Sequence record: OM355495.1
Source: Escherichia phage ZH4
Strand: one strand, 5' to 3'
DNA: 39,496 nucleotides
Shown here: piece by piece, positions 1 to 39,496 of the stretch
How positions within the stretch are numbered: the first letter of the stretch is position 1
How the letters are laid out: each line of letters begins with the position of its first letter
Made by a program: the position numbers and the translations under genes
Notes under the pieces: model-generated
Databases searched by the model: none
What the model saw: the letters and a program-made list of their open reading frames with translations, nothing else
Told to the model about the DNA's origin: nothing

Positions 1-1544
1 ATGCCTTGTGTTTCCGATTCAAACCCTTCAAACGTTATTCCATTGCCACAGTTTGTAGCTATGACATTATCCACAACAATGTCAGCAACATAGCGTTTGA
101 ATCCCATAGCTCCATGAGCACAGTCCCGAAAAACAAGGTTAGACATAGCACAGTTACGACTTCCACCAGCTACACTAGAAGACAGGTAAATGCCCAAGTC
201 TCTTACGTTTTCTACGTATAAACCATTTACCCAACAGTTCTTCGTAGTAGCAAACATCAGCCCTGAGTCTGGGGCATTAACCAGAGACACGTTGGTCAGT
301 GAGCATCTATTACCACCAAAGGTGAGAATATCAGCGACCCCGAACTGGGTGTTTTTTGCTTGGTTCCCGTCAATATGTAAGTCCTTGATGTGTACATCAT
401 CAGCACCCATGTTGTGTACTAGGTAATAAGCCTTAGCGTTATCTATGCAGATATTGTCAGCAAATTTTAGCCAACCACCAGCACCCACAAGGATTGTTTT
501 ATTTTTTATCGATAAGCCTGTGAAAATCCACGGATCTCCATTCTTGTTCTTAGGCGTGATCTTAATCGCACAGTAACCTGGAACAGAACCAGCATAATCA
601 AGAGCAGCCTGCAAAGTCTGTTGATCGTTTTTGCTACCGAACATAAAAGAACGAACATCAACAAAATCGTCAACCTGTAGTTCAAGTTGCCTGCCGTCTG
701 CACGGTCAACAATAACAACACCGTCCCCAGTAGAACCCGTATTAGGAACTACGGCATACTTGTTGTAAATACCTGATGCGGTCTTAGTAGCTACTAACCG
801 TCCTTCTTCTGTGGTATTAGTTCCTAGGTTAGCAAAGGTATCCAACTCTACTGCTATACCACCAATTAAAGATGCCCCACCTGACTCCTTTAATTCTGTT
901 CTCAAGGCAGCGTCACCCACACTAACCCACGCACCTAATCCAATCCCACCGGAAGTTTCAGGAGTTGAACCAGCAGGGACGTTCTTTGGAAGCGTGCCAT
1001 CCCAGCGGTAATAATCACCATCCTCTTCCCATAGCAGTACCTCGTTCCATGTTATAACGTTGAAGCCTTTCTCGAAGGATCGACGGGTAATATAGCCAAT
1101 TAGACCGGATGCCTTGATGCTCTCAGCGATTCGTCGTGCTTCGTCCTCGCTATCCTTAGCGTTGCCAGCAGAGCTGCTAGCAGCATCGGCATATTCCTTC
1201 GCTAAGTCAACCGTTTGGTCTCGACCTTCTTCTGCAATATGGATAGCCTGAAGCTCTGCATTGGTCAGGTCACTAGCTGTCAACACTGAGCCATTCCTGA
1301 AGTCTACCACTAAGTCAGTTCCAGTCTGACGGTGAATACGAACGATGTCGAAACCTGATTGGTCAACCAACATCTCAATCATCGTTGGATTAAGGAAGCG
1401 GTAATCGCTACCAACTTCCAGTACACGGTTCAGGGTAGGGTTAGAGCTATTCACCAGCGTAACAACAACAAACGTTCTGGCTAGGTAGTCGAACTCAATC
1501 CTGTACTGAGTGTTTCCTGAAGGGAATTGTGTAATCGTGGACAT
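1..1544 (-). CDS. Tail fiber / tailspike (T7 gene 17 homolog), N-terminal part; ATG at 1544, ORF runs off the window start and continues at 39369 across the circular junction (whole gene about 751 aa)
   Basis: Own translation of minus strand from ATG at 1544 (RBS AGGAGG upstream) gives [33 protein letters not shown]..., matching the T7 gp17 N-terminal region (FEYLARKFVVVTL). Reading frame is continuous with track ORF 38658..39476 via the 127-bp overlap. Absent from the ORF track only because there is no stop inside the window. Confidence 0.85.
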
Positions 1545-1591
1545 TATGCCTCCTTTGTGATTTTAAATGGAGACCTATGGTAGCGCCTCCA

Positions 1592-1614
1592 GTTTCCTAT
1601 AGTGATAGTTTAGT
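1592..1614 (-). promoter_or_regulatory. Phage RNAP promoter (phi17-like), minus sense CTAAACTATCACTATAGGAAA, predicted +1 near 1597
   Basis: Match to the 11-copy phage promoter family in this window; sits just upstream of the gene 17 start and overlaps the gp16 stop. Confidence 0.8.
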
Positions 1615-4600
1615 CCTTGATGTGGATACCTTGCTCCTCAAACGTTCCCAGTAGCAACTTCTGGGTAATCGGGTCGTTCGGAACCAGTTCACGGAACGTA
1701 TTATACATCCCGGTCATGTAGTCACGCTCGTTGACACGAGTATCGGACTTGAGGTAGCCAGCCAAGTTGTAAGCCGAAGCGCCAACGTTAGCAGCATATC
1801 CGAAAGCTGGAACCTGCTCCAAGAAGTTACCAACAATATTCATCACAGGGTCACTTGTAGCCGCACCATACGCGATGGCACGTTCAGGCTTCTCTGTAGG
1901 CGAACGAGGTAGGATAGACGAACGGAGCAGCTTAGTGTCCTCGTACCCAGCGATACCACCCAGAATGTTAGCTACCCCAAGTGGTCCACCGAGATGTGAA
2001 CTACGTGATAGAGCCGCATATCCAATCATCGTCGGGTCCAGAGCTTGCTTGAGGTAGTCACGGTCTCGACCATCCTGCATAGCGTAGGCCTTGACATGCG
2101 CCTGAGCCATGTAGTAGATGCCAGCAAGACCCATAGAGATCACAGTTGACAGAGCAGCGTCCATCGCTCGGTTGTTCTTCGTGGCGTTATAGAAGGTTCG
2201 CATGGTACGTCCATTGATAGACTTGATGACGAAGTTCTTAAACTGGAGGACAGTCTTAGCGAGAGGACCGTAAGCCTTGGCGTCCATGTTTGACAGCTTA
2301 TGAGGCCGGAGTAACGTTTCGTCAGCGATGGTGTCACCCATACGCCACAAGTCCATAGCCCTTGGGTCCTGACTGAACGCCTTCTTATCCTTGATCGTGT
2401 ACTTCCCGTCTGGACCACGCGTCACTGACTCACGGATTAGGGACTTAATACCCTTCCACTGCTCGTCAGAGATACCAGCGGTCTTCAGCCAGCGGTCATC
2501 GAACTTACGCTTACTGCCAGTCAGACTATGCTCCACGATGTCAGACAGGAAGCCTTGACGCCCAGCATCTAACAGGTAGTTTGTCGTACCGTTGAGGACT
2601 TTAGTGAACGGAGAGCGTACTGCAAGTTCACCAGTGTAATACTTGGCAGAGCCTAAAGCCGTAGCCGTAGGTTTACTCAGGGAGCTGTAAGCTCGGAGGC
2701 GGTCTATAACATCCTGTTTAGACGGACGGATTGAGTCATCCAGTTCCTTACCGAAGATAACATTGTGCAGGTCCTTAATCTCTGAGGCCCCGACCTTCTT
2801 GTTACGGAAGGCTAGGTCACGGAAAATCGGGACTCCATGTAGCAGTGCACGAACGTTACCACGAGCCAGCATACCACCAATCTCCGTTAAGTTCTGAACA
2901 CCCATGTAGGCATTCTTAGCGAAGAACGATAGGTCTGTCATTGTGCGCATAACTGTAGCGAAGGCTGCATCGTCAGCACCATCACGTCGAGCACGACCAG
3001 TGAGAATTTTCAAGGTGTCACGTAAGGTAGATACCTCACCTTTCAACTTGCCGTCATCACCAGCCTTGTTCATCATGGTCTCAACCAAATCCTTCATGTC
3101 CTTCGTTGTCTTGCCTGTACCAGCCATGATAGCAATGTCACCATTAACTCGACGGTTGTAGGCCGGGACAATCTTGTCCATGTCCCACTCACGTAGACTA
3201 TTTACGCTGAAAGCCTTACCATTAGGCAGGATTATTTCCATGTCGTTATCGAACAGGTTGCGAGCCTCAAGGAAGTTATTGTTCTCCAGACCGACCAGAC
3301 CGTTGATGTTTTCTTCCATTACGGATGAACGCTCAAACTGCTCTGTATGGGAGATACCATAAGCCTTATCATTAGCATACTTCTCTACCATATCCATAGT
3401 CACCTCTGGTGCTGCTTGAGATGCGTTACCAGATGTAGTTTCACCAGCAGTAGGGGCCTGATCATCTACAGCAGTCTTCTGCCCTTTGGCAGCTGCCGCA
3501 GCCGCTTCAGCTTCAGTTGTTGCTTTGGTGATTCTGTCTCGGACCTTATCAGCCTGTCCTTTCATGTAGTCGAGACGCTCGGTGTTAATACGGACGTGAG
3601 ACTTCTGGGTCTCAATCATCTGCTTCCGACTCTCAATCTTAACAGGAATGGTCTTGCTCTTAGGCTTAGCAGCTAGCTTTTCTTCCAACTCCTTCAGCTT
3701 AGCTTCATGAGAAGCCAGTCGGTCCTTGGAGTTCTGGAGTTTCTTTTCACGGTCTGCAACTCGCTTCTCAGCGTTGGTAAGTACGTCTTTGAGCTCAGCT
3801 ACCTTATCAATTGCCTGTGTAGCAGCATCGTCCAGTTTCATCTGGTCACGGGCTGTGTTTACAGAAGAACGAGGATTTGGTGCAGTACCCACAGTCTTAC
3901 CTGCTGCTGGTTGAGATGACCGTAACTGCTCTGCTAACATCTCGTCCACTCGCGCCTTGACTTCAGGTCTTGACGCATAGCTTGTCAGCCATGACTTCTT
4001 GATTGCCTCCTGTAATGCCTCTGGGCTTCCAAGCTCCTTGATATAAAGCTGCTTCATCTGAGAACTATAGACTACAGGAACGTAGGTCCCCTTGAATCTA
4101 CTACCCGGAAAGATAGACTGAGCGTCTGTACGGCCAAACATCGCTGGGTTCTCCATCATCTCGCGCTTTGCATCAAACTGGTTCTTCAGCAGGTCATAGA
4201 CTTTCAGTTCCCCCGGAGTAAGTTCAGTCTTCAGGTTTCCGCTACCATCTTCAATCGCCAAAGCTACGCGCTTATAAACATCCTCACGCAGAGCTGAGTT
4301 ATCTCGCCAGAATGCTGTCTGGAAGTATGGGTCCTTGAGCGCCTCAGTAACCGCATCGTCGATGTCGTTGTAGAACCGATGGTCCACAGCACGAAGTCTC
4401 TCGAATACGTCTGACGCAGTGGTCCCGATTTTACCTGAGGCCCCTGACTGCATACCAGTCGGTGAACGCACTAAGTCAGCAGCGACTCCACGAATCTCAG
4501 GGTTCTCAGACCGAAGCAGCTTCAGGCCAATCTCAGTCAGGCCGCCAAGGTTAACACCAGCAGCGGCACGTTCAGGCTCAATCACTTCGTCAAAGACCTG

Positions 4601-5998
4601 ACGTGTCCTAGGATTCAGAGGGTTCTCACCAATCAGGATTGAACCATCTTCGAGTCGTACACTACCCGGCTCGTTCGGAACGTCAGCGAACCTAACTCCT
4701 TGATGACTAAAGGTCTGCTCACCTTCCTGAATAGGGAGACGAGACAGGTCCTGACCGTCAACGTTACGGGCTGTCTCGCGAGCTTCCAGACGTGTAGCTG
4801 GACCAGCGAACTCGTTAGTGTTACGACCTAAGGCTCTGCCTAAGCCATCAGCGATAGCAGTCATACCACCACCGAAGAGAGCACCACCAAGGATAGCTTC
4901 AGCCACATGAGCGTCACCACCAGCCACTGAGGTACGGGCCATCTCAGACACACCAGCCAGTGCTCCAGTTTGAGCAGCCACGGTGAACATCTTGTTTACC
5001 AGCTTACCCCCTTTACCAACCTGTCCAGCGATAGGAACGTAGGTCAGAGGGTCTACACCAGCACCAATCACACCAGCAGCTAACTGGGCACCAGTCCCAG
5101 CCTTGGCCTTCTCTTGGTCCAACTTCTGGTTCTCAAGAGCCAAGTTAATAAGCTCGGTCAGGTTCTGAGGAGACCCGCCAGTAAGGACCCCATAATACTG
5201 AGGCAGAACCCCAGCGTTACGAATCTGGTCCAGCTCCTCGCGAGTCCACTTATGGTTGTTCCATCTGGTAGGGTTAAACACATCGCCAATGACATCCAGT
5301 GAGTCCTCGGTCTGACCAGCGCGGATAGCCACGCCGACCATAGAGTTCTTCACTTCAGCTTCTGTAGCCGAACCGAAACCGAACCATGTAGAGCGGTCCT
5401 CTCGTTCCTGCATGGTATCGCCGGTAGCCTTATAGAACATCTCACCGAACGATTCGTTGGGAGCTTCAGGTGCTTGACCCTCAATATTCAGACCAGCAGC
5501 GGTCGGAAGGTTCTCACCCAGAGCTACTTTAGGTTTAGCCTTGAGTCCTTCCGTGAGTGCGTCAAATACGTTAGCGCTTACTGGTGGAGTCTTTGGGCTA
5601 ATGCCATTGAGTGCTCGTGCGACTCCCTTCTGATAGACTTCAGGGTCGTACCGGGAGCCTGTCTCATGGAAGCTGATAGCTTGAGCCAGAGAAGACAGGG
5701 TGTCAGGGTCCGAAAGGTCGAGACTCTGGGTAGCTGGAATACCAGTTGCAGCCACCACTGAGTCAATATAAGCCTTAGTGTCGTTCTCGTTAGGAGGCGC
5801 CCATCGGTTGATAATCTTCTCGATGGAGTCATAGCCTTGGCGACCGTAACTTAATAAGTTCTTACCCAAGGCCCGCACACCAGACTCTGGGCTATCAAAT
5901 ATTACAAACTCCCCATCATCGCCAATAGCTCCTTCCCATTGGTCCTTAGACTTACGGATATTTCCGGGGTTCGAATTTCTTATACCACGTGTTGCCAT
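1610..5998 (-). CDS. Internal virion protein D (T7 gp16 homolog), 1462 aa, with non-T7 N-terminal domain
   Basis: Track ORF; central and C-terminal regions align with T7 gp16 (e.g. MENPAMFG...SIFPGSRFKGTYVPVVY, NAYMGVQNLTEIGGM). RBS GGAG upstream of ATG. N-terminus (MATRGIRNSNPGNIR...) does not resemble the T7 SLT domain. Confidence 0.9.
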   Translation of the reverse strand: MATRGIRNSNPGNIRKSKDQWEGAIGDDGEFVIFDSPESGVRALGKNLLSYGRQGYDSIEKIINRWAPPNENDTKAYIDSVVAATGIPATQSLDLSDPDTLSSLAQAISFHETGSRYDPEVYQKGVARALNGISPKTPPVSANVFDALTEGLKAKPKVALGENLPTAAGLNIEGQAPEAPNESFGEMFYKATGDTMQEREDRSTWFGFGSATEAEVKNSMVGVAIRAGQTEDSLDVIGDVFNPTRWNNHKWTREELDQIRNAGVLPQYYGVLTGGSPQNLTELINLALENQKLDQEKAKAGTGAQLAAGVIGAGVDPLTYVPIAGQVGKGGKLVNKMFTVAAQTGALAGVSEMARTSVAGGDAHVAEAILGGALFGGGMTAIADGLGRALGRNTNEFAGPATRLEARETARNVDGQDLSRLPIQEGEQTFSHQGVRFADVPNEPGSVRLEDGSILIGENPLNPRTRQVFDEVIEPERAAAGVNLGGLTEIGLKLLRSENPEIRGVAADLVRSPTGMQSGASGKIGTTASDVFERLRAVDHRFYNDIDDAVTEALKDPYFQTAFWRDNSALREDVYKRVALAIEDGSGNLKTELTPGELKVYDLLKNQFDAKREMMENPAMFGRTDAQSIFPGSRFKGTYVPVVYSSQMKQLYIKELGSPEALQEAIKKSWLTSYASRPEVKARVDEMLAEQLRSSQPAAGKTVGTAPNPRSSVNTARDQMKLDDAATQAIDKVAELKDVLTNAEKRVADREKKLQNSKDRLASHEAKLKELEEKLAAKPKSKTIPVKIESRKQMIETQKSHVRINTERLDYMKGQADKVRDRITKATTEAEAAAAAAKGQKTAVDDQAPTAGETTSGNASQAAPEVTMDMVEKYANDKAYGISHTEQFERSSVMEENINGLVGLENNNFLEARNLFDNDMEIILPNGKAFSVNSLREWDMDKIVPAYNRRVNGDIAIMAGTGKTTKDMKDLVETMMNKAGDDGKLKGEVSTLRDTLKILTGRARRDGADDAAFATVMRTMTDLSFFAKNAYMGVQNLTEIGGMLARGNVRALLHGVPIFRDLAFRNKKVGASEIKDLHNVIFGKELDDSIRPSKQDVIDRLRAYSSLSKPTATALGSAKYYTGELAVRSPFTKVLNGTTNYLLDAGRQGFLSDIVEHSLTGSKRKFDDRWLKTAGISDEQWKGIKSLIRESVTRGPDGKYTIKDKKAFSQDPRAMDLWRMGDTIADETLLRPHKLSNMDAKAYGPLAKTVLQFKNFVIKSINGRTMRTFYNATKNNRAMDAALSTVISMGLAGIYYMAQAHVKAYAMQDGRDRDYLKQALDPTMIGYAALSRSSHLGGPLGVANILGGIAGYEDTKLLRSSILPRSPTEKPERAIAYGAATSDPVMNIVGNFLEQVPAFGYAANVGASAYNLAGYLKSDTRVNERDYMTGMYNTFRELVPNDPITQKLLLGTFEEQGIHIKD

Positions 5999-6429
5999 GT
6001 CTTTCTCCTTAAGATATTTCTAATAGAAACCGTACTCACTCCATAGGAACTAGCTAGGAATGAAACCTTTAGGCCGCTAGACCGTATGTTCTTCACATCA
6101 GTCTCTGTCAATTTGGATACTCCTATTGAGCTTCCAGACGCTTGACGACCTCTTTCCACCTTGTCTTTAATGTTGTCAGCCTGAGTTCCAGCCTCAAGAT
6201 GGTCAGGGTTTATGCAGGACGGATTGTCGCACTTATGGCGTACAACATACCCTTCAGGTATAGGACCACTGGCAAGCTCATAAGCTAGTCGATGTGCTCT
6301 ATACTTAACTCTGTTAATCATTATCGTACCATAACCGTCAGAATCTACGGTCCCAGTGAATCGGATACAGCCAGAGCTTTCAGCTACTGACAATTCTGCC
6401 AGTCTCTCACTGGCTGTCCCGTTCTTCAT
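5980..6429 (-). CDS. HNH homing endonuclease (intact), 149 aa
   Basis: HNH motif VVRHKCDNPSCINPDHLEAG plus a C-terminal DNA-binding-like segment KLTETDVKNIR...STVSIRNILRRKTW; RBS GGAG upstream; inserted between gp15 and gp16. Confidence 0.85.
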   Translation of the reverse strand: MKNGTASERLAELSVAESSGCIRFTGTVDSDGYGTIMINRVKYRAHRLAYELASGPIPEGYVVRHKCDNPSCINPDHLEAGTQADNIKDKVERGRQASGSSIGVSKLTETDVKNIRSSGLKVSFLASSYGVSTVSIRNILRRKTWQHVV

Positions 6430-6433
6430 TATG

Positions 6434-8716
6434 TTACTCCTTACCGATTAGTACGTTTGCGATACCCTCCAATGAGACGTCATTATACATCCCTCCGCGC
6501 TTCTCGATGTTGGCCTCTCGGTCAGCTCGACGTTTATCACCAGCAGCTTTAGTCCCGACGATACGCGCTCGCTTGTTAGCGTCACGTTCTGCCTGAGCGT
6601 ATGCGGCATCTTGTGCCTTCTGCTGTTGTTCGCGGTAGAGTTTGCCTACAAGTTCTTTATCGTAGCGAATACGAATAGTCCCTGTAGCGTCTTGGAGGAA
6701 GATAGAGCCGTTCTGTTCAACAACGGACAACTGAGAGTTCACTACCCAACGGTTGGCCTTAATGAGCTGCTTACGAGCGGTTTCGATAATGTCTCGACCT
6801 ACCTGCCACGACTCTGGGTTATCCCCTACCATAAGCTGGTGCTTTGACACCATGCCGATGGACTTACCGTCAGAGCCTTCAGACTGGAACGTTACGGTAT
6901 TTTCATTCAGCCAGCGTTGAGTCTGCTGAGTTGCAGCGTCAGCGTTACCTGTACGATAGTACCATGAGTCCCAGACCTTACGAGCACTTGCGTCAAGAGA
7001 CGTAGGAAGACGCGAAAGGTCCTTATTCCGAGAGTCGTTCTTCAACTCCTGCCACGCCTTGTCTGACTCCATGCGCATCTCACGGCTTTGACTTGCAGCT
7101 TGCTTATCAGCTTCAATCATCGTCTGAGGGTCCAGACCCATCTTGTCCATCTGGTCGAACGTAGAGAACAGCTGAGCTTGGTCAGGATACAGAGCGGCGA
7201 AACTTGAAGGGTCCTGAGTGTAGGCACGCCGAAGAGACTCGAAGCGTTTCATCTTGTCTGGGTCGTACTGTCCACGGATGACAGCAGCTTGCCACTCACC
7301 AGCAGCGTCCTGAGTCAGCGTCTGGAAGGCATTACGGAACGGACCGTTGTTAGTGTCAGCTCTTAACAATGCCACCTTCTGAGCGTCCTTAGCAGCCTCA
7401 GGGATGTCCATCTGGTCAATCTGCTGTAGCTTGGCAGACGCATAGTTGTTCATGTCCGAACGTTTGAACTCGCCTGTAGCATCTGAGACCGGAAGGTCCT
7501 CATAGTTGGTGGACACGTTGTCACCAGCCAGCCGTCTCTGATACACTTGGTCGATGACCAGTTGCTTGTTCTGGGTCTGGATTAACTTAGTGTTCTCCTT
7601 CGCCTGTTCAGCAGACTTACGCTTGACCGCTTCCAGTAAGCTGGCTTCGGCATTAATAAGCATCTGACGCTGAGGCGTTAGTTCTTCACCAGGCTGAAGC
7701 AGGTTGTTCTGCTCCTTGAGTTTCTGAATCTGGGCAAGACCAATGGTTGGGTCATCCTGAAGAATTGCAGACTGAACGCCTAACGCCAAGTCTTCCTGAT
7801 ACTTAGCCACCAGTTTATACTCAGTACCTTGGGCCTCAACCATAGCAGCATTGAAGACGTCAGGTCCTACAATCTCTTCGATGGTAGCGTCAACACCGTT
7901 AAGGGTGATACGCTCGCCACGGACTTGCTGTAGGAAGTTTGAGCCTCCTGACTTCTGGATTGCGTCACGGACCGTCTGGGTTATGACCTCTCGTGCTCTC
8001 TGGTCCGAAGGTATAGCAGCAGTCGTCAGTCCATCCCGAAGGTAGGCCATGAATGTCTTTCCAGACTCAGGCGAACGCATCAGGTCCCCATCGTTAAGGA
8101 ACGAGTTCATCTCAATGCGAGTGTTCAACATTGCTGTCTCTTCAGACTGCTTGCTGAAATACTTATTGAATGACCCGTATATAGCGATGTTTCGGTCCGT
8201 GATGTTATCGTTGAATCCACGCTGGAAGAACTCGTCTGTAGGGTTAATACCCGCCTCTTCAGCATAGGACTTAGCGGCATCCTGAAGTCGCTGGTGGCGA
8301 TACTCTTCCATGTCCTGACGTGTACGGAACTCACCGTTCTGAATCTTAACGTTAATCTCGTCATCCACCGCAAAGGCAGCGTTACGGCCAGTCTTTACTC
8401 GAAGTGCTTCCATAGCGTAAGGGTCATCCTGATATAGCAGTGTGCCGTTCTGGATAGCCTCACGTCTTTGCTGAGGTGTCAGCTTACGGATAATCTCGTT
8501 AGACCGCTCGTCAGCTCTGGTCTTATCCTCGTCCTTGAACTGCTTGTACAATCCTGTCCCAGACTCAACGAAGTTAGTTAATGCACGAGCCAGCCCGGAG
8601 TCCCCAGTCGGAGCCTGAACGTTGGCTGCTTGATAGTTGACGGTGATAGTTTTACCAGGCGCTCTGCCGCGACCCATAGTCCGATTAGCCAGAGCTGATT
8701 CAATATTACTAGCCAT
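6434..8716 (-). CDS. Internal virion protein C (T7 gp15 homolog), 760 aa
   Basis: Strong similarity to T7 gp15 (ADERSNEIIRKLTPQQRREAIQNGTLLYQDDPYAMEALRVKTGRNAA); RBS AGGAGG. Confidence 0.9.
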   Translation of the reverse strand: MASNIESALANRTMGRGRAPGKTITVNYQAANVQAPTGDSGLARALTNFVESGTGLYKQFKDEDKTRADERSNEIIRKLTPQQRREAIQNGTLLYQDDPYAMEALRVKTGRNAAFAVDDEINVKIQNGEFRTRQDMEEYRHQRLQDAAKSYAEEAGINPTDEFFQRGFNDNITDRNIAIYGSFNKYFSKQSEETAMLNTRIEMNSFLNDGDLMRSPESGKTFMAYLRDGLTTAAIPSDQRAREVITQTVRDAIQKSGGSNFLQQVRGERITLNGVDATIEEIVGPDVFNAAMVEAQGTEYKLVAKYQEDLALGVQSAILQDDPTIGLAQIQKLKEQNNLLQPGEELTPQRQMLINAEASLLEAVKRKSAEQAKENTKLIQTQNKQLVIDQVYQRRLAGDNVSTNYEDLPVSDATGEFKRSDMNNYASAKLQQIDQMDIPEAAKDAQKVALLRADTNNGPFRNAFQTLTQDAAGEWQAAVIRGQYDPDKMKRFESLRRAYTQDPSSFAALYPDQAQLFSTFDQMDKMGLDPQTMIEADKQAASQSREMRMESDKAWQELKNDSRNKDLSRLPTSLDASARKVWDSWYYRTGNADAATQQTQRWLNENTVTFQSEGSDGKSIGMVSKHQLMVGDNPESWQVGRDIIETARKQLIKANRWVVNSQLSVVEQNGSIFLQDATGTIRIRYDKELVGKLYREQQQKAQDAAYAQAERDANKRARIVGTKAAGDKRRADREANIEKRGGMYNDVSLEGIANVLIGKE

Positions 8717-8727
8717 TAGTCCTCCTC

Positions 8728-9315
8728 TTAGCTATGACCTGTAGGTGTGCCTTTAGCAGCACTAATTGGTGCAGAACCACCAGAGCTGGACTCTCCAGAG
8801 ATTGACTTACCAGCGGCGTAGCCTTGCATCCCGGCGTTAGCAACATTAAGTGCATGAGCCAGTGGGCTGGTCTTGATGATTTTACCTTGACCACGGATAG
8901 CTGACTTGGTATTCTCAATGTTGGCGATACGGTTCCCGAAGATAGCCGCATAGTCGCGGTTGTAACTTTCGGTAATCCCTGCTCGCTCCTTGACTGTATC
9001 TCCTGCGACCTGACGTTCAATCCTGTCCATAGAGTTACCTTCCAGACCTGACTCAGCCACCGCAGCTCGTACCATACCCTGATTGCGGATACCGTTGAGT
9101 GTGGTCTCTGTCAGTTCAGCCATCTGCTGCTCCTTAAGGTCTCGCTCCTGCATCTTCAGGTTGGCGTCAGAGTAGTTCATCTGCTTAACCATTTCCTGAG
9201 CCTGTCGGTTCTGAGCGTCAATTGCTGCACCTTCGGCCTTGGCCTGCTGGGATGCGGACATAGTGGCCCCGGCTACAGCCATGATACCCATGCCGATACT
9301 TACGGGTTCGCACAT
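8728..9315 (-). CDS. Internal virion protein B (T7 gp14 homolog), 195 aa
   Basis: Starts MCEP... like T7 gp14 (MCWAA...); conserved LEGNSMDRIERQ / RDYAAIF motifs; RBS AGGAGG. Confidence 0.85.
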   Translation of the reverse strand: MCEPVSIGMGIMAVAGATMSASQQAKAEGAAIDAQNRQAQEMVKQMNYSDANLKMQERDLKEQQMAELTETTLNGIRNQGMVRAAVAESGLEGNSMDRIERQVAGDTVKERAGITESYNRDYAAIFGNRIANIENTKSAIRGQGKIIKTSPLAHALNVANAGMQGYAAGKSISGESSSGGSAPISAAKGTPTGHS

Positions 9316-9770
9316 ACGTCCTCCTTAGAGATAGTGAATAGTTGAAAACGCTCACCAGTTACCGGGCTTACAGTCCAATCATCATGGAATTTAGCGCCAA
9401 GCAACTTCAAGAATTTAATGTGAGACTTATTGCCTGACCACACGTAGTTCCAGATGGTCCCGTATTGGTCTAACATTAAGTCCCTGTACTCAGAGATACG
9501 ATTTATGAACTCTCGCTTCTCTTTAGGTCTCAGCTTGTGGACCAGACCGGAAGTCAAGAACCATACGTTATCCCCTTGGTTTCCGCCATAGGCAAACACT
9601 TCGCCTACACCGTTCGTTAAAACCACAGATGACTGGGGTAAATGCTTAAGCAGTCTTTCAGATAGACCCACGGTTGACCCGTAGTTTGCTTTGCACTCAT
9701 TAACATCATCTGCTGAAAGATGCCACAGAAAGTAGTGGACATCTGGTTCCGTAGCCTTGCGAATATACAT
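9300..9770 (-). CDS. Internal virion protein A (T7 gp13-position homolog), 156 aa
   Basis: Track ORF with good RBS between genes 12 and 14, preceded by a phage promoter as in T7 (phi13). Assignment is mainly positional. Confidence 0.65.
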   Translation of the reverse strand: MYIRKATEPDVHYFLWHLSADDVNECKANYGSTVGLSERLLKHLPQSSVVLTNGVGEVFAYGGNQGDNVWFLTSGLVHKLRPKEKREFINRISEYRDLMLDQYGTIWNYVWSGNKSHIKFLKLLGAKFHDDWTVSPVTGERFQLFTISKEDVCANP

Positions 9771-9799
9771 AAAGTCTCCTTATAACCTTAAGGGCCTAT

Positions 9800-9822
9800 A
9801 GTCCCTATAGTGATAGTTAAGG
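9800..9822 (-). promoter_or_regulatory. Phage RNAP promoter (phi13-like), minus sense CCTTAACTATCACTATAGGGAC, +1 near 9805
   Basis: Consensus match in the intergenic region between gene 12 stop (9847) and gene 13 start (9770). Confidence 0.8.
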
Positions 9823-9846
9823 TAAATCTATAGGCCATTCAATAAG

Positions 9847-12204
9847 TTAGACGGAACGAGCTTTCTTAGCGTATGACGCCTCCCAGCCACACCCAACGAT
9901 TGACACTGGGGTAGGATAGTCGGACTCTAAGGTTAGACTCGTGGTTAATGCGTTACCATTCATAGCGAAGCGATACTGCCCGTCACCAATGTTTGTAGTC
10001 CCGATGGTTTGCTGACCAAGGGTGTACCCATTAAAGGTGTTCACGAACTCCCGCTCACCGTTTCTGACAATTAGTCTCAGAGCACCAGTGTCCTTGTAGT
10101 TGACCCAAGCCCGACGAAGCTGTAGGCGACCAGTGTCTTCGGACTGAGTTCCACTATCATCTTCAATCTTAATCAGGAACCGTGAAAACTTGTAGGACAT
10201 CAGATAAGGCCGCCCGATGAACACTGTGCGTCCTGACCAATCGCCGTTGAGGATAACCACAGAAGAGATACTGGTCAAGTACCCAAGGTCAACATAGGCA
10301 CCCTGACTGTCAATCAGATAGTACCTACCGGGAGACGGAGCGTTGCCACCATAAGCAGCACCAATGTCAACCGTAGTCTTATAGGTGTCAGCATTATATG
10401 AGCCAATTGGAATTACCATAGACACCTTGGAGTCAATGTGTAGTCTATATGGCTCTGACGGGAAGTCAGTTGCCTCCTTGATGAACTTAAGGTGCTCAAG
10501 GTCCACTCCGCCTTGGTGCTGACGAACGATGAACATGGTAGAGCCGATAGAAGCAGACGCCAGAATCTTATCATCTTTAGGGAACTCCCAGTGTGACCAA
10601 GATGCTTGAAGCTGTACGCCATCCTTAAACAAGAACTTATAGATGTAGATTCGGTTGTATGCACCTGTAGAGTTGACGCAGATGTAGTTCTCAGTACCTG
10701 TACCTTGAATATCGAACACCCCGTTAGGGATGTAGGACAGTACGTGACCAGTTGTATCATCGGCATCCTTCACATCAGACACATCGGCTACAGCGAAGTA
10801 TCGCTTAATGCTGGTGAATGACCCCCGAGGAGCTGAGAAGAAGACTGAGCGTCCTACAGCGAACGGTCTGGCATTCTCGCCTAAGGCAAACTCTGAGCCT
10901 ACATCGAGCTGGATAGACTTCGAGGTAAGGATCCCAGAGCTCGTCATCACGAACTGAACCTCATCCGACCAAAGTAGTAGCTGCTCACTAAACGGAACGG
11001 CATACTTAAGGATTGAGATTCGAGGGTGACTTACAGCTACATCAATAGGGTCATCATCACTCAGTGTCGCCACACTCTTAGGGAAGAACGCAAAGTAGCT
11101 TGCTGAACGGCTCATTATTACGTTCTCGCCAGACAAGAACCCAAGTCTGTTCCTGTAGAAGAACACATCATTAATCGCAGCATCCACGAAGCTAGGCATA
11201 GGGTTTGTGTCATCGTTACCAGCACCACGTTTTGACCAATCCAGAGTCTTAAACTCAAAGGATCCATCAGGCTGTCTGACCAGAGCATGTGGCATTGTGG
11301 TGACATCAAAACCAGTGACAACTCCCGGCTCCACTGTCTCCTTCCACGTCTTAGTGTTGGAGTCATACATCACGTAGTATTCATCGGAGCTACTGTTTGT
11401 CTCACCTTGAATCTTAATGATATACCCATTAGGAGCGGCAAGAGGTAGTTTAGAGATTGTCTGCACAGTGTCTAGGACTGGGCTTATTAGCTGGTTAGCG
11501 TATCCATCCTCCGTCTCCACTGAGTTAATATCGGTCCCTGAAGGAGCTGTGATTAGCAGGAAGCCAGACCCAAGGTCAAACGTGAAGTCAGGATAGGCAG
11601 CAACAAGAAGGTCTCTCAGAGCTGAACCAATGGCTTGAGCGTCCACCTTAGGTGGGTCATTCTCGGCATCATTACCTGCTGGTAGCTTATGCGAGACCTT
11701 AACGCCACCGTTGATTCCCACCTTAAGGGTTCGACCATACTGTCCACCACGAAGGTTAATTAAAGCTCGTGATTTGCGGTTATAACCAGAGTGTGACTTC
11801 TCGCTTCCACCTTTGACGACAACCTTACGGTTAACGACGAACGTATAGTCTGCCACGGTAACGACACGGATGTCATCTCGTGGGTTGGAGGACTTAACGT
11901 AGTCTACCACACCAGACACTAAGTATTGCTTACCACTCAAGTCAACTACCTGAATGTTGTACCCGTTGAACACGATGTAATACTGCTCATGCTCGTCACG
12001 GTTAATCAGGTGGAACTTAGGGTTACTCCCAACGTCGATGTTAAGACGTCTCTTGAAGACTGTAGGTGGGCGCTTCTGTAGGCCATCACTCTCGGATGAC
12101 CAGCAGTTAACCTGTGCCTCGCCTTGGTCTGAGAACCTCAGTATGTCAGGCTGCTGGCTAATGCCACCTTTAAGATTTTTGATTGATTGAGTAATTAGTG
12201 GCAT
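9847..12204 (-). CDS. Tail tubular protein B (T7 gp12 homolog), 785 aa
   Basis: N-terminus MPLITQSIKNLKGGISQQPDILRFSDQG... versus T7 MALISQSIKNLKGGISQQPDILRYPDQG; conserved throughout (HLINRDEHEQYY, RLQLRRAWVNY, IVGCGWE). Confidence 0.95.
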   Translation of the reverse strand: MPLITQSIKNLKGGISQQPDILRFSDQGEAQVNCWSSESDGLQKRPPTVFKRRLNIDVGSNPKFHLINRDEHEQYYIVFNGYNIQVVDLSGKQYLVSGVVDYVKSSNPRDDIRVVTVADYTFVVNRKVVVKGGSEKSHSGYNRKSRALINLRGGQYGRTLKVGINGGVKVSHKLPAGNDAENDPPKVDAQAIGSALRDLLVAAYPDFTFDLGSGFLLITAPSGTDINSVETEDGYANQLISPVLDTVQTISKLPLAAPNGYIIKIQGETNSSSDEYYVMYDSNTKTWKETVEPGVVTGFDVTTMPHALVRQPDGSFEFKTLDWSKRGAGNDDTNPMPSFVDAAINDVFFYRNRLGFLSGENVIMSRSASYFAFFPKSVATLSDDDPIDVAVSHPRISILKYAVPFSEQLLLWSDEVQFVMTSSGILTSKSIQLDVGSEFALGENARPFAVGRSVFFSAPRGSFTSIKRYFAVADVSDVKDADDTTGHVLSYIPNGVFDIQGTGTENYICVNSTGAYNRIYIYKFLFKDGVQLQASWSHWEFPKDDKILASASIGSTMFIVRQHQGGVDLEHLKFIKEATDFPSEPYRLHIDSKVSMVIPIGSYNADTYKTTVDIGAAYGGNAPSPGRYYLIDSQGAYVDLGYLTSISSVVILNGDWSGRTVFIGRPYLMSYKFSRFLIKIEDDSGTQSEDTGRLQLRRAWVNYKDTGALRLIVRNGEREFVNTFNGYTLGQQTIGTTNIGDGQYRFAMNGNALTTSLTLESDYPTPVSIVGCGWEASYAKKARSV

Positions 12205-12213
12205 AGGCCCTCC

Positions 12214-12441
12214 TTAAATCATACTCATTAGGACGTATCCTTCAGCGATGTCACCAACGTCAGCAATGTGGATAACCTTACGAGCTACCTGTTGTCCAGT
12301 ATACCCGTTGTCCCACTCATTCAGGATAAGCCAATCGCCAACCTTAAAGTCCCGGTCGTTAAGTCTCAGCTCTGCTGTCTTTAGACCTAGCTGTACCGGA
12401 CCAAAGTGCTTGCGGTGAATCTTCAGGTTGTGACTAGCCAT
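12214..12441 (-). CDS. DUF3850 / ASCH-PUA-like small protein (75 aa), inserted between genes 11 and 12
   Basis: Sequence LKIHRKHFGPVQLGLKTAELRLNDRDFKVGDWLILNEWD...GYTGQQ fits the DUF3850 pattern as I remember it; RBS GGAGG; start overlaps gp11 stop (TAATG). Confidence 0.65.
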   Translation of the reverse strand: MASHNLKIHRKHFGPVQLGLKTAELRLNDRDFKVGDWLILNEWDNGYTGQQVARKVIHIADVGDIAEGYVLMSMI

Positions 12442-13007
12442 TAGTCCCTCCCGATGTCAGACATCATGTTGTAGCGACCAGTGTCCATCTCGTACTCCAT
12501 AACCTGCTGATAGAGTTCTGCTTCCTGCTCACGAAGGTATAGCTCTGACTCTGGGCTACCGAAGAACTTAGCGTTGAACTCTCGGCTAGCTTTAGTGACG
12601 ATGTAGTCCCTGAAGACCACAGGCATCTCGGAGAATGGCTTCATCTCCACAAGCTCTACCGTGATAGGGTCGGTGAAAGTGGTTGACTGAGTGGACAGGT
12701 CGTACAGGTATCCACCCATGTTGCTGTAGTAGCTGGTGGCCCCAGCAGTCATTATCCGAAGGTATGACGGAAGGAATCGAATCCTATTGTCTTGGACATC
12801 AGGTGTCAGGACAGCAGCTTCGTTGATGTTAAAGTTCCAGCCTTTAGCTTGGACCTGACGATTGACACGATGTAGGATACGTTGAGCGTTCGAGACGTCA
12901 GCGTTCCCCTCGTCAAGCTGTAGGACTGCTGGTTCACCGATAGCAGCTAACATATCGTTGATGGCATCTAAGTCATCGTTAGCATTCAGTGGAATGTATT
13001 GAGCCAT
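12441..13007 (-). CDS. Tail tubular protein A (T7 gp11 homolog), 188 aa
   Basis: Similarity to T7 gp11 (AIGEPAV..., NAQRILHRVNRQVQAKGWNFNI, YIVTKASREFN, MEYEMD.G.YNM); RBS AGGAG. Confidence 0.9.
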   Translation of the reverse strand: MAQYIPLNANDDLDAINDMLAAIGEPAVLQLDEGNADVSNAQRILHRVNRQVQAKGWNFNINEAAVLTPDVQDNRIRFLPSYLRIMTAGATSYYSNMGGYLYDLSTQSTTFTDPITVELVEMKPFSEMPVVFRDYIVTKASREFNAKFFGSPESELYLREQEAELYQQVMEYEMDTGRYNMMSDIGRD

Positions 13008-13026
13008 AAGTCTCCTCTCACTTTAA

Positions 13027-13068
13027 GCAAAAAACCCCTCAAGCACCCGAAGGCACCCAAGGGGTTTC
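13027..13068 (-). terminator. T-phi-like intrinsic terminator after gene 10 (minus sense AACCCCTTGGGTGCCTTCGGGTGCTTGAGGGGTTTTTTG)
   Basis: GC-rich hairpin with UUCG loop followed by a U6 run, immediately after the predicted 10B stop; closely resembles T7 T-phi (CCCCTTGGGGCCTCTAAACGGGTCTTGAGGGGTTTTTTG). Confidence 0.85.
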
Positions 13069-13070
13069 AA

Positions 13071-14245
13071 TTAGTTGTTGGACTCAGCCAGTTTAGCGGC
13101 CCTGTTCGCAGCACGAGTACGCGCAGCTTTCTGTTGGGGAGTTAGAGTCTCCTCTTCAGGTGCAGCCGCTACTGTAGCGACGTTAGGTTGGCTAAAGGTG
13201 CTTACGCCGCTGGGCTGAAAACCAGTGCGCCAGCCGCTTCAGGACGCAGACCACCGTGACCCATAGCGTACTTACCAACAATCAGGTCGCCCTGAGCATC
13301 TACGTCACGGTCACGTTCCAGCGCCAAGTCACGCAGCTTCACAGTACCCACAGCAGAACGGTGAGAGAACAGACCAACAACGTTGTCCAGAGCAACTTTA
13401 ACGTCACCAGTAGCAGTAGCCGGGAATGCATGCTTCTGACCAGTCGCAATAGTGATACCATCATCACCACGAGTTTCACCAGCACCACCCTGAGTCAAGT
13501 GTGGAACTTCAACAACAACGAAGCCCATCACGTTACGGATGTTACCAGTCTCTGGGTCAATCAGCGCAGCATAGTTAGCAGCGTTCGGCATCAGAGCCGC
13601 GAGGATTGCAGAGTAGTTGTCCGGCGTGGTGTAGAAGTAACGGTCGCCAGCAGGAACGTAGTTGGAGGTCAGCTTCGCACGAGCAATGGTCAGTTGACCG
13701 ATGATTGCTTCACCCAGTTTAGCCGGGGTGTCGAGATCAGCTTTCTTACCAACTTCCAGTACGGACGCAGTACCCAGACCAGCGATGTTCTCGTTGGATG
13801 CAGCCGGTAGGTTACACAGGATAGCCATTTCAGCCAGCACCGCACCATCAGCAGCGATAGCCAGAGCTTCACCCAACTGGTTGGAATACTCGCCAGCCAC
13901 GTCATAGTGGTTCATCGCGTCTTCAATGTCGAAAATCATCACATCGGCAGTCAGCAGACCATCAATGGTAATCACTTTCTCGGTATGTTTGATACCTTTA
14001 CGCTTATCGGACAGTCGCTCACCCGGAGCCAGATACACACCAGAGGTGCGACCCATGACCGGGAACTGAGCAGACTTACCGTTCTGAATGGTACGGACAA
14101 TATGCTTGTCAGCAGTTACAGAGCGGCGAGTGAATGCGGTCAGGACTTCACCAGCAAATACCTTCAGGAACAACGCAAGAGCGTCGGAGCTGGATTTGCC
14201 TTTACCTTGGTCTGTACCAATTTTCTGACCCGGAACGTTTGCCAT
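13071..14245 (-). CDS. Minor capsid protein 10B, predicted by -1 frameshift near the end of 10A (about 395 aa)
   Basis: Slippery GGTTTTC at 13217..13223, five codons before the 10A stop. The -1 frame stays open for 52 codons (QPSGVSTFSQPNVATVAAAPEEETLTPQQKAARTRAANRAAKLAESNN) to TAA at 13071..13073, just before the terminator. Mirrors T7 10A/10B. Confidence 0.7.
13202..14245 (-). CDS. Major capsid protein 10A (T7 gp10A homolog), 347 aa
   Basis: Very strong similarity to T7 gp10A (GKSAQFPV.GRT, HTEKVITIDGLLTADV, AALMPNAANYAALIDPE, HRSAVGTVKLRDLALER, KYAMGHGGLRPEAAGA); RBS GGAG. Confidence 0.97.
   Translation of the reverse strand: MANVPGQKIGTDQGKGKSSSDALALFLKVFAGEVLTAFTRRSVTADKHIVRTIQNGKSAQFPVMGRTSGVYLAPGERLSDKRKGIKHTEKVITIDGLLTADVMIFDIEDAMNHYDVAGEYSNQLGEALAIAADGAVLAEMAILCNLPAASNENIAGLGTASVLEVGKKADLDTPAKLGEAIIGQLTIARAKLTSNYVPAGDRYFYTTPDNYSAILAALMPNAANYAALIDPETGNIRNVMGFVVVEVPHLTQGGAGETRGDDGITIATGQKHAFPATATGDVKVALDNVVGLFSHRSAVGTVKLRDLALERDRDVDAQGDLIVGKYAMGHGGLRPEAAGALVFSPAA
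13217..13223 (-). other. Putative -1 programmed ribosomal frameshift site (GGTTTTC) for capsid 10B
   Basis: Heptamer in codons CTG GTT TTC, same position and sequence class as the T7 gene 10 frameshift site. Confidence 0.65.
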
Positions 14246-14347
14246 ATGATAATTCTCCTATTCAATTGAAAGATAAAGTTTATTACTTACTGTATGCCCA
14301 ATCCGTATGGACTGAAGTAATAGGGAAACCTTTAGTCTGTCTATTGG

Positions 14348-14370
14348 TCTCCCTATAGTGATAGTTTAGT
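14348..14370 (-). promoter_or_regulatory. Phage RNAP promoter (phi10-like), minus sense CTAAACTATCACTATAGGGAGA, +1 near 14353
   Basis: Perfect consensus copy upstream of the major capsid gene. Confidence 0.85.
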
Positions 14371-14371
14371 C

Positions 14372-15256
14372 CTACAGGCTTGAGGCAGCTACCTTAGCGC
14401 GAACTTCCATCGTGTACTTAGTGTCACGCAGGTATCGCGGGTCACTCATAGCCTTAATCATGTCAGCCTTGGAGCTGAATGCTTCGGTCTGAGGAGCCTT
14501 AGGTGCGACCACAGGTTTAGCCTGAGTGGTGATGGTACGCTGAGGTTTAACACCCACAGCTTTACCCAGAGTCTTGCCAGCCAGATTCAGCAGAGCTTTG
14601 GTAGTAGCAATGTCCTTACGAACGATAGCAGCTTCAAGTGCTTCACGAGTCGACGGGTCATTGGACTCAAGGTGAGACAGGATGCGATTAAACTGTTCAG
14701 CACCACCAGCGTAGCGAACCACACCAGCAGCATACTGTTCAGCCAGTGCTTCCTGACCACGGACAAACGAATCTACGAAACGCTTGGTGTAGCCTGCTTC
14801 CTGCAACTTAGCGTAGGATGCGTCAGACAGCTTACCGTCCTTGGCGTATTCAGCCTTGATAGCGGTAATTTCATCAGCAGTGACCTTGCCAGCTTCTACA
14901 GCAGAATACACCATGTCGTCGAATGCAGCTTCGTTTTCATCCAGAGCGGTGACACTTTCGGTCAGCTCTTTTGGTGCATCACCCAGTTCGATGAACTCAG
15001 ACTGCTCACCATCGGGCTCAGACTCTTCGTCATCTGACTCTTGGTCTTCTTCACCTTCAGTCTCTTCGACGTTTTCGTCTTCTTCGGTCGCCTCTTCGTT
15101 TTCGGCTTCCAGTTGCTTGAAGGTAATAGCGTCATCGCCATCGCGAACAGCTACGTCCTGTTCAAGCATAGACTTCTGGTGTTCGTTCAGGTCCTCAACG
15201 GAACCAGTGATTGCATTAGAGCTAACGCCGAACTCGGCATAAACTGATTGAGACAT
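14372..15256 (-). CDS. Capsid assembly / scaffolding protein (T7 gp9 homolog), 294 aa
   Basis: Highly acidic protein between portal and capsid genes; RBS GGAG; position and composition as T7 gp9. Confidence 0.85.
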   Translation of the reverse strand: MSQSVYAEFGVSSNAITGSVEDLNEHQKSMLEQDVAVRDGDDAITFKQLEAENEEATEEDENVEETEGEEDQESDDEESEPDGEQSEFIELGDAPKELTESVTALDENEAAFDDMVYSAVEAGKVTADEITAIKAEYAKDGKLSDASYAKLQEAGYTKRFVDSFVRGQEALAEQYAAGVVRYAGGAEQFNRILSHLESNDPSTREALEAAIVRKDIATTKALLNLAGKTLGKAVGVKPQRTITTQAKPVVAPKAPQTEAFSSKADMIKAMSDPRYLRDTKYTMEVRAKVAASSL

Positions 15257-15343
15257 TGAGTCATTCTCCTTTGGTAGTTAATAGGTGACGGGACAGAGTA
15301 TGGTAGCTCCCAGTGGCACACTCTCGGTGAATGTGTGTCCCGT

Positions 15344-15366
15344 TGTTCCTATAGTGATAGTTTAGG
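15344..15366 (-). promoter_or_regulatory. Phage RNAP promoter (phi9-like), minus sense CTAAACTATCACTATAGGAAC, +1 near 15349
   Basis: Consensus copy overlapping the portal gene stop, upstream of the scaffold gene. Confidence 0.8.
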
Positions 15367-16930
15367 CTTGCGCCATGTCCTCACCAGCTCCCTGACCTAC
15401 AGCAGCGCCCATGTTAGCACCAGCAGCAGACGCACCGTTGACCACAGCTCCTTGAGCGGATTGTTCAGCAATACGTTGCATCTTCTCGTCCTGAGTCAGC
15501 AGAAGACCAGCAGTGTCAATGCCTAAGGCATTCAGCAGTCGCAGCTTCAGGGTCGGCAAGTTGATGTCTGGATCCTGAGAGAGCTGCTGAAGACCAGTCA
15601 TCATGTTGACTGCCTGAGTCAGCTTCTCCAAGTCCTGGCCACGGCCCAGAGCTTCCAGACCAGTTGAGACCGTAGGCTCTACCGCTTCTTTCGGAAGGTC
15701 AGGAATCATGCCAGCAGACTGAAGCTGGTTCATCAACACACGGACGATAGGTAACTGAAGCTCTTGTGACTGTACTGAGTACACGCCACCTAAGGTCGCC
15801 TCCAGTTCGCCAGCAACATAACGAATCTCTTCAGCAGTGACTCGCTCAGCATTACGCTGAACAGCACTATTAAGAAGGAAGGCCCAGCCTAAACGTTGCT
15901 CGATAGCGTCAGCCACCGACTTGGCAATCGTAAAGTCCTGACCCTTCGTCAGTTGCAGGAAGTTGATGTCCTCAACGCGACCAGCCACGAACTCACCTGT
16001 AGCCGCCTTGTTCAGACGTCGAGGTTGCGTGATACCGTTCGGGTTAACGAGGCCCACCACCTTGGAGGCTACCTTAGCCATTTTGGTGATAGCTTCTGTA
16101 ATCGTCTCCAGCGAGTTCAGGTCTCCAAGATACTCCTCGCAGTAAGAACGACCATAGTCTTCACCATCCAGTCGAACCATTCGTACCGGGATGTACGGAC
16201 ATGCAGTCAGTGGATAAGAACCATCGGTCCCTGTTACCTCAATGCCTTCCACTTCCTCGTAGCGTAGATACTCGTCGTCCTGACGGTAGATGTGCGTATA
16301 CACTTCCAACTCGGTGTCAGGCTCATAGTCGTCTGCGTTGAGTTGAGACTTCACGTCTTCCGGTAGAGCACTAAACGCTACCTTGTCGAGAGTCACAATC
16401 TGCAAGATGTTACCGAAAGCATCACGTTGAACAACGTAGGACGTTAAGCGATACATACGCATCGGGCTGTAAGTTCCCTGTTCAGGCTCTGGAATGTAGA
16501 GAAGACAGTTACCGGAGACGATAAGCTGCTTCAGAGCTTCGAACAGTGGCACACGGAAACTGTTTGTCTCCATGTAGGCCATCAACACACGCTCGACCAT
16601 AGCCAACCCTTCGTCAACACGAGCAGCAGCCTCTGAGTCCTGACTCAAGGTCTTGGCCTCATATTCGGAGACTGTCAGTCGCATCCACGGTGACTGAGGA
16701 AATAATGCCAACATCAGCTTTGCAGCCAAGTTGTTCAAACAGCGAGCACCTACAGCTTGCCACGGAGTCGTGTATTCCGTAGACGAGTTGTCGGACTCCT
16801 TAGGAAATAGTGACGGGATAGTGACAGCAGCACAGTTCTGAGCTCGCGTCTCATATGGCTGTCTACCGTTCTTCAGTCGGTCATAGACCGCTTTGGCTCC
16901 TTCAGCAGCGAACCCTTCACGTTCAGCCAT
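15362..16930 (-). CDS. Portal (head-to-tail connector) protein (T7 gp8 homolog), 522 aa
   Basis: Strong similarity to T7 gp8 (YETRAQNCA, TPWQAVGAR.LNNLA.KLMLALFP, YRLSSYVVQRDAFGN, CPYIPVRMVRLDGE.YGRSY.EEYLGDL); RBS AGGAGG. Confidence 0.97.
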   Translation of the reverse strand: MAEREGFAAEGAKAVYDRLKNGRQPYETRAQNCAAVTIPSLFPKESDNSSTEYTTPWQAVGARCLNNLAAKLMLALFPQSPWMRLTVSEYEAKTLSQDSEAAARVDEGLAMVERVLMAYMETNSFRVPLFEALKQLIVSGNCLLYIPEPEQGTYSPMRMYRLTSYVVQRDAFGNILQIVTLDKVAFSALPEDVKSQLNADDYEPDTELEVYTHIYRQDDEYLRYEEVEGIEVTGTDGSYPLTACPYIPVRMVRLDGEDYGRSYCEEYLGDLNSLETITEAITKMAKVASKVVGLVNPNGITQPRRLNKAATGEFVAGRVEDINFLQLTKGQDFTIAKSVADAIEQRLGWAFLLNSAVQRNAERVTAEEIRYVAGELEATLGGVYSVQSQELQLPIVRVLMNQLQSAGMIPDLPKEAVEPTVSTGLEALGRGQDLEKLTQAVNMMTGLQQLSQDPDINLPTLKLRLLNALGIDTAGLLLTQDEKMQRIAEQSAQGAVVNGASAAGANMGAAVGQGAGEDMAQA

Positions 16931-16941
16931 TAGTCACCTCC

Positions 16942-17196
16942 TTAAATAGAAATACCGCCACCAGAAGTGCGAGAGACCTGAAGGCTACGCTTACCGGAAC
17001 GCTTCACTTTCTTCCCGTCAGATGCAGTCACTTCGGTATCCACATCTTCAACTTTTTCGGTCGGGACTTCCACTGGTGCTGCTGGTGCTGGGGTCTGAGC
17101 CTCAACAACCTTAGGTGCATCATTAGCTCCAAGACCAACGGTCCCTAGCGTACTTTTCACCACTTTCTTGAATGCCTTGCTGATTGATTTACCCAC
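16942..17196 (-). CDS. Tail protein (T7 gp7.3 homolog), 84 aa; probable GTG start
   Basis: MGKSISKAFKKV... and C-terminal SRTSGGGISI versus T7 gp7.3 (MGKKVKKAVKKV...ARSSGGGINI); RBS AGGAG. Confidence 0.8.
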   Translation of the reverse strand: MGKSISKAFKKVVKSTLGTVGLGANDAPKVVEAQTPAPAAPVEVPTEKVEDVDTEVTASDGKKVKRSGKRSLQVSRTSGGGISI

Positions 17197-17593
17197 GATT
17201 AATCTCCTTAATTGTTACGATGTCTACCGACCCTGAAACATGCTTGACACGAGAATACCAGCTAAGACCCCAACGCTTGCACTCTTCGTCTATGATGTGC
17301 CTGACAGTCTCAAGAACCTTGCGGGAGGACTGCGAGTCACGACGAATAGCGACGATTGAAAGGTCAATACCGGGAGTCGGTCGGTGCCAAGATGCGGTAG
17401 CCAGCATGTAGAGATACGCTACTGGTTGACCTGATACATCGTAGATTGTGTATTCTTCACCGTCGAACTCGTCAGCCATACGGTAGGTATGAGCCTTGAA
17501 GTCCTCGAATGACTTGAAGTTAGACTGCCCGTCTTCCCAGAGGCGACAAGCGCACATGTGGCGACCTTCGCGTGAGTTGAGATATGGTAGCAT
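17189..17593 (-). CDS. T7 gp7-position protein (virion/host-range protein), 134 aa
   Basis: Track ORF between genes 6.7 and 7.3; assignment is positional, with size similar to T7 gp7. Confidence 0.55.
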   Translation of the reverse strand: MLPYLNSREGRHMCACRLWEDGQSNFKSFEDFKAHTYRMADEFDGEEYTIYDVSGQPVAYLYMLATASWHRPTPGIDLSIVAIRRDSQSSRKVLETVRHIIDEECKRWGLSWYSRVKHVSGSVDIVTIKEINRG

Positions 17594-17597
17594 TGTC

Positions 17598-17822
17598 TTA
17601 CCCCATGTTGACGCCAGAGTTACGCATAGCGCGACTTACTGACGATTTATCTTTAGGTGCAGACTCCTTCTTGACCTTCAGGTCTTTGATACCTTTGGTC
17701 TCGTTGGTGTCCACATCCGATTCAGCCCCGATGTCAACTGACGCAACTTCCTCACTCAGAGGTGCTGGTTCAGGTGCTTGGACCGAAGGCTTCGGAGTGC
17801 TAATCTTTGGACTGAAACACAT
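17598..17822 (-). CDS. Virion protein gp6.7 homolog, 74 aa
   Basis: N-terminus MCFSPKISTPK... matches T7 gp6.7 (MCFSPKIKTPK); RBS AGGAGG. Confidence 0.8.
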   Translation of the reverse strand: MCFSPKISTPKPSVQAPEPAPLSEEVASVDIGAESDVDTNETKGIKDLKVKKESAPKDKSSVSRAMRNSGVNMG

Positions 17823-17836
17823 AGTCCCTCCTACAG

Positions 17837-18109
17837 TTAATCGAACTGAACGGTATCTTTCAGCTCACGACGCATAGCAATCGCAGAGTCGAGAGTGTCA
17901 GAGCAATACTGGAGACCCTTGATGAATCCGGCAATGAACGCATCGCTGTAGCCCTGCTGCTTGAGGAGACTGATAGCTCCCGTCTTCTCAGCGTAGCTTG
18001 CGTTGAATAGTACGTGCAGGAACTGGATGGCAGACTGGGAGATGTTCGGGACATCAAGTCTTTCTTCCTGTAACTGCTTAACAACGTTTTCAATAGCATT
18101 AATAGCCAT
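17837..18109 (-). CDS. gp6.5-position hypothetical protein, 90 aa
   Basis: Track ORF with RBS AGGAG directly downstream of a phage promoter, as for T7 gene 6.5; no recognisable motifs. Confidence 0.55.
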   Translation of the reverse strand: MAINAIENVVKQLQEERLDVPNISQSAIQFLHVLFNASYAEKTGAISLLKQQGYSDAFIAGFIKGLQYCSDTLDSAIAMRRELKDTVQFD

Positions 18110-18170
18110 CTTGAATCTCCTCTTTAAGTTAAGACTAAAGTCTATCTTATAGTCATATCTTAGGTCCTAA

Positions 18171-18193
18171 AGTCCCTATAGTGATAGTTTAGT
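18171..18193 (-). promoter_or_regulatory. Phage RNAP promoter (phi6.5-like), minus sense CTAAACTATCACTATAGGGACT, +1 near 18176
   Basis: Consensus copy between exonuclease stop and gene 6.5 start; likely start of late (class III) transcription. Confidence 0.85.
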
Positions 18194-18318
18194 GTTTCAC
18201 CTATGGATGACTGTGGATTGATAGGATATGACTATCGGCTAGACTCAGTGTTTAGGCCGGTTGTTCGACCCGAACCACTTGTACATGCAGTAAAGGGCCA
18301 GAAGTCCGACCCAGTAAA

Positions 18319-19188
18319 TTACATGGATGGTGTCCACAGGATGACCTCCTTGGACTTAGGGTCATAGTCGGAGGCTCGACAAATACGAGCGACCTGAGCT
18401 TGGACCAGAAGTTCCTCCTCGGTCATCCCAGCTTTAGCAGCCAGAGTCACCATACAGTCCCAAAGCGTCATGTCTTCACGCTTAGGATACTTCTTCCACT
18501 CAGTCTTAATCTGGCCTTTGTTCTTACCAGTCTTAAGCTCACGGCTCTCCTGCACGAAGTAGTACGGCTCGTCAAGGAACGCACGAGTGGTGTCCTCACC
18601 CATCCCCGGAATACCGCCGTAGCCATCTGTAGTGTCACCCTTGATGGTCTGCTCCATGTGCCAGTAGTCTGCCTCGGCAGTCGTATGACTCAGGATTTCA
18701 CCAGTGGTTAACCAGAAGAACTCACAGTTCGGGATGGTCTTGAAGTCCTTATCGCAGGACACCAGCACCGCATGGTCACATCCAACAATCTGAGGTCTGG
18801 TCCCGATGATACCCATACAGTCATCACCCTCAAGCGTAGGATGCAGGAAGCTGTTGAACCGTGGGTCAGCCATCACTTCGGCTACGAACTTCTTGTAACC
18901 TACAGGCTTTCGAGAACCTTTACGGTTGGCCTTATAGGTAGGAAGAACGTCCTTACGCCAGTTGTTATCATCAGTAAAGCACATCACAATCTTAGCGTCT
19001 TTCCACGCCTTGCGCTTCTTAACGATTTCAGCGATGGTGTTCTCAAGGATACGACGAGCCTTCTCATGATCGCAGATAAGGGTCCAGATGTCATCGCCCC
19101 AATCTGTCTCGTCCTCGGCAGCAGCCATAGAAGAGTAGACCAGATAGTCACCATCCAGAACCAGAGCTATCTTCTTATTCGAAGTCAT
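18319..19188 (-). CDS. 5'-3' exonuclease (T7 gp6 homolog), about 289 aa from ATG at 19188
   Basis: Similarity to T7 gp6 (CDHEKARRILE, ANRK..RKPVGY, LEGDD.MG, CDKDFKTIPNC, TIKGDTTDGYGGI, KSGKNKGQ, TLWDC, AKAGMTEE). RBS AGGAGG precedes MTSNKK; the track ORF begins upstream at a non-ATG codon. Confidence 0.93.
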   Translation of the reverse strand: MTSNKKIALVLDGDYLVYSSMAAAEDETDWGDDIWTLICDHEKARRILENTIAEIVKKRKAWKDAKIVMCFTDDNNWRKDVLPTYKANRKGSRKPVGYKKFVAEVMADPRFNSFLHPTLEGDDCMGIIGTRPQIVGCDHAVLVSCDKDFKTIPNCEFFWLTTGEILSHTTAEADYWHMEQTIKGDTTDGYGGIPGMGEDTTRAFLDEPYYFVQESRELKTGKNKGQIKTEWKKYPKREDMTLWDCMVTLAAKAGMTEEELLVQAQVARICRASDYDPKSKEVILWTPSM

Positions 19189-19411
19189 CGTCGTCCTCCT
19201 TGTAATATCCGCCTTCAGACAGTGACTCAGAGAACCCAGACCAGTTGTCCACCCCACCAGACTTCAAGCACTTCCGCCAGAGTCGATCATCAGCGGCACT
19301 GTCTAACTTAGCTGCTAGAGCCTCGCGGAACTCTTCGGCCATTGAGTTCTCTTCACCATTAAGGTGTGACATAAGCTCGTCAAACTTCTTAAGTAAATCC
19401 AGTTCACTCAT
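19175..19411 (-). CDS. Hypothetical acidic protein (T7 gp5.9 position), 78 aa from ATG at 19411
   Basis: RBS GGAGG precedes MSELDLLKK...; acidic C-terminus (YYKEDDDDFE). No clear similarity to T7 gp5.9; positional only. Confidence 0.55.
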   Translation of the reverse strand: MSELDLLKKFDELMSHLNGEENSMAEEFREALAAKLDSAADDRLWRKCLKSGGVDNWSGFSESLSEGGYYKEDDDDFE

Positions 19412-19617
19412 AAACAGCCTCCGTGTTGGTTCAGGAACTTGGTGCCAGCAGCCGTAATCTCCCACGCACCGTTGTTACGCCCATCCATAGACAGGCAGCT
19501 TAGATGTCCACGACTCGCAGCCTCAGCCACAAGTGCAGCGTTGTTGCGCACATAGTTGGACTGGAAGGTCTTCGGGCAGGACTTAAGGGCCGCTAGGACC
19601 CGTAAGTATTCACTCAT
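19408..19617 (-). CDS. gp5.7 homolog, 69 aa
   Basis: MSEYLRVLAALKSCPKTFQSNYVRNNAALVAEAASRGH... is near-identical to what I recall of T7 gp5.7. Confidence 0.8.
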   Translation of the reverse strand: MSEYLRVLAALKSCPKTFQSNYVRNNAALVAEAASRGHLSCLSMDGRNNGAWEITAAGTKFLNQHGGCL

Positions 19618-19898
19618 TGCTTGAACCCCACGCTGATATTAGAGATGGTGGCACCGTCTTCCGGCAGCTCATCTTTCAGCTTGGACGCCAGCACAGACTT
19701 CATGTGCAGCTCAATGGCTGCTTCTACCCCTTGCTCTACAGCAGTCTCTACCAGCTTACGGGTCAGGCCATCCTGCTTCTCCCCAGCGATATAACCCTTT
19801 GTCATCTCAACCAACTCCTGAGAGTATTCCTCTACATCATCTGCCGTAAAGACAATCTTCAGGTCGAACTTACAGGTCAGGCGTTTAGTAATAGCCAT
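19614..19898 (-). CDS. gp5.5-like protein, 94 aa from ATG at 19898
   Basis: RBS GGAG precedes MAITKRLTCKFDLK...; follows DNA polymerase as T7 5.3/5.5 do; TAATG overlap with DNAP stop. Confidence 0.6.
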   Translation of the reverse strand: MAITKRLTCKFDLKIVFTADDVEEYSQELVEMTKGYIAGEKQDGLTRKLVETAVEQGVEAAIELHMKSVLASKLKDELPEDGATISNISVGFKQ

Positions 19899-22069
19899 TA
19901 ATGACACTCCTTCCACGTTGGTCCAATCTTACCTTCGGTATCAAGGACACATTTAAAGTTATAGAACTCACCCACCTTGCGCATAGCAAGTTGAGCAATC
20001 TTGACGACTTCTTCGGCAATCTCCTGAGTACGACACGCAATCTGCAGCTCATCGTGAACCCAAGCCATGTACGCAAAGTCTCCTTCCCAGCCGTGAACAT
20101 ACCCGGCATCTTCGAGCATACGTTCAGTCTCGACAATCCAGTGCTTACAGACTACCGCACCATCCCCTTGAAGTAAGGCGTTAAGTGCTGAGTGCGGGGA
20201 CCGGATGTGGATACGGCGACCATCAAGTCCACGCAACCAACGGCGTTTCCACTTAACGATATTCTCACCGTCCACCCACTTAGAGTCTGATATTAACGTA
20301 TTACTCACAGCTTCCCTGAGGTCCTTGATGGCTGGTGTACCCTCAATGAATTTCTTCATGAGAGCTGAACCTTCCTTCTTACCACCGCCGACTATCAGTC
20401 CAATCTTAGCGGCCCCTGCACCATACAGGAACGCATAGATGAACGTCTTAGCGTTGTTACGGAAAGCCTCATGGTCGTGGTTAGACTTATCGCGTGGGAC
20501 GTTAGGTGCTAACCCAGCGTTTACTGCGTTGGCCCAGTGGATGTCACCTTCTACCACAGTCTTCGCATAGGCCCCACCATCAAACGGAGCCGCTCGGTTC
20601 CCAAGACAACGAAGCTCAAGACCTGAGGCATCCACACCAACTTGAATCCAAGGGTCTGGCTTACCGTCCTTCTTGTTCCACGCTGCACCAAAAGCACCAC
20701 GGCAAGTCTCACCATATGGAGCACCATTAGCCGGGACCTGAGCCATGTTTGGTGAACTATGGGTCGCACGTCCGGTCACTGCACCGCATGGATTGATTGA
20801 ACCGTGCATACGTCCGTCTGGACCTACAAGTTTCAACCATGCGTTCTTACCTTCAGCCGCCTGACCGATGCGCTTCTGGACTACCAGATACTCACGGACC
20901 AACTCTACGCAAGCCTGAGCCTCTGCGTCTGGTAACTTAACGTGCTCTAACGTCTCGTCATCGACTACAGGTTTACCGGTGTCAGTGAAGTCCACAGGCT
21001 CCCAGCCACGCTCCATCAGAACTTTCGCTAAGTGGTCTCCGCTTCCCGGATTAAACTCGACGTAAGTGATAGGTGTGAACGGTGCTCCATCCATCGTGTC
21101 TCGTGAGTCGAACTCGCAAGGCTCCAGACCTAAGCGTTGAGCTTTGTTCTTCGGCTTCTTGAATACTGACCCGACCTTAGGGTACACGACTCGTGGATAC
21201 TTCGGAAGGTCCTTGCCTGTCCGTGGATGCCTGAAGAACTCCTTTCCTCCCTTCGGTGCATACCAGCTACCGAAAGTCGAACGCAGCTTATCCAGCAGCT
21301 CTGCACGTTTGACGGTGAGTTCACGATATAAGCCTTCGACCATCTCGGTGTTCATCGGATAGCCGTTACGCTCCATCTTCGCACAGGTCCACGCAGCATC
21401 ATGTTCCAGACGCAACGCATAAATCTGGTCGAAAGCGAACTGTTCAGACTGGAAGTAATACTTGTCAGTCAGGAACTTCTTGAACAATGCCAGTGTTACC
21501 ACAACGTCTTGAACGTTATAGTCCAGCATCTCCTGAGACGGGAACAGCCATTCGTCCCCAGCCTTATATTCGATACCTTCAGCCTTGCACTTGGCAATGT
21601 AATCGTGTTTGTACTCACCTTTCATCTCACCGAGACGATAGCCCCAAGCCTCAAGAGATTGTCGTCCCATCATCTGAGGTGGCAGACGACCAGCTTTCAC
21701 CGCGCCCATGTCTGAGAACTTAATGTTTGGATACATCAAGCGGCCCAGCACCAAGGTATCAATCATCTTGTGTTTCGGGAAGTTAAAACGTTTCCCAAAG
21801 TACAGACGCTTCAGCTTGTCTATAGCCGGGACGTCATAGTTGATACCGTTGTGGAATACCAGCATACCATCAGGTGATGCGGCAATCTCTTCCACCTTCT
21901 GCACATACTCTTTGAAGCCACCGACGATACCGACCATCGGAGCTACCCCATACTTAAGGGTCTCATTCGACTCGGCGTTAATCAGGACCCCACAGTGAAA
22001 CTGGGATACTGTATCAAGGAGACCGTTGGTCTCGATGTCAGAACCCCAGATACTCTTAAGGTCAAACAT
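19898..22069 (-). CDS. DNA polymerase (T7 gp5 homolog), about 723 aa from ATG at 22069
   Basis: Strong similarity to T7 DNAP (DIETNGLLD..FHCGV, EAWGYRLGEMKGEYK, YNVQDVVVT, FGSWY.PKGG, NPCGAVTGRATH, GVDASGLELRC, NAKTFIYAFLYGAG, YMAWVHDE). RBS GGAGG is 7 nt before MFDLK; the track start at 22105 is probably too far upstream. Confidence 0.97.
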   Translation of the reverse strand: MFDLKSIWGSDIETNGLLDTVSQFHCGVLINAESNETLKYGVAPMVGIVGGFKEYVQKVEEIAASPDGMLVFHNGINYDVPAIDKLKRLYFGKRFNFPKHKMIDTLVLGRLMYPNIKFSDMGAVKAGRLPPQMMGRQSLEAWGYRLGEMKGEYKHDYIAKCKAEGIEYKAGDEWLFPSQEMLDYNVQDVVVTLALFKKFLTDKYYFQSEQFAFDQIYALRLEHDAAWTCAKMERNGYPMNTEMVEGLYRELTVKRAELLDKLRSTFGSWYAPKGGKEFFRHPRTGKDLPKYPRVVYPKVGSVFKKPKNKAQRLGLEPCEFDSRDTMDGAPFTPITYVEFNPGSGDHLAKVLMERGWEPVDFTDTGKPVVDDETLEHVKLPDAEAQACVELVREYLVVQKRIGQAAEGKNAWLKLVGPDGRMHGSINPCGAVTGRATHSSPNMAQVPANGAPYGETCRGAFGAAWNKKDGKPDPWIQVGVDASGLELRCLGNRAAPFDGGAYAKTVVEGDIHWANAVNAGLAPNVPRDKSNHDHEAFRNNAKTFIYAFLYGAGAAKIGLIVGGGKKEGSALMKKFIEGTPAIKDLREAVSNTLISDSKWVDGENIVKWKRRWLRGLDGRRIHIRSPHSALNALLQGDGAVVCKHWIVETERMLEDAGYVHGWEGDFAYMAWVHDELQIACRTQEIAEEVVKIAQLAMRKVGEFYNFKCVLDTEGKIGPTWKECH

Positions 22070-22089
22070 GGTTAATCCTCCGTTTAGTC

Positions 22090-22130
22090 TAATCATAAAG
22101 GCCACTCGATGTGAATGACCTTGAGTCTAG
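22090..22130 (-). repeat. Conserved 43-bp element copy 1 (plus sense TAATCATAAAGGCCAC...ATGACCTTGAGTCTA); putative RNase III processing hairpin upstream of gene 5
   Basis: One of three near-identical copies (also 29734..29776, 38021..38064). In RNA sense AAGGUCAU can pair with GUGGCCUU around a loop. Intergenic. Confidence 0.5.
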
Positions 22131-22132
22131 AC

Positions 22133-22333
22133 CTAGAAGTCTGTACGCAAGAAGTGATACATAAACTTCCGGTTAGCTTTCTTCCATGCCTTAGAGTCGA
22201 ACCTCTGGTCTCCCAGAATGTTGGACAGGCAGGTTGCTTCATCGCTCCACAATTTGTACATGAACCGATGGTAGCGAGCTTTAAGTTTCTTAAACACTAA
22301 TGGTGTCCTCCGTACGGTGACTTCCAGTCGCAC
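22133..22333 (-). CDS. Hypothetical protein, 66 aa (between primase/helicase and DNA polymerase)
   Basis: Track ORF filling the gene 4-5 intergenic gap (T7 has genes 4.3-4.7 here); basic protein; start codon uncertain. Confidence 0.45.
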   Translation of the reverse strand: MRLEVTVRRTPLVFKKLKARYHRFMYKLWSDEATCLSNILGDQRFDSKAWKKANRKFMYHFLRTDF

Positions 22334-22348
22334 TCAGGGCATTGACAT

Positions 22349-24052
<1,704 letters not shown>

Positions 24053-24099
24053 TCACTCCTTAATCACAAATGCGAACAAAGGGACAGGACTAATTGTCC

Positions 24100-24122
24100 A
24101 ATCCCTAAGGTGATAGTTTAGG
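24100..24122 (-). promoter_or_regulatory. Variant phage RNAP promoter upstream of gene 4 (minus sense CTAAACTATCACCTTAGGGAT)
   Basis: Matches the consensus except -3/-2 (CT instead of TA); located between the 71-aa ORF stop and the gene 4 start. Probably weaker. Confidence 0.55.
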
Positions 24123-24333
24123 CTTTGAAGAACTGAGCCAACTGTTCAGCTTTGGTGTCAGCTTGACGTGCTTTCATGCCAGCTTCCAGTGACGCGATGG
24201 TCAGCTTGTCAGCCAGAGCAGCAGCATCAGCCGCACCATCAGCAGTCTTCTTTTCTACCTTTCGCTCCAGTACCGCAGCACGACGATAACCACGAACCAC
24301 CAGACGACCAAGAAATTCGATAAGTTTAATCAT
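24118..24333 (-). CDS. Hypothetical protein, 71 aa (between genes 3.5 and 4)
   Basis: Track ORF; alanine/lysine-rich predicted helical protein; no confident homolog recognised. Confidence 0.5.
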   Translation of the reverse strand: MIKLIEFLGRLVVRGYRRAAVLERKVEKKTADGAADAAALADKLTIASLEAGMKARQADTKAEQLAQFFKA

Positions 24334-24357
24334 TGAGTTATTCTCCTTTGTAGTTTA

Positions 24358-24816
24358 TTAACCACGGTCGGAAGTGATCAGTTCATTGGTAGACAGCCAG
24401 CGTTGCAAGTCGAAACTTGGACACGCCTTTGGCGCTACGTCATGGTGCGCTTTGATTTCTGCCTGAGGGTACAGGACCTTCAGATCAGCCAGCTTGTTGC
24501 GCAGGGAGTTCATCTGGGCTGGAGTGAAGTTAGCTTCAAACTGACCCTTAGCGTTGATTCCACCTACAAGGCAGACGCCTACGGACCGGGAGTTCCAGTC
24601 CTTAACGTGTGACCCTACGACATTGACCGGGCGACCTTCTTCCACAGTGCCATCACGCTTGATGATAAAGTGGTAGCCAATTGCCAGCCAGCCCTGCTGC
24701 TTATGCCACATCTCAATGGTCTCACGACCAATGTCCATAGTCGGCGGGGTCGCTGAACAGTGGACGAAGATTGCGTCTGTTGACTTGCGTGGCATGAATT
24801 GTACTTTACTTCCCAT
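24358..24816 (-). CDS. N-acetylmuramoyl-L-alanine amidase / T7 lysozyme (gp3.5 homolog), about 152 aa from ATG at 24816
   Basis: STDAIFVHCSAT, WHKQQGWL.IGYHFIIKRDGTVEEGR, VGSH.K, GVCLVGGI, FTPAQM.SLR, HH.VAPKACPSFDL.RW all conserved with T7 gp3.5; RBS GGTGG before MGSKVQF. Confidence 0.95.
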   Translation of the reverse strand: MGSKVQFMPRKSTDAIFVHCSATPPTMDIGRETIEMWHKQQGWLAIGYHFIIKRDGTVEEGRPVNVVGSHVKDWNSRSVGVCLVGGINAKGQFEANFTPAQMNSLRNKLADLKVLYPQAEIKAHHDVAPKACPSFDLQRWLSTNELITSDRG

Positions 24817-24818
24817 TA

Positions 24819-25191
24819 TTATTTCCACCTCTTGTGGTTCCTGATTCGACTTATGGTTGTCTCACTTACTGAGTATTTTTCAGCCATAAACTTAAGGGTC
24901 TCGCTTGAGGTGCGAATATCCTTAACGTCATCTTCAGTTAGTTTTGAATTAAATGTCCTGCGTACTGAGCAGTCCATCATGTTTTCTGCCTGAGTCCCCC
25001 AACTCAAGGTGCTCAATGTTTACGCATGCACGGTTATCACACTTGTGTCTTACGACAAGACCTCCCGGTATAGCACCATTGGTCTCTATCCAAGCGGCTC
25101 TATGAGCACCCATAGATTGGCCACGGAATTTACGTCTACCATAGCCATCCTTATTGCGACTCTTAGCCCACTCGATGCAGTCACTTTCCAT
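24819..25191 (-). pseudogene. HNH homing endonuclease disrupted by +1 frameshift in a C5 (minus G5) homopolymer at 24996..25000
   Basis: Track ORF 24949..25200 carries the HNH motif (VVRHKCDNRACVNIEHLELG) and track ORF 24819..25016 carries the C-terminal segment (KLTEDDVKDIR...TISRIRNHKRWK). Removing one G from GGGGG restores ...HLELGTQAENMMD..., collinear with the intact paralog at 5980..6429. Confidence 0.75.
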
Positions 25192-25621
25192 TATAAACAA
25201 CGAGCTCTACTACGACCAGATTCAGATGTGACTGGAAGCGCTGTGCGTCAGTCGTGTGCATCTGGAGCAACTTATGGTTGAAGACGTGTGAGTTGCTGAT
25301 CTTCACGTAAACTTCTTCAGGCTTTCCGTGGACGATGAACGTCTGGCCTACACCAATCTTGTCGATGGTCAGGACTTCACGTTTAACGGTGACAGGAGGG
25401 ACGCTTGAGGCTGGCAGGACTTGTGGTTGACCGTCCTCTTTGATGGTATACAGCTGCTTCTGAAGGCTATTATTAACCCCTTCAAAGTAGGATAGCCCAA
25501 GGGTACACGTTTCACCATTTCCCCAGCGACCTGTGGTTCCATTAGTCTCAAACACTAGAGGGTCACTGACCGTTCCTGTAACTGTTACAGGGAACTTGTA
25601 ACCTTTTGCTTTCTGAGTCAT
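25181..25621 (-). CDS. Hypothetical protein, 146 aa (orphan ORF between endonuclease I and the HNH/lysozyme genes)
   Basis: Track ORF with RBS GGAG and ATGA overlap with the gene 3 stop; Thr/Val/Gly-rich; no T7 counterpart recognised. Confidence 0.6.
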   Translation of the reverse strand: MTQKAKGYKFPVTVTGTVSDPLVFETNGTTGRWGNGETCTLGLSYFEGVNNSLQKQLYTIKEDGQPQVLPASSVPPVTVKREVLTIDKIGVGQTFIVHGKPEEVYVKISNSHVFNHKLLQMHTTDAQRFQSHLNLVVVELVVYNGK

Positions 25622-26073
25622 TTATTAGCTCCTTTCTTCTTGGGGATGAGGATGCCGGAAGGAAGACGTACAGTCGCCTCTCGTAGCCACTCAACCGGGA
25701 TGAACTTATCGGCATACTTATAGCCATTCTTTTCGCACCATGCGCCATACGTGGTCGGAGACCCTTTGTATAACTTGGAGCGGGAACTTGAGAACACGAA
25801 CCGGATGTCTAACTCTGGATACTGTTCTCGTACCAGAAGGTGCTTCTTACGGTCATCACTATCGAAGATACCCTTGGTCTCCACGATGATACCGTTAGGA
25901 AGGATAAAGTCTGGTGTGTACTTGTGGTCGGAAGCCGGAATCACATAGTTGATATAATGGCTTTCGTACTCCGCTTTGACGCCGTTCTGTTCCAGCCACT
26001 GCTGGTTCTTGGCTTCAAGTCCAGAGCGGTAGGCACCCACAGAGTGCCCCCGTTTTGCAGACCATTGGGCCAT
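25618..26073 (-). CDS. Endonuclease I, Holliday-junction resolvase (T7 gp3 homolog), 151 aa
   Basis: AYRSGLE, YVIPASDHKYTPDFILPNGIIVETKG, SDDRKKHLLVREQYPELDIRFVFSSSRSKLYKGSPTTYG.WCEK closely match T7 gp3. Confidence 0.95.
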   Translation of the reverse strand: MAQWSAKRGHSVGAYRSGLEAKNQQWLEQNGVKAEYESHYINYVIPASDHKYTPDFILPNGIIVETKGIFDSDDRKKHLLVREQYPELDIRFVFSSSRSKLYKGSPTTYGAWCEKNGYKYADKFIPVEWLREATVRLPSGILIPKKKGANK

Positions 26074-26771
26074 TAGAAGTCGTAATCGCCACCAGAGTTG
26101 GAGTCATCACCACCTTCGGAACCATCGTCACCGAAGTCATCGTCACCGAAGTCACCATCGGTTGACGCTTTGTAGCCAGTACCGAGGTCTTCATCATCGC
26201 CCCAGCCACCATCGCCACCAGCACCATCACCTTTCCACTCCTTCAGTTCTACCAGAAGGCAGGACTCAAGCTGGAGCTTAACGCTTGCACCAGTCGCAGC
26301 GTTCCACTTGAACGGCAGGACTTTAAACTTGACCTTCAGTTTTGAGCCAGCACCAATATTCGGGACGTCACGGATGAGTTTAGCATCGGTGTCGTAGAAC
26401 CGTAATACGATAGGCTCTGACTTACCATCCTTCAGGTAAGACGCGAAGCATTTAAACTTCAGGGTAACAGTACCATCACCATTCTCAATCCACGGCATGT
26501 CGCCCTCTCGTGGTTCAATAGGCTTCTTGCCACGCTGAACCTGAGGCGGGTTCTTCTCGTGGTCTGCTAGTGCTTTCGCATACGCATCGTCGTGAATCTT
26601 CTGTAAGACATCAATCATCTTACGGACCTTCGGGTTGCTCAGGTCGAATGTCAGGTTAACCTTATGCTCACCACGCTCGTTGAACTTGGTGTCTGCTTTG
26701 TTCAGCCATGCGTAAGGCTCAACGATACCAGCTACCGGAGTGGTGAAAGTCTTCAGTTGCTCTTTAGCCAT
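26073..26771 (-). CDS. Single-stranded DNA-binding protein (T7 gp2.5 homolog), 232 aa
   Basis: EPYAW, NPPQVQRGKKP, EGDMP...NGDGT.T.KFKC.AS, GAGSKLKVKFKV.PFKWNAATGASVKLQLES, acidic C-tail ending DYDF; RBS AGGAG. Confidence 0.95.
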   Translation of the reverse strand: MAKEQLKTFTTPVAGIVEPYAWLNKADTKFNERGEHKVNLTFDLSNPKVRKMIDVLQKIHDDAYAKALADHEKNPPQVQRGKKPIEPREGDMPWIENGDGTVTLKFKCFASYLKDGKSEPIVLRFYDTDAKLIRDVPNIGAGSKLKVKFKVLPFKWNAATGASVKLQLESCLLVELKEWKGDGAGGDGGWGDDEDLGTGYKASTDGDFGDDDFGDDGSEGGDDSNSGGDYDF

Positions 26772-26811
26772 TGGTGTAAATCTCCTAATTTAAAAGTTAC
26801 GAACTGGACGT

Positions 26812-26834
26812 CTGTCCTACAGTGATAGTTTAGG
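26812..26834 (-). promoter_or_regulatory. Variant phage RNAP promoter (phi2.5-like), minus sense CTAAACTATCACTGTAGGACA
   Basis: Consensus with one change at -2 (G for A); overlaps the gp2 stop, upstream of SSB. Confidence 0.65.
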
Positions 26835-26988
26835 TCTCAGGACGGATACGTCCGACCACAAACCCAGCGTCCTCATACTCTTGGGACTTCAGGGTAGCCT
26901 CTTCAAGAGACTTTGCGTACACCGGAACCTCGAAGGACTGAACGCGACCCTCAAGCTCAACGATGTATTTCTTCTCAACCTCAGTCAT
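26830..26988 (-). CDS. Host RNA polymerase inhibitor (T7 gp2 homolog), 52 aa
   Basis: Own translation [52 protein letters not shown]; [14 protein letters not shown] matches T7 gp2 SFEVPIYAETLDEA; RBS GGAG. Below the track 60-aa cutoff. Confidence 0.75.
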
Positions 26989-27075
26989 AAACCGCGCTCC
27001 TTCCATAAGTTGTAGAGCTGAAGGTAATCTACGTTACCTGTCTCTTCAAATTTACGCTCGCACCATTCACTCGGT

Positions 27076-27249
27076 TTAAGCATCGTCATATTCAATCACC
27101 TCGTTACGTGAAAGATATACTTCTTCGTCATGCTTGTTCATGATCTTATAGAACTTACCGTCCCTTGTTCGCTCTGCAAAGAATATGTCATGGCGTTTAA
27201 CTAGTGCCATCATATCATCTTCACCCACATACTCGACCTTAATAATCAT
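27076..27249 (-). CDS. gp1.8-like small protein, 57 aa from ATG at 27249
   Basis: RBS AAGGA precedes MIIKVEYVGEDD...; directly follows gene 1.7 as in T7. Positional. Confidence 0.5.
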   Translation of the reverse strand: MIIKVEYVGEDDMMALVKRHDIFFAERTRDGKFYKIMNKHDEEVYLSRNEVIEYDDA

Positions 27250-27781
27250 AGCACTTGTCCTTATGTTTCTCATACAGTTCACCGTAGAACCCAGCTTTCG
27301 CCAGGTCCTTCTCCATAGTTGCCAGCTCTGACTTCTTACCCGCTCGTAGTCGATACTTCAGGACGTTACCCATGCAGAAACCACGGAACTCGCTGACAGT
27401 CATGGACCGGGCGATAATCTCAATGGATTCCACACCGTCAAAGACCTGATAATGGGACGGCTTGCGGACAGCGTCGATTGACTCAGTGGAAGGTTGGTCA
27501 TCTGTAGGAGTTACCTCCAGTTTATTCAAGTGAGGTTTACGAGGGTCCATCGCTCGGATTTCACCTAATGTAATGTGAGAATCGTATGTCATAGGGCACT
27601 CAGCGCAAGTCACTCCAGCGCAGTACAGACCGCAGCCATCCAAATAATCTGGGCGACCTGCGTTATTGTCTATCAACTTGATGATAATCTCTTGTTTACG
27701 TTCGGTCATATTATTAACTCCTTTGTTACAGGTGTGTGGGTAACGGCCGTCTTTCTCTAAGCAAGCTATGCAACCAGACAT
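27239..27781 (-). CDS. Nucleotide kinase (T7 gp1.7 homolog), 180 aa
   Basis: GCIACLEKDGRYPHTCNKG, MTERKQEIIIKLIDNN.GRPD, ITLGEIRAMDPRKPHLNK.EVTPTDDQPS, RSMTV..F.G.C.GN.LKYRLRAGKKSELA..EKDLAKA.FY.EL.EKHKDKCY nearly identical to T7 gp1.7; RBS AGGAGG. Confidence 0.95.
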   Translation of the reverse strand: MSGCIACLEKDGRYPHTCNKGVNNMTERKQEIIIKLIDNNAGRPDYLDGCGLYCAGVTCAECPMTYDSHITLGEIRAMDPRKPHLNKLEVTPTDDQPSTESIDAVRKPSHYQVFDGVESIEIIARSMTVSEFRGFCMGNVLKYRLRAGKKSELATMEKDLAKAGFYGELYEKHKDKCYDY

Positions 27782-28035
27782 CAGAACACCTCCTTCACGA
27801 ACTCAACGAACAGACGAACGCGAGGCCACTTAGTGTAGACCACAGGTACGTTGGTCTCACGCTTCTGGCGAGCCTCTTCAGCTTTGCTCGTAGTAATCAG
27901 AGCGTAGACTGTAGGTGACAGCTTAACGGCCTTCCCGAAGTAGCCCAGCTTCTCGTTGCGCTTAATGCAAGCGAACGGGTTGTTAGACAGGTGGAAGGTA
28001 TTGGAATAACGGTTGAACATTAAGTTCTTAAACAT
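27781..28035 (-). CDS. gp1.6-position hypothetical protein, 84 aa
   Basis: Track ORF with strong RBS AGGAGG, just downstream of a phage promoter; positional equivalent of T7 gene 1.6. Confidence 0.55.
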   Translation of the reverse strand: MFKNLMFNRYSNTFHLSNNPFACIKRNEKLGYFGKAVKLSPTVYALITTSKAEEARQKRETNVPVVYTKWPRVRLFVEFVKEVF

Positions 28036-28062
28036 GTCGGCCTCCTTAGGTCGAAGTTATGG

Positions 28063-28085
28063 TTGTCCTATAGTGATAGCTTAGG
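28063..28085 (-). promoter_or_regulatory. Phage RNAP promoter (phi1.5/1.6-like), minus sense CTAAGCTATCACTATAGGACA, +1 near 28068
   Basis: Consensus with a single change in the upstream part; located after the TE-like terminator, before gene 1.6. Confidence 0.75.
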
Positions 28086-28119
28086 GTCATGCTGGTCCCC
28101 AAACGATAGCTTGCTAGCA

Positions 28120-28157
28120 CAAAGCAAAGAAACCCAGCAGTCCGAAGACCACTGGGT
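28120..28157 (-). terminator. TE-like early intrinsic terminator after the ligase gene (RNA: CCCAGUGGUC-UUCG-GACUGCUGGG then UUUCUUUGCUUU)
   Basis: 10-bp stem (8 Watson-Crick plus 2 G-U) with UUCG tetraloop and a U-rich tail, 10 nt after the ligase stop; T7 has the host-RNAP terminator TE at the same place. Confidence 0.75.
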
Positions 28158-28167
28158 TGACGTTTAG

Positions 28168-29250
28168 TTAACTCTTAACTGTTGGGTTATCTTCCGTTCC
28201 ACGCCAGCACTTGAAGCTAGGGTGACGAAGGGAGCCATCCGGGAACCGCTCCATGAAGAGTACTTCACACTGCCAGCCTTCGTATGGGTTGTCGAAGCAT
28301 GGTTCGTTGCCTCCTATGCCATAAGGAGCGAAGATGCCGACCGCAGCCAGCGTATCCTCTTTAACCTTAGTAGTGAACTCTTCCTTCTGTCCTTCAGTCA
28401 GACCGCAAGCATTAACTACCATGCCATCCTCAAGTAGAACCTCGAAGCCAATCACCTTACCTTCGTTGGCCTTACCCGGAGTCCCCCACACGAGGCCACA
28501 CACGGTCCCGTCGATGGTCTCCTCAGGCTTCATCTTCCACATTCCTGACTTCTTGCCACGCTTGTATTTACCCAGCGGGTCCTTGACTACCAGACCCTCG
28601 TGTCCTTCCAGACGCTTCTCTTCGTACAGGGAGTTGAGCGACTCAAGGTCATAGACCGTGTGTGACTCAGACAGAACCCAGTCGATTTCAGGGAAGTATT
28701 TCTGGAGGAGAGGGACGATAGCTTCGGCCTTCAGGCGTGTGACGCTATGGATAGGACCTTCGGCTTTCGGGTCAGCAATGGTTGTCATGTCGATGACACC
28801 GTAGACCACAACCTTAAGTCGTGACCGGGCTACCCAGAACGGGACCTTATTTCCGCGTCCAGGATAACATTCAGCGTAGTGCTCATTGCTTGGCTTAAGC
28901 CACTTGGTTCGAATGAGACCTGAGGAGGTGTTGAAGTCCACACCTTTAACCATGACCTCGCCATCGATCATCAGGCCCACACCTTCGTATCCAGCTTGAC
29001 GCAGGAACCATCGCCAGTCAGCTTGGGTCCACGCATTACCTAGCTCAGAGTTCATCCACTCCAAGGCAGGAAGAGGTTTCGACTCACGGCTTAACCAATA
29101 TGTCTCACCTTCTCGCAGCACCGGAAGGTTCAACCTGACACCATCGTACTTCACTTCAGCTTCTAGAGACCCGGCAGCAGATAGTGCCTTCTTAATACCA
29201 GACTCAGAGTAATCTACAGCGCGGTGCGGGTTGGTTTTGATAGTTGTCAT
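28168..29250 (-). CDS. ATP-dependent DNA ligase (T7 gp1.3 homolog), about 360 aa from ATG at 29250
   Basis: KTNP..AV, EVKYDGVR, DGE.MVKGVDFNTSSGL.RTKW, EGHEGLVVKDP...YKRGKKSG.WKMKPE, GKVIGFEVLLE, SLRHPSF conserved with T7 ligase, including the active-site lysine motif. RBS GGAG before MTTIKTNP. Confidence 0.95.
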   Translation of the reverse strand: MTTIKTNPHRAVDYSESGIKKALSAAGSLEAEVKYDGVRLNLPVLREGETYWLSRESKPLPALEWMNSELGNAWTQADWRWFLRQAGYEGVGLMIDGEVMVKGVDFNTSSGLIRTKWLKPSNEHYAECYPGRGNKVPFWVARSRLKVVVYGVIDMTTIADPKAEGPIHSVTRLKAEAIVPLLQKYFPEIDWVLSESHTVYDLESLNSLYEEKRLEGHEGLVVKDPLGKYKRGKKSGMWKMKPEETIDGTVCGLVWGTPGKANEGKVIGFEVLLEDGMVVNACGLTEGQKEEFTTKVKEDTLAAVGIFAPYGIGGNEPCFDNPYEGWQCEVLFMERFPDGSLRHPSFKCWRGTEDNPTVKS

Positions 29251-29513
29251 TATGATTTGCTCCATGTGTCGAGTTGGTCAGCGAGACCGTTTAGGTAGTC
29301 TGTTGCAGTGTTGTACAGTACGTCTTCATCGTGGTGTGCGAATGTCTCAAGCGTGAAGATGTTACCAGCTCGGTCCTCGACCCTGAGTCTCATACACTCT
29401 TGGCGTGACACATGGTCTTGAAACTCCTGAGATATGACAGCGAAGTCTAACTGATAGAGCCTGTTACACGCTGCTTTGAAAGCGTTTAGGTTGCCACTAT
29501 AAAGTCGGCCCAT
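29250..29513 (-). CDS. gp1.2 homolog (inhibitor of host dGTP triphosphohydrolase), 87 aa
   Basis: MGRLYSGNLNAFKAACNRLYQLD...RLRVEDRAGN...HHDEDVLYN..TD.LN matches T7 gp1.2 (MGRLYSGNLAAFKAATNKLFQLD...). Confidence 0.9.
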   Translation of the reverse strand: MGRLYSGNLNAFKAACNRLYQLDFAVISQEFQDHVSRQECMRLRVEDRAGNIFTLETFAHHDEDVLYNTATDYLNGLADQLDTWSKS

Positions 29514-29517
29514 AGCG

Positions 29518-29697
29518 TTATGCTCCTACGAAGTATTTCTCTTGGTTGACCATAGAGTCTTTACCTTCAGCATTACGGAAAGCACCCTTGACACCACCGC
29601 CACGCTTGGTCTTGTTCAGCTTGCGGCCCTTCGGAATGTAATCTTCAGTCTGCTGACGTTCACGGATTCGCTCGAAGTTGATAGTGTTCTGATACAT
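29518..29697 (-). CDS. gp1.1 homolog, 59 aa
   Basis: Own translation MYQNTINFERIRERQQTEDYIPKGRKLNKTKRGGGVKGAFRNAEGKDSMVNQEKYFVGA; KGRKLNKTKR matches T7 gp1.1. Below the track 60-aa cutoff. Confidence 0.7.
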   Translation of the reverse strand: MYQNTINFERIRERQQTEDYIPKGRKLNKTKRGGGVKGAFRNAEGKDSMVNQEKYFVGA

Positions 29698-29733
29698 GTG
29701 GTTTAATCTCCAGTAGTTTACGTTATGTTAGGG

Positions 29734-29776
29734 TTAATCATGAAGGCCACGACTTTGAGTCATGACCTTGAGTCTA
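29734..29776 (-). repeat. Conserved 43-bp element copy 2 (putative RNase III site, R1.1 position) between the phi1.1 promoter and gene 1.1
   Basis: Plus sense TTAATCATGAAGGCCAC...ATGACCTTGAGTCTAA; lies in the 5' leader of the phi1.1 transcript, matching the T7 R1.1 location. Confidence 0.55.
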
Positions 29777-29797
29777 ATCCTATAGTGATAGTTTAGG
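29775..29797 (-). promoter_or_regulatory. Phage RNAP promoter (phi1.1-like), minus sense CTAAACTATCACTATAGGATTAG, +1 near 29780
   Basis: Consensus copy upstream of genes 1.1-1.3. Confidence 0.8.
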
Positions 29798-29872
29798 GTT
29801 AACCTCTTCTGCGTTGGATTAAAGTGAATACTGCTAGTGCTCCCAGCCAAAAGGCCAGTAACTGTAGGTCTG

Positions 29873-30073
29873 TCATTTGGTTGCCGCCTCTTTAAGGGCT
29901 TGCTCGTGCGTCTGCTCCACCTGCTTAACCAGCCACTTGAACGGGACGTTAAGCTGCTTTGACATCTCGGTAGGGATGACAGTGGTCTTCACCAGACCCT
30001 TGCCGTTGTGTTCTGTTACGGTCACGATTTGAGTACCACCCTTAACGCCAGTCTGCTTGTGTGCAAATTCCAT
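29873..30073 (-). CDS. Hypothetical protein, 66 aa, between RNA polymerase and the phi1.1 promoter
   Basis: Track ORF with ATG and RBS AGGAGAG; overlaps the RNAP stop by 13 nt; lysine/threonine-rich; no T7 counterpart recognised. Confidence 0.55.
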   Translation of the reverse strand: MEFAHKQTGVKGGTQIVTVTEHNGKGLVKTTVIPTEMSKQLNVPFKWLVKQVEQTHEQALKEAATK

Positions 30074-30085
30074 AACTCTCTCCTG

Positions 30086-32767
30086 TTAAGCGAATGCAAA
30101 GTCTGAAGACAAGATGTCTTCGATATTCAGTTTACCTTTCTTCGGAAGCTCAGGCAACTTGTCGCGCTGGCTCTCATGAAGCTGGTATTCGAACTGCTCG
30201 TAGAAGTCAAGCAGCACATCGTTGTCGCGGTAGGTCTCAACCATTGTCTCACGGACTCCACGGAACAGATACTCAGCGTCAGCCGGGATGGTCCCGAAGC
30301 TATCGTGAATCACTGCGAATGACATCACACCATACTTGCGGTGCGTGTGGACTACAGTCTTGCGGAGGTGGCTACCATCTTGTGAGTGGACGAAGTTCGG
30401 GCTGATGCCTGACTCCTGCTTGTGCTTGTCCAGCTCTTTCTTCGTGCCTTTGTTGACTGTAGGCTGAAGGTTGAACGACCCTAAGAACATCAGGTTCAGA
30501 CGAGTGGTATCCTTCTTGCGGTATTCCTGCCAGACCGGGAAACCATCAGGTGTGACCCAGTGTACCGGAAGGCAAGGCTTCAGGATTTCTCCAGTCTTCT
30601 TGTCTTTCACTTCAGCAGCCAGCAGCTTGGCAGCACCTTGAAGCCACTTCATCGCGTCAACCGCAGCAACTACGGTCACACTCACAGCTTCCCAAATCAT
30701 CTTAGCCATGAAGCGAGACGCTTGGCTTGGCTCGGTGAACATAGCGCCAGACCCTGAGTCAATCGCTGGCATCACGATGTCTTCGTACACTTGGTCTGCG
30801 AAGCCATACTCTTTCGACCCGTAGGCCAGAGTCATTACTGAACGCTTAGTGACCTTGCGTGACATACCGTAGGTCAGCCACTGACGGGCCAGCTCTCGTG
30901 TCCCCAGCTTGAGACGTTCGGTAATCTCACCAGTTTTCTTGTCCTCGTGAGTTACCATCTCGTTGTCCGTACCGTTAACCAGCATTACTTTAAGCTCCTC
31001 CTCGATGCGATCAGACACGATGCGGTAGATGTCTTGTACCTTCCCGGAAGGCGTCAGGTTTACTGCATGTCCACCGATGTGGTCACGAAGCATCGCGCTG
31101 AAGTGCTGAATCCCAGAGCATGACCCATCGAACGCTATCGGTAGCGAACAAGAGTAAGACAATCCGTGGTGCATTACTCCAGCATACTCGAAGCAGAACG
31201 CAAGGAAGCAGAAAGGAGAGTCTAGCTTGCCCCACCACTCAATGTTATCCATCGGTGCCTTAGCGGTAGCCATGATGTTGTCGTGATTGTCTTCCACCCA
31301 CTTGATGCGCTCCTCGAAGGTGACTTTATCGACGCCAGCACAGTTTGCACCATGGACCTTCAGCCATTTGAAACCATCAGCGCCAATAGGCTTGCCGACT
31401 GCAAGAGTCAGGAGACCCTTCTGCATGTCGTTACCCTGAGGGTTGAACATCGGGACAGCGTAGACACGACCCCGCCAGTCCATGTTGTACGGGAACCAGA
31501 TGGCCTTGAACTGAGAGAACTTGTTCGCTTGGTTAACGATAAAGCTCAGTGACAATCTGCGTGACTGTCTGGCCTTCTCGCGGCGATAGATACCAGCAGC
31601 AGCCTTCTTCCATGCCTTGAGTTCCTCCTCTGTCTCACCCGCATAGTCCTCAGGCTTCAGTGGTTCCATCTGAGGGATGTCGTCAATAGGCGTGTTGTTC
31701 AGCTTCTCGACCATGTTCACCACGTCCAGAACCTTCTTGTTCACTTTCCAAGGTGTATTCTGAATGATGTTCACAGCGTCATAGACTTCAGGCATGTACA
31801 CGTCTTCGTAACGTGCTACCGCAGACTTAGACCCTAAGCGAATCAATGGTAACGGTCTGCGACCTTTGGCCCAGTACCCACCGCCTACGACACCAGTCCA
31901 CGGCTTAGGTGGAACGACGCAAGGTTGATAGACTGGTGCGATACCCGCAAGGCTAAATCCACGTTGTGCCATCTTCTTTACCCAGAAGTCTGACAGGTGG
32001 ACCATCTCAACGTCAGCCGCTGCATTGCCAGCACCATAACGCTTAAGCTCGACCAGTTGAGTAGACTGGATGACAATCTCAAGCATCTTGATGCCAACGT
32101 GTACCGCCTCGGTCGGACTCCAAGTACCCCACGCATCTTCCAGTTGACCTTGCTCCAGCATGGAGGTCTCAACCGCTTGCATGTAGGCTTTCTTATAGGA
32201 TACCCCGGCTCGCTTGTTCAGGTTCTCAGCTATCGCCTTCTTGAAGTGCTCCTGCTCCTTGTCCCGAATGCGACCGAAGCGGATTTCATCTTCGAGTGTA
32301 CGGCCTATCGCTGAGGCCATCGGTGTAATCGGTATCCCTTCAGGCTTTACCAGCTTGGAGAGTATGACCTTCAGTATGATGACCGCAGCAGACTCGCAAG
32401 AGATACGCAGAGAGCGGTCCTTGACGGCCTTCCCTTCAGTGCTCAACATGGTGAACGCTACGCTAGGACGAGAGGTTGACAGCTTCCCGTCTGGGCCTTC
32501 GTGCCACTCCTTGACGGCTTGCGCAATCTTAGGGACCAGAGTCTGCATCAAAGGCTTGGCTACCTGATTGTCTGCCAGTTCTCCGCGCTCAGTCTGTCGC
32601 TCAAGGTTCTTAATGAAACGTCGCTCGCCTTCAGTGTATGCCTCATGCTCGAGCTGAAGTTGTTTTACTGCAAGGTCTTGCCCGTAGTGGTCGGCCAGCA
32701 GGTTAAACGGCTCAATAGCGTTCGACACATCAGAGAAGTCGTGTTTATCGATAGAGATGACGCTCAT
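30086..32767 (-). CDS. Single-subunit DNA-dependent RNA polymerase (T7 gp1 homolog), 893 aa
   Basis: Collinear with T7 RNAP over the whole length (DFSD...PFN.LADHYG, FQPCVVPPKPWTG..GGGYWA.GRRPL, WFPYNMDWRGRVYAV.MFNPQGNDM.KGLLTLA.GKPIG, DGSCSGIQHFSAMLRD, SVMTLAYGSKE.GF, HDSFGTIPADA, C-terminal FAFA). Specificity-loop region reads QPTVNKGTKK where T7 has QPTINTNKDS. Confidence 0.98.
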   Translation of the reverse strand: MSVISIDKHDFSDVSNAIEPFNLLADHYGQDLAVKQLQLEHEAYTEGERRFIKNLERQTERGELADNQVAKPLMQTLVPKIAQAVKEWHEGPDGKLSTSRPSVAFTMLSTEGKAVKDRSLRISCESAAVIILKVILSKLVKPEGIPITPMASAIGRTLEDEIRFGRIRDKEQEHFKKAIAENLNKRAGVSYKKAYMQAVETSMLEQGQLEDAWGTWSPTEAVHVGIKMLEIVIQSTQLVELKRYGAGNAAADVEMVHLSDFWVKKMAQRGFSLAGIAPVYQPCVVPPKPWTGVVGGGYWAKGRRPLPLIRLGSKSAVARYEDVYMPEVYDAVNIIQNTPWKVNKKVLDVVNMVEKLNNTPIDDIPQMEPLKPEDYAGETEEELKAWKKAAAGIYRREKARQSRRLSLSFIVNQANKFSQFKAIWFPYNMDWRGRVYAVPMFNPQGNDMQKGLLTLAVGKPIGADGFKWLKVHGANCAGVDKVTFEERIKWVEDNHDNIMATAKAPMDNIEWWGKLDSPFCFLAFCFEYAGVMHHGLSYSCSLPIAFDGSCSGIQHFSAMLRDHIGGHAVNLTPSGKVQDIYRIVSDRIEEELKVMLVNGTDNEMVTHEDKKTGEITERLKLGTRELARQWLTYGMSRKVTKRSVMTLAYGSKEYGFADQVYEDIVMPAIDSGSGAMFTEPSQASRFMAKMIWEAVSVTVVAAVDAMKWLQGAAKLLAAEVKDKKTGEILKPCLPVHWVTPDGFPVWQEYRKKDTTRLNLMFLGSFNLQPTVNKGTKKELDKHKQESGISPNFVHSQDGSHLRKTVVHTHRKYGVMSFAVIHDSFGTIPADAEYLFRGVRETMVETYRDNDVLLDFYEQFEYQLHESQRDKLPELPKKGKLNIEDILSSDFAFA

Positions 32768-32836
32768 ACTTAAAGTCCTTGTTATTAGTCTTTCACTTAA
32801 AGTCTCTTTGGTCTTTCACTTGGAGTCTTAGACCTT

Positions 32837-32859
32837 GAGTCCTATAGTGATAGTTAAGT
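32837..32859 (-). promoter_or_regulatory. Phage RNAP promoter directly upstream of the RNAP gene (minus sense CTTAACTATCACTATAGGACTC, +1 near 32842)
   Basis: Near-perfect consensus copy about 75 nt upstream of the gene 1 ATG; the leader contains tandem AAGUGAAAGAC repeats and an AAGGA RBS. Confidence 0.7.
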
Positions 32860-32864
32860 CAGAA

Positions 32865-33125
32865 TTACTTGAATATCAGCGGGTTAGCGTGAAGATGACT
32901 GAAGTCACCGTGAGTCGTGTGCTTGATTGTTGACCGTTGGTCTATCGCCTTCCAGCCTGAGACCAGAAGTTTACCATCGTCTGTGCTTGGTCGTCCACCA
33001 TACACCAGACACATCAGCTCGGACTTATGGCCCTCTGCTATCATGCGGCGCTGTAGGAACATATCGCGCTGTACTTGCTCCATGCGGCTACGGCTTGATG
33101 ATTTATTAGTGTATACGGTTTTCAT
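32865..33125 (-). CDS. Hypothetical early protein, 86 aa
   Basis: Track ORF in the early region between the Ocr and RNAP genes; no recognisable motifs; T7 has genes 0.4-0.7 here. Confidence 0.45.
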   Translation of the reverse strand: MKTVYTNKSSSRSRMEQVQRDMFLQRRMIAEGHKSELMCLVYGGRPSTDDGKLLVSGWKAIDQRSTIKHTTHGDFSHLHANPLIFK

Positions 33126-33328
33126 TACAGTTTACTCCCAAGTGTTGCTATATCCCAGACGTTCGCTAAGTTGCGCATGAATCGTCCATTAGGTTGACGC
33201 ACAGTCCAGCGACCCAGACGTGCATAGTTGAATTTATAGACTTTGCGTGCCTTGTTGATGTCTCTCACCAGCACGTAGGCGATAAGTCCATAGCCTATAA
33301 CTATCAATACTGCGATACCCATAGTCAT
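33125..33328 (-). CDS. Small membrane protein, 67 aa (early region)
   Basis: Track ORF; N-terminal hydrophobic helix GIAVLIVIGYGLIAYVLV followed by a basic segment; ATGA overlap with the preceding small ORF. Confidence 0.5.
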   Translation of the reverse strand: MTMGIAVLIVIGYGLIAYVLVRDINKARKVYKFNYARLGRWTVRQPNGRFMRNLANVWDIATLGSKL

Positions 33329-33429
33329 ATACCCCAGAACAGTTGAGTCAGGACCGGAAGTTTACCGACCAGCGTGAATACTCCCCACGCTACGAATCCA
33401 GATGCAGTCCAAATGATTGCAGTGCTCAT
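33325..33429 (-). CDS. Small hydrophobic peptide, 34 aa (early region)
   Basis: Own translation MSTAIIWTASGFVAWGVFTLVGKLPVLTQLFWGI with RBS AGGAG 6 nt upstream; translationally coupled to the next ORF. Below track cutoff. Confidence 0.35.
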   Translation of the reverse strand: MSTAIIWTASGFVAWGVFTLVGKLPVLTQLFWGI

Positions 33430-33496
33430 AGTTAGCTCCTATCAATTTAAGTGGTAATCTTTGAGGCCACCTATCATTTAGATGACCTCTCGTCTA

Positions 33497-33646
33497 TCAC
33501 TCAGTGTGCGAACTGTCGTACATGCTATTGCGGACCTCATAGACCACTTTCAAGAGACGCATAGCCGCATCGTGGTTTAACTGCCCAGTCTTGACCATAA
33601 TCCGGGCGTAGGTGACGTGGTGCTGGCAGAGACCATAAGTTACCAT
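33497..33646 (-). CDS. Small ORF, 49 aa, translationally coupled to Ocr (TAATG overlap)
   Basis: Own translation [49 protein letters not shown]; no RBS evaluated; low confidence. Confidence 0.3.
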   Translation of the reverse strand: MVTYGLCQHHVTYARIMVKTGQLNHDAAMRLLKVVYEVRNSMYDSSHTE

Positions 33647-34152
33647 TACTCGCAGTCCTCGTCAGCCGCAGGGTCGAACACTACGTTATCGTCGATGTCT
33701 TCGACTTTCAGGTGGCGACCTATCACATAGTGATCCTTGGCACATGCAGTAGCGACCTCAAGAGACACAGCTTGCTCAATGAGTACACCTGTCTTAGCGT
33801 CGACTACCCAATACTCATCCTCCTCGTCGCTCTCTTCAGCCTCAAACCATACCACATCCGAGCTATTAGACACGTCGTTATAAAGCGCCTCATAGATGCG
33901 AGCTTGCAGTATACGCGTTACGTCCTTGGTCTCAGGCATCAGCCCAGAGTCCTCAAACTCATGGTCTATACCATCAGCAGCCATCACCGTAAAAATCTCG
34001 TGGTAATAGTGCGGAACCTGACCGTCTACGACTTCATGCAGCGCATCGTGGTAGTCATCGCTTTCAGCTATTTCGTCGTACTGAATACGCTCGTTAAATG
34101 CTTTAACGGTTGCGGCCAGCAGCTCATAGTATGCGTTAGCGTTACGTTCCAT
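33646..34152 (-). CDS. ocr: Ocr-like DNA-mimic anti-restriction protein (T7 gp0.3 homolog) with a C-terminal extension, 168 aa
   Basis: [66 protein letters not shown] matches T7 Ocr ([66 protein letters not shown]). First gene after the host promoters. About 50 extra C-terminal residues beyond the acidic tail. Confidence 0.9.
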
Positions 34153-34345
34153 AGTTATATCCTCTCAAAGTTGTTTGTGTATGTTAGTGACTATCAGTCA
34201 GGGCCTTCAGATGTAGACTCAAAGACCCTGTAGTTAGTCGCTATCGGCGCACATTAAGAGTTTATCCAGATTATTAAAGAGCATTCGCGTTGGCTGTCGT
34301 CGCCGTGCTATCCCGTTTCAGTGTTGGGACTCACCGTTGTTTCGA

Positions 34346-34382
34346 TGTGGTACAGCTTACAGCTTTTAAAGGAGGCTGTCAA
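34346..34382 (-). promoter_or_regulatory. Host sigma70-type early promoter (T7 A3-like): -35 TTGACA, 17-nt spacer, -10 TAAGCT, then GTACCACATCGAAACAACGGTGAGTC
   Basis: Minus sense TTGACAgcctcctttaaaagctgTAAGCTgtaccacatcgaaacaacggtgagtccc; the downstream segment closely resembles the T7 A3 initial transcribed region (GTACCACATGAAACGACAGTGAGTCA). Confidence 0.65.
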
Positions 34383-34494
34383 CCTGTTATTCTTTTATGC
34401 GATGAGTGACCGAATTCGACTCATGGCTAGTGCCTTATCCTTGGCTGGTCTCGGGCAGGTTTCTCGGTTCCTATCCCTACGCCATCTTGCTACG

Positions 34495-34530
34495 TGGTAC
34501 ATATTACTTTAAGTCGGTACATCTTGTCAA
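34495..34530 (-). promoter_or_regulatory. Host sigma70-type early promoter: -35 TTGACA, 18-nt spacer, -10 TAATAT, followed by GTACCAC
   Basis: Minus sense TTGACAagatgtaccgacttaaagTAATATgtaccacg, about 350 nt upstream of the Ocr gene; near-consensus hexamers. Confidence 0.7.
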
Positions 34531-34779
34531 CTACTTTCTGTCATCTGCCTGTTTTTCGTATGACTTATCAGGCTGTCTACTTGACCGGGATGACCCGGCG
34601 TCTTCACTATCCGGTTGTTGCCGTGTCGTGTTGACGGAAGCTATTAAGCCACAATCTAGGACTGTAGTCAATAGTTAATTTGAAATAATATTGATTAAGC
34701 TATCGTCGGCCCATGGTGACTAAGATGATATAGTCTTTGACTAACATGTCTTTGACCTTAAGTCTATATCTTTATGTCT

Positions 34780-35270
34780 ATTAACTGTAGGTCTCTGACT
34801 GTAGGTAATGGCTTTACCGACGGTCTGTGACTGTAGGTTGTTGGACTGTAGGTTGTTGGACTTATGGTTATACAGATAAAGACTCGGAGACAGACCAATA
34901 GTCCCAACCTATCGTCTCCACCTCCACCGATAGTCATGACCTATCGTTGACAAAAGGTATTGACAGCCGGTCCAACCTTATGATATACTGAAGGTAGGGC
35001 CACCCTTGGTCTGGACTGAAAGAGGGCCTGCGGGGGAGACTTGAGGTTCTTGAACTATGAGATGTGGTCTCAAACTTTTGGTCCAAAACTCATCGTCACT
35101 ACTGCAGTCCACAGCCACTGTAGGTCAAGGACCGTAGGTCAGGCGACACTAGGATAGACCAATAAGTAGGATGACCCTAAGTGAGCTTCTATTAAGGTGT
35201 TACCTAAAGTCCTTGACTACAGTAGCTAAGGTCAGTAGAGTAGCGTCAGCTATGAACTGACCTTAGGTCT
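34780..35270. repeat. Repeat-rich non-coding region containing the predicted physical genome ends and collapsed terminal repeat (ACCTACAG / GACCTTAGGTC-type short repeats)
   Basis: No credible ORFs. Multiple CTGTAGGT/CCGTAGGT copies and GACCTTAAGTC-like palindromes. Lies between gene 19.5 (right end) and the early promoters (left end), analogous to the T7 terminal-repeat-proximal CCTAAAG arrays. Confidence 0.5.
34947..34990 (+). promoter_or_regulatory. Sigma70-like promoter on the opposite (plus) strand: tandem TTGACA boxes, 18-nt spacer, -10 TATACT
   Basis: Plus sense cgTTGACAaaaggtatTGACAgccggtccaaccttatgaTATACTg, inside the terminal region and pointing away from the early genes. No downstream ORF. 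Confidence 0.4.
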
Positions 35271-35299
35271 TCCGCTCATGAATCGTTACCATGATTGCG

Positions 35300-35458
35300 T
35301 TAATTACACTGAGACACCAGAGAACATACGAGAGTCTCGACCCACCCGACCCACTGACTTCCAGCAGTAACGCCAGCAGTAAGTAGAACAGCAGCAAGAA
35401 ACCTGTATGTAGCTCGATTGGTCGCCAGAGCTTTAAGTACAGCTTTGGTCTTTGCCAT
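35300..35458 (-). CDS. gp19.5-like small protein, 52 aa
   Basis: Own translation MAKTKAVLKALATNRATYRFLAAVLLTAGVTAGSQWVGWVETLVCSLVSQCN; the TYRFL.. hydrophobic core resembles what I recall of T7 gp19.5; lies downstream of the right-end promoter as in T7. Below track cutoff. Confidence 0.45.
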   Translation of the reverse strand: MAKTKAVLKALATNRATYRFLAAVLLTAGVTAGSQWVGWVETLVCSLVSQCN

Positions 35459-35639
35459 ATGCTACATACCTCCTGTATCTATGGTCGGTGACTATCTGTA
35501 TTGGAGGGATTATGATTAATATCACCCTCCTTCCATCGGTGCAAGCCTTAGGTAAGAACTCGGAGTCTGCCTCCTAAGGTCTTGCATAAAGTCTGCATAT
35601 GTATATTCACTACAGTAATACTATAAGTAACCGGGGGGT

Positions 35640-35662
35640 CTTCCCTATAGTGATAGTTAAGT
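35640..35662 (-). promoter_or_regulatory. Phage RNAP promoter (phiOR-like) downstream of terminase, minus sense CTTAACTATCACTATAGGGAAGA, +1 near 35645
   Basis: Consensus copy about 95 nt after the large terminase stop, preceding the 19.5-like ORF and the genome end region. Confidence 0.8.
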
Positions 35663-35756
35663 CCAAACTCCTTGTAAAACAGTAGGTTAGACTGGTAGTA
35701 ACTATAGGTTACTAACCGCGTATTCATGCAGCTTTCACCCATAGTTATTCATTCAG

Positions 35757-37520
35757 CTAGTGGAACGTAACGTAGGACCCTAGTCCCAGCTCGTCGTCTG
35801 TATCGTGAGTTACCCTGACCCCATTGTCCCAGAACTCAGTGTGTATTGACTCGAAGCCTTTCCGTGGGTTCTCCATCTGTTCCTCAAGCCACTCCTCAGT
35901 GACTTCACGTTCTCCTTTGTTGGCATCCTTAGCCATGGACTCAACGAAGAACTGTACACCGATAGCCAGCGCATCAAGTCGGTCATCATGTGCCAAGGCT
36001 CCACGTTCACGAGATATACGTGTCATCTGGTAGAAGAGAGAGTAGATAGGGTTACGAACACCATCCTTATCAGCGGCTGACTGGTAGTCTTGGACGATAG
36101 CAGCAGCGTTAACGATAAGTCTGTGAGACCCCATGATAGGCTCCAGAACGTCACAGATGCGGAGTTCTTTCTGACCCTTACTCTTCACTTCAGTTACAGC
36201 AGCAGGATGGATACGGGCCGCTACAGGCTTGAATAACTCAAGGTACATACCATCACCGAAGTTACCCTCAATGACGTATTCGTTGACCTTCCACTTACGA
36301 CCAATCTTAGCCAAGGCTTCCAGCGTAGAGTCTTCATAACCACCACGCATGCCACCAACTTCCATAGCGAAGATGTAGCCGTTGAGTTGATACAGTACCG
36401 CATAACCAGTTTCATCCTTACCACGACCACTAGGGTCAATGACCAGAATCTTCTGGGTGTATGAGCTGAACGCAGAACCTACAGTCTGATACGTGTGGTA
36501 CGAGTCACCCATGAGTCCAACGTTAGGAACGTCCTCACGCTTGTTCTGAGGGTTCGGCAACCATTGGTAGACCATTGGACTGGACGCTGGGTCCAAGTCT
36601 GCTACGATAAGGTCACGGAGCTTCAGAGGGTACTTCTCTGCATCACTCAGGTTCGGGTTAAGCATGAACTGTAGAGCGAAGCCAGCTTTACCGTAAGATA
36701 ACTCACGTTCCTTAAGGTCCGTATCATCGAAGCGTACTTCATCAGTCGGACGCCAGTAGAAGGACTCAGGGTCCTCTTCCAGCTCTGCTTGAAGCATAGG
36801 AGCCAGACGGTCGCCGTAAGACTGCCAGTCCTTCCTGTCGCGTGGATAACGAGCCGGCCAGATAGTAGTGGTATACCCACGACCTTCAAGCTCACGATAC
36901 AGGGTCATCTCGTTCTGAGGAGTACCCAGATAGATTATTGTACCTCCAGGCTTAAGGATAGCGTCGAACTCTTTCACAAGCTCTGACAGACGGTCTCGCG
37001 CAGCCTGAGTAGCAGAGTTGTTAGGAACCTCCACGTCATCGGCAATCAGGATGTCAGCACGACTACCAGTCAACTGACCAGTGATACCAACGGACTTAAC
37101 AGAAGGTGAGTGGTCTGGCTTGGCTGGCCCAACGTCGAAGCTAATAACCGCATCTCGCTGTCCCTGCTTAGGTTTGAGTTCCTGAAGCTGAGGCATTAGG
37201 TCGATGATTCGCTTGATGAAGATGGAGTTAGCATCAGCTCGTTCCTTTGAGGCCGACACAATCATGAACTTCAAGTCTGGGTTGTTCCATAGTTTCCAGA
37301 CCACGAAGGCACACGTAATGAAGGACTTCCCGATACCACGGAACGCCTGTAGGATGAAACGCCTGTTGTCCCCAGCGGAGAGCTTACGAGCCATATCTAT
37401 CTGGCATCTAGTCGGGACTGGTAGTGACAGAGCTTTCCACAGGACGAACAGGAAGAACACGAAGTCTGCCTTCATACGGGCAGTCATTAGCGCCTGACGC
37501 GCCACTAAGTCTTTACTCAA
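35757..37520 (-). CDS. Terminase large subunit / DNA maturase B (T7 gp19 homolog), 587 aa
   Basis: Near-identical blocks with T7 gp19 ([167 protein letters not shown]). Confidence 0.98.
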
Positions 37521-37966
37521 TGCGTCACCTCCTTATCTTGCTGCAAGGCTCTCACAGTGTCCTGAAGGGCCTTAATCCACTTGTCTCCTTTCAGTCCGAT
37601 GGCGATAAGACGTTTAGCATCTCGTTCGTCAAGTTCGGCGTAACCATCAATGACGCATCGACCGTCACTTTGCGTGGTTCCACTCGTTGGTTTGACTCGG
37701 ATGCGCAGCCGCTTATTGTCAGACTGAAGGTCAGCAATAATCCTATCAGTGCTACCTTCCAGCGAGGACATTTCGTCCTGAAACCGCTTGGACACTTTGC
37801 TGACTTCAGCTTGGACAGCAAGCCTTGTATCTTCCGATGCCTTAAGATTCGAGGTGTATTCTGCATTGACCTTAGCCTCCCACTTATTGTTAGCGGTGTG
37901 GTAGCCACCAGCAAACATCACTGCTGCAAGTAACCACGGAGCCGCTCTCTTTAAAAATTCGAGCAT
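37517..37966 (-). CDS. Rz-like i-spanin (T7 gp18.5 position), 149 aa
   Basis: N-terminal transmembrane segment ([15 protein letters not shown]) followed by a charged periplasmic segment; sits between small and large terminase as T7 18.5 does; contains an embedded out-of-frame ORF. Confidence 0.75.
37591..37866 (-). CDS. Putative Rz1-like o-spanin embedded in the +1 frame of the Rz-like gene; start codon uncertain
   Basis: Embedded frame encodes ...[18 protein letters not shown]..., a hydrophobic stretch ending in a lipobox-like ISGC, but the nearest in-frame ATG is about 50 codons upstream. Confidence 0.3.
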   Translation of the reverse strand: MQNTPRILRHRKIQGLLSKLKSAKCPSGFRTKCPRWKVALIGLLLTFSLTISGCASESNQRVEPRKVTVDASLMVTPNLTNEMLNVLSPSD

Positions 37967-38020
37967 AGTTGCCCTCCCGGTTTATCAGATTTCACGTAGA
38001 GTCTCCTCCACTAGTTAGTG

Positions 38021-38064
38021 TTAACCATAAAGGCCACTACACATAGTAATGACCTTGAGTCTAA
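38021..38064 (-). repeat. Conserved 43-bp element copy 3 (putative RNase III site, R18.5 position) between small terminase and the Rz-like gene
   Basis: Plus sense TTAACCATAAAGGCCAC...AATGACCTTGAGTCTAA; same element as 22090..22130 and 29734..29776. Confidence 0.55.
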
Positions 38065-38067
38065 CAC

Positions 38068-38331
38068 TTATTGAACGCCATACCCGGTGTCATTATCCTC
38101 AGTCGCTGAAAGCACCTTATCGTACTCTGCGTTCAGGGCCTCCATATCAGCGAGCGTCTTCTCGTCAACAGACACCTTGCTTAGCACGAAGTTGTGACGA
38201 GCCAGTAGCTTCTCAATGGCGTTGTAAAGCTGAGGTGAACGCTTAGAGTCATCCCGCAGGTCTTGCAGCATGAGTCGAGCACGTTCAGTATCTAGCATTA
38301 AGAGGAACTTCTCTAAGTCCATCTGCGTCAT
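38068..38331 (-). CDS. Terminase small subunit / DNA maturase A (T7 gp18 homolog), 87 aa
   Basis: LLMLDTERARLMLQDL...RSPQLYNAIEKLLARHNF is consistent with the T7 gp18 N-terminal region; position between holin and Rz. Confidence 0.8.
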   Translation of the reverse strand: MTQMDLEKFLLMLDTERARLMLQDLRDDSKRSPQLYNAIEKLLARHNFVLSKVSVDEKTLADMEALNAEYDKVLSATEDNDTGYGVQ

Positions 38332-38522
38332 GTTTTACCACCTCCTTTAATCGTTTTGTAGACCAGAACACCAATCTGGACAACGGTGTACGCGATAGCT
38401 GCAACGTAGAACCACTCGTTCAGTGTGAGTCCAAAGAAGAACCGACTGGCACCATCAGCCGCAGCGGTCCCGACGATAGGAGAGGCTTTAAGGACCTCAT
38501 TCTTGAAGTCTAACTCAATCAT
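38328..38522 (-). CDS. Class II holin (T7 gp17.5 homolog), 64 aa
   Basis: MIELDFKNEVLKASPIVGTAAADGASRFFFGLTLNEWFYVAAIAYTVVQIG versus T7 gp17.5 MLSLDFNNELIKAAPIVGTGVADVSARLFFGLSLNEWFYVAAIAYTVVQIG. Confidence 0.93.
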   Translation of the reverse strand: MIELDFKNEVLKASPIVGTAAADGASRFFFGLTLNEWFYVAAIAYTVVQIGVLVYKTIKGGGKT

Positions 38523-38657
38523 AAAACCTCCAGTTTAAAGCGGGTCGTCCGTGACCCAAAGTTGTTACCATACGTTGGTCAGCGTGTAGGTAGCCTCTAC
38601 CTCCACAACCTTCAATCCCTTCTAATGATAAAACTAACCCAGTCGAAGCGGGTTTTG

Positions 38658-39496
38658 TTAATTTGATATTTGTTTCCAGTCAGAACTAGTCAACCCGTGT
38701 GACTTCCACCATGAGTTAGCGCTGTCACTCCATACTTCTTGCCCTATAAAGCGAGGAATTACTGTAGCTACAGGAGTAGGGCCGGATACAACTTGATACC
38801 CATACTTAGCTGGTCCTATAGCATTGTTCAAGATAAAATCTTTAGTTATTCCTCTTGCGCCATTAAACCACTCTAGATCCGTACCGCTAATACCGCTAAT
38901 AAACTCAGGTGAAAACTTAGTGAAACTGCAGCCAGCGTTCACTCGTGCCCCGTTGTAAGCGCTATATCCACTAGCCTGCGTGTTGCTCCAGCGACCACCA
39001 ACCACACTACCGTTGCTGCAATTTAAGAAGTACGCAGCATATCTAGCGAAACCTTCCAGGTTAACGTTTACAAGCTCAAATCCTGATGCACCATTGCACT
39101 GGATGCCATCATTGTTCGGTACACCACTTGTTGCTATTTGTGGGTTAGAGGCATACCCAGTTAAATTTGCACCATTAATAAAAATGCCGGTATTGGTATT
39201 CGCACCAAAGTATATACCAACTCCAGAGCAGTTCTGAACACTCAGGTTATTGATACGAATACCACTGGCATAGTTGAAACTGATAGCTCGTTCAGCCGCA
39301 CGCACACTCCTGTACCCAAAACCAATATCACGAAGGCGTATGTTACTCATAGTGATGTTAGCTGGGTTCATGCCTTGTGTTTCCGATTCAAACCCTTCAA
39401 ACGTTATTCCATTGCCACAGTTTGTAGCTATGACATTATCCACAACAATGTCAGCAACATAGCGTTTGAATCCCATAGCTCCATGAGCACAGTCCC
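38658..39496 (-). CDS. Tail fiber / tailspike (gene 17), C-terminal part with right-handed beta-helix (pectate-lyase-like) domain; continues upstream across the window junction (39370..39496 duplicates 1..127)
   Basis: Track ORF 38658..39476 is in frame with the minus-strand ORF from 1544. Repeated beta-helix-like rungs ([48 protein letters not shown]) typical of phage tailspike depolymerases. Confidence 0.85.
   Translation of the reverse strand, partial: DCAHGAMGFKRYVADIVVDNVIATNCGNGITFEGFESETQGMNPANITMSNIRLRDIGFGYRSVRAAERAISFNYASGIRINNLSVQNCSGVGIYFGANTNTGIFINGANLTGYASNPQIATSGVPNNDGIQCNGASGFELVNVNLEGFARYAAYFLNCSNGSVVGGRWSNTQASGYSAYNGARVNAGCSFTKFSPEFISGISGTDLEWFNGARGITKDFILNNAIGPAKYGYQVVSGPTPVATVIPRFIGQEVWSDSANSWWKSHGLTSSDWKQISN
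39370..39496. repeat. 127-bp exact duplicate of window positions 1..127 (circular-assembly overlap, lies inside gene 17)
   Basis: Direct comparison of the window ends; ORF-track coordinates confirm an offset of 39,369. Confidence 0.9.

Follow-up and report, generated by a model that had tools for sequence, protein, structure and literature searches.

A Kayfunavirus tailspike with a beta-helix receptor-binding module acquired by recombination

In the record of Escherichia phage ZH4 (OM355495.1), the single tailspike gene is divided between the two ends of the sequence, and only the beginning of its product resembles the tail fibre of phage T7. This raises the question of what the rest of the protein is, from where it was obtained and which structure of the host surface it recognises. 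Positions given here refer to the window, the whole stretch of 39,496 nucleotides that was analysed. The answer to which the evidence points with fair confidence is a Kayfunavirus tailspike of three modules, in which a beta-helix receptor-binding module acquired by recombination would bind and cleave a polysaccharide, most likely an O-antigen.

Gene 17, its genomic setting and its three modules

The two ends of the window are identical over 127 nt (1-127 and 39370-39496, 100% identity, at a spacing of 39,369), so that the genome is a circle of 39,369 bp and the window is a circularised Kayfunavirus (K1F-like T7-family podovirus) genome plus an overlap of 127 bp. A terminal repeat of the T7 type was considered and ruled out: the repeated segment lies within gene 17, and the genuine ends of the genome must therefore be located elsewhere. 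With 22 kb of the backbone as query (window 1600-24000), Kayfunavirus phages PH1061 and ST31 show about 95% identity across 96-98% of its length. Gene order is T7-like, with all genes on the minus strand and one spike gene, gene 17, which is flanked by gene 16 (a 1,462-aa internal virion protein) and by the genes for the holin, small terminase, spanin and large terminase. The phage is an ordinary K1F-like member of the genus, with E. coli or Shigella as its host.

Near-identical backbones are also found under Klebsiella, Hafnia, Providencia and Enterobacter phage labels, and the record MT350292.1, 'Enterococcus phage EFA-1', matches the 22-kb query with 94% identity over 95% of its length, its Gram-positive host label looking doubtful. 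Elsewhere in the genome, a 51-nt repeat (82% identical) is present at window 29727-29777 and 38014-38064. Its minus-strand RNA would form a bulged hairpin (z about -3.9), and genes 18 and 18.5 flank the second copy, the location of an RNase III processing site in T7.

When 38658-39369 is joined to 1-1544 and reverse-complemented, a 2,256-nt ORF with one terminal stop is obtained, encoding exactly the 751-aa protein that had been proposed from the sequence alone. Alignments with homologues run ungapped over the wrap point at codon 515. The gene and its surroundings comprise the following features:

1..1544, minus strand: gene 17 (tailspike), 5' part, codons 1-514 plus 2 nt; ATG at 1544, open to base 1 and continuing over the circular junction
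38658..39369, minus strand: gene 17, 3' part, codons 515-751 plus stop; joined ORF of 751 aa, homologues gap-free over the junction
39370..39496, no strand: circular assembly overlap, an exact copy of window 1-127 and not a biological repeat
1549..1555, minus strand: Shine-Dalgarno sequence AAGGAGG, 4 nt 5' of the ATG
1596..1610, minus strand: phage RNA-polymerase promoter-like site (phi17 equivalent), 52-66 nt upstream of gene 17, matching CCTATAGTGATAGTT

The motif CCTATAGTGATAGTT is matched 11 times in the genome with at most 2 mismatches, against 0.06 matches expected by chance (window 1596, 9804, 14352, 15348, 18175, 24104, 26816, 28067, 29779, 32841 and 35644 in plus-strand coordinates, all read on the minus strand). 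These sites seem to make up the set of promoters for the phage RNA polymerase.

The gene 17 protein is composed of three modules and not of two:

1095..1544, minus strand: aa 1-150, T7 gp17-type N-terminal tail-docking domain and helical linker (PF03906; 7boz; 9vvr_A; helices at aa 95-146 in the model)
912..1082, minus strand: aa 155-211, Tail_spike_N (TSP1/gp66-type), PF18668 (Pfam, E 6e-20)
1..902, minus strand: acquired receptor-binding cassette, part 1 (gene nt 643-1544, aa 215-514), with the first rungs of the beta-helix behind a small N-terminal domain; without Kayfunavirus match, 80% aa identity to MK-13, 80% DNA identity to L002, GC 43.7%
38658..39369, minus strand: acquired receptor-binding cassette, part 2 (aa 515-751), further beta-helix rungs and a conserved C-terminal stretch of about 60 aa (alignment and P0002 model)

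The first module is recognised by Pfam Phage_T7_tail (PF03906) at aa 10-120 with 59.4 bits against a cut-off of 25.2 (E 4e-16), and by the T7 gp17 chains 7boz and 8dsp (E about 1e-16 to 1e-17), of which 7boz covers query residues 6-115; the N-terminal homology with the T7 tail fibre thus spans about 115 residues, and the search against sequences of solved structures found no similarity to T7 gp17 past aa ~120. The solved tail-spike chain 9vvr_A, by contrast, is nearly identical in alignment over aa 1-227 (454 bits). In the sequence-only reading, the gp17-like part had been limited to the first ~150 residues. With respect to T7 this is sound (match at aa 6-120), but the conserved front end extends to about aa 214, because Tail_spike_N (aa 155-211) is a second conserved module that had been overlooked, which leaves a variable part of about 537 residues (215-751) in place of the roughly 600 originally supposed. 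Tail_spike_N is common to Kayfunavirus tailspikes and to several tailspikes of the donor type (relatives P0002, P0003, P0017 and P0019).

The protein carries the module of aa 1 to ~220 (gp17 N-domain plus Tail_spike_N) that defines Kayfunavirus gp17, and its gene is situated between gene 16 and the holin gene. The Kayfunavirus gp17 tailspikes (9vvr_A, ST31, PH1061, LM33_P1 and PE3-1) agree with it over their first ~214-227 aa and also match in gene position, in the upstream phage promoter and in a tail with a single spike, whereas their receptor-binding part is unlike aa 215-751 of the protein in the window. As for function, the gp17 domain of aa 1-150 would plug the spike, presumably a trimer, onto the tail, and aa 155-211 form a Tail_spike_N module conserved throughout the genus.

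The top protein match, P0001 (UniRef, 'tail fiber' of Escherichia virus LS3, 724 aa, 1,311 bits), consists of three tandem N-terminal modules of about 240 aa and has no receptor-binding part. For this reason it was discarded as a full-length relative; the source record has probably been misassembled or misannotated.

Mosaic boundaries and distribution of the cassette

The limits of the third module can be located at the DNA level. From gene 16 onwards, PH1061 and ST31 stay 94-96% identical as far as nt ~642 of gene 17; the identity is then lost and returns 3-45 nt past the stop codon of gene 17. In 30-nt windows, identity to Kayfunavirus is 0.8-0.97 up to nt 611-640 and about 0.4 at nt 641-670, an interval in which identity to the SU10-like contig L002 climbs to 0.83-1.0. 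Homology to L002 starts earlier, at gene nt 535, within Tail_spike_N, which delimits one further feature:

903..1010, minus strand: probable crossover zone, gene nt 535-642, aa 179-214, where Kayfunavirus and donor-type homology overlap

The 5' crossover could plausibly have used the conserved end of this domain (aa 179-214, YRWDGTLPK...VSVGDAAL). The third module was acquired by recombination, with the 5' crossover in this end of the domain (aa ~179-214) and the 3' crossover just past the stop codon, that is, through a shared conserved domain on one side and the end of the gene on the other. With 43.7% GC, the cassette is the lowest among 197 windows of the same size (genome mean 49.7%, sd 1.9), and its GC3 is 37.5% versus 47.7% in the N-terminal part. 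The DNA breakpoints and the GC content together show a cassette of foreign origin in a genuinely mosaic gene, which bears out the initial description of a chimera with a gp17 tail-docking N-terminus. The phage collection contains no Kayfunavirus spike with detectable similarity to aa 215-751.

Within the cassette, window 695-874 (gene 17 nt 671-850, aa 224-283) is 83-100% identical to L002 in 30-nt windows, and identity is about 55-67% over nt 851-1000, the average for the whole cassette being 80%. The cassette itself is mosaic.

The chimera might also be explained as an assembly artefact, in which a metagenomic contig would have fused a Kayfunavirus backbone with the spike fragment of a co-occurring phage, as the contig ends and the 127-nt overlap lie inside the cassette and the complete combination of anchor and cassette has no match among 50,697 phage records or 5.8 billion proteins. 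Such a fusion is, however, scarcely credible: it would require two clean junctions, both at sensible sites (a domain boundary in a shared conserved motif and a point just past the stop codon), the reading frame is intact, the genome closes into a circle of the usual Kayfunavirus size, and the shared zone, only 67-73% identical to the closest donor-type DNA, is too divergent for merging in a k-mer graph.

The cassette has also been traced in other phages. Its relatives, 59-84% identical, stand behind six other anchors:

Anchor 1: Ackermannviridae-type tailspike N-terminus, in Agtrevirus MK-13 and ChubbyThor (both isolated on Shigella boydii)
Anchor 2: SU10-like podovirus, 72.9-kb contig with SU10-type portal and adaptor
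Anchor 3: siphovirus-like 47-kb contig with a tape-measure gene
Anchor 4: small myovirus, 39-kb contig with baseplate genes
Anchor 5: P22 head-binding domain (PF09008, E 2e-65), on spikes of prophage remnants found in 10 complete E. coli genomes
Anchor 6: spike of an IMG/VR contig, no anchor recognised by Pfam

For the last of these we assume an N-terminus of the epsilon15 gp20 type. The cassette circulates among at least seven unrelated phage groups. The scan of species-representative bacterial genomes returned no relatives, and that of IMG/VR one locus only.

A close counterpart is MK13_00101 of Shigella phage MK-13 (Agtrevirus, Ackermannviridae), together with its ChubbyThor homologue, which carries the same module with 80% aa identity over aa 217-751 and 73% DNA identity. 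It differs from the protein in the window by its wholly unlike 430-aa anchor of the Ackermannviridae TSP type, and it belongs to a 158-kb myovirus that has three other spikes besides.

Based on the alignment, the family can be divided into subtype A (the window, MK-13 and P0002) and subtype B (the prophages, P0017, P0019 and L011), which differ mainly in the central rungs (alignment columns ~200-420, window aa ~420-640). The N-terminal cap, a ladder of charged residues described below and the C-terminal 60 aa are invariant across both, and the subtypes are likely to have receptors of their own. Subtype A was found only in the two S. boydii phages and in metagenomes. One of the prophage loci, L001 (E. 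coli NZ_CP062895.1, 1855122-1866485), holds a P22-type tailspike in a degraded prophage at sbcB, along with an integrase, a few regulators and a truncated DNA-transfer protein, and lies only about 30 kb from the O-antigen gene cluster.

Fold and candidate active site

The cassette is 537 aa long (215-751) and contains 11.9% Gly and 9.6% Asn, in agreement with the Gly/Asn-rich character initially ascribed to it; its conserved C-terminal ~60 aa read PRFIGQE...WWKSHG...DW. The Pfam family Beta_helix (PF13229) is found at aa 387-507 (E 5e-6), its 26.6 bits barely exceeding the cut-off of 25.9. Fold models were built, as monomers only, for aa 1-514 of the window's own protein and for P0002 (81% identical) as a proxy of the full module. 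The first presents helices at 95-146 and beta rungs from about residue 300 (pLDDT 85-96), and Foldseek ranks the CBA120 tailspikes TSP3, TSP4, TSP2 and TSP1 as its best matches, with no fibre among them. The P0002 model has pLDDT above 85 over residues 210-600, beta-helix rungs throughout and concordant Foldseek matches, and its last ~47 residues are of low confidence.

On the basis of these models, the cassette is predicted to adopt a right-handed parallel beta-helix (the pectin-lyase-like fold). The T7 fibre, homologous at its N-terminus, continues in a shaft and a tip domain, where the protein in the window has a beta-helix; neither a shaft nor a tip domain of the T7 type was detected by the model of aa 1-514 or by sequence search, so that the expectation of a beta-helix in place of a T7-like fibre held for both modelled proteins. 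The description 'pectate-lyase-like', also proposed before, is adequate for the fold but not for the sequence, as the 751-aa protein matches no pectate or polysaccharide lyase family of Pfam at E <= 1.

The fold neighbours share 11-17% identity with the cassette and give no indication of the substrate. The beta-helix O-antigen tailspikes (CBA120 TSP2, TSP3 and TSP4, P22, Sf6, HK620 and 9NA) are only 9-18% identical, without a detected sequence relationship. The A-module of the mannuronan C5-epimerase AlgE4 (2pyg), considered together with the pectin-lyase-like superfamily (GH28, PL6 and K5 lyase), shows 17% identity and no pectate-lyase or epimerase Pfam match, and AlgE4 is a secreted bacterial enzyme whereas the protein in the window is a phage spike. 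The AlgE4 catalytic motif YG(F/I)DPH(D/E) is presumably absent from the cassette. None of the defined GH or PL families was recognisable by a catalytic motif, and the search of the module profile against solved structures found no genuine relative and no solved lyase, so catalytic residues are not transferable from a solved enzyme.

Both the model and the alignment show a series of invariant charged residues that recur in successive rungs where the long strand ends:

D392, in the motif IDGNQ
D426, in the motif NAPDSG
D449, in the motif RDLG
K483/R484, in the motif GFKRY
E506/E509, in the motif TFEGFE
D529, in the motif LRDIG

This ladder, which is kept across members only 59% identical, is a candidate active site or binding groove, and a charged ladder of this form is how the active-site groove of GH28 and of tailspike enzymes appears. 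A module acting as a non-catalytic adhesin, which would bind a polysaccharide or another surface structure without cleaving it, would account for the missing GH or PL family signature, but this is highly improbable in view of the invariant Asp, Glu, Lys and Arg of the ladder, typical of an active-site groove across so divergent a family. Short-tailed podoviruses, moreover, generally must cut their way through the O-antigen layer. Related Agtrevirus tailspikes, for their part, produce clearing zones on bacterial lawns (PMC10791037). Depolymerase activity of the cassette is therefore the favoured interpretation, one that derives from the fold, the conserved charged ladder and the analogy to characterised tailspikes (PMC10791037), with the cleavage proceeding by either hydrolysis or beta-elimination.

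Receptor class and significance for host range

The class of polysaccharide that would be attacked can be approached through the relatives of the cassette. Of the 10 E. coli genomes in which the prophage spike was found, nine share one allele of the O-antigen polymerase gene wzy (WP_063078855.1), which is itself present in only 19 of 5,426 genomes; the spike in them is of subtype B, 59-67% identical to the subtype A of the window, and the receptor of the latter may differ from the wzy-linked one on this account. The nine genomes represent at least four independent strains, from pig, chicken, human and river. A search of the literature by strain name yielded no O-serogroup for the strains with the prophage spike. 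The tailspike classes of P22 and epsilon15 characteristically target O-antigens. Within Agtrevirus, the tailspikes of AV101 degrade specific E. coli O-antigens (PMC10791037).

As the prophage form tracks a single wzy allele, and the same module is borne by temperate P22-type prophages, by Agtrevirus tailspikes and, if the anchor is assigned correctly, by an epsilon15-type spike, the receptor is more probably an LPS O-antigen than a capsule or an exopolysaccharide. The sequence-only reading had named a capsular or exopolysaccharide receptor, from which these relatives and the wzy allele lead away. A depolymerase, possibly a lyase, directed at capsule (K-antigen), colanic acid or exopolysaccharide instead of O-antigen is accordingly rather unlikely. 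The genus does include the K1-capsule phage K1F, and the spike of Kayfunavirus PE3-1 is annotated 'lyase'. Against this, the module is found on P22-type prophage spikes, on the spike with the apparently epsilon15-type anchor and on Agtrevirus tailspikes (for the last, PMC10791037), all of them classes typically directed at O-antigens, a single wzy allele accompanies the prophage form, and fold neighbours at 11-17% identity carry no information on the substrate.

Under the preferred O-antigen reading, the groove of the beta-helix would bind one particular polysaccharide on the host surface, in all likelihood the LPS O-antigen, and cleave it, which would allow the phage to work its way down to the outer membrane; the receptor-binding module would therefore set the host range.

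A more specific proposal is decidedly unlikely but would have distinct consequences: the cassette would represent a structurally and biochemically uncharacterised family of tailspike enzymes, with the AlgE4 epimerase/lyase scaffold as the closest fold neighbour, and the target of subtype A could be an O-antigen against which few phages are known, such as that of S. boydii type 1. If this were true, the window would come from a small T7-like phage directed at this serotype, and its enzyme chemistry would possibly be one undescribed for O-antigen tailspikes. A kinship between the O-antigen of S. boydii type 1 and that of E. coli O149 was considered and dropped; the wzy-linked gene cluster has no annotated pyruvyl transferase. 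Among the strains tested, MK-13 lyses S. boydii type 1 only (PMC6853846), a specificity that is not attributable to the cassette-bearing spike, since MK-13 has four tailspike genes.

Exchange of this kind is not without precedent, and module swapping is a well-known route by which phages change host. TSP4 of Agtrevirus AV101 and gp17 of Kayfunavirus ST31 share one receptor-binding domain (PMC10791037), which represents the same phenomenon as in the window with another domain, the ST31 spike being unlike the cassette described here. Cassette exchange, including that between Agtrevirus and Kayfunavirus, has thus already been published, and the understanding of tailspikes is unaltered; the protein is a new combination of known parts, and the novelty left lies in the uncharacterised cassette family.

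Gene 17 would be the host-range determinant of the phage, and the cassette may be of use for host-range engineering or prediction and, once its receptor is known, as a serotype-specific reagent. Its unusually clean breakpoints show a receptor-binding cassette on the move among podoviruses, siphoviruses, myoviruses and prophages.

Follow-up and report, generated by a model that had tools for sequence, protein, structure and literature searches.

We analysed the 39,496-nucleotide sequence of Escherichia phage ZH4 (OM355495.1; hereafter the window). The ZH4 genome belongs to a Kayfunavirus, one of the K1F-like phages within the T7 group, and its record is a reverse complement with a circular permutation from assembly. 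Overall nucleotide identity to K1F (NC_007456, Kayfunavirus K1F) was ~94%, with gene order and the positions of TE and Tphi alike. ZH4 and K1F differ in the tailspike, in a gp16 insertion and in an additional ORF lying between genes 15 and 16. ZH4 gene 5 also has no HNH insert, unlike that of K1F; all these differences are unrelated to the promoters. The elements listed in Table 1 all lie on the minus strand.

Table 1. Promoter, polymerase and terminator features of the ZH4 window
Feature	Position	Strand	Sequence or content	Predicted +1	Context	Counterparts
phiOR equivalent	35640..35662	-	ACTTAACTATCACTATAGGGAAG	35645	~95 nt downstream of terminase large subunit gene, no gene nearby; ~580 nt before collapsed terminal repeat	Position as T7 phiOR; K1F 38852-38874, 20/23 identical
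Gene 1 promoter, class II-like	32837..32859	-	ACTTAACTATCACTATAGGACTC	32842	+1 75 nt ahead of RNA polymerase ATG	K1F 2474-2496, 23/23 identical; Ro45lw 2400-2422, 21/23 identical; in T7 an E. coli promoter (C) alone, no phage counterpart
Gene 1, single-subunit RNA polymerase	30086..32767	-	893 aa; Pfam RNA_pol 5.3e-107, RPOL_N
AT-rich recognition loop equivalent	32459..32491	-	Residues 93-103, DGKLSTSRPSV		In gene 1	T7 93-101, KAKRGKRPT
Specificity loop	30428..30523	-	Residues 749-780, YRKKDTTRLNLMFLGSFNLQPTVNKGTKKELD		In gene 1	T7 739-770
phi1.1 equivalent	29775..29797	-	CCTAAACTATCACTATAGGATTA	29780	Follows gene 1 and a small ORF; small gene 1.1-like ORF ~85 nt after the site	23/23 identical in K1F and Ro45lw; promoter annotated in Ro45lw GenBank record
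TE-like intrinsic terminator	28121..28158	-	12-bp stem, UUCG loop, U-rich tail; -23.1 kcal/mol, z -4.1		Directly after ligase gene	Position as T7 TE and K1F TE (7128-7161; PMC4099482)
phi1.6	28063..28085	-	CCTAAGCTATCACTATAGGACAA	28068	Just after TE-like terminator; +1 33 nt before gene 1.6	23/23 identical in K1F and Ro45lw; "phi1.6" in Ro45lw annotation
phi2.5	26812..26834	-	CCTAAACTATCACTGTAGGACAG	26817	+1 46 nt before gene 2.5 (SSB) start	23/23 identical in K1F and Ro45lw; "phi2.5" in Ro45lw annotation
Gene 4 promoter	24100..24122	-	CCTAAACTATCACCTTAGGGATT	24105	+1 56 nt before primase/helicase start	K1F 10866-10888, 21/23 identical
phi6.5, class III-like	18171..18193	-	ACTAAACTATCACTATAGGGACT	18176	+1 67 nt before gene 6.5	23/23 identical in K1F and Ro45lw; "phi6.5" in Ro45lw annotation
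phi9	15344..15366	-	CCTAAACTATCACTATAGGAACA	15349	Overlaps last gene 8 codons	As T7 phi9 (T7 gene 8 end 21850, phi9 +1 21865)
phi10	14348..14370	-	ACTAAACTATCACTATAGGGAGA	14353	+1 108 nt before major capsid gene	23/23 identical in K1F and Ro45lw; promoter annotated in Ro45lw
Tphi-like terminator	13025..13068	-	17-bp stem, UUCG loop, U6		Between gene 10 and gene 11	Position as T7 Tphi; terminator annotated there in Ro45lw
phi13	9800..9822	-	CCTTAACTATCACTATAGGGACT	9805	+1 35 nt before gene 13	K1F 25321-25343, 23/23 identical
phi17	1592..1614	-	ACTAAACTATCACTATAGGAAAC	1597	Overlaps gene 16 end; gene 17 start 1544	Arrangement as T7 phi17; "phi17" in Ro45lw annotation

Detection and placement of the eleven sites

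Searching ZH4 for the 19-mer TAAACTATCACTATAGGGA with three or fewer mismatches returned 11 matches, all of them (11/11) on the minus, gene-sense strand; the chance expectation from shuffled sequences was 0.00. The lower coordinates of these 19-mers are 1594, 9802, 14350, 15346, 18173, 24102, 26814, 28065, 29777, 32839 and 35642. With the promoter unit defined as a 23-mer (-17 to +6), the sites start exactly where a preliminary description of this sequence had placed its eleven minus-strand motifs. Only two sites (14350 and 18173) match the 19-mer exactly, and the others carry one to three mismatches, chiefly at -14, +3 and +4. We also performed the genome-wide position-weight-matrix (PWM) scan that the description had suggested as a check, covering both strands and taking the genome as circular. 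The 11 sites scored 30.7-37.3 bits (24.9-36.0 bits in leave-one-out scoring), the gene 4 promoter being the weakest match at 30.7 bits. Since the next best match reached only 14.7 bits, there is no twelfth site, and equivalents of phiOL, phi1.3 and phi4.x above 14.7 bits were absent from both strands of the circular genome.

Nine of the 11 sites are intergenic, and +1 lies 33-108 nt before the next gene in the eight intergenic cases in which the distance to a downstream gene was measured. The remaining two overlap the gene 8 and gene 16 stops, in exactly the arrangement of T7 phi9 and phi17. Promoters occupy the same gene boundaries in both phages (1.1, 1.6, 2.5, 6.5, 9, 10, 13, 17 and OR). 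The T7-like placement proposed earlier is borne out, except that ten gene labels had been offered for 11 sites, leaving the one before gene 1 (32837-32859) unlabelled. ZH4 has 11 promoters compared with 17 in T7, lacking phiOL, phi1.3, phi1.5, phi4c, phi4.3 and phi4.7. That the repeats are instead packaging, recombination or RNA-processing sites has a negligible probability: they hold the TCACTATAGG core common to experimentally defined T7 promoters, they sit at the boundaries that T7 promoters occupy, and a purified polymerase 94% identical to that of ZH4 transcribes from the same sequence.

Promoter sequence relative to T7, T3, SP6 and K11

ZH4 has the hallmarks of the T7 group (Studiervirinae): a 23-bp element, the core TCACTATAGG at -8 to +2 shared with T7, transcription units in gene sense and a Pfam RNA_pol polymerase. 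Positions -16, -15, -13, -11 to -5 and -2 to +2 are invariant in all 11 sites. The reported match to T7 from -8 to +3 describes the consensus; at individual sites +3 is G in five and A in six, and -4/-3 is altered in two. Upstream of the core, -12 to -8 reads ACTAT in 10 of the 11 sites and GCTAT in the other, so that -12 to -9 is ACTA (GCTA once) where T7 has CGAC, as the description had noted, and is never T7-like. The segment from -17 to -13 reads (A/C)CT(A/T)A. Promoters of the T7 type proper (Teseptimavirus) combine TAATA at -17 to -13 with CGAC at -12 to -9, and the ZH4 sites do not; the fixed differences between the two sets fall at -16, -15, -12, -11, -10 and -9. Recognition had been predicted to change at -11 to -8. 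By contrast, -8 is unchanged, and the altered bases are those at -12 to -9 together with -17 to -14, which had gone unmentioned.

The T7 promoter matrix scored the ZH4 sites at -3.7 to -24.4 bits, and the ZH4 matrix scored T7 sites at -3.1 to -17.2 bits. No T7-type site was found in ZH4, where the best T7-PWM score was 4.6 bits. In a scan of ZH4 with the classic consensus sequences, the best matches had 8 (T7), 5 (T3), 7 (SP6) and 7 (K11) mismatches of 23. T3 came closest, through the phi10 site, and shares A at -12 and C at -11 with ZH4; it has CC at -10/-9, giving ACCC at -12 to -9 as opposed to ACTA. The corresponding blocks are GGTGA in SP6 and GGGCA in K11, and ZH4 is of neither type. Sites so clearly unlike all four consensus sequences might be taken, as the preliminary description implied, to favour a specificity class of the T7 group not described before, a reading weighed below against K1F.

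RNA polymerase and its recognition loops

The product of ZH4 gene 1 matches T7 RNA polymerase (RNAP) structures over its full length and is ~63% identical to the T7 enzyme, with R746, N748 and Q758 conserved. In T7 RNAP, the residues that hydrogen-bond to bases are R746, N748, R756 and Q758 (PMC11880802). Alignment to T7 places R756, N758, N766 and Q768 of ZH4 at these four positions, respectively, and only T7 R756 is altered, to N. Elsewhere in the loop, Q754 is replaced by S, and V stands at 761. The T3 pair has Asp at the 748 position, with N748D as the specificity switch (PMC3458549); in ZH4, by contrast, 748 stays Asn and the 756 position is altered. Alongside the ACTA block, R746 and Q758 are kept in the polymerase and C-7 and T-8 in the promoter.

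We infer that the shift in specificity from T7 is mainly owed to Asn at the 756 equivalent (N766), together with Ser 754 and Val 761. Because N748 is retained although both -11 and -10 differ from T7, a simple exchange of one residue does not account for these two bases. The preliminary description had instead pointed to QPTVNKGTKK in ZH4, aligned with QPTINTNKDS in T7. The strings are correctly aligned, and the segment covers T7 residues 758-767, where the loop descends and reaches its tip. We reject it as the determinant of base recognition: it lies past the contact residues, and I761V is its sole contribution to the K1F graft described below. The broader claim of the description, of a specificity region unlike those of T7, T3 and SP6 paired with an altered polymerase loop, is upheld by the matrices and the alignment. 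In the T7 RNAP-promoter structure, a second element, the AT-rich loop, acts at -17 to -13. Judged from the sequences, the promoter change at -17 to -14 may go with the rewritten AT-rich recognition loop of ZH4.

The differences from T7 promoters might nevertheless be neutral, with the ZH4 polymerase using T7 promoters about equally well. The common -8 to +2 core and the shared three of four base-contact residues fit such a reading, as does the relatively high activity kept by non-cognate pairs of the Temme set (Zhu et al., PMC11880802). Against it, each RNAP of that set, including T7(K1F), was reported as highly orthogonal (Temme et al., PMC3458549), -12 to -9 is invariant in 10 of the 11 sites and never T7-like, T7-type sites are missing from ZH4, and the -9 contact of T7, R756, is replaced. 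We consider neutrality very improbable. Discrimination of the ZH4 polymerase against T7 promoters is instead the likely behaviour, carried over from the T7(K1F) chimera and the matrix scores.

A K1F-type pair and its transcription map

A K1F-type promoter-polymerase pair was reportedly identified in a study of the K1F genome in 2005. All 11 ZH4 sites have orthologues in K1F, nine of them identical over all 23 bases; the K1F phiOR and gene 4 promoter differ by two to three bases, outside the recognition block. K1F gp1 is identical to the ZH4 polymerase at 882 of 893 residues without gaps (99%), and the specificity loop and the C-terminal 293 residues are identical. The gp1 of Escherichia phage Ro45lw, also a Kayfunavirus, matches at 841 of 893 residues (94%), with the same contact residues (R/N/N/Q) and two non-contact loop positions changed (M to L and T to S). 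One further Ro45lw promoter, ahead of gene 5 (12445-12467), is absent from ZH4. Between ZH4 and K1F, the 23-mers were conserved at 98% and their 80-nt flanks at 91%; for Ro45lw, the values were 97% and 81%, respectively. ZH4 thus combines an orthologous polymerase, ACTAT at -12 to -8 and the K1F genomic positions, with N, N and Q at T7 positions 748, 756 and 758, S at 754 and V at 761.

The sites, their non-randomness, positions and conservation, and the polymerase with its loop come from this analysis; promoter use, start site and orthogonality to T7 come from published work on near-identical proteins. K1F promoter sequences were taken from PMC11880802 (Table 2), PMC12272871 and the K1F record. 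A T7 RNAP chimera with the K1F loop gave 17-fold activity on the promoter predicted for it and was orthogonal to T7, T3 and N4 promoters (Temme 2012, PMC3458549). The engineered T7 RNAP(K1F loop)/PK1F pair (Temme et al. 2012; Segall-Shapiro et al. 2014) has 754S, 756N, 761V and ACTAT, as ZH4 does; it retains the T7 backbone and T7 bases at -17 to -13, whereas the native ZH4 enzyme has a different AT-rich loop. A K1F graft in T7 RNAP needs just Q754S, R756N and I761V, its cognate element being ACTAT (Zhu 2025, PMC11880802 Table 2); that study names nine specificity clusters, K1F among them. Purified Ro45lw RNAP transcribes from the minimal promoter ACTTAACTATCACTATAGGGA, the sequence of the ZH4 right-end and gene 13 type sites, with +1 mapped to G by sequencing (Takatsuki 2025, PMC12272871). 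By extension from this 94% identical enzyme, initiation at the ZH4 sites probably also occurs at the +1 G.

An undescribed specificity class is therefore refuted and keeps practically no likelihood: K1F has the same promoters in the same places with an identical loop, the K1F graft is published, and the polymerase of a Kayfunavirus (Ro45lw) has already been purified and tested on such a promoter. The 11 repeats are almost certainly the 23-bp promoters of the phage-encoded single-subunit RNA polymerase of ZH4, forming a K1F-type pair of Kayfunavirus. The pair is distinct from that of T7, as the preliminary description held, and is not new. The finding is correct but ordinary, since earlier work had already characterised the K1F pair, tested it and put it to use in synthetic biology. 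Engineering turned it into an orthogonal transcription part in 2012-2014; in 2025 it was surveyed among T7-like specificities, and a purified Kayfunavirus enzyme was tested in the same year. ZH4 carries little weight for discovery, adding a further Kayfunavirus genome in which these 11 promoters recur. Its practical value lies in annotation, because the 11 promoters, TE and Tphi form a transcription map that transfers to this phage with high confidence.

If infection proceeds as in T7, the host RNA polymerase would transcribe the early region, including gene 1, after which the phage polymerase would bind each promoter as duplex DNA. Bases from roughly -12 to -7 would be read in the major groove by the specificity-loop hairpin, and those from -17 to -13 by the N-terminal AT-rich loop; the TATA segment would then be melted and transcription would start at the +1 G. 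The sites before genes 1, 1.1, 1.6 and 2.5 have more deviations and GGA(C/T) starts and may be class II-like. The gene 4 site, with a GGGA start and the weakest core, is grouped with them by position. The near-consensus sites 6.5, 9, 10, 13, 17 and right end may be class III-like, and a corresponding split in timing between the two groups is plausible. The TE-like and Tphi-like terminators would bound the transcription units. Consensus scans of ZH4 for sigma-70 promoters and terminators gave counts not above those in shuffled sequences, and we kept only the two terminators at T7-equivalent positions, after folding.

The 267 nt downstream of phi1.1 were considered as a non-coding origin region and rejected, because the small gene 1.1-like ORF lies there. 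A conserved, degenerate promoter-like 23-mer is present at 18142-18164, in the phi6.5 leader. Whatever novelty ZH4 may offer would lie in promoter layout and not in specificity. As a tentative and somewhat doubtful proposal, the Kayfunavirus layout, with a class II-like promoter before gene 1 and no phiOL, could make the polymerase self-amplifying if that promoter is active, and 18142-18164 might be a binding or pausing site. The polymerase would then boost its own synthesis after host polymerase shut-off, and the early-to-middle switch of Kayfunaviruses would follow a logic different from that of T7. We found no functional test of the gene 1 promoter or the 18142-18164 element in the accessible literature. 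An RNAP at least 90% identical to the ZH4 enzyme is encoded in ~206 phage records, and the 15-mer promoter core occurs in multiple copies on many ~40-kb IMG/VR contigs.

Eleven promoters and their arrangement

With a position weight matrix made from the 11 promoter sites, we searched the circularised window on both strands, a scan that the preliminary description had proposed. The 11 sites scored 30.7 to 37.3 bits (24.9 to 36.0 bits in leave-one-out scoring) and stood clear of the next matches, at 14.7 and then 6.6 bits, so the promoter family has exactly 11 members. Matching TAAACTATCACTATAGGGA with three or fewer mismatches also gave 11 hits, all on the minus strand; the expectation from dinucleotide-preserving shuffles was 0.00. 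Only two of these copies matched the 19-mer perfectly, the rest having one to three mismatches. Positions -16, -15, -13, -11 to -5 and -2 to +2 were invariant. The repeat observation is thus confirmed, and the coordinates first reported are the exact lower ends of all 11 sites once these are extended to 23 bases (-17 to +6 in T7 numbering).

Promoters, terminators and principal genes
Feature	Position	Strand	Remarks
Promoter, right end	+1 35645	minus	after gene 19
Promoter before gene 1	32837-32859, +1 32842	minus	75 nt ahead of polymerase gene; kept in K1F and Ro45lw
Gene 1, RNA polymerase	30086-32767	minus	893 aa; Pfam RNA_pol and RPOL_N; full-length alignment with T7 RNA polymerase structures
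Promoter, phi1.1 equivalent	+1 29780	minus	between gene 1 and small 1.1-like ORF
Terminator, TE position	28121-28158	minus	12-bp stem, UUCG loop, z = -4.1; directly after ligase gene
Promoter, phi1.6	+1 28068	minus	33 nt ahead of gene 1.6
Promoter, phi2.5	+1 26817	minus	46 nt ahead of gene 2.5
Promoter before gene 4	+1 24105	minus	56 nt ahead of gene 4
Promoter, phi6.5	+1 18176	minus	67 nt ahead of gene 6.5
Promoter, phi9	+1 15349	minus	overlaps gene 8 end, ahead of gene 9
Promoter, phi10	+1 14353	minus	108 nt ahead of gene 10
Terminator, Tphi position	13025-13068	minus	17-bp stem, UUCG loop; between genes 10 and 11
Promoter, phi13	+1 9805	minus	35 nt ahead of gene 13
Promoter, phi17	+1 1597	minus	overlaps gene 16 end, ahead of gene 17
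Gene 17, tailspike	1544..1 joined to 39369..38658	minus	751 aa; T7-type N-terminal adaptor, Tail_spike_N, beta-helix

The T7 promoters phi1.1, 1.6, 2.5, 3.8/4, 6.5, 9, 10, 13, 17 and OR were all matched by sites in the window, and T7 phi9 and phi17 overlap preceding stop codons just as their counterparts do. The T7-like placement claimed previously holds for 10 sites; the list of gene labels left out the site before gene 1, where the only promoter in T7 is an E. coli one. This placement points to possible positive autoregulation of the polymerase. T7 phiOL, phi1.3, phi1.5, phi4c, phi4.3 and phi4.7 had no equivalent among the window sites. The two strong terminator hairpins occupy the same places as T7 TE and Tphi.

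A degenerate promoter-like 23-mer, CCTAAGATATGACTATAAGATAG, accounts for the 14.7-bit match (18142-18164, minus strand) and lies in the phi6.5 leader, 29 nt downstream of the promoter itself. Coliphage K1F has it unchanged (17206-17228), and the copy in Escherichia phage Ro45lw (16804-16826) differs at two positions. With G at -7 and A at +2, it probably does not act as a promoter. The early region also has a candidate host promoter for early expression, a sigma-70-like site (TTGACA-18-TAATAT; 34501-34530, minus strand) upstream of the ocr-like gene (33646-34152), in a window whose total count of sigma-70-like sites was not above shuffle expectation.

Promoter specificity and the recognition loops

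We compared the sites with a matrix made from 17 annotated T7 promoters. Under this matrix the window sites scored -3.7 to -24.4 bits, and the highest score anywhere in the window was 4.6 bits; conversely, T7 sites scored -3.1 to -17.2 bits under the window matrix. At its closest, the window differed from the consensus promoters of T7, T3, SP6 and K11 at 8, 5, 7 and 7 of 23 positions, respectively. Given these poor cross-matrix scores and at least five mismatches to each consensus, the claim of a specificity region unlike that of T7, T3 or SP6 is correct. That claim was incomplete in its extent, however: besides the specificity block, positions -17 to -14 read (A/C)CT(A/T) in the window and TAAT in T7, a difference that had been overlooked.

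In the polymerase, the specificity loop (T7 residues 739-770) reads YRKKDTTRLNLMFLGSFNLQPTVNKGTKKELD in the window and YKKPIQTRLNLMFLGQFRLQPTINTNKDSEID in T7. The T7 complex shows base hydrogen bonds from R746, N748, R756 and Q758 (PMC11880802). Aligned to T7, the window residues at these positions are R, N, N and Q, so that R756 alone is altered; Q754S adjoins position 756, and I761V lies farther on. Retention of R746 and Q758 fits that of C-7 and T-8, the bases these residues read in T7, and the change at R756 fits the altered -9 (C to A); -12 to -10 are altered as well. The retention of N748, despite bases at -11 and -10 unlike those of T7, is not explained by sequence alone. The string QPTVNKGTKK, on which the earlier argument was based, is correct, but it takes in the tip of the hairpin and its far arm (T7 758-767) rather than the contact residues. 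The N-terminal AT-rich recognition loop, which reads -17 to -13 in the T7 structure, is DGKLSTSRPSV in the window and KAKRGKRPT in T7.

By analogy with T7, the early region, including gene 1, would be expressed by the host polymerase. The phage polymerase would recognise duplex -17 to -5 through both loops, after which -4 to +2 would be melted and transcription would start at G+1. Published tests of K1F grafts and of Ro45lw support these T7-based steps (PMC3458549, PMC11880802, PMC12272871). The sites before genes 1, 1.1, 1.6 and 2.5 start with GGA(C/T) and the gene 4 site with GGGA; core deviations occur before genes 2.5 and 4. By our comparison, the sites before genes 1, 1.1, 1.6, 2.5 and 4 appear to resemble T7 class II promoters, and those at 6.5, 9, 10, 13, 17 and the right end, being near consensus, seem class III-like.

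Relation to the K1F promoter-polymerase pair

The K1F promoters were reportedly first described with the genome, by Scholl and Merril in J Bacteriol in 2005. K1F has 11 orthologously placed sites, nine of which are identical to those of the window over all 23 bases. The 23-mers were 98% identical to those of K1F (80-nt flanks, 91-92%) and 97% identical to those of Ro45lw (flanks, 79-83%), and the sites are thus better conserved than their surroundings. The K1F polymerase is identical to that of the window at 882 of 893 residues, including all from 601 to 893; the Ro45lw polymerase is identical at 841 of 893, with the same contact residues.

In the work of Temme et al. (2012), T7 RNA polymerase was given the K1F loop, and promoter positions -12 to -7 were swapped for the K1F consensus; the resulting pair showed 17-fold induction and was orthogonal to T7, T3 and N4-type promoters (PMC3458549). 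This pair was used again by Segall-Shapiro et al. (2014; PMC4299498). Zhu et al. (2025) gave the K1F graft as 754S, 756N and 761V with the cognate element ACTAT and named nine specificity clusters, K1F among them (PMC11880802). Working with the purified polymerase of the Kayfunavirus Ro45lw, Takatsuki et al. (2025) found ACTTAACTATCACTATAGGGA to be its minimal promoter and showed by sequencing that +1 is G (PMC12272871). The GenBank record of Ro45lw annotates phi1.6, phi2.5, phi6.5, phi17 and others at orthologous places. About 206 phage records have a polymerase at least 90% identical, and IMG/VR holds many contigs of about 40 kb with several copies of the core 15-mer; the Kayfunavirus clade is well sampled.

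The preliminary description was right in substance, in that non-T7 phage promoters accompany a matching polymerase, although its residue-level argument was wrong. The pair is not novel: with the same sites in K1F, a near-identical polymerase and published tests, it is the K1F pair.

Genome ends and other differences from K1F

The window is a T7-group genome given as the reverse complement; by megablast, many Kayfunavirus (K1F-like) records match it at about 93-95% identity. Except for a few cassettes, it is fully syntenic with K1F (NC_007456). The right and left ends of K1F fall at 34880 and 35062, which puts the physical ends there, together with a direct terminal repeat that assembly has collapsed (about 183 bp). 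The window is circularly permuted as well as reverse-complemented. Positions 1-127 and 39370-39496 are identical, an assembler circular overlap that leaves a unique length of 39369. Hence the right-end promoter lies mid-window and gene 17 has a part at each end of the window; no intact gene 17 ORF is listed because the overlap falls within it.

The receptor-binding part of the window gp17 is not the endosialidase of K1F, and the C-terminal 535 aa had no match in K1F. In the phage collection, this part matched tailspikes of the 158-kb Shigella boydii type 1 phages MK-13 and ChubbyThor (80% aa), otherwise gave only weak or distant matches (three Vibrio phages), and occurred in no other Kayfunavirus record. 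This suggests exchange of a tailspike module between a podovirus and large myoviruses, with an O-antigen-specific host range. The window gp16 (gene 16, 1610-5998) has 1462 aa and that of K1F 1295 aa, an insertion of about 167 aa; within the gene, about 550 nt (3389-3941) have no K1F counterpart. A 149-aa ORF between genes 15 and 16 (5980-6429, minus strand) is absent from K1F, and Ro45lw has an equally long ORF in that place. Gene 5 of both K1F and Ro45lw carries an insert of about 600 bp with an HNH homing endonuclease at window position ~20053-20055, whereas gene 5 of the window (DNA polymerase, 19898-22105) is uninterrupted.

Follow-up and report, generated by a model that had tools for sequence, protein, structure and literature searches.

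The window, a stretch of 39,496 nucleotides from Escherichia phage ZH4, contains a T7-type late block with the gene order gp14, gp15, HNH ORF, gp16, gp17, which is the synteny expected for gp16. The gp16 open reading frame is intact and, by the ORF list and its translation, specifies a product of 1462 aa. This protein matches PHROG 342 along its full length in a profile search (1062 bits, residues 6-1460), and the gene is 94.5% identical at the nucleotide level to gp16 of the Kayfunavirus ST31 across 100% of the gene. The features of the locus are as follows.

8728..9315, minus strand: gp14 (Pfam T7_gp14, 3.8e-46)
6434..8716, minus strand: gp15, 760 aa, in the late-gene block
Intercalated between gp15 and gp16, immediately upstream of gp16: HNH ORF
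1610..5998, minus strand: gp16 CDS (internal virion protein D, ejectosome component), 1462 aa plus stop
5624..5998, minus strand: residues 1-125, putative muralytic-type domain of the PHA02564/Enc34-endolysin type, replacing the T7 SLT domain
5663..5665, minus strand: codon of Glu112, predicted catalytic Glu and equivalent of Enc34 Glu131 (pairwise alignment, conservation)
5381..5623, minus strand: residues 126-206, linker and equivalent of the T7 'molecular tape' (T7 about 153-228; alignment to 7eyb_I starts at 126/153)
3926..5380, minus strand: backbone residues 207-691, T7 TMH I equivalent and first part of the gp16-C hub (T7 alignment)
3413..3925, minus strand: accessory insert, residues 692-862, 171 aa (gap in the T7 and 9vvp alignments, and mafft alignments)
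3668..3874, minus strand: predicted first helix of the hairpin, residues about 709-777 (helix 49-117 in the AF2 model built on residues 661-892, pLDDT >90)
3653..3667, minus strand: predicted tip of the hairpin, residues 778-782 (KPKSK), a basic stretch with a proline (break between the AF2 helices)
3464..3652, minus strand: predicted hairpin helix 2, residues about 783-845, with an Ala-rich end (AF2 helix 123-185 of the model; heptad pattern)
1613..3412, minus strand: backbone residues 863-1462, rest of gp16-C and TMH II equivalent (aligns with T7 719-1314)
3284..3358, minus strand: clamp stretch, residues 881-905 (equivalents of T7 gp16 G737, I754 and E761)
Start at 1544, minus strand: gp17, in the late-gene block

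In a phmmer search against PDB chains, T7 gp16 (7eyb_I, 1318 aa) aligned in two blocks, residues 126-690 with T7 153-715 (557.8 bits, E near 0) and residues 863-1461 with T7 719-1314 (731.9 bits, E near 0), and gave no alignment before residue 126; E1004 Gp29 aligned with residues 1-691 and 863-1462. T7-type homology begins at the linker/tape region, at residue 126. The first-pass annotation, made from the sequence alone, had named the protein gp16 and aligned its central and C-terminal parts with the T7 protein; the former is borne out by the full-length PHROG match, the T7 and E1004 matches and synteny, and the latter by the two phmmer blocks. Its estimate of a product about 140 aa longer than T7 gp16 was also close, as the excess is 144 aa (1462 - 1318), comprising the 171 residues of the insert, minus the few residues of the linker that it replaces and about 27 residues for the shorter N-terminal domain. 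The gene product, gp16, consists of three separable modules; no ejection (internal core) protein of this Kayfunavirus-like phage of the T7 group is larger.

The first of these modules, as previously noted for the first 130 or so residues, does not resemble the T7 SLT domain: the T7 alignment starts at residue 126, and Pfam SLT, run against residues 1-162, returned no match at E<=10, whereas the T7 gp16 N-terminus as a control scored 5e-31. The domain thus gave no match to the profile or fold of SLT / GH23 lytic transglycosylases. Residues 3-123 match the catalytic domain of Enc34 ORF39 (7q47_A, E 6.8e-14), and 104 homologues of the domain were found at E<=1e-5, many of them carrying the name 'structural protein (P5)'. 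Pairwise alignment with Enc34 pairs the blocks FHETGS/RHENGS, NRWAPP/ERWAPP and KAYIDS/TAYANQ, and places Glu112, Trp66 and Tyr77 as counterparts of Enc34 Glu131, Trp79 and Tyr95, whose roles have been described (PMC8943055). Across an alignment of 63 homologues E112 never varies, with W66 and Y77 at least 90% conserved, and the domain fits the all-helical permuted lysozyme alpha-lobe fold of the PHA02564 / Enc34 type. Muralytic activity has been demonstrated experimentally for Enc34 ORF39deltaC (PMC8943055) and M4LysdeltaTMD (PMC7143992); as for bond specificity, the M4Lys paper assigns endopeptidase activity to the family (PMC7143992), and the Enc34 authors inferred glucosaminidase chemistry from structure (PMC8943055).

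From these alignments we infer that residues 1-125 form an Enc34/PHA02564-type lysozyme-like peptidoglycan glycosidase, with Glu112 as the putative catalytic residue and Trp66 and Tyr77 in supporting roles, and that it probably cleaves by hydrolysis, in the manner of GH73, and not by lytic transglycosylation. The opposite reading, that this is an SLT (GH23) lytic transglycosylase which has diverged strongly and that nothing was swapped, strikes us as very improbable, even though the Enc34 authors relate the PHA02564 fold remotely, with circular permutation, to GH73 and GH23 enzymes alike and find the catalytic Glu superimposable (PMC8943055). The earlier description of a swapped domain stands insofar as another muralytic family takes the place of SLT, but the swap is not unusual, for the PHA02564-type N-domain is a known non-T7 type and normal for the genus. 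The exchange falls exactly at the domain boundary of the T7 SLT lytic transglycosylase, in which the catalytic Glu is E37. Because PHROG 342 covers both types, an SLT domain with its catalytic Glu marks the T7 subtype and not the wider gp16 family. The suggestion that the swap reflects a different host peptidoglycan chemistry is unsupported, since both types share hosts: SLT-type gp16 is found in E. coli phages T7 and NC-A, and PHA02564-type gp16 in E. coli phages ZH4 and ST31.

The backbone shares 52% aa identity with T7 upstream of the insert and 55.6% in residues 863-1462. T7 gp16 region boundaries and topology follow a published review, in which the cytoplasmic placement of gp16-C is a composite model and not a solved structure, and the ring formed by gp16 lies at the distal position in the core stack (PMC8954989); the same position is given to this type of gp16 in the description of the E1004 core-stack entry 9VVP. 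An ungapped alignment of residues 863-962 with T7 719-818 sets an offset of 144, under which the translation conserves T7 G737, I754 and E761 as G881, I898 and E905; mutations at these T7 positions, the 'clamp' stretch, result in transcription-independent genome entry (PMC8954989). The clamp stretch starts 19 residues after the end of the insert. In T7, the gp16 'clamp' limits entry to the first ~850 bp.

The charged, alanine-rich helical insertion that had been placed at roughly 3400..3950 was indeed recovered, at nt 3413-3925, with 34% charged residues, 16% Ala and a net charge of +8. Both of its helices were predicted at pLDDT >90 by AF2, in a single-sequence prediction of the excised fragment of residues 661-892, and in the best register heptad a/d positions are hydrophobic or Ala at 68% in helix 1 and 78% in helix 2. 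With two long amphipathic helices, heptads and a short turn, the predicted insert has the make-up of an antiparallel coiled-coil hairpin, modelled as ~65+65 residues and ~95-100 Angstrom long, on two disordered linkers. Weak matches of the insert were to SMC and Rad50 coiled coils, fold matches of the hairpin were to generic coiled coils only, and Pfam returned for residues 692-862 at E<=1 only weak coiled-coil-like noise. We found no functional motif in the hairpin, no homologue of the insert outside gp16, and no repeat or paralogue of it elsewhere in the ZH4 genome. An intein or homing element was considered and rejected, as residues 692-862 have no initial Cys/Ser, no terminal His-Asn and no Pfam domain.

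Of about 1281 phage records with gp16, just 19 have the insert, always inside gp16, and its carriers span three genera, Kayfunavirus, Teseptimavirus and Berlinvirus. Flank-only tblastn of a sample drawn from the 1281 records found 58 of 60 gp16 genes (~97%) to be without it, as are those of T7, E1004 and phiYIO1-1. Independent isolates, among them ST31, PH1061, CY1 and Bas105, carry the same insert, which is thus not an assembly artefact. Across genera the hairpin core is 89-95% identical in nucleotides, compared with 57-62% for the gp16 backbones, and a similar disparity is seen in amino acid identity (82-84% versus 52-56%) and in dS, at 0.34-0.40 in the hairpin core versus 1.5-3 in the flanks. 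The dN/dS of the insert, 0.02-0.18, is as low as that of the essential flanks and indicates purifying selection. At some point gp16 acquired the cassette, which has since moved by recombination among Kayfunavirus, Teseptimavirus and Berlinvirus and is kept by purifying selection; it is the rarer and more informative feature of the gene, overlooked as such by the first-pass annotation.

The same gp16 loop receives a GNAT-like domain of ~110-155 aa in P7124, PP74 and pO103, and in phage A7 the hairpin and a GNAT-like module are both at the site. The PP74 cassette passes the Pfam GNAT (PF00583) cut-off, with 25.9 bits against 20.7. The position is an alternative-cassette site, holding an acetyltransferase-like domain in other phages and the hairpin in ZH4, and the loop itself would be permissive and solvent-exposed.

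The best explanation, and in our judgement a probable one, is a three-module gp16 that combines an Enc34-type lysin, a T7-like backbone and a laterally exchanged accessory hairpin cassette. By analogy with T7, the N-domain would be released into the periplasm upon infection and, beside the gp15 tunnel, open the murein locally. The backbone, with its tape, two membrane-inserting regions and gp16-C hub, would work as in T7 gp16, making up the section of the ejectosome at the inner membrane and in the cytoplasm and controlling DNA entry. The hairpin cassette sits in a gp16-C loop, 19 residues before the DNA 'clamp' positions, as a backbone-independent add-on that would travel into the cell with gp16. 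On our best reading it is a laterally exchanged accessory module on a cytoplasm-delivered gp16 hub, most likely serving as a protruding binding arm for which DNA, a host protein and the face of the inner membrane are candidate partners. Such an arm would modulate the early stage of genome entry or the interaction with the host and be dispensable for the basic ejectosome, although, given a hairpin with no motif, homologue or non-generic fold match, it is one guess among several.

Interchangeable modules at one site, together with their movement between genera and the selection upon them, point to an add-on function independent of the scaffold. If the hairpin were instead purely virion-structural, four copies would project off the gp16 ring in the internal core and help to secure or arrange either the end of the packaged DNA or the core stack, with no role after ejection. 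The net charge of +8 and 34% charged residues are compatible with DNA contact, gp16 is the distal core-stack ring in both T7 and E1004 (PMC8954989; 9vvp description), and purifying selection would fit any functional role. However, ~97% of gp16-bearing phages assemble the same core without the insert, phiYIO1-1 and E1004 do so with near-identical backbones (95% aa identity in the flanks), and the same cassette works on backbones that are merely 52-56% identical; moreover, a packing role hardly accounts for the presence of an enzyme-like GNAT domain at the same site. We consider a purely structural role unlikely.

The loop between T7 gp16 residues 715 and 719 may, as a tentative possibility, be an ejectosome cargo-delivery locus whose modules are injected into the cytoplasm as ready-made effectors ahead of the genome, the hairpin binding a host factor or the incoming DNA so as to defeat a defence or retune the clamp. 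On a reading that we hold to be possible yet doubtful, the insert would be a pre-made cytoplasmic effector that binds and neutralises or recruits a host protein (a defence system, RNA polymerase or a membrane factor) before phage expression. Cassettes exchanged independently of the backbone and under selection are consistent with this, as are a GNAT-like enzyme domain as the alternative cassette and the location of the site in a part of gp16 modelled as cytoplasmic; another ejectosome protein is said, in a preprint title (10.1101/2025.07.23.666291), to inhibit CBASS. Against it, the hairpin has no homology to known anti-defence proteins and only generic fold matches, we know of no partner for it, the cytoplasmic location of the site is itself a model, and the few gp16 copies that enter per infection would limit stoichiometric inhibition. 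A neutral or selfish in-frame insertion, such as a mobile-element remnant or intein-like sequence tolerated in a permissive loop, would agree with a rare, patchy and laterally spread insert and with the HNH homing endonuclease gene that adjoins gp16 upstream in ZH4. We give this almost no credence: the dN/dS of 0.02-0.18 is as low as that of the essential flanks, the insert contains no nuclease, Hint or intein motif and has no Pfam match or repeat or paralogue elsewhere in the genome, and HNH and insert do not correlate, with ST31 and Bas105 carrying the insert without HNH, and EPr2 and EFA-1 carrying HNH without the insert.

As a known, genus-typical alternative lysin module, the N-terminal swap carries little weight beyond illustrating how mosaic ejection proteins are, and there is more to gain from following up the central cassette. 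Hardly any phage proteins enter the cell ahead of phage gene expression, but gp16 does, and the drawing in of DNA is controlled by its hub region. Action of the modules in the cytoplasm would give T7-like phages a simple way to deliver pre-made effectors and would make the loop a natural site for cargo engineering in therapeutic T7-like phages; were they to act inside the capsid, they would report on the contact between core stack and DNA. The hypothesis is directly testable, because near-isogenic natural pairs exist with the cassette (ZH4/ST31) and without it (phiYIO1-1/E1004).

Among known systems, the Kayfunavirus phages ST31 (ARW56874.1) and PH1061 (WKV16816.1) resemble ZH4 in gp16 length (1462 aa), N-domain and hairpin insert, with whole-gene DNA identities to ZH4 of 94.5% and 94.2% and insert aa identities of 95% and 93%, respectively, and only point differences from ZH4; PH1061 has the upstream HNH gene like ZH4, whereas ST31 has no HNH ORF. 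E1004 Gp29 (PDB 9VVP, 'Core proteins of the bacteriophage E1004') matches ZH4 gp16 almost residue for residue across 1-691 and 863-1462, its PHA02564-type N-domain included, but is 1295 aa long, with a 5-residue linker in place of the 171 residues in ZH4. Gp29 is modelled in the deposited 9VVP structure, which places this type of gp16 in the internal core stack and indirectly supports packaging of ZH4 gp16 in the capsid and its ejection into the host envelope. T7 gp16 (PDB 7EYB, 7K5C, 6YT5) is homologous from the tape to the C-terminus (52-56% aa identity) and has the same gene order, but its residues 1-156 form an SLT (GH23) lytic transglycosylase where ZH4 has the Enc34-type domain, and it has a linker of 3-7 residues where ZH4 has the hairpin cassette. 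The Enc34 ORF39 endolysin (PDB 7Q47) and BSPM4 M4Lys, of CDD family PHA02564, are stand-alone endolysins with C-terminal transmembrane helices that act at lysis, whereas ZH4 has the domain as part of an ejection protein, where it would work during entry. Finally, Berlinvirus PP74 and pO103, Klebsiella phage P7124 and Shigella phage A7 have an insertion at the identical gp16 loop, bounded by similar low-complexity linkers, in which the cassette is a GNAT-like domain and not a coiled coil as in ZH4, with A7 gp16 also bearing the same hairpin as ZH4.

The gp16 gene of Escherichia phage ZH4 is an unbroken open reading frame (1610..5998, minus strand) encoding a product of 1462 aa, and its DNA is 94.5% identical over the full length to that of Kayfunavirus ST31 gp16 and 94.2% identical to that of PH1061. 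The protein is gp16: comparing it with all PDB chains using phmmer, we found that T7 gp16 (7eyb_I) aligns to residues 126-690 (T7 153-715) and again to residues 863-1461 (T7 719-1314). The closest solved relative, the 1295-aa Gp29 from E. coli phage E1004 (9vvp, deposited as 'Core proteins of the bacteriophage E1004'), is nearly identical to residues 1-691 and 863-1462. Since the T7 match begins at residue 126 and skips residues 692-862, the protein has a start of about 125 residues that is unlike T7, as well as an extra central segment (nt 3413-3925) that neither T7 gp16 nor E1004 Gp29 contains. Both features had been proposed in the first-pass annotation, and its estimate that the protein is about 140 aa longer than T7 gp16 agrees with the actual difference of 144 aa.

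The window represents a complete T7-like genome assembled in circularly permuted form, as follows from the identity of positions 1..127 to 39370..39496, a 127-nt end overlap that leaves a 39,369-bp circle; this circularised assembly does not mark where the physical ends and terminal repeats truly lie. Every phage gene that can be recognised is on the minus strand, and the late block runs gp14 (Pfam T7_gp14, 3.8e-46), gp15 (760 aa), an HNH endonuclease ORF (149 aa), gp16 and the gp17 tailspike. The features that border gp16 are as follows.

Features bordering gp16
5980..6429, minus strand: HNH homing-endonuclease ORF, 149 aa (Pfam HNH_3 1.8e-16; PHROG 59 4e-35)
1596..1605, minus strand: promoter core TCACTATAGG, phi17 equivalent, in the 65-nt gp16-gp17 gap; nine further minus-strand sites
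1544..1 continuing 39369..38658, across the window junction, minus strand: gp17 tailspike, 751 aa (PF03906, PF18668, PF13229)

The phage-promoter core has 10 coding-strand copies, nine exact and one with a single mismatch; counting both strands there are 11 matches, where chance would give 2.1. The domains of gp17, namely a T7 tail-fibre N-terminal adaptor (PF03906), Tail_spike_N (PF18668) and a right-handed beta-helix (PF13229), indicate that it is a receptor-binding protein of the depolymerase type, not a fibre like that of T7; in the ORF list it is represented by its 3' part alone, an ORF of 272 aa (38658..39476). The HNH ORF, situated between gp15 and gp16 and overlapping the gp16 start by 19 nt, has a counterpart in the same position in PH1061 and none in ST31, Bas105 or phiYIO1-1. 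HNH gene and insert assort independently, and we rejected a link between them, as well as an intein or mobile-element reading of the insert.

At the N-terminus, the replacement segment matches the endolysin of Hafnia phage Enc34 in its catalytic domain (7Q47; E 6.8e-14). The residues singled out in the Enc34 study, Glu131, Trp79 and Tyr95 (PMC8943055), align to Glu112, Trp66 and Tyr77 of the window gp16, and Glu112 is invariant across the family alignment. In this family (CDD PHA02564), peptidoglycan degradation has been demonstrated for two proteins (PMC8943055; PMC7143992), and the Enc34 authors favour a GH73-like N-acetylglucosaminidase chemistry (PMC8943055). A merely diverged SLT domain would be the alternative, and we consider it very improbable, as residues 1-162 had no Pfam match even at E<=10 while the SLT controls scored 5e-31 (T7 gp16 N-terminus) and 4.6e-26 (A7). 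The swap point coincides exactly with the T7 lytic transglycosylase boundary (T7 1-156), downstream of which the 'molecular tape' is conserved. We conclude that the N-domain is a real module replacement which, judged by sequence, belongs to a lysin family other than the T7 SLT type and retains the putative catalytic residues. Its chemistry probably differs from that of T7 too. Coliphages carry both lysin types, so the suggestion that the swap answers to a different host peptidoglycan is unsupported. This N-domain type is found in 757 phage records, about 220 of them Kayfunavirus-type gp16 and the others stand-alone endolysins or 'structural proteins' from many phage groups; the swap is the normal state of the genus, has been annotated before and can be seen in a structure already deposited.

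The central segment is folded as a hairpin in a single-sequence AF2 prediction covering residues 661-892, where two long helices (709-777 and 783-845), modelled with pLDDT >90, are joined by a basic tip (KPKSK) and flanked on both sides by low-confidence linkers. Both predicted helices have a heptad pattern, and the insert is 34% charged and 16% Ala, with a net charge of +8. Profile matches to it amounted to weak coiled-coil noise (SMC, Rad50), and a Foldseek search with the hairpin model returned only generic hairpins, of the coiled-coil or BAR/PspA/colicin type and none of them reaching E<=0.001, so that we drew no functional inference from them. Two antisense open frames lie opposite the insert-coding segment.

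Antisense open frames
3347..3676, plus strand: 109 aa
3707..3919, plus strand: 70 aa

The plus strand opposite the insert has no recognisable phage gene and no promoter-core match, and these frames are most likely by-products of biased coiled-coil codon usage.

To the extent of the databases searched, the hairpin is confined to gp16 and is rare. Neither a word-indexed search (one match) nor an exhaustive phmmer search of 1.84 billion representative proteins detected a homologue outside gp16; of the four phmmer matches at E<=1e-3, three are repetitive coiled-coil proteins and a single one is real, namely P0001, a fragment (176 aa) of a P483-like gp16. A search of IMG/VR yielded only four loci, the same isolates ST31, P483, NC-A and A7. 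The insert is present in 19 of 50,697 phage records, at a constant position in gp16. A tblastn search with the flanks only identified 1281 gp16-bearing records, and of 60 records sampled evenly from these, 58 lack any insert. Internal duplication was rejected as the origin of the hairpin, since neither tblastn nor blastn found a significant match for it anywhere else in the window. The 19 records span three genera.

Hairpin carriers by genus
Kayfunavirus: ZH4 (the window phage), ST31, PH1061, CY1, Bas105, Kc166A
Teseptimavirus: NC-A, Bas65
Berlinvirus: PZJ0206, P483, A7

Between these genera the gp16 backbone is 57-62% identical in nucleotides and 52-56% in amino acids, compared with 89-95% and 82-84% in the hairpin core; in a sliding-window comparison with NC-A, the high-identity patch covers approximately residues 661-870. 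The core has a synonymous divergence of 0.34-0.40, versus 1.5-3 (saturated) in the flanks, and dN/dS in the core (0.02-0.18) is as low as in the flanks. This contrast with the backbone, combined with the low dN/dS, indicates that the cassette moved between genera by recombination and has been maintained as a protein. Cis elements were rejected as the cause of the nucleotide conservation, since all 10 coding-strand promoter matches lie outside gp16, with none inside the insert, and no Rfam family was found in window 1-9500. Directly upstream of the cassette (window-equivalent residues 655-690), the identity of Teseptimavirus NC-A to T7 falls from 84-98% to 68%, while the same flank is about 82% identical to the window, and 90-93% in the 30-codon windows closest to the cassette; the observation on this flank concerns the gp16 loci of NC-A and Bas65. 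About 30 codons of the flank are therefore foreign and belong to the transferred patch, which makes homologous recombination within conserved stretches of gp16 the probable route. Hairpin diversity is highest among Kayfunavirus backbones (77-96%), weakly suggesting that the hairpin is older there. Lysin type (SLT or PHA02564) and cassette presence assort independently.

The same loop also accommodates a second type of cassette. In Shigella phage A7, gp16 (1644 aa; L008 1290-6224) has about 154 extra residues right after the hairpin, with a GNAT motif-A signature. By tblastn, this GNAT-like module lies inside gp16 in 14 of 15 matching records, mostly without the hairpin, the fifteenth being a weak match (32% identity) to an Acinetobacter phage. 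Alignment places the module, of about 110-155 aa, in the same loop in two Berlinvirus phages and a Kayfunavirus-like Klebsiella phage.

GNAT-like-bearing gp16 loci
L013 1380-5837: Klebsiella phage P7124
L014 1320-5828: Berlinvirus PP74
L015 1320-5831: Berlinvirus pO103

The PP74 copy, at 25.9 bits, passes the Pfam GNAT (PF00583) gathering score of 20.7. Similar low-complexity linkers border the cassettes, with an '...AENFLR...' / '...ENFLR...' motif duplicated in A7. Given hairpin-free, hairpin, GNAT-like and tandem genes, the loop has four states: empty, hairpin, GNAT-like and both.

The insert is real and rare, a predicted hairpin transferred laterally and selectively maintained at a site that takes alternative cassettes. 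In a composite T7 model, the lysin at gp16 residues 1-156 is periplasmic, the tape (157-228) lies on the gp15 tunnel, two regions (243-410 and 1119-1290) insert into the membrane, and residues 411-1118 form a DNA-binding hub assigned to the cytoplasmic toroid (PMC8954989). The hub mutations G737D, I754T and E761K permit transcription-independent entry of the whole T7 genome (PMC8954989); these positions are conserved in the window gp16 as G881, I898 and E905, the first of which lies 19 residues downstream of the insert end. We propose that the insertion loop would be exposed on gp16 and that the cassette would enter the cell riding on the hub region, gp16-C, where the hairpin most likely serves as a protruding binding arm for DNA, a membrane face or a host factor, modulating entry or host interaction. 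Effector delivery, a more specific version of the binding arm, is a tentative option that we regard as somewhat doubtful; the GNAT-like cassette, if active, would mean that an ejection protein delivers an acetyltransferase. A purely capsid-structural role of the hairpin is unlikely, and a neutral or selfish insertion is highly improbable given its low dN/dS.

The N-terminal half of these observations is already known, and insert-bearing sequences, of ST31 and others, are already in GenBank under generic names; in the searchable literature, an incomplete library, we found no published description of the central cassette or of a polymorphic gp16 site. Considering the known mosaicism of ejection proteins, the cassette is not surprising in kind, and it offers a clean, testable handle on the role of gp16-C in the cell. 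In place of residues 692-862, the gp16 of phiYIO1-1 has the linker 'LESDPTLTPEGLAA' at the cassette site.

Follow-up and report, generated by a model that had tools for sequence, protein, structure and literature searches.

A DUF3850 gene at the gene 11/12 tail junction in Escherichia phage ZH4 and other Kayfunavirus phages

Nineteen ASCH proteins, including the Glu-type ('GKER') group, are reported to take ac4C off tRNA (2026 preprint 10.64898/2026.02.27.708502). According to the same preprint the Lys and the Glu/Thr of the ASCH octapeptide are essential, with a change from Glu to Asp being tolerated in EOLA1, and a contrary structural study is described, as cited there, as having found Glu-type ASCH proteins without ac4C deacetylase activity. 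For the related DUF3850 family (Pfam PF12961) the only solved member is PDB entry 3IUW, a structural-genomics entry for an Enterococcus faecalis ‘activating signal cointegrator’. The DUF3850 domain is also found in the ParB-CTPase-DUF3850 fusion proteins of prophages and ICEs, such as smu_194c of TnSmu1, whose genes stand beside parA (PNAS 2025, PMC12704722). Full-text literature searches found the family named in 7 papers, with no functional study of any DUF3850 protein among them, and they returned nothing on K1F gene 11.5 or on an activating signal cointegrator together with a tail tubular protein.

In phage T7 the tail genes 11 and 12 are adjacent, being separated by a gap of 23 nt, and the terminator Tphi is located just 5' of gene 11. 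In Escherichia phage ZH4, as in most phages of the genus Kayfunavirus, a DUF3850 gene lies between the two, although some close relatives have lost it. The gene is already known: GenBank has the exact protein at this position, and Pfam has the family. What is added here is the history of gain and loss at the junction, its transcription context, a census of the family and a negative control on a suspected link with methyltransferases.

The junction and its transcription

The window, which is the whole stretch of 39,496 nt that was analysed, comprises an entire T7-like genome of Kayfunavirus (Studiervirinae), whose genes lie on the minus strand, and between 11900 and 12800 it shares 96-97% identity with numerous Escherichia, Salmonella, Enterobacter and Klebsiella members of the genus. 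Its two ends are identical over 127 nt (1-127 and 39370-39496), a repeat that stems from an assembly overlap in a circularised or circularly permuted genome opened inside the tail-fibre (gene 17) region and not to a true end. Elsewhere the window carries two free-standing HNH endonuclease genes, both probably homing endonucleases, at 5980-6429 and 24949-25200 on the minus strand (Pfam HNH_3, E 1.8e-16 and 1.1e-13), the former being wedged between the internal virion genes 15 and 16. A homologue of the DNA mimic Ocr (gene 0.3) of 168 aa is encoded at 33646-34152 on the minus strand (Pfam ocr, E 1.2e-31); it exceeds the 101-position ocr profile, the match being limited to residues 8-96. The features of the junction and of its surroundings are listed below.

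12214..12441, minus strand: DUF3850 coding sequence, 75 aa, single domain (ORF with Pfam, PHROG, PDB, AlphaFold2 and Foldseek matches)
12441..13007, minus strand: gene 11, tail tubular protein A, upstream neighbour (Pfam Tube, E 8.5e-46)
9847..12204, minus strand: gene 12, tail tubular protein B or nozzle, downstream neighbour (Pfam Phage_nozzle, E 0)
12446..12452, minus strand: Shine-Dalgarno GGGAGGG of the DUF3850 gene, 4 nt from its ATG (from the sequence)
12208..12216, minus strand: TAAGGAGGG, where the DUF3850 stop codon and the gene 12 Shine-Dalgarno are fused (from the sequence)
13028..13067, minus strand: Tphi-like intrinsic terminator between genes 10 and 11, a 17-bp GC-rich hairpin with a U run, in the same place as Tphi in T7
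14351..14373, minus strand: phi10-like phage RNA polymerase promoter before gene 10, the nearest upstream (repeat family)
9803..9825, minus strand: phi13-like phage promoter before gene 13, the next downstream (repeat family)
1595-1617, 9803-9825, 14351-14373, 15347-15369, 18174-18196 and 24103-24125, minus strand: copies of the phage promoter (repeat family)
26815-26837, 28066-28088, 29778-29800, 32840-32862 and 35643-35665, minus strand: further copies of the phage promoter (repeat family)

The ORF, which starts with ATG in the ORF list of the window, is fitted closely to its neighbours on both sides. At its start, TAATG at 12439-12443 forms the gene 11 stop codon overlapping the initiation codon, and the coding strand across the boundary reads ...GAC ATC GGG AGG GAC TAATG GCT AGT..., with the Shine-Dalgarno GGGAGGG built into the final codons of gene 11 (GGG AGG GAC TAA). 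To judge from this arrangement, gene 11 and the DUF3850 gene appear to be translationally coupled. At its other end the ORF reads ...ATG ATT TAAGGAGGGCCTATG, and thus its stop codon falls inside the ribosome-binding site of gene 12; the TAA (12214-12216) is the first part of TAAGGAGGG and the gene 12 ATG follows at 12202-12204. An earlier note on this DNA had described a 75-aa ORF with a strong ribosome-binding site placed between two genes that adjoin each other in T7, and the ORF, the GGGAGGG 4 nt before its ATG, the Tube and Phage_nozzle neighbours and the 23-nt gap of T7 all bear this out.

The phage promoter is an 11-copy repeat of 23 nt with the consensus AAACTATCACTATAGG on the minus strand. 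No copy of it lies between the phi10-like (14351-14373) and the phi13-like (9803-9825) promoters, and a scan for sigma-70 promoters gave results at chance level. The DUF3850 gene has no promoter of its own and has the Tphi-like terminator upstream of it, and hence the polymerase has to pass that terminator in order to transcribe genes 11, 11.05 and 12. On this layout the gene is predicted to be late, and its level should follow those of gp11 and gp12 rather than that of the capsid protein. Of the earlier expectation of high late expression, the timing therefore stands, whereas the high level does not fit a gene located downstream of the terminator without its own phage promoter. A second repeat family, of 21 nt (ATGACCTTGAGTCTA...), has five copies in the early and middle region. 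The 135 nt at 13068-13202 (minus strand), which follow the stop codon of gene 10 (major capsid) and precede the terminator, contain several small hairpins and may be the counterpart of the gene 10B frameshift extension of T7.

Family, fold and distribution

The 75-aa protein matches the DUF3850 profile with E 2.9e-19 (69.5 bits against a gathering cut-off of 22.9), residues 4-73 being aligned to positions 2-76 of 77, and it also matches ASCH (Pfam PF04266, PUA-like clan) with E 6.8e-6 (27.2 bits against a cut-off of 21.2). The ASCH match is confined to positions 1-61 of 103: the protein stops at residue 75, the last 42 positions of the ASCH profile are without a counterpart, and the domain is thus incomplete. 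By its sequence the protein is a truncated, minimal version of ASCH, and this accounts for DUF3850 being a separate family in Pfam. A further match is to PHROG 986, labelled ‘RNA-binding protein’ (E 3e-35, aligned at positions 95-171 of a 253-position profile), and PDB 3IUW is found with E 1.3e-10 from the single sequence and 4.5e-20 from a profile. Searches of NCBIfam and Rfam gave no meaningful match.

An AlphaFold2 model, built on an alignment of 40 sequences, has a pLDDT of 95.1 and the topology beta1(3-9), alpha1(10-17), beta2(23-27), beta3(37-43), beta4(47-61), beta5(69-74). With this model the top Foldseek match is again 3IUW (E 4e-8, TM 0.87-0.91, rmsd 1.4-1.6 A), followed by the ASCH proteins PH0355, YqfB bound to ac4C, EOLA1, TRIP4 and ZmASCH, and the matches in a viral structure library are other phage DUF3850/ASCH proteins, none of which has a known function. 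The protein is the smallest form of the ASCH/PUA-like beta-barrel. The DUF3850 and ASCH-like identity that had been proposed from the letters alone is thereby upheld, with both Pfam families above their gathering thresholds and with Pfam, PHROG, PDB, AlphaFold2 and Foldseek in agreement. The nucleic-acid-binding role attached to it is best regarded as a transferred prediction.

The ASCH octapeptide GxKxxExR is present after helix 1 as G19-L-K21-T-A-E24-L-R26, and it is present in 3IUW as well. Across 40 diverse homologues R26 never varies, and the conservation of K21 and E24 is 90% or more. The signature of DUF3850 consists of H-x-L-K near the N-terminus, G-x-K-T-x-E-L-R-x-N-D-R, G-D, and a Glu ending strand 3, and all of its residues are found in the protein (H4, K7, G19, K21, E24, R26, N28, D29, R30, G35, D36 and E42); none of them is less than 90% conserved in the 40 homologues, some being invariant, and they are common to 3IUW too. 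The pI of the protein is 6.9, compared with a family median of 5.8 and a value of 4.7 for YqfB. It is near neutral, unlike that of a basic, general nucleic-acid binder, and it lends no support to non-specific nucleic-acid binding.

The protein is identical to ULF48580.1, ‘hypothetical protein [Escherichia phage ZH4]’, and belongs to a cluster of 253 at 90% identity. By tblastn at least 154 GenBank records of Kayfunavirus-type phages have the gene at the junction with at least 80% identity, the comparison set being about 222 records with a Kayfunavirus-type gp11 (at least 60% identity), and in about 150 records the protein is 93-99% identical. Depositors have called it a hypothetical protein, an RNA-binding protein, an activating signal cointegrator, DUF3850 or gene 11.05, the names of the Kayfunavirus orthologues in these records being automatic. 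The accessory DUF3850 gene is thus ordinary for the genus and already deposited, and to call its location unexpected, as the earlier note did, was an overstatement, since this is the usual state of the genus and has been annotated before.

A profile search over 1.84 billion representatives puts the family at 17,312 clusters (50% identity) at E <= 1e-3 and 8,267 at E <= 1e-10. Many members are longer, with an N-terminal DUF3850 domain, and the partner in these long proteins is either a C-terminal DUF551 or nothing. In Guernseyvirinae the gene has DNA polymerase and helicase on its two sides; in lambdoid phages it is either flanked by NinB and NinG or close to DnaB, NinX and RusA; P2-like phages carry it next to replication gene A, and prophages have it in early-left operons. 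The closest relatives outside Kayfunavirus belong to enterobacterial siphoviruses, with 57-64% identity. In Salmonella phage KKP 3828 (Koutsourovirus) a 57%-identical DUF3850 protein is encoded at 2980-3228, with the RNA polymerase gene immediately before it and the portal gene after it; here Autographiviridae have gained the gene a second time, independently, at the point where the late region begins.

Gain, loss and replacement at the junction

Amongst close relatives in IMG/VR the DUF3850 gene is present in 13 of 24 and missing in the other 11. In phages with an empty junction (such as SH3, SH4, Dev2, GW1, SFPH2 and Ro45lw) gene 11 ends in ...ATC GGT CGA GAC TAA TAGGAGGTGATATG, and the Gly-Arg codons GGT CGA contain no Shine-Dalgarno. 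Carriers spell the same Gly-Arg-Asp as GGG AGG GAC, and this spelling supplies the Shine-Dalgarno for the inserted gene. The type phage K1F and the record L005 are without the gene, and in both codon 2 of gene 12 comes straight after the end of gene 11, GGGAG(G/A)GACTAATG. This end is of the carrier type (GGGAGGGAC or GGGAGAGAC, then TAATG), and gp11 and gp12 of these phages are 96-99% identical to those of the window, from which it follows that they lost the ORF by a precise ATG-to-ATG deletion. The loss of the gene from K1F and other relatives indicates that it is dispensable for tail building and viability.

Other phages have more at the junction and not less. In KM02 and the Hafnia phage yong1 a gene for endonuclease VII (Pfam Endonuclease_7, E 2e-20) follows the DUF3850 gene; in Escherichia phage KM02 (PQ179042.1, 24117-24796) the order is gene 11, DUF3850, a 146-aa endonuclease VII and gene 12, and a second gene of mobile type thus occupies the same junction. 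Enterobacter phage B1 has an unannotated 158-aa hypothetical ORF41 between its DUF3850 gene and gene 12. In Kayfunavirus LI10P1 (OZ035801.1, ~26915-27064) a chimeric ORF of 50 aa, which runs into gene 12, joins the first five codons of DUF3850 (MASHN) to the C-terminal 45 residues of endonuclease VII, and is a deletion scar of the arrangement with both genes. The allele of CR44b has only 45% identity to that of the window, against 83% for gp11; H4, K21, D24, R26, E42 and H58 are still present in it, and K7 and the NDR loop are gone. The retention of K21, D24, R26, E42 and H58 alongside the loss of K7 and the NDR loop raises the prospect that the specificity of this allele has changed. The empty, endonuclease, chimera, deletion and divergent states together mark the 11/12 junction as a hot spot for accessory genes, in which a gene and its ribosome-binding sites are spliced in and out of a tightly coupled operon.

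Across 13 alleles the dN/dS of the DUF3850 gene is 0.13, against 0.027 for gene 11, and the gene is therefore under purifying selection; its protein evolves about five times faster than gp11. The GC and GC3 of the ORF are in line with the genome values and hence give no signal of a recent foreign origin.

Candidate functions and comparison with known systems

The window contains many spurious ORFs of 40-70 aa, and a chance ORF or annotation artefact might be entertained on that ground; it is refuted, since the profile matches lie far over threshold, the fold is predicted with confidence, selection is purifying and orthologues number in the hundreds, and its probability is negligible. That the gene is accessory and non-structural is close to certain. 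The location inside a pair of tail genes, with translational coupling to gp11, would suit a tail-assembly factor or a protein that is packaged in the virion and ejected, and T7-like virions do carry small proteins such as gp6.7 and gp7.3. This is nonetheless highly improbable, as the gene is missing from T7, K1F, SH3, SH4, Dev2, GW1 and SFPH2, of which K1F, SH3, SH4, Dev2, SFPH2 and T7 build the same tail without it. Moreover, its homologues are found in non-structural modules (replication, nin) of sipho-, myo- and lambdoid phages, and the faster protein evolution is also at odds with a virion role. Virion mass spectrometry of the carrier phage B1 by band excision identified six proteins and missed the DUF3850 protein, gp11 and gp12 alike. 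The tail can do without the DUF3850 protein.

A neutral or selfish passenger, which would bring the phage no benefit and would owe its place to recombination of mobile genes at the 11/12 junction, finds its argument in the five states of that junction: empty, DUF3850, DUF3850 with endonuclease VII (KM02, yong1 and B1), the LI10P1 chimera and the K1F deletion. Such a passenger is unlikely, for the dN/dS of 0.13 speaks against it, as do the frame and key residues kept in alleles down to 45% identity and the ribosome-binding sites finely adapted on both sides, and the protein contains no nuclease or transposase domain. A PADLOC search for defence systems gave nothing meaningful, its best match having E 0.012 (13.7 bits), and no Pfam nuclease domain was found.

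A stronger candidate, though still given a minority chance, is a non-catalytic reader, whose barrel would bind RNA or DNA with a modified base such as N6-methyladenine and shield or mark it; in one variant progeny DNA could be protected from modification-dependent nucleases. The PUA-like relatives YTH, EVE and SRA are readers, the ASCH domain of TRIP4 has been crystallised with dsDNA (9KYL), ParB-CTPase-DUF3850 fusions are encoded beside parA, and ASCH has been predicted from methyltransferase fusions to read m6A (PMC4738411; PMC7641849). Methyltransferases (D12, MT-A70, Dam and C5 types) are also the commonest annotated neighbours in 74 DUF3850 loci outside T7-like phages: in 20 of these a DNA methyltransferase lies no more than 2.5 kb away, 7 having it directly adjacent, and three different adenine methyltransferase families stand beside one identical DUF3850 protein. 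The latter case comes from three enterobacterial prophages (L038, L039 and L040), in which an identical 84-aa DUF3850 protein precedes a 72-aa ORF, again the same in all three, and after this come PF05869 Dam, PF02086 D12 and PF05063 MT-A70, respectively; the locus looks like a site of methyltransferase swapping beside a constant pair of small genes.

Against a reader, a control anchored on NinB (80 loci, a redundant set with NinB ~81% identical) has a methyltransferase within 2.5 kb in 36 loci by BLAST and 48 by motif, and DUF3850 in only one of the 80. The co-location is hence a property of the nin/early region and gives no ground for a functional link with methyltransferases. Furthermore, no methyltransferase gene is present among the identified ORFs of the phage, a protein of neutral to acidic pI is not expected to bind nucleic acids avidly, and the conserved Lys-Glu dyad is not needed for reading. 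The low number of GATC sites also stands against a reader: there are 21 in 39.5 kb where ~154 would be expected from length alone. Strong avoidance of Dam sites is typical of T7-like phages.

The preferred reading of the locus as a whole, to which we give a little less than an even chance, is a late accessory gene for a cytoplasmic base-pocket module of ASCH type. As sequence and comparison show, a single-gene cassette entered the gene 11/12 junction in an ancestor of most Kayfunavirus phages, and the final codons of gene 11 were synonymously recoded into a Shine-Dalgarno. Transcription would come from the late phi9 and phi10 promoters by read-through of the Tphi-like terminator, and ribosomes ending gene 11 would restart at the overlapping TAATG. 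The protein would then act in the cytoplasm, where the cleft residues H4, K21, E24, R26, D29/R30 and E42 may hold an N-substituted nucleobase, be it part of a free nucleoside or a base that RNA or DNA has flipped out, and any benefit would be conditional on the host.

For the pocket itself, for a modified base or nucleoside, the chances appear evenly balanced. The intact octapeptide and the YqfB-like pI would favour a pocket for an N-substituted base, probably a hydrolytic one, over plain ‘RNA binding’, and within such a pocket the intact Lys-Glu dyad, which is essential for ac4C deacylation elsewhere, suggests that the modification is probably hydrolysed and not only bound. The CR44b allele, in spite of its 45% identity, keeps the K, D and R of the octapeptide. 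Counting against the proposal, this allele loses the NDR loop and K7, H58 and S73 are not conserved in 3IUW, the protein is without the C-terminal third of ASCH with the Glu74 region of YqfB, it shows no pairwise similarity to YqfB, and Glu-type ASCH proteins were inactive in the structural study cited by the preprint. We know of no benefit for a T7-like phage from the removal of ac4C, and functions in host takeover or counter-defence are not usually timed late. The amidohydrolase (‘eraser’) activity is put forward as a possibility that we rate well below that of the pocket. A barrel that is made late, and possibly carried in the virion, as an eraser or reader countering a modification-dependent host defence or process is improbable.

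The value of the locus is practical, as it offers the bare domain in an easily engineered T7-like phage, and the family is large and rich in phage and prophage members. The carriers, the clean deletion in K1F, the disrupted allele in LI10P1 and the highly divergent allele in CR44b form a natural set with which it can be tested directly if, in the course of infection, modified bases are bound or deacylated by minimal ASCH barrels. If the barrel is such a late eraser or reader, Kayfunavirus, with its carriers, the K1F deletion and the CR44b allele, would already provide what is needed to assign a function to a family of ~17,000 clusters.

Within the genus the closest counterparts are the orthologues of PE3-1, LM33_P1, KM02 and others, which are at the same junction under the label ‘RNA-binding protein’, and the equivalent gene of Citrobacter phage CR44b, a 45%-identical allele at the same junction that is called 11.05. 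Compared with the ParB-CTPase-DUF3850 fusions, the 75-aa protein consists of the domain alone, lacks the ParB part and has no parA beside its gene. Its identity to 3IUW is 41-43%, and H4, K7, K21, E24, R26, NDR, GD and E42 are common to both, but 3IUW has Tyr and Gly in place of the H58 and S73 that are invariant in the proteobacterial phage group. With E. coli YqfB, TthASCH (T. thermophilus) and the ASCH domains of human EOLA1 and TRIP4 the protein shares the same beta-barrel with a helix after strand 1, and the residue numbers of its octapeptide match K21/T24/R26 of YqfB. BLASTP gives no alignment between the protein and YqfB. The octapeptide is of the Glu (‘GKER’) type, with Glu24 in place of the Thr of the GKTR type to which YqfB belongs. 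Unlike the ASCH amidohydrolases, the 75-aa protein is some 30 residues shorter and is without the C-terminal helical segment that carries Glu74 in YqfB.

Follow-up and report, generated by a model that had tools for sequence, protein, structure and literature searches.

Gene 10 of Escherichia phage ZH4 very probably encodes two capsid proteins, 10A and 10B, from a single mRNA, with 10B arising by a -1 ribosomal frameshift at the slippery heptamer G_GUU_UUC. Judging from the sequence and its relatives, we put the probability of this reading at about 0.9. The window, by which we mean the whole 39,496-nucleotide stretch of record OM355495.1 that was analysed, is by its sequence a T7-like phage of the genus Kayfunavirus (K1F group). 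Its capsid region is 96-97% identical to those of TM1, ST31, SH3, Penshu1 and others, and its nearest matches, PH1061/ST31, are about 94-95% identical over 25 kb, with ST31 reaching 98.8% locally. The genes of the window lie on the minus strand. The features used in the argument are listed below, each with the evidence behind it.

13202..14245, minus strand: gene 10A, major capsid protein, 347 aa, zero frame (open reading frame, Pfam and PDB matches)
13217..13223, minus strand: slippery heptamer G_GTT_TTC, candidate -1 shift site at Val342-Phe343 (phase check and T7 alignment)
13071..13217, minus strand: predicted 10B-specific -1 segment, 48 sense codons and TAA (translation and homology to the T7 tail)
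14348..14366, minus strand: putative phage-RNA-polymerase promoter (phi10 equivalent), AACTATCACTATAGGGAGA, upstream of gene 10 (motif copies)
13029..13068, minus strand: T-phi-like intrinsic terminator, hairpin and U6 (folding and alignment with T7 T-phi)

The zero-frame product is well defined. The 10A frame ends at TAA 13204..13202 and encodes a protein with a computed mass of 36.3 kDa, and its exact sequence is on record as the Escherichia phage ZH4 capsid protein. It matches PF21703 (Gp10A-like, E = 6e-106) in Pfam, as well as the solved T7-like capsid chains 9vvq (E = 2e-215), 7y23 and T7 10A 2xvr. Gene 11 starts at 13007.

Near the end of gene 10A, GGTTTTC is found in the phase G|GTT|TTC; the gene strand has no second copy. 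Nine in-phase slippery heptamers occur in the 32 long open reading frames, and GGTTTTC alone lies within 10 codons of a stop. The sequence-only reading had placed a frameshift feature at 13071-13223, and these limits are exact, corresponding to the heptamer start and the -1 stop; the feature itself is real, but it has to be assigned to the minus strand. Its position five codons before the 10A stop was roughly right, as the TTC is codon 343 and is followed by four sense codons (S P A A) and then TAA. In the -1 frame, the sequence after the slip reads QPSGVSTFSQPNVATVAAAPEEETLTPQQKAARTRAANRAAKLAESNN and ends at TAA 13073..13071. This amounts to 48 new codons and not to exactly 52 as had been claimed; the 153-nt span 13223..13071 holds 51 triplets, including GGT, TTT and the stop. 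The predicted 10B, complement(join(13071..13217,13217..14245)) with C13217 read twice, would have 391 aa and a mass of 40.9 kDa, a net gain of 44 aa over 10A.

The -1 frame is open from 13238 and overlaps 10A by 12 codons (13238..13202). From 13238 to 13071 it contains no ATG, GTG or TTG, according to both the codon list and the list of minus-strand open reading frames. Since the -1 frame has no start of its own, if it is expressed, ribosomes must enter it from gene 10A. As had been noted from the sequence, it ends just before the T-phi-like terminator, the hairpin of which begins 3 nt past the -1 stop. The 10B tail is first Ala/Pro-rich and then carries a basic segment, LTPQQKAARTRAANRAAKLAE, which is probably helical. 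Two other routes past the 10A stop were considered and rejected: zero-frame readthrough of the TAA would reach the next stop 10 codons on, and the +1 frame runs into a stop within about 3 codons of the end of 10A.

A Pfam scan of the 48-aa tail, which is short and of low complexity, matched zero families, and the matched PDB chains are all of 10A length, with no 10B tail among them. A 63-aa query, made of the tail and the 15 residues that close the 10A body, found zero homologues in a protein database, and the exact 391-aa 10B is absent from a collection of 15 billion proteins in which 10A is present. Empty protein searches are expected because gene callers miss frameshift products, and they are silent on novelty.

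An open -1 frame of this length had also been described as unlikely by chance. Taken alone it is only weakly so, since dinucleotide shuffles of the 144-nt segment were stop-free in frame in 7.7% of cases (p about 0.08), and 48 stop-free codons are found at 13% of all non-gene-strand positions; that argument placed too much weight on the length of the open reading frame. The heptamer and the open frame jointly are rarer than the open frame alone. A null built by measuring, for every gene of the window, how far the -1 frame stays open beyond the stop was useless, with 15 of 32 genes having at least 43 open codons, and many of these values (150-1457 codons, in our reading) arise because the next gene lies in that frame. 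The real support is comparison with relatives, not the length of the frame. That an open frame is not rare by itself favors a different account, in which the -1 frame is a remnant, left by decay or arisen by chance, the heptamer serves only as Val-Phe coding and there is no meaningful 10B. Condron, Atkins and Gesteland, who reportedly described the -1 programmed ribosomal frameshift of T7 gene 10A/10B in 1991, are said to have found T7 10B dispensable, and this would also suit a remnant. We nevertheless consider a remnant very improbable, given the pattern of divergence in the tail, the survey of related loci and the K1F results described below.

We aligned the DNA of the window with that of Penshu1, K1F and T7. 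The window's CTGGTTTTCA falls on T7 GTGGTTTTCA, the annotated join point of T7 10B, and the terminators of the window and T7 also align, including the stem CCCC. T7 gene 10 has the same heptamer, G_GUU_UUC, at homologous Val-Phe codons, with 4 sense codons before the 10A stop in both phages. The proposal that 10B arises here as it does in T7 is supported: the heptamer matches the experimentally established T7 shift site base for base and is equally far from the 10A stop, and the tails are homologous. In both phages the -1 stop abuts a homologous T-phi with its CCCC, and the tail core L-T-P-x-Q-x-A-A-R-T-R-A-A-N is invariant in the window, T7 and two surveyed relatives, L011 and L029.

The divergence of the tail points to selection on a protein. 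Between the window and T7, differences at the three codon positions of the -1 frame number 11/13/32, with pS 0.90 and pN 0.26. The corresponding values are 13/14/24, with pS 0.69 and pN 0.34, against L011, and 13/16/29, with pS 0.74 and pN 0.34, against L029. Because the differences are periodic and fall mostly at third positions, it is the encoded peptide that has been selected; neither an RNA element nor chance accounts for the pattern, and the tail is under purifying selection at the peptide level in the -1 frame. A third-position bias with pN well below pS in all three comparisons is not what a decaying or chance frame would leave.

The same data bear on whether the conservation past the 10A stop could belong to RNA in place of a coding sequence, whether as a 3' UTR structure, a processing site or a terminator accessory. 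The 206-nt region does fold somewhat better than its shuffles (z = -2.2), and the terminator CCCC of T7, a distal element more than 200 nt 3' of the site, matters for frameshifting there through a long-range effect that is unexplained (PMC5009743). However, an RNA element would not yield three-base periodicity, saturated synonymous change and a conserved peptide, and LTPxQxAARTRAAN is kept across genera at saturated synonymous divergence. Local folds also differ among the window, K1F and T7, and a C-to-A difference at the corresponding position in K1F would break up the 8-bp hairpin seen in the window's 206-nt fold. We find a noncoding explanation barely credible.

If 10B is made, the shift might still occur at another point of the 12-codon overlap, because slipping anywhere between 13238, where the -1 frame opens, and the 10A stop would yield nearly the same protein. 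Candidates include single-tRNA slippage on C_CCA at Pro345, where AGC_CCA lets CCA re-pair as CCC, and slippage of RNA polymerase on T4. Against this, G_GTT_TTC is the sole element of the overlap common to T7 and the window, with T7 differing after it (AAAGTGGAG). A run of four Ts is far too short for productive transcriptional slippage. We therefore regard a shift at another site, or during transcription, as unlikely by a wide measure, and G_GUU_UUC remains the preferred site.

The heptamer is not of the perfect X_XXY_YYZ form found in canonical sites of the dnaX, IS or retroviral type. Because it reads G_GUU_UUC, re-pairing in the P site from GUU to GGU would be imperfect. The T7 gene 10 frameshift likewise takes place on a G_GU variant of X_XXY_YYZ (Atkins et al. 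review, PMC5009743). The T7 site is GGTTTTC, with a native efficiency of about 10%, and the short sequence alone gave less than 1% in a reporter (Slootweg et al., PMC1635266), a weakness that would fit a heptamer kept only for its Val-Phe codons.

Stimulatory structure was sought downstream. In the 70 nt that follow the heptamer, folding gave z = -0.08 for the window and +0.95 for K1F, with no proximal structure that was significant or conserved, and the window thus has no stable structure of the canonical type 5-9 nt past the heptamer. In T7, by contrast, a hairpin starts 4 nt past the site (-25.8 kcal/mol, z = -2.5), and hairpins 4-6 nt downstream of the heptamer have z between -2.5 and -4.2 across T7, L011, L029, L023 and L070. 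The missing proximal stimulator is a further point in favor of a remnant. The K1F clade may use a stimulator different from that of T7, and the strongly conserved basic helix of the tail may have a specific function, even though T7 10B is regarded as dispensable; we think both ideas rather doubtful.

The terminator itself is strong. Its hairpin spans 13068..13031, with CCCC at 13064..13061 paired to GGGG at 13038..13035 and U6 at 13034..13029, and has an energy of -25.2 kcal/mol (z = -4.7). The CCCC aligns with that of T7 and lies 153 nt 3' of the shift site, compared with more than 200 nt in T7. As it is built into the terminator stem in any case, its presence is silent on a role in frameshifting. 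At the other end of the putative transcript, the promoter-like motif beginning AACTATCACTATAGG has 7 copies with at most 3 mismatches, all on the minus strand, where 0 were expected (1592, 9800, 14348, 15344, 18171, 29775 and 35640); the gene 10 copy is the query sequence itself and has 0 mismatches by construction. Similarity to the T7-group promoter core suggests that AACTATCACTATAGGGAGA functions as a promoter. The start site reads GGGAGA in the copy before gene 10, and the other copies diverge there.

To place the site in a wider context, 74 related viral loci were surveyed and scored for the motifs GGTTTT[CT], A_AAG and XXXYYYZ only. An in-phase GGTTTT[CT] is present in 27 of the 74, and in 26 of these 27 the -1 frame continues for at least 42 codons past the 10A stop; the loci are phylogenetically related and the counts are not independent, but the pattern recurs across lineages with unrelated tails. 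This co-occurrence of heptamer and extension is difficult to reconcile with a remnant. The single exception (L009; IMGVR_UViG_2974615076_000001, 2540-2550) has a 1-nt deletion in the 10A stop, which changes TAA to TAG and puts the tail out of the -1 frame. Its tail is otherwise near-identical to that of the window, with 2 further substitutions. The sequence may contain an assembly error or may reflect natural loss of 10B, and a tail out of frame is what a decaying extension could look like.

No slippery motif was found in 35 of the 74 loci, which typically read CTG GTC TTC, and in 27 of the 35 the -1 frame is at most 31 codons. -1 frames of 217-225 codons in motif-less loci run into gene 11. 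A crude search found a terminator-like G-run and T-tract in 26 of the 35, between 36 and 133 nt past the 10A stop and mostly at about 40. A further 12 loci have A_AAG-type or AAAGGG[GC] sites, 10 of them with tails of 86-177 codons. In this group only the tail of L035 was scanned, which contains a Big_2 domain, and the rest of the group looks alike by eye. Pfam identifies Big_2 in the tails of L028, L035 and L039. In loci that have both a tail and a terminator-like G-run, about 35-46 nt separate the -1 stop from that G-run. Judging by these sequences, tails seem to be interchangeable modules inserted after the 10A stop and ahead of the terminator.

The survey also turned up several variants of this arrangement. 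Two loci with capsids 78-79% identical (L026 and L027) have a near-cognate C_GTT_TTC (CTC GTT TTC) with a 91-codon -1 tail, so the codon context of the P site is not strictly conserved where the tail is kept. In L014-L023, L070, L074 and L075, a beta-rich module of about 88 codons without a Pfam hit lies past the heptamer; its carriers are Kayfunavirus capsids about 95% identical to that of the window. Other lineages have one Big_2 Ig-like domain (L028; L035, L042, L044, L048, L049, L051, L053, L057, L061 and L065), mostly at A_AAG-type sites, and the 177-codon tail of L048 looks by eye like two tandem copies. In two metagenomic T7-like contigs, L039:1247-2680 and L054 (IMGVR_UViG_3300034349_000001, 3300034127_000003), a 471-codon open -1 frame lies behind an in-phase G_GTT_TTT. 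It contains Big_2 (Pfam E = 5e-11), followed by about 390 aa without a Pfam hit, in which motifs resembling those of SGNH esterases can be seen by eye (FEGDSLT, GTNNY, DGTHSN). If this is true, these contigs would encode a capsid subunit that displays an enzyme by way of a frameshift.

We infer from this comparison that slippage does occur in ZH4, and propose the following model. The mRNA would probably start at the phi10-like promoter and end at the T-phi-like terminator. Most ribosomes would stay in the zero frame and stop at TAA 13204..13202, producing 10A. A minority, holding Val-tRNA in the P site and Phe-tRNA in the A site, would slip one base 5' on G_GUU_UUC; Phe-tRNA would re-pair from UUC to UUU, Val-tRNA would re-pair imperfectly from GUU to GGU, and decoding would resume at CAG. 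Slipped ribosomes would translate a further 48 codons in the -1 frame, as far as TAA 13073..13071, producing 10B. Such a protein would have the full HK97-type capsid body plus the tail, and is predicted to co-assemble as a minor subunit of the shell. For a T7-type frameshift, 10B would be expected as a minor component of the virion, at about 5-10%.

Two other open reading frames of the window, both on the minus strand, were noted during the analysis. One, at 5980-6429, is inserted between genes 15 and 16; it encodes a 149-aa HNH_3 homing endonuclease (Pfam E = 2e-16) and shares 19 nt with the start of gene 16. K1F lacks a gene at this place, and gp16 has 1462 aa in the window versus 1295 aa in K1F. 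The other, at 12214-12441 between tail genes 11 and 12, encodes 75 aa with a DUF3850/ASCH domain, and the RefSeq record of ST31 names it 'RNA-binding protein'.

K1F, the type species of Kayfunavirus, provides the closest experimental parallel. Its heptamer and flanks are identical to those of the window, the terminator is the same, and the tail matches at 47 of 48 residues, with RAAK in one and RADK in the other; outside the tail, the last residue of 10A differs (A versus E). According to Moller-Olsen et al. (2018, PMC6277420), a -1 frameshift in K1F gene 10 adds 44 triplets, equal to the net gain of 44 codons calculated for the window. In the same study, GFP fused to the 3' end of the -1 frame gave stable phage that were reported to be fluorescent (PMC6277420), and a GFP-EGF fusion behaved likewise, with 26 copies of g10b quoted per head (Williams et al. 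2023, PMC10367136). The fluorescence reported for phage preparations with an in-frame fusion, in a relative with so nearly the same tail, argues against a frame without a product.

Database records reflect this only in part. The K1F RefSeq record annotates 10A alone. In Penshu1 (MK903281), QEG09807.1 is a 'minor capsid protein' given as a -1-joined CDS of 1175 nt and 391 aa. The join uses the same site, and the terminator behind the CDS is annotated too; the Penshu1 tail is identical to that of the window, and the joined annotation is based on similarity only. Penshu1 differs in having an extra small open reading frame between the terminator and gene 11. Among four Kayfunavirus feature tables, the joined CDS appears in that of Penshu1 only. 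The 347-aa zero-frame product is often named 'minor capsid protein' or '10B' (OM867676, PQ133619 and others; PDB 9vvq), and these names are a propagated mislabel of 10A. The feature is thus already known for the family, for the genus and for essentially the same sequence, and it opens no new biological question. Its main value is for annotation, as most GenBank records of the genus list 10A only or mislabel the 347-aa 10A. The C-terminus of 10B is also a natural display site on T7-like heads, and has already been used as such in K1F.

Compared with T7, to which the capsid identity is moderate (E = 2e-147), the window has a shorter tail, with 48 new codons and a 10B of 391 aa versus 56 codons and 398 aa, and the first half of the tail is not conserved between the two. 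The T3 extension is Ig-like and that of T7 is not (PMC5009743). The window's tail is not of the Ig-like (Big_2) kind: among the surveyed relatives, capsid extensions of the T3 or Big_2 type mostly combine A_AAG-type sites with a folded Ig-like domain, whereas the window combines GGTTTTC with a short tail. The feature is best regarded as an ordinary member of the T7/K1F family of 10A/10B frameshifts, already described and already annotated in a near-identical relative.

Follow-up and report, generated by a model that had tools for sequence, protein, structure and literature searches.

Genome setting and fold of the repeated elements

The window analyzed here is the whole 39,496-nt stretch of record OM355495.1 (Escherichia phage ZH4), which is the complete genome, about 39.4 kb, of a Kayfunavirus (K1F-like, T7 family, Studiervirinae) in a circularly permuted assembly. 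All long open reading frames (ORFs) are carried on the minus strand and follow the T7 gene order. A megablast search with 15 kb of the window matched 822 phage records, the best matches being Escherichia, Hafnia and Salmonella phages of the genus Kayfunavirus with 92–94% identity. One further record, MT350292.1 ("Enterococcus phage EFA-1", host Enterococcus faecalis), was 99% identical over 501 bases that run from upstream of gene 5 into that gene; as the genus is otherwise found on Enterobacteria, this is unexpected, and the record may have a mislabelled host or represent a contaminant. Positions 1–127 recur as an exact 127-base repeat at 39370–39496, inside the tail-fibre gene (gene 17), and this end repeat resembles an assembler overlap on a circularised contig, not a phage terminal repeat. 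The true genome ends should fall between gene 19.5 (~35300) and the early promoters (~34700). A phage promoter repeat (RNA sense ...AACTATCACTATAGGA), the core of which differs from the T7 promoter sequence, is scattered over the window in 11 copies. Directly after the DNA ligase gene lies a strong intrinsic terminator (28158–28131, minus strand) with a 12-bp stem, a UUCG loop and a U-rich TCTTTGCTTT tail, in the position of the early terminator TE of T7 and T3.

Elements of the form TAATCATAAAGGCCAC...ATGACCTTGAGTCTA on the plus strand were located at 22090–22129, 29734–29776 and 38021–38064, which in RNA sense (minus strand) read AGACUCAAGGUCAU-loop-GUGGCCUUUAUGAUUA. The first-pass annotation had listed all three at these positions, with the end of the first set one base too far, at 22130. 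Genes neighbouring the elements discussed below were identified by PHROG searches as ocr, the gene 1.2 dGTPase inhibitor, DNA polymerase, the small terminase and an Rz-like spanin. A repeat finder aligned 29727–29777 with 38014–38064 at 82% over 51 nt and grouped the copies of the ATGACCTTGAGTCTA arm as a single family. The 11-mer GACCTTGAGTC occurs exactly on the plus strand at 22117, 29764, 32831 and 38051, and the number of exact matches to the core in RNA sense, four, compares with 0.02–0.11 expected under Markov models of order 1–4. When up to one mismatch was allowed, 17 matches to GACCTTGAGTC were counted over both strands against 1.0 expected, and none of 100 shuffled sequences reached 17.

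Each of the three copies folds into a lower stem, an internal loop, an upper stem and a terminal loop, with free energies of -20 to -23 kcal/mol and z-scores of -3.4 to -3.5. The arms AAGGUCAU and GUGGCCUU pair over 8 bp, two of them G-U, and the reading of these arms as partners around a variable loop was thus borne out. The upper stem is conserved and 10–12 bp long (AAGGUCAU.../...GUGGCCUU), the lower stem has about 9 bp and a variable sequence, and between them is an asymmetric internal loop whose 5' strand is ACUC and whose 3' strand is UAUGA. Minimum free energy and centroid folds gave the same shape as T7 R0.5, R1.1, R4.7 and R18.5 folded alongside. Since the variable flanks make the lower stem, the structured unit is longer than the repeat core; what had been described as a 43-bp hairpin element does fold as a hairpin, within a unit of about 59–61 nt (22080–22138, 29725–29785 and 38012–38072). 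The copies had also been called intergenic, and they do lie between cistrons, with the qualification that the 5' arm of each lower stem overlaps the stop codon of the preceding ORF. In two of the three copies the antisense fold was much weaker. The conserved U-G pairs become A-C mismatches in the antisense strand, which places the structure in the sense RNA. A search of the whole window, both strands, against Rfam matched no family at the gathering threshold, which does not count against a reading as RNase III sites because Rfam evidently holds no model for sites of this kind.

Correspondence with the RNase III sites of T7 and T3

Seven RNase III sites of T7 (R0.3, R0.5, R1, R1.1, R1.3, R4.7 and R18.5) were reportedly given with their cleavage coordinates by Dunn and Studier in 1983. 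The coordinates used here are those attributed to that work; the T7 RefSeq table does not carry them. They place the cut in the same register, ...CCUUUAU/G (the slash marking the cut), in R0.3, R0.5, R1.1, R4.7 and R18.5, and the register of R1 (AAU/AGG) agrees by alignment; six of the seven sites are hence concordant, with R1.3 uncounted. This common register supports the coordinates. The T7 sites share the consensus ACUCAAGGUC-loop-GGCCUUUAUGAUU, with two helices and an asymmetric internal loop, on the same strand as in the window. A ACUCAAGG...GGCCUU motif is common to R0.3, R0.5, R1.1, R1.3, R4.7 and R18.5 and is carried by the three copies in the window, whereas R1 has a diverged form (UUACAGGUC...GGCCUG).

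A covariance model was built from the seven T7 sites alone and the window was scanned with filters off. Five matches were obtained, all on the coding strand, with E-values from 5e-11 to 1e-4; the next best match had an E-value of 0.7. Where the first-pass annotation had counted three copies, the family thus has at least five members, the model adding 33445–33505 and 34181–34246. For validation the same model was applied to T3, whose RefSeq record (NC_003298) lists ten stem-loops under the label "RNase III recognition site". Eight of the ten were recovered (R0.3, R0.5, R1, R1.1, R1.3, R4.7, R6.5 and R18.5), with no extra match at E<1. The model also finds T7 R6.5, which was outside the training set. 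In both phages it places the entire phi6.5 promoter within the loop of R6.5 (T7 18499–18578; T3 17132–17210) while keeping a canonical two-arm alignment, and the complete R6.5 hairpin would be present in read-through transcripts only and not in those started at phi6.5.

The strongest match in the window (22080–22138, minus strand; 54.6 bits, E 4.7e-11) lies directly upstream of gene 5, which encodes DNA polymerase and starts with ATG at ~22072. It folds at -22 kcal/mol with a z-score of -3.54. The arms of this copy, ACUCAAGGUCAUUC and GAGUGGCCUUUAUGAUU, match T7 R1.1 without a mismatch, for 14 nt in the 5' arm and 17 nt in the 3' arm, so that the two differ in the loop alone. The first-pass annotation had placed this copy upstream of gene 5, which is correct, and we assign it to R4.7 on the basis of the T3 layout, in which the R4.7 stem-loop (12970–13018) ends 25 nt before gene 5 (13043). 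In T7, by contrast, gene 4.7 intervenes before gene 5; in the window the copy abuts gene 5 with neither gene 4.7 nor a promoter between. Orthologues are present in 25 related loci. The hairpin ends 12 nt ahead of the Shine-Dalgarno sequence. From the T7 motif register a single cut is predicted after the U at 22095 (GGCCUUUAU/GAUUAG), and this would leave gene 5 with a leader of about 22 nt containing the GGAGGA Shine-Dalgarno sequence.

The copy at 29725–29785 (minus strand; 46.3 bits, E 5.7e-9; -20.2 kcal/mol, z -3.46) starts at +1 of a phage RNA polymerase promoter, the phi1.1 equivalent (29778–29800, minus strand; 96% identical to the reference promoter copy), the first transcribed bases forming the 5' lower-stem arm of the hairpin. 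It precedes an ORF of 59 aa in the gene 1.1 position (29518–29697) and gene 1.2. The same layout of promoter and site is found at phi1.1A/R1.1 of T7 and phi1.1/R1.1 of T3, and the earlier identification of this copy with R1.1 holds. The T7 register predicts a cut after the U at 29740 (GGCCUUCAU/GAUUAA). The third copy (38012–38072, minus strand; 52.6 bits, E 1.5e-10; -23.4 kcal/mol, z -3.43) lies between gene 18, the small terminase, and gene 18.5, the Rz-like spanin, and the UAA stop codon of gene 18 is inside its 5' lower-stem arm. R18.5 of T3 likewise overlaps the end of gene 18 ahead of 18.5, in agreement with the first assignment of this copy to R18.5, and orthologues of this type were found in terminase loci of relatives. 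Here the predicted cut, again in the T7 register, would follow the U at 38027 (GGCCUUUAU/GGUUAA).

The two additional matches are diverged family members in the early region. An R0.5-like copy (33445–33505, minus strand; 31.6 bits, E 3e-5; -21.3 kcal/mol, z -3.68) lies downstream of ocr (0.3) and a short 0.4-like ORF and has an equivalent in K1F at 1764–1823; its predicted cut in the T7 register falls after the A at 33460 (GGCCUCAAA/GAUUAC). An R0.3-like copy (34181–34246, minus strand; 29.4 bits, E 1.1e-4; -22.4 kcal/mol, z -2.17) lies downstream of the host-type early promoters and about 29 nt upstream of the ocr start (34152), with a cut predicted in that register after the U at 34196. The internal loops of these copies read CAAAG and GACUG where T7 has UAUGA. 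Because they are diverged (29–32 bits) and their internal loops differ from those of T7, their reactivity is less certain. The five sites of the window correspond in synteny to R0.3, R0.5, R1.1, R4.7 and R18.5 of T3 and T7, the matched intercistronic positions of T7 including those before genes 0.3, 1.1 and 18.5 and that after the 0.3/0.4 block. T7 has seven to eight canonical copies and the window five, equivalents of R1, R1.3 and R6.5 being undetected in the window by the T7-only model.

A sixth hairpin, GGGAUUGGACAAUUAGUCCUGUCCC followed by UUUGUUCGC (24078–24105, minus strand), is found immediately after the phage promoter at 24103–24125 and upstream of gene 4. In T3 the equivalent position is annotated as RNase III recognition site R3.8, and there too a short hairpin with a CCCUUUGUUC tail immediately follows the phi3.8 promoter; in an alignment with phi3.8/R3.8 of T7 and T3 this tail is invariant. 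The fold (-18.7 kcal/mol, z -2.88) is like that of R3.8 in both phages. The canonical covariance model does not cover this type; the hairpin is probably an R3.8-type RNase III site.

Other occurrences of the core did not qualify. The first-pass annotation had described a shorter core next to a promoter at 32831 and in the terminal region. The former is an exact match; the latter, at 34754, has one mismatch, and neither is a complete hairpin. The GACUCAAGGUC core at 32831–32841, considered as an R1 site, has no conserved 3' partner, an upper stem of 5 bp, a z-score of -1.0 and no model match, and was rejected. It directly follows the promoter upstream of gene 1, and its 5' half is conserved in relatives. 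The copy at 34754 scored 10.5 bits (E 6) with a fold z-score of -0.37 and was not accepted as a site. No R6.5 equivalent of the promoter-in-loop kind was found within the window, and R6.5- or R13-type hairpins sought after the promoters at 18174–18196 and 9803–9825 gave no significant structure (z -0.78 and +0.80, respectively). The ten annotated T3 sites include R1, R1.3, R6.5 and R13, for which the window gave no equivalent. In mRNA sense, the reverse complement of the core (GACCUUGAGUC) occurs inside genes seven times within one mismatch, against 0.5–1.3 expected from Markov models; 16642–16652 and 28640–28650 are exact and the other five have one mismatch. The copy in the ligase gene codes for a conserved Y-D-L-E-S peptide, and in relatives it changes along with the protein. 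It was rejected as an RNA partner and is probably a product of coding or chance.

Conservation and covariation in relatives

K1F (NC_007456) has matches at 12851–12909 (before gene 5), 5564–5624 (R1.1) and 36444–36504 (R18.5), and these are nearly base-for-base identical to the three copies of the window. In the K1F RefSeq record no RNase III sites are annotated, and a literature search for RNase III sites in K1F, Kayfunavirus and phiYeO3-12 found none, the K1F genome paper lying outside its coverage. In total K1F gave six model matches. The number of RNase III-type hairpins in the early region varies among close relatives, with two in the window, three in K1F and four in L067.

For a wider survey, 224 loci centred on genes for DNA polymerase, RNA polymerase or the large terminase were fetched from IMG/VR without reference to the motif. 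The T7-only model gave 26 matches in the DNA polymerase loci, 215 in the RNA polymerase loci and 20 in the large terminase loci, and all 261 were on the coding strand. They occur in Kayfunavirus, in the T7 and T3 groups and in a large group with 58–59% RNA polymerase identity. Within the 224-locus set, no matches were obtained in loci with DNA polymerase at or below 40% identity or terminase at or below about 60%. In relatives with an extra ORF or a T7-like organisation, the match lies 400–900 nt upstream of gene 5.

Pairing was kept in 92.2%, 93.3% and 94.7% of cells in three alignments fitted to the model, against 21–52% with slid partners, and double changes were counted at 11, 13 and 17 of 19 pairs; most of them fall in the lower stem or at the top of the upper stem. 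Since such counts lean towards the model to which the alignments were fitted, a plain MAFFT alignment was run as well. Its 23 sequences were sites of the window, K1F, T3 and T7. From this alignment RNAalifold, working de novo, arrived at both helices and the internal loop once more, and 9 of 15 pairs showed compensatory changes. Folding and covariation analysis, which the first-pass annotation had proposed as a check, point the same way: the two-helix structure is conserved, with compensatory changes both in relatives and in the 23-site alignment.

Probable processing signals in polycistronic phage mRNA

The first-pass annotation had proposed that the copies are RNase III processing sites of the T7 type. 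Scores of 46–55 bits on the T7-only model and the covariation described above support this for the three copies, with cleavage argued from homology. The elements share their structure with the T7 and T3 sites, are homologous to them, are specific to one strand and occupy syntenic positions. We consider it very likely that the elements are T7-type RNase III processing signals in polycistronic phage mRNAs. They are orthologues of a long-known, textbook class of T7/T3 signal and involve no new mechanism.

Cleavage, the exact position of the cut and the effects on stability and translation are here modelled on T7 biochemistry. Bacterial RNase III requires approximately two helical turns. The lower and upper stems, when stacked, would provide about this length, and the host double-strand-specific RNase III would be expected to bind the stacked helix. 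The internal loop would then limit the enzyme to one bond on the 3' side (...CCUUUAU/GAUU...), leaving the upstream mRNA with a 3' hairpin resistant to 3'-to-5' exonucleases, and the downstream mRNA would start with a short defined leader just before its ribosome-binding site. Internal loops have been described as confining RNase III to a single phosphodiester and leaving protective 3' hairpins, and base-pair rules for RNase III antideterminants have been published (PMC1540722). In the gene 5 copy, the identity to T7 R1.1 in both arms extends to the proximal and distal recognition boxes. T7 is able to grow on hosts without RNase III (PMC6938266), and the sites are for this reason probably not essential.

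Stable G+C-containing hairpins in intercistronic positions, with three U residues after the upper stem (CCUUUAU), could also be read as signals at which the host or phage RNA polymerase terminates or pauses. A scan for terminator-like sequences picked up none of the five elements, though it found the terminator at 28158–28131; they were missed because the full hairpin has no U-rich tail. Intrinsic termination makes no use of an asymmetric internal loop or a lower stem, yet here the loop is conserved and the stem covaries. One copy begins at promoter +1, where termination would defeat the promoter. In T7 the homologues are known to be cleaved and are not terminators (PMC6938266, PMC1540722). 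We regard this explanation as highly improbable. Several near-identical 40-nt copies spread over one small genome might instead suggest a dispersed repeat whose function lies in the DNA itself; it could be a hotspot of recombination, bind a protein, take part in replication or be left over from a small mobile element, and the RNA fold would be incidental. The primary replication origin of T3 does lie near the phi1.05/phi1.1 region. Against this, the flanks that form the lower stem differ between copies while pairing is kept via double substitutions, the conserved G-U pairs function in sense RNA only, and every one of the 261 matches in relatives is on the transcribed strand. The same syntenic positions are also occupied in genera whose RNA polymerases are 58–64% identical, which is unlike recent mobility, and very little credence can be given to a DNA-level role.

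It is, further, very unlikely that these are RNA elements whose main role lies elsewhere, as a translational operator or as a target of RNase E or RNase G, with RNase III uninvolved. The gene 5 copy is near a Shine-Dalgarno sequence and could affect ribosome access, and ZH4 has no gp0.7 kinase, which couples T7 to RNase III. RNase III processing in T7 is, however, known to affect translation, and such effects are not an alternative to it. The arms that carry the T7 R1.1 recognition boxes are identical in the gene 5 copy. The hosts of the relatives, moreover, are E. coli and other Enterobacteria, and theirs is the RNase III that was characterised on R1.1 (PMC1540722).

The early region of ZH4 has features of its own. 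In this region (32865–34152) the ORF list and PHROG searches showed no gene 0.7 (protein kinase/host shut-off) between ocr and gene 1; the ORFs in that interval are all small and of unknown function (PHROGs 2385 and 7066). In T7, the gene 0.7 kinase stimulates RNase III. Because the ZH4 genome is without this kinase, the efficiency of processing may differ from that in T7. The varying number of early hairpins together with the absence of gene 0.7 points to a mosaic early region. A full phage-type promoter is present at 32840–32862 (minus strand), about 75 nt upstream of gene 1 (30086–32767), and is conserved in Kayfunavirus relatives, whereas T7 and T3 have no phage promoter annotated upstream of gene 1. 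Such a promoter would let the RNA polymerase transcribe its own gene, in a positive feedback. Its transcript begins with the conserved 5' half-site GGACUCAAGGUC, and repeated AGUGAAAGAC and GACUUUAAGU motifs were observed in the gene 1 leader. As a long shot, Kayfunaviruses might have an RNase III programme that is reduced and rewired, with five canonical sites and one of the R3.8 type, neither gp0.7 nor a canonical R1, and a promoter before the RNA polymerase gene whose half-site would pair with a partner elsewhere or serve as a decoy regulating the polymerase mRNA.

Reading the elements as T7-type RNase III processing signals has value for annotation, since records of K1F-like genomes leave such sites unmarked. 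Recovery of eight of the ten T3 sites by the T7-only model with no extras makes automatic annotation feasible across the Studiervirinae. K1F-like phages are candidates for therapy against K1-capsulated E. coli, and the sites would define the ends and leaders of mature mRNAs, for example that of the DNA polymerase gene, which is of relevance to phage engineering and to models of phage gene expression.

Follow-up and report, generated by a model that had tools for sequence, protein, structure and literature searches.

A predicted free-standing HNH homing endonuclease gene of Escherichia phage ZH4 (OM355495.1) is split into two overlapping reading frames by a single extra base in a short homopolymer. 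This change is probably a real and very recent inactivating mutation, which would represent the first step in the decay of the gene. The window (the whole stretch of 39,496 nt that was analysed) is a complete or near-complete Kayfunavirus genome (K1F-like, T7 group, Autographiviridae) with its genes on the minus strand, and it shares ~94-95% genome-wide identity with Escherichia phages PH1061, ST31 and SD6. The gene, its parts and its neighbours are located as follows.

24819..25191, minus strand: the whole frameshifted HNH endonuclease gene, 373 nt versus 372 nt (123 aa plus stop) in intact orthologs
24949..25191, minus strand: ORF A, 80 aa, starting at ATG 25191 (TTG 25200 being an upstream alternative) and stopping at 24949
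24819..25016, minus strand: ORF B, 65 aa, in the +1 frame relative to ORF A
24996..25000, C5 on the plus and G5 on the minus strand: the homopolymer with the extra base; orthologs have G4 (TTG/CTG GGG ACT) or G3 (CTT GGG ACT)
26771..26073, minus strand: SSB gp2.5, upstream
26073..25618, minus strand: endonuclease I gp3, upstream
25621..25181, minus strand: 146-aa gene 3.01-like ORF (PHROG 16385/15211), the upstream neighbour, with an 11-nt overlap with the HNH start
24816..24358, minus strand: gene 3.5 amidase/lysozyme, the downstream neighbour

On the minus strand, gene 3.5 is followed by a 71-aa ORF and then by the primase-helicase gene (gp4).

On the plus strand, positions 24996..25000 read CCCCC, and the corresponding G5 run of the minus strand carries the extra base. 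ORF A encodes the N-terminal β-sheet domain and the HNH β-hairpin and then runs out of frame for 14 residues to a stop codon. From about position 24995 (TQAEN...), ORF B encodes the α-helix of the ββα-Me motif and then a C-terminal three-helix, HTH-like module, and the two ORFs overlap at 24949..25016. The first-pass annotation, made from the letters of the sequence, had described an endonuclease gene broken by one surplus base in the C5 run, and all of its coordinates hold. In the nucleotide alignment to the SD6 and PH1061 orthologs (99.2% and 98.9% identity, respectively), the sole gap is located in the G run, with G5 in the window and G4 in both orthologs. The first-pass annotation had also proposed that deletion of one base joins the two halves; when one G was removed, ORF A and ORF B were indeed fused into a 123-aa protein, which gives a full match to Pfam HNH_3 and is 100% identical to the SD6 protein. 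Besides the indel, the SD6 gene differs from the frameshifted one by two synonymous and no non-synonymous changes. As written, the locus would be a null allele of the HNH gene, on the expectation that the split products are inactive. In the annotation, ORF A and ORF B are best entered as a single HNH homing endonuclease gene with a frameshift (flagged as a pseudogene or as 'frameshift, verify') rather than as two hypothetical proteins.

The position of the break within the protein was determined by comparison with the family profile and with a structural model. The repaired protein matched Pfam HNH_3 with 60.2 bits (cut-off 24.8, E 1.4e-16) over residues 28-72, and ORF A alone scored 51.1 bits and covered only profile positions 2-38 of 46. 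In an alignment of 50 family sequences, the invariant residues are H49, C51, D52, C56, H61, L62, N70 and D73. H49, C51, D52, C56 and H61 are encoded in frame A, N70 and D73 in frame B, and they come to lie in one polypeptide only after the deletion of one G. The frame changes after G66, between the second β-strand and the α-helix of the ββα-Me motif. In HNH nucleases this α-helix bears the metal-ligand Asn, and because the break splits it off, neither fragment should be active alone. It had been suggested earlier that the catalytic domain and the DNA-binding segment occupy separate frames; the two frames and their overlap were borne out, but the boundary between the domains was misplaced, as the break falls inside the HNH_3 motif, ORF A ending at profile position 38 of 46.

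The structural model was made with AlphaFold for an intact ortholog (P0002, 97% identical; mean pLDDT 83.9). In this model, β-strands 45-49 and 62-66 followed by helix 67-77 form the ββα-Me unit, and the C-terminal helices comprise residues 86-94, 99-106 and 110-117. The fold search of the PDB gave I-HmuI (1u3e) as the best match (prob 1.00, E 1.9e-3), followed by I-PpoI, with modest TM-scores. A sequence search of the PDB with the repaired protein returned only a spurious Nudix match (E 0.58), I-HmuI being reached by the fold search. The C-terminal module showed weak fold matches to HTH proteins, and HTH_7, HTH_3 or HTH_38 were found by Pfam on some homologs, with no significant Pfam match for a DNA-binding module on the repaired protein itself. 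The PHROG matches of the HNH protein were 59/6254 'HNH endonuclease'. On the basis of the sequence and model comparisons, the gene is assigned to Pfam HNH_3 and to the T7 gp7.7 family, with a predicted I-HmuI-like fold, as a putative free-standing homing endonuclease gene for which DNA cleavage is predicted.

The state of the gene in other genomes was assessed in 16 orthologous copies at the same locus, which come from phages SD6 and PH1061 and from 14 metagenomic Kayfunavirus-like contigs. The two phage copies are given below.

SD6 (locus L001), 1519..1890: intact HNH ortholog
PH1061 (locus L002), 1816..2187: ortholog annotated in its record as HNH endonuclease

All 16 orthologs are intact single ORFs of 123 aa with G4 or G3 at the critical site, and G5 was found in none of them. 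In each of the 14 contigs, the copy has the 3.01-like ORF on one side and the amidase gene on the other. For the eight distinct alleles, pairwise dN/dS ranged from 0.10 to 0.38, which indicates, at the level of sequence comparison, that the reading frame is under purifying selection in the other genomes. Moreover, six clusters of 123-aa proteins (89-98% identity) were present in a large protein collection, and the family is large: by tblastn, full-length matches were obtained in more than 1,000 phage records, with T7 gene 7.7 at 42% identity. Within 24985..25010 (minus strand), an 8-bp inverted repeat (CCUUGAGU/ACUCAGG) forms a small hairpin whose loop contains the G run, and the repeat occurs also in intact alleles. 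A 74%-identical allele at this locus was observed in two Logan contigs (L021 and L022, ERR3179230 and ERR2737798; HNH at ~2415..2794 of L021), in which the usual ATG start is ACG. In L021 the N-terminal region is still open and its sequence conserved, with an in-frame ATG three codons before the mutated start. The 97-aa proteins P0007 and P0008 were considered as N-terminally decayed alleles, and this was rejected on account of the open N-terminus of L021 and its upstream in-frame ATG. The 97-aa call of P0007 is probably too short rather than a sign of a truncated gene, and the gene would be intact with another start.

A second HNH gene is present in the window.

5980..6429, minus strand: paralogous HNH endonuclease gene, intact, 149 aa, flanked by the internal virion protein genes 15 and 16

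The earlier claim of an intact HNH gene between genes 15 and 16, collinear with the broken one, was well founded. The repaired protein is 44% identical to the 149-aa paralog over its full length (E 1e-33) and collinear with it. When the paralog was compared by tblastn with the window without any editing, two collinear HSPs were obtained (aa 13-81 in frame -2 and aa 78-146 in frame -3), which meet at the homopolymer run. Such agreement lies far beyond chance. The paralog occurs in ~16 of the 108 matching records at 75-84% identity and is absent, for instance, from ST31. In CR44b its ortholog is annotated as '7.7C predicted homing endonuclease', with an HTH noted. An unannotated, intact 149-aa HNH gene lies between genes 15 and 16 of SD6 as well (L007, 29818..30267; ~77% nucleotide identity to 5980..6429). 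At the same junction (5980..6433), the endonuclease genes of TM1 (OM908436), Ro45lw, Pipis and GA2A are annotated differently, and these phages match only the gene 15 flank. The gene 15/16 junction therefore looks like an insertion hotspot, judging from these alignments. Of the four HNH genes of PH1061, one follows the ligase gene and one occupies a T7 3.8-like position.

The distribution of the frameshifted gene is also patchy. Among 299 matching Kayfunavirus records of the phage collection, two full copies (SD6 and PH1061) and one remnant were found, and most records are without the gene; the records lacking it align as two pieces around an empty site. The first-pass annotation had placed both HNH genes at classic insertion points for mobile endonucleases, and the comparison with relatives supports it, as both genes are sporadic. 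Between genomes, the HNH gene is 97-99% identical and the flanking genes 78-97%, with only 83-85% for the first 100 nt of the lysozyme gene. A direct repeat of 12 nt, identical at 11 of 12 positions and with a spacing of 375 nt, is located exactly at both ends of the 375-nt HNH insert.

25183..25194: upstream copy of the direct repeat, ACTTTCCATTAT on the plus strand, at the HNH start
24808..24819: downstream copy, where the HNH gene stops and the lysozyme gene starts

When the empty sites were compared, the HNH start (ATGGAAAGTGA) proved to be a mimic of the lysozyme start (ATGGTAAGTAA). This mimicry keeps the C-terminus and stop of the upstream ORF as well as the 11-nt overlap. Both HNH genes thus appear, from their distribution and flanks, to behave as free-standing homing endonuclease genes.

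Several further features of the flanks were observed. The 5' end of the lysozyme gene (24779..24816, ~38 nt) is present in the main HNH clade and in ZG49 as a variant tract, ATGGGAAGTAAAGTACAATTCATGCCACGCAAGTCAAC (MGSKVQFMPRKST), which differs from the endonuclease-free form (MVSKVQFNPRSRT) at ~10 of 38 positions; the variant was compared in loci L001, L002, L005, L013, L014 and L023 against L004, L010-L012, L024 and L026. The more diverged HNH clade (L024 and L026) keeps the endonuclease-free form of the lysozyme 5' end. The variant tract could be a co-conversion tract or a patch of cleavage immunity marking the target of the nuclease. In phage ZG49 (L005, KX669227, 1515..2955), only the last 108 nt of the HNH gene are kept, 98% identical and directly after endonuclease I. 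A block consisting of the lysozyme 5' end, the endonuclease I 3' end and the HNH remnant occurs there twice in tandem, owing to either a rearrangement or a misassembly. The 3' remnant of ZG49 looks, from its sequence, like a later stage of loss. The Kayfunavirus genomes may thus offer a snapshot of the homing-endonuclease life cycle, with empty sites, intact alleles under selection, a putative one-base null allele and the 3' remnant of ZG49. The upstream 146-aa ORF adjoining the mobile endonuclease is mosaic. Its C-terminal ~240 nt align with relatives (244/430 nt) and its 5' half is unrelated at the DNA level; the versions in relatives are 151-169 aa long, and PHROGs 16385/15211 match residues 53-146 only.

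The explanation considered probable is that the locus records a genuine mutation, and we infer that the extra base is present in the phage DNA and not merely in the assembly. In other phages, the intact HNH gene would move between genomic backgrounds under purifying selection. In this phage, one G would have been added to the G4 run, most plausibly by replication slippage, and the resulting frame shift would part the half with the general base and β-hairpin from the half with the metal-binding Asn and the putative DNA-binding module. A homing endonuclease would bring no benefit to the carrier phage once its site is occupied, and therefore inactivating lesions would be tolerated. If the allele is real, it constitutes a natural knockout that could be set against SD6 or PH1061. 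The opposing view is possible but rather unlikely: the phage would really have G4 and an intact, active 123-aa endonuclease, and the deposited consensus would contain one G/C too many through over-calling of the homopolymer. An additional base in a homopolymer is the classic type of such an error, the 16 other copies are all intact, and the gene is otherwise pristine, with no non-synonymous change against SD6, as an artefact in an intact gene would look. Further decay was sought against SD6, and none was found besides the indel; the insertion is therefore either very young or an artefact. Moreover, all three private or near-private differences that lie in unconstrained homopolymers of G/C or T (including a T4 and a G6 run) are +1 insertions, which could hint at a mild bias towards over-calling. 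Against an error speaks the state of the remaining genome. No frameshift was found in ~27.7 kb of core genes with 92 homopolymer runs of at least 4, and the error rate per run must therefore be low. RNA polymerase, DNA polymerase, primase, portal, capsid, the tail genes, gp15, gp16 and terminase are of full length, and in the whole-window alignment to PH1061 and SD6 every non-triplet indel in conserved genes is offset within a few bases. Of the eight G/C runs of at least 5 in the window, five are in core genes, and all of these are in frame. Five G are also a short run for an error of this kind on most platforms. In comparison with five relatives, three other private 1-bp indels were detected (1561, 18214 and 35633), all non-coding, and the comparison genomes had 1-10 each. 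Private indels thus avoid coding DNA, as real mutations filtered by selection would. Random base-calling errors would fall mostly in the core coding 70% of the genome, which is not the case; the only coding frameshift sits in what appears to be a dispensable selfish gene, and this suggests a pattern of selection-filtered mutations. An assembly-wide homopolymer-error problem was considered separately and rejected, the core genes being intact and private indels no more numerous than in the five other genomes. A second assembly of the phage was looked for by exact-protein look-ups for ORF A, the lysozyme, the 146-aa ORF, endonuclease I and the paralog, which gave no match, and a gapped DNA pattern across the G run had no match in IMG/VR or JGI metagenomes.

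The remaining explanations accept the G5 run as real and ascribe a function to the split gene. It is improbable that the indel is compensated ('savior' indel), with a few ribosomes slipping +1 on G GGG G and yielding traces of wild-type protein, that is, an attenuated but active endonuclease. The sequence UUG GGG GAC allows perfect re-pairing of the P-site tRNA-Gly from GGG to GGG in the +1 frame, although this is true of any G4-to-G5 insertion, and the +1-shifted product is exactly the wild-type protein. The shift is conserved in none of the 16 orthologs, however, the A-site codon GAC is neither a stop nor rare, no Shine-Dalgarno-like stimulator is present upstream of the G run, and the local RNA fold is not significant (z = -1.08). 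Unstimulated slippage on five G is expected to remain well below 1%. The absence of the shift from the orthologs and the lack of stimulators leave an evolved slippage site unsupported; a slippage site had been one of the three options listed in the first-pass annotation. A programmed +1 frameshift of the prfB type was likewise rejected, with 0/16 orthologs having the shift and no stimulators. Low-level compensatory frameshifting on G runs does have a precedent in herpes simplex thymidine kinase (PMC5009743), where a one-base indel in a G run is also concerned and rare ribosomal slippage could restore the protein; in contrast, that allele has 7-8 G and is drug-selected, and here there are 5 G with no evidence of selection or of a product. 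Marginally less probable still is the proposal that slippage keeps homing low and less toxic and that G4/G5 replication slippage toggles the selfish gene on and off. The least probable of all is a two-piece enzyme or a set of neofunctionalised fragments, in which the 80-aa N-terminal and ~53-65-aa C-terminal products would reassemble or, for example, the HTH fragment would bind DNA. In its favour, both reading frames are open and internal ATG codons occur in ORF B at 24980/24977, but the split cuts the ββα-Me motif itself, and no Shine-Dalgarno sequence precedes the ORF B starts. The two-ORF arrangement is, moreover, found in 0/16 orthologs, and no selection signature could have accumulated. 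A very recent inactivating mutation is thus retained as the probable explanation.

The frameshifted HNH gene represents ordinary biology, or else a trivial error, and involves no new mechanism or family, as comparison with described systems makes clear. I-HmuI of Bacillus phage SPO1 (PDB 1u3e) shares the N-terminal β domain, the ββα-Me HNH motif and the C-terminal helical module over 132 aligned columns, but the sequences are only ~20% identical, and the fold comparison gives a TM-score of 0.47, normalised to the query. I-HmuI is intron-encoded and nicks DNA, whereas the gene described here is free-standing and its motif is interrupted by the frameshift. T7 gene 7.7 and the HNH genes of the T7 group (e.g. 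'7.7C' of CR44b) belong to the same Pfam family and size class and are likewise free-standing between conserved Autographiviridae genes. In contrast to T7 gene 7.7, which is positioned between 7.3 and 8, the present gene is at the 3.01/3.5 junction and frameshifted. Frameshifted homing endonuclease genes are common in phages, where frameshift, truncation and deletion are recognised marks of these elements; an example is gp115/gp116 of vibriophage ICP1, an HNH+AP2 gene, and other homing endonuclease genes of ICP1 are frameshifted as well (PMC10448857). The gp115/gp116 gene is also free-standing, variably present, located beside essential genes and split by a frameshift into adjacent ORFs; it differs in having an AP2 DNA-binding domain and in being split between domains, whereas the gene in the window has an HTH-like module and is split inside the catalytic motif. 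The cycle of invasion, decay and loss of homing endonucleases is textbook knowledge (PMC13619312). In T4, the defunct I-TevIII gene similarly persists after inactivation, and decay is expected after fixation at the site (PMC2790892, PMC13619312). Unlike I-TevIII, the gene in the window gives no pointer to mobilisation in trans, and its lesion is a single base, so that any decay would be at its very start.

One further homopolymer difference was observed in the window. Compared with the relatives examined, the G6 run at 35633..35638 carries one base more, with a gap in 4/5 comparison genomes, and it is a second private +1 difference in a homopolymer. The run lies ~120 nt downstream of the gene for the terminase large subunit. 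For the surrounding region, ~170 records at 95-99% identity were retrieved, and among the matches listed the aligned stretch is 239-240 nt versus 241 nt in the query. A 64-aa ORF (35548..35742) that holds this run was considered and judged non-coding, as the equivalent stretch of the annotated relative ASO2B is occupied by a phage promoter and a terminator, which lie there between gene 19 and gene 19.5.

Follow-up and report, generated by a model that had tools for sequence, protein, structure and literature searches.

The early region of phage T7 runs in the order 0.3-0.4-0.5-0.6-0.7-1, with three small genes (0.4, 0.5, and 0.6) between gene 0.3 and the kinase gene 0.7, and gp0.5 is a hydrophobic peptide of 47 aa. 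Recent work identified T7K as a kinase with broad anti-defence activity. Gp0.4 of T7 is described as an FtsZ inhibitor (Kiro et al., 2013, as cited in PMC9372555). Six of its residues (V15, V22, W28, M32, L35, and Y39) are each needed for FtsZ inhibition, and W28L or W28A destroys the activity (PMC13423816). Infection by phage K1F leads to multi-ring filaments. The Sagona laboratory inferred an inhibitor, reported in 2022 as "unknown," and their BLAST for a gp0.4 homologue in K1F found none (PMC9372555). The absence of gene 0.7 was published in 2014 for CR44b, a relative of the phage described here.

We examined a stretch of 39,496 nt from Escherichia phage ZH4 (OM355495.1), referred to as the window. 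Its nucleotide identity to many Kayfunavirus genomes is ~93% (for several records, over 86-88% of a 25-kb query) and its gene order is T7-type; the high identity and the synteny with K1F-type genomes place it in the genus Kayfunavirus (Studiervirinae). The early interval, from the stop of the Ocr-like gene to the start of gene 1, covers 878 nt of the minus strand (32768-33645) and contains four closely packed ORFs of 49, 34, 67, and 86 aa. Measured from the ORF coordinates and the minus-strand ORF listing, this agrees with the initial annotation, which had described about 880 bp and the same four ORFs. The region is the usual set of early genes, already annotated, of a T7-like phage of the K1F type (Kayfunavirus), one without the gene 0.7 kinase. 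Its layout is not new either: 0.3, 0.35, a small ORF, 0.6/0.37, 0.38, a phage promoter, and gene 1 are already annotated in K1F and EcoDS1. The kinase-less observation by itself adds little, since existing annotations of K1F-type phages already show no gene 0.7. As an explanation of the whole, we are fairly confident that this is a class I (early), non-essential block of a K1F-type Kayfunavirus, carried on the minus strand, and that, of the forms taken by a polymorphic early region, it is the one without a kinase.

Gene 0.3 (33646..34152, minus strand) encodes a 168-aa Ocr-like DNA-mimic anti-restriction protein that runs ~50 aa beyond T7 Ocr at the C-terminus. The protein falls in the Ocr domain family (Pfam ocr, PF08684; E = 1.2e-31, 109.6 bits with a cut-off of 25), matches phrog_2568 (ocr-like; E = 4.8e-55), and is 52% identical to T7 gp0.3. 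In several GenBank records the Ocr-like gene is misannotated as "protein kinase," a label that could mislead automated surveys of kinase distribution. Upstream of gene 0.3, a consensus scan gave a candidate host sigma-70 early promoter, TTGACA-18-TAATAT, with 10/12 matches (34501..34530, minus strand). Sigma-70 consensus matches in the region are not above those in shuffles, and the candidate is proposed from its position; three host promoters are annotated at the equivalent place in EcoDS1. By T7 biology and the EcoDS1 annotation, host RNA polymerase would transcribe the block from sigma-70 promoters upstream of gene 0.3. The first product would be Ocr, which by its family would act as a DNA-mimic inhibitor of type I restriction.

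At the other end of the block lies gene 1 (30086..32767, minus strand), encoding a single-subunit phage RNA polymerase of 893 aa that is 63% identical to T7 gp1 over 898 aa. A phage RNA polymerase promoter, TTAACTATCACTATAGGA (32840..32857, minus strand), is located ~90 nt before the ATG of gene 1. It is one of 10 consensus-matching sites in the window, where none is expected by chance. A phage promoter lies 90-96 nt upstream of gene 1 in every related Kayfunavirus locus examined, and the equivalent site in the EcoDS1 record is annotated as "promoter phi." Because a phage-type promoter precedes gene 1, the polymerase gene can presumably be transcribed by its own product too.

The four small ORFs are more than chance and are predicted genes. 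Three of the junctions are translationally coupled (TAATG, ATGA, and TAATG). A Shine-Dalgarno-like motif precedes the 49-, 34-, and 86-aa ORFs; the start of the 67-aa ORF has a weak G-rich stretch only and depends on the ATGA overlap with the 34-aa ORF. All four are intact in relatives, and tblastn found matches in 180, 34, 631, and 214 phage records for the 49-, 34-, 67-, and 86-aa ORFs, respectively. In the same order, pooled dN/dS was 0.50 (n = 18), 0.14 (n = 3), 0.22 (n = 21), and 0.29 (n = 23), compared with 0.05 for the N-terminus of the RNA polymerase. The profile searches that the initial annotation had suggested assigned the 49-aa product to phrog_5058 (E = 4e-24), the 67-aa product to phrog_2385 (E = 3.7e-31), and the 86-aa product to phrog_7066 (E = 4.8e-41), and gave no PHROG, Pfam, or NCBIfam match for the 34-aa product.

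The 49-aa ORF (33497..33646, minus strand) belongs to the K1F gp0.35 family, and its start overlaps the Ocr stop (TAATG). Judged by sequence, it is a diverged homologue, and orthologue, of T7 gp0.4. The two proteins align by pairwise BLASTP at E = 4e-6, with 42% identity over 36 aa. The 49-aa protein cross-matches the T7 gp0.4 family, phrog_7202, at 6.6e-4 and the reverse cross-match is 9e-5, while hhalign of the two families gave E = 2.9e-5 and a probability of 74%. Over all six-frame segments of both genomes, the two are reciprocal best HMM matches (E = 1e-3 and 5e-3; next best > 0.8). Gp0.4 of phage K11 is intermediate and matches both, and the precomputed Pfam label PF26807 is found on members of both families. 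The 1-nt stop/start overlap with gene 0.3 is common to the window, T7 (0.3/0.4), and K11. Significant similarity and a coupled position directly downstream of gene 0.3 thus both point to the gp0.4 family. An AF2 model of the 49-aa protein has two helices and moderate confidence (pLDDT 67). A Foldseek search of this model against viral structures returned its own family alone at E < 1e-3, with an unnamed 44-aa protein as runner-up (E = 0.08); a helical hairpin this short makes the outcome uninformative. The likeness to gp0.4 looks like the one useful new lead of the region.

A gap of 67 nt follows the 49-aa ORF and contains a conserved 11-bp RNA hairpin (33463..33489, minus strand), after which comes a strong Shine-Dalgarno sequence (TAGGAG) for the next gene. 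The hairpin has an MFE of -19.8 kcal/mol (z = -3.0) and no U-tail, and terminator prediction gave no call. It is kept in ~10 relatives before differing downstream peptides, with stem changes from G-U to G-C or A-U in an alignment judged by eye. It stands in the position of R0.5 in T7 and is possibly an RNase III or mRNA-processing site. The next gene encodes a hydrophobic micro-peptide of 34 aa (33325..33429, minus strand; AGGAG 7 nt upstream). It is an accessory cassette; the slot that it occupies, with the gp0.4-like gene on one side and the gp0.6A-like gene on the other, is variable and holds other cassettes in relatives. The peptide is also found in LM33_P1, IME177, and CR44b, where it is annotated as gene 0.41. 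A tblastn of T7 gp0.5 and gp0.6A against the window gave nothing significant. In the order of products, the conserved hairpin would be followed by a swappable hydrophobic micro-peptide, a positional analogue of T7 gp0.5. In a bolder version, the slot may be a hot spot for counter-defence cassettes, with a promiscuous kinase and hydrophobic micro-peptides as alternative payloads.

The initial annotation predicted two membrane peptides among the small ORFs, and hydropathy agrees: the highest Kyte-Doolittle mean over a 19-residue span reaches 1.64 in the 34-aa peptide and 2.52 (residues 3-21) in the 67-aa protein. The latter (33125..33328, minus strand) is K1F gp0.37/"0.6," a predicted single-pass membrane protein with a pI of 11 and a basic, highly conserved C-terminal domain. 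Its profile, N-terminal TM segment, basic C-terminal domain, and BLASTP match to K11 and BA14 gp0.6A (E = 1.7e-11) assign it to the gp0.6A family, and the 631 phage records found for it take in K11 and BA14 gp0.6A. The protein would be anchored in the inner membrane. Some records label it "0.6," but homology to T7 gp0.6, the MreB inhibitor, was rejected (hhalign probability of 0.4% with T7 gp0.6A); the label is positional. The 86-aa gene (32865..33125, minus strand) encodes a basic soluble protein of the K1F gp0.38 family, which is an orphan family confined to phages of the Kayfunavirus type. Only 13 small relatives, none informative, were found by a profile search of 1.84 billion representative proteins, and an AF2 model from 43 sequences was unusable (pLDDT 50). 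We also considered the 86-aa protein as a remnant of gp0.7, e.g., its shut-off domain, and rejected this: hhalign with gp0.7 gave a probability of 0.2%, there was no kinase PHROG match, and the gene coexists with the kinase in other phages (see below). This basic orphan protein is probably the last product before the phage promoter. Pfam and NCBIfam scans, together with the 86-aa profile search, found no annotated homologues by which to assign a function to the 34-, 67-, and 86-aa proteins.

The initial annotation also claimed that the early region lacks a gp0.7 kinase, and this holds for the window as a whole. The best tblastn hit of T7 gp0.7 against the entire window had an E-value of 1.2, and no similarity to the gp0.7 kinase family (phrog_2828/phrog_15752) was found in it. 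Apart from tail-fibre ORFs of 514 and 272 aa at the two ends of the window, every ORF without a T7 match is 146 aa or shorter. When ORFs without such a match were scanned with Pfam and NCBIfam, no kinase domain came up; the scanned set does not include the 514-aa ORF at 1-1544, which matches T7 gp17 over part of its length. The test has power, since the T7, K11, and BA14 gp0.7 queries detect the kinase in seven related loci. Since the window encodes no gp0.7 kinase, whether inside the interval from Ocr to gene 1 or outside it, phosphorylation of host proteins by this kinase is very likely absent, and with it, as the initial annotation had proposed, shut-off by that route. Homologues of the host-polymerase inhibitors are retained downstream in the window, as in T7 (gp2, E = 1e-9; gp5.7, E = 2.5e-36), so the kinase is not the only route to host transcription shut-off. 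A phage lacking it would rely on these gp2 and gp5.7 homologues for host shut-off and would not carry out the wide-ranging anti-defence phosphorylation reported for T7K. We also tried S/T/Y depletion (after PMC13645617) as evidence of a kinase-less phage. The S+T+Y fraction of early proteins is 0.143 in the window vs. 0.126 in T7, and the early/late ratio is 0.90 vs. 0.81; the direction fits a kinase-less phage and the difference is too small to count.

Lack of the kinase is not a genus-wide trait, as other Kayfunavirus species carry a 244-aa kinase. In IMM-002, SFPH2, and SAKp10309 it occurs together with the 67- and 86-aa genes, which makes the kinase a variable cassette within the genus and also dismisses the 86-aa gene as the filler of a "kinase slot." About four-fifths of sequenced Kayfunavirus-type phages are without the kinase and about one-fifth have the short version. 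Among 25 related loci, 7 have a SAMase and the kinase without a gp0.4-like gene, and 18 have the gp0.4-like gene without the kinase. Strict mutual exclusion of the two is contradicted by LET1, which carries both, and by SAKp10309, which has Ocr, the gp0.4-like gene, and the kinase, the last in the slot held by the 34-aa peptide in the window. The pattern probably reflects two clades. The genus thus offers a ready-made set of phages in which to compare what is gained by having the kinase.

The part of the initial interpretation that did not stand is the word "instead," i.e., that small membrane peptides are encoded in place of the kinase. T7 has 0.4, 0.5, and 0.6 beside 0.7, so small ORFs are the normal state and not a substitute. 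Functional replacement of gp0.7 by the small (membrane) peptides, as an alternative means of host takeover, is in our view very improbable. The 34-aa peptide does sit in the slot used by the kinase in SAKp10309, but it is the only one of the four to do so and is present in only 34 of ~180 kinase-less records. The 18 vs. 7 split between gp0.4-like gene and kinase would also suit replacement, were it not for SAKp10309 and LET1. Furthermore, T7 and K11 combine gp0.4, small ORFs, and the kinase, the 67-aa family adjoins the kinase in K11 and BA14, and the 67- and 86-aa genes stand beside it in the three phages named above. Another reading is that certain small ORFs, the 34-aa one above all, arose by chance in a leader or processing region and are not genes. 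An open frame of 34 codons is a frequent chance occurrence, and this one is missing from most relatives and lacks any profile match. It nevertheless has a strong AGGAG and an ATGA overlap with the next gene, and is full-length and intact in 32 of 34 records at 76-97% amino acid identity. Its dN/dS is low (though n = 3 only), and in most relatives examined the slot carries another hydrophobic peptide, of 29 or 55 aa, after the same hairpin and Shine-Dalgarno sequence. We consider the chance reading unlikely, and retain all four as predicted genes.

A different question is what the 49-aa protein does. The two-helix protein most likely binds FtsZ and blocks host division. T7 Gp0.4 V15, V22, W28, M32, L35, and Y39 align to V11, V18, H25, M29, L32, and Y36, all of them invariant or nearly so in the 49-aa family. 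Five of these six FtsZ-contact residues are identical (V11, V18, M29, L32, and Y36; hypergeometric p ~0.035-0.04), compared with 0/5 for the CapRel(Ebc)-contact residues of T7 Gp0.4. We give even chances to the more specific proposal that the 49-aa gene (K1F gp0.35 family, ~180 sequenced phages) is the "unknown" FtsZ inhibitor of K1F, a gp0.4 variant in which the FtsZ face is kept and the CapRel(Ebc) face replaced. A protein of gp0.4 descent might also have lost FtsZ as its target. It would then have another partner or only a regulatory or structural role, and the K1F division inhibitor would be another early protein, e.g., the 67- or 86-aa product. An invariant His (H25) stands in for the essential W28, which could mean a different FtsZ interface or a changed target; none of the five residues on the CapRel-contact face is the same as in T7 Gp0.4; and T3, Bas67, and Bas68 manage without gp0.4. 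The dN/dS of 0.50, the highest of the block, indicates relaxed constraint and counts against a gp0.4 function. Set against these points are the five identical contact residues and the fact that K1F carries a 49-aa-type gene and gives a gp0.4-like phenotype. Loss of the FtsZ target is a possibility to which we give limited weight. If instead the FtsZ-inhibitor proposal is correct, replacement of the face read by CapRel(Ebc) means that the 49-aa protein may inhibit division yet escape the sensor. The gene is a concrete, cheaply testable candidate for the K1F division inhibitor, and a natural variant for mapping the Gp0.4 surfaces read by FtsZ vs. CapRel.

Compared with T7, the window shares Ocr, a translationally coupled gp0.4-type gene, a hydrophobic micro-peptide, more small genes, and gene 1. 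T7 Gp0.4 and the 49-aa protein have in common a size of ~50 aa, a predicted two-helix hairpin, and a gene directly after 0.3, but the former is acidic (pI 4.7) and the latter basic (pI 8.0). The counterparts of gp0.5 and gp0.6 in the window are non-homologous, and the resemblance of gp0.5 to the 34-aa peptide is limited to position and hydrophobicity. The window has a phage promoter before gene 1, a place where only the E. coli C promoter is found in T7. Like the 67-aa protein, the 65-aa gp0.6A proteins of Klebsiella phage K11 and coliphage BA14 have an N-terminal TM segment and a conserved RFTVR-x-NGRF motif, with only 37-41% identity; in both phages the gene is directly upstream of a full-length gene 0.7, which the window does not have. 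Nearer relatives are the kinase-bearing Kayfunaviruses (IMM-002, SFPH2, Dev2, Pisces, and SAKp10309), whose RNA polymerase N-termini are 92-94% identical to that of the window and which share the gp0.6A-like and gp0.38 genes and the promoter before gene 1. They differ in the gp0.7-type kinase, which at 244 aa is ~115 residues shorter than T7 gp0.7, and most have a SAMase in place of Ocr and no gp0.4-like gene. K1F (AM084414/DQ111067) and EcoDS1 (NC_011042) have the families of the window in an identical order: 0.3 (Ocr-like), 0.35 (49-50 aa), a small ORF, 0.37/"0.6" (65 aa), 0.38, the phage promoter, and gene 1, with no gene 0.7. Between 0.35 and 0.37, K1F has a 55-aa two-segment hydrophobic protein (gp0.36) where the window has the 34-aa peptide, and the early proteins of the window are 67-88% identical to those of K1F and EcoDS1.

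The window is a complete genome of a Kayfunavirus, i.e., a K1F-like T7-like podovirus (Autographiviridae, Studiervirinae), and its sequence is circularly permuted and reverse-complemented. With the T7 proteome as tblastn query, the T7 gene order was recovered on the minus strand of the window, from gene 0.3 to gene 19. Several Kayfunavirus genomes are ~93% identical to a 25-kb query over 86-88% of its length, and a 1.5-kb query around the early block matches 243 phage records at ~90% identity, including K1F, LM33_P1 and IME177. The tail-fibre/tailspike gene appears split across the window ends (1-1544 and 38658-39476, both minus strand) because the genome is circularly permuted; its high-end part has a weak beta-helix match. 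Genes 15 and 16 are separated by an inserted 149-aa HNH homing endonuclease-like ORF (5980-6429, minus strand), which resembles T7 gp7.7, gp2.8 and gp3.8. A 75-aa ORF with a DUF3850/ASCH domain (12214-12441, minus strand; E 2.9e-19) lies between genes 11 and 12, a position without a gene in T7. We found no T7, Pfam or NCBIfam match for a 146-aa ORF between genes 3 and 3.5 (25181-25621, minus strand) or a 134-aa ORF in the gene 7 position (17189-17593, minus strand).

The early block, also on the minus strand, begins with an Ocr-like gene (33646-34152; Pfam ocr, E 1.2e-31) and leads to the RNA polymerase gene, gene 1 (30086-32767). By analogy with T7, the block would be transcribed early by the host RNA polymerase and Ocr would block type I restriction. 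At 168 aa, the Ocr-like protein is ~50 aa longer than T7 Ocr. Several GenBank records of relatives label this gene as a protein kinase (IME177, LM33_P1 and Vec13; MZ398247, LT594300, MH400309). Pfam and PHROG both return Ocr and no kinase domain, thus the label is a mis-annotation.

The initial annotation described ~880 bp with four small ORFs between the Ocr and polymerase genes. The interval is 878 nt, and the ORF listing places in it ORFs of 49 aa (33497-33646), 34 aa (33325-33429), 67 aa (33125-33328) and 86 aa (32865-33125), all on the minus strand. In K1F terms, the 49-, 67- and 86-aa ORFs are 0.35, 0.37 (named "0.6" in a second K1F record) and 0.38, and the 34-aa ORF is a cassette in place of 0.36. 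Stop and start codons overlap at three junctions of the block. The 49-, 34- and 86-aa ORFs are preceded by a Shine-Dalgarno-like motif, and the 67-aa ORF depends on an ATGA overlap with the 34-aa ORF. Relatives keep all four reading frames intact; dN/dS is 0.50 (49 aa), 0.14 (34 aa), 0.22 (67 aa) and 0.29 (86 aa), as compared to 0.05 for the polymerase N-terminus. Two had been predicted to be membrane peptides. Hydropathy agrees: the 34-aa protein has one TM-like segment and the 67-aa protein a strong TM segment at its N-terminus, supporting membrane anchoring of both.

A gp0.7 kinase is missing from the early block, as first proposed, and from the rest of the window. T7 gp0.7 had no tblastn match in the window (best E 1.2), and no kinase came up when the ORFs lacking a T7 match were scanned with Pfam and NCBIfam. 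The same kind of gp0.7 query readily detects kinases in related loci, so the negative search has power. Leaving aside the tail-fibre ORFs at either end of the window, the longest minus-strand ORF without a T7 match is 146 aa. Homologues of gp2 and gp5.7, two other T7 inhibitors of host RNA polymerase, were found by tblastn. The Ser/Thr/Tyr fraction is slightly higher here than in T7, both in the early proteins (0.143 vs. 0.126) and in the RNA polymerase (0.134 vs. 0.123). The direction is that expected if kinase-driven depletion were absent, and the effect is small.

Lack of the kinase is not a trait of the genus, as kinase-bearing Kayfunavirus loci exist; IMM-002 and SFPH2, both kinase-bearing, are ICTV Kayfunavirus species. 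A gp0.4-like gene without a kinase is found in 18/25 related loci, while the other seven carry a SAMase gp0.3 and a 244-aa gp0.7-type kinase without a gp0.4-like gene. The 67- and 86-aa genes are present in all kinase-bearing loci. The small ORFs had been put forward as candidates for host takeover in a kinase-less early region; the observation stands, but the interpretation holds only in part, since small ORFs coexist with the kinase in relatives. Across the phage database, ~180 records have the gp0.4-like gene, ~42 the Kayfunavirus-type kinase (at least 80% identity) and 214 the 86-aa gene. The alternative early modules, compared in loci L020-L022, L024, L025/L030 (IMM-002), L027, L031 (SFPH2) and L033 (Klebsiella phage SAKp10309), are Ocr with the gp0.4-like gene, SAMase with the 244-aa kinase and, rarely, Ocr with both the gp0.4-like gene and a kinase. 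SAKp10309 has this last combination, its kinase lying between the gp0.4-like and gp0.6A-like genes. Another related locus, L023, combines the Ocr module with an RNA polymerase background of the kind usual in the kinase group, suggesting recombination.

The interval between the gp0.4-like and gp0.6A-like genes is a variable slot among relatives, holding a hydrophobic peptide of 29, 34 or 55 aa or a soluble cassette of 41, 66, 75 or 115 aa. In the window, a conserved hairpin and the 34-aa peptide occupy this slot; the peptide is a sporadic cassette (34 records) annotated as gene 0.41 in CR44b. The 11-bp hairpin (33463-33489, minus strand; z = -3.0) lacks a U-tail and lies between the 49- and 34-aa ORFs. 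Relatives keep it, with the same TAGGAG ribosome-binding site, ahead of differing micro-peptides. The hairpin could be the analogue of T7 R0.5, serving as an RNase III or processing site.

The family of the 67-aa protein, phrog_2385, is widespread (631 phage records), and its C-terminal domain is under strong constraint in the family alignment. It also takes in K11 and BA14 gp0.6A (E 1.7e-11), encoded in both phages just upstream of a full-length gene 0.7 kinase. A relationship to T7 gp0.6A was considered and rejected, as the family comparison showed none. The 86-aa protein is an orphan of narrow distribution (phrog_7066, 214 records), and a search of 1.84 billion representative proteins found only 13 relatives. 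Its family showed no relation to gp0.7, and its AF2 model was unusable.

Unlike T7, the window has a phage RNA polymerase promoter, TTAACTATCACTATAGGA (32840-32857, minus strand), ~90 nt upstream of gene 1, implying positive autoregulation of that gene. This one included, 10 sites in the window fit the consensus. All related loci have the promoter equally far from gene 1, and in L027 a single variant, TAAACCCTCACTATAGGA, is shared by both promoters.

Only one lead is new, and it is modest: by sequence comparison, the 49-aa gene is a diverged gp0.4. Its product belongs to phrog_5058 and also matches phrog_7202, the T7 gp0.4 family (E 6.6e-4); the reverse match of T7 gp0.4 to phrog_5058 has E 9e-5. 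BLASTP against T7 gp0.4 gave E 4e-6 with 15/36 residues identical, and profile-profile comparison of the families gave E 2.9e-5 (probability 74%). K11 gp0.4 is intermediate, matching both proteins. Among all six-frame segments of the window and T7 genomes, the two family HMMs are reciprocal best matches (E 1e-3 and 5e-3; next best >0.8), and members of both families share the precomputed Pfam label PF26807. As in T7 and K11, the start codon shares one base with the gene 0.3 stop codon. The AF2 model has two helices (residues 3-19 and 25-47; pLDDT 67).

Alanine at V15, V22, W28, M32, L35 or Y39 of T7 Gp0.4 abolishes toxicity, and W28L and L35P each abolish FtsZ binding (PMC13423816). These six positions align to V11, V18, H25, M29, L32 and Y36 of the 49-aa protein, all invariant or nearly so across its family. 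Five of the six are identical, against an expected 42% (p ~0.035-0.04). None of the five residues with an implied role in contacting CapRel(Ebc) (A12, T14, L16, S19, R23) is kept (Q, H, T, R, K). The 49-aa protein probably inhibits FtsZ, the aligned change of W28 to His being the main reason for caution. In PMC9372555, where K1F infection produced multi-ring filamentous cells, the authors described the inhibitor as unknown and K1F as a phage that "lacks the 0.4 genes". The gp0.35 family is the obvious candidate for this inhibitor.

The kinase-less early region itself is an ordinary, already known feature. We did not find gp0.35, gp0.37 or gp0.38 discussed in the literature searched. Absence of a gene 0.7 homologue from the relative CR44b, unlike CR8, was stated in 2014 (PMC4038870). 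T7K is a hyper-promiscuous anti-defence kinase common in Autographiviridae (PMC13645617), so a lineage without it is biologically relevant, though not new. K1F is annotated with 0.3, 0.35-0.38 and gene 1. The EcoDS1 annotation (0.3, 0.35, an ORF, 0.6, 0.38, a promoter already named "phi", and gene 1) is the layout of the window.
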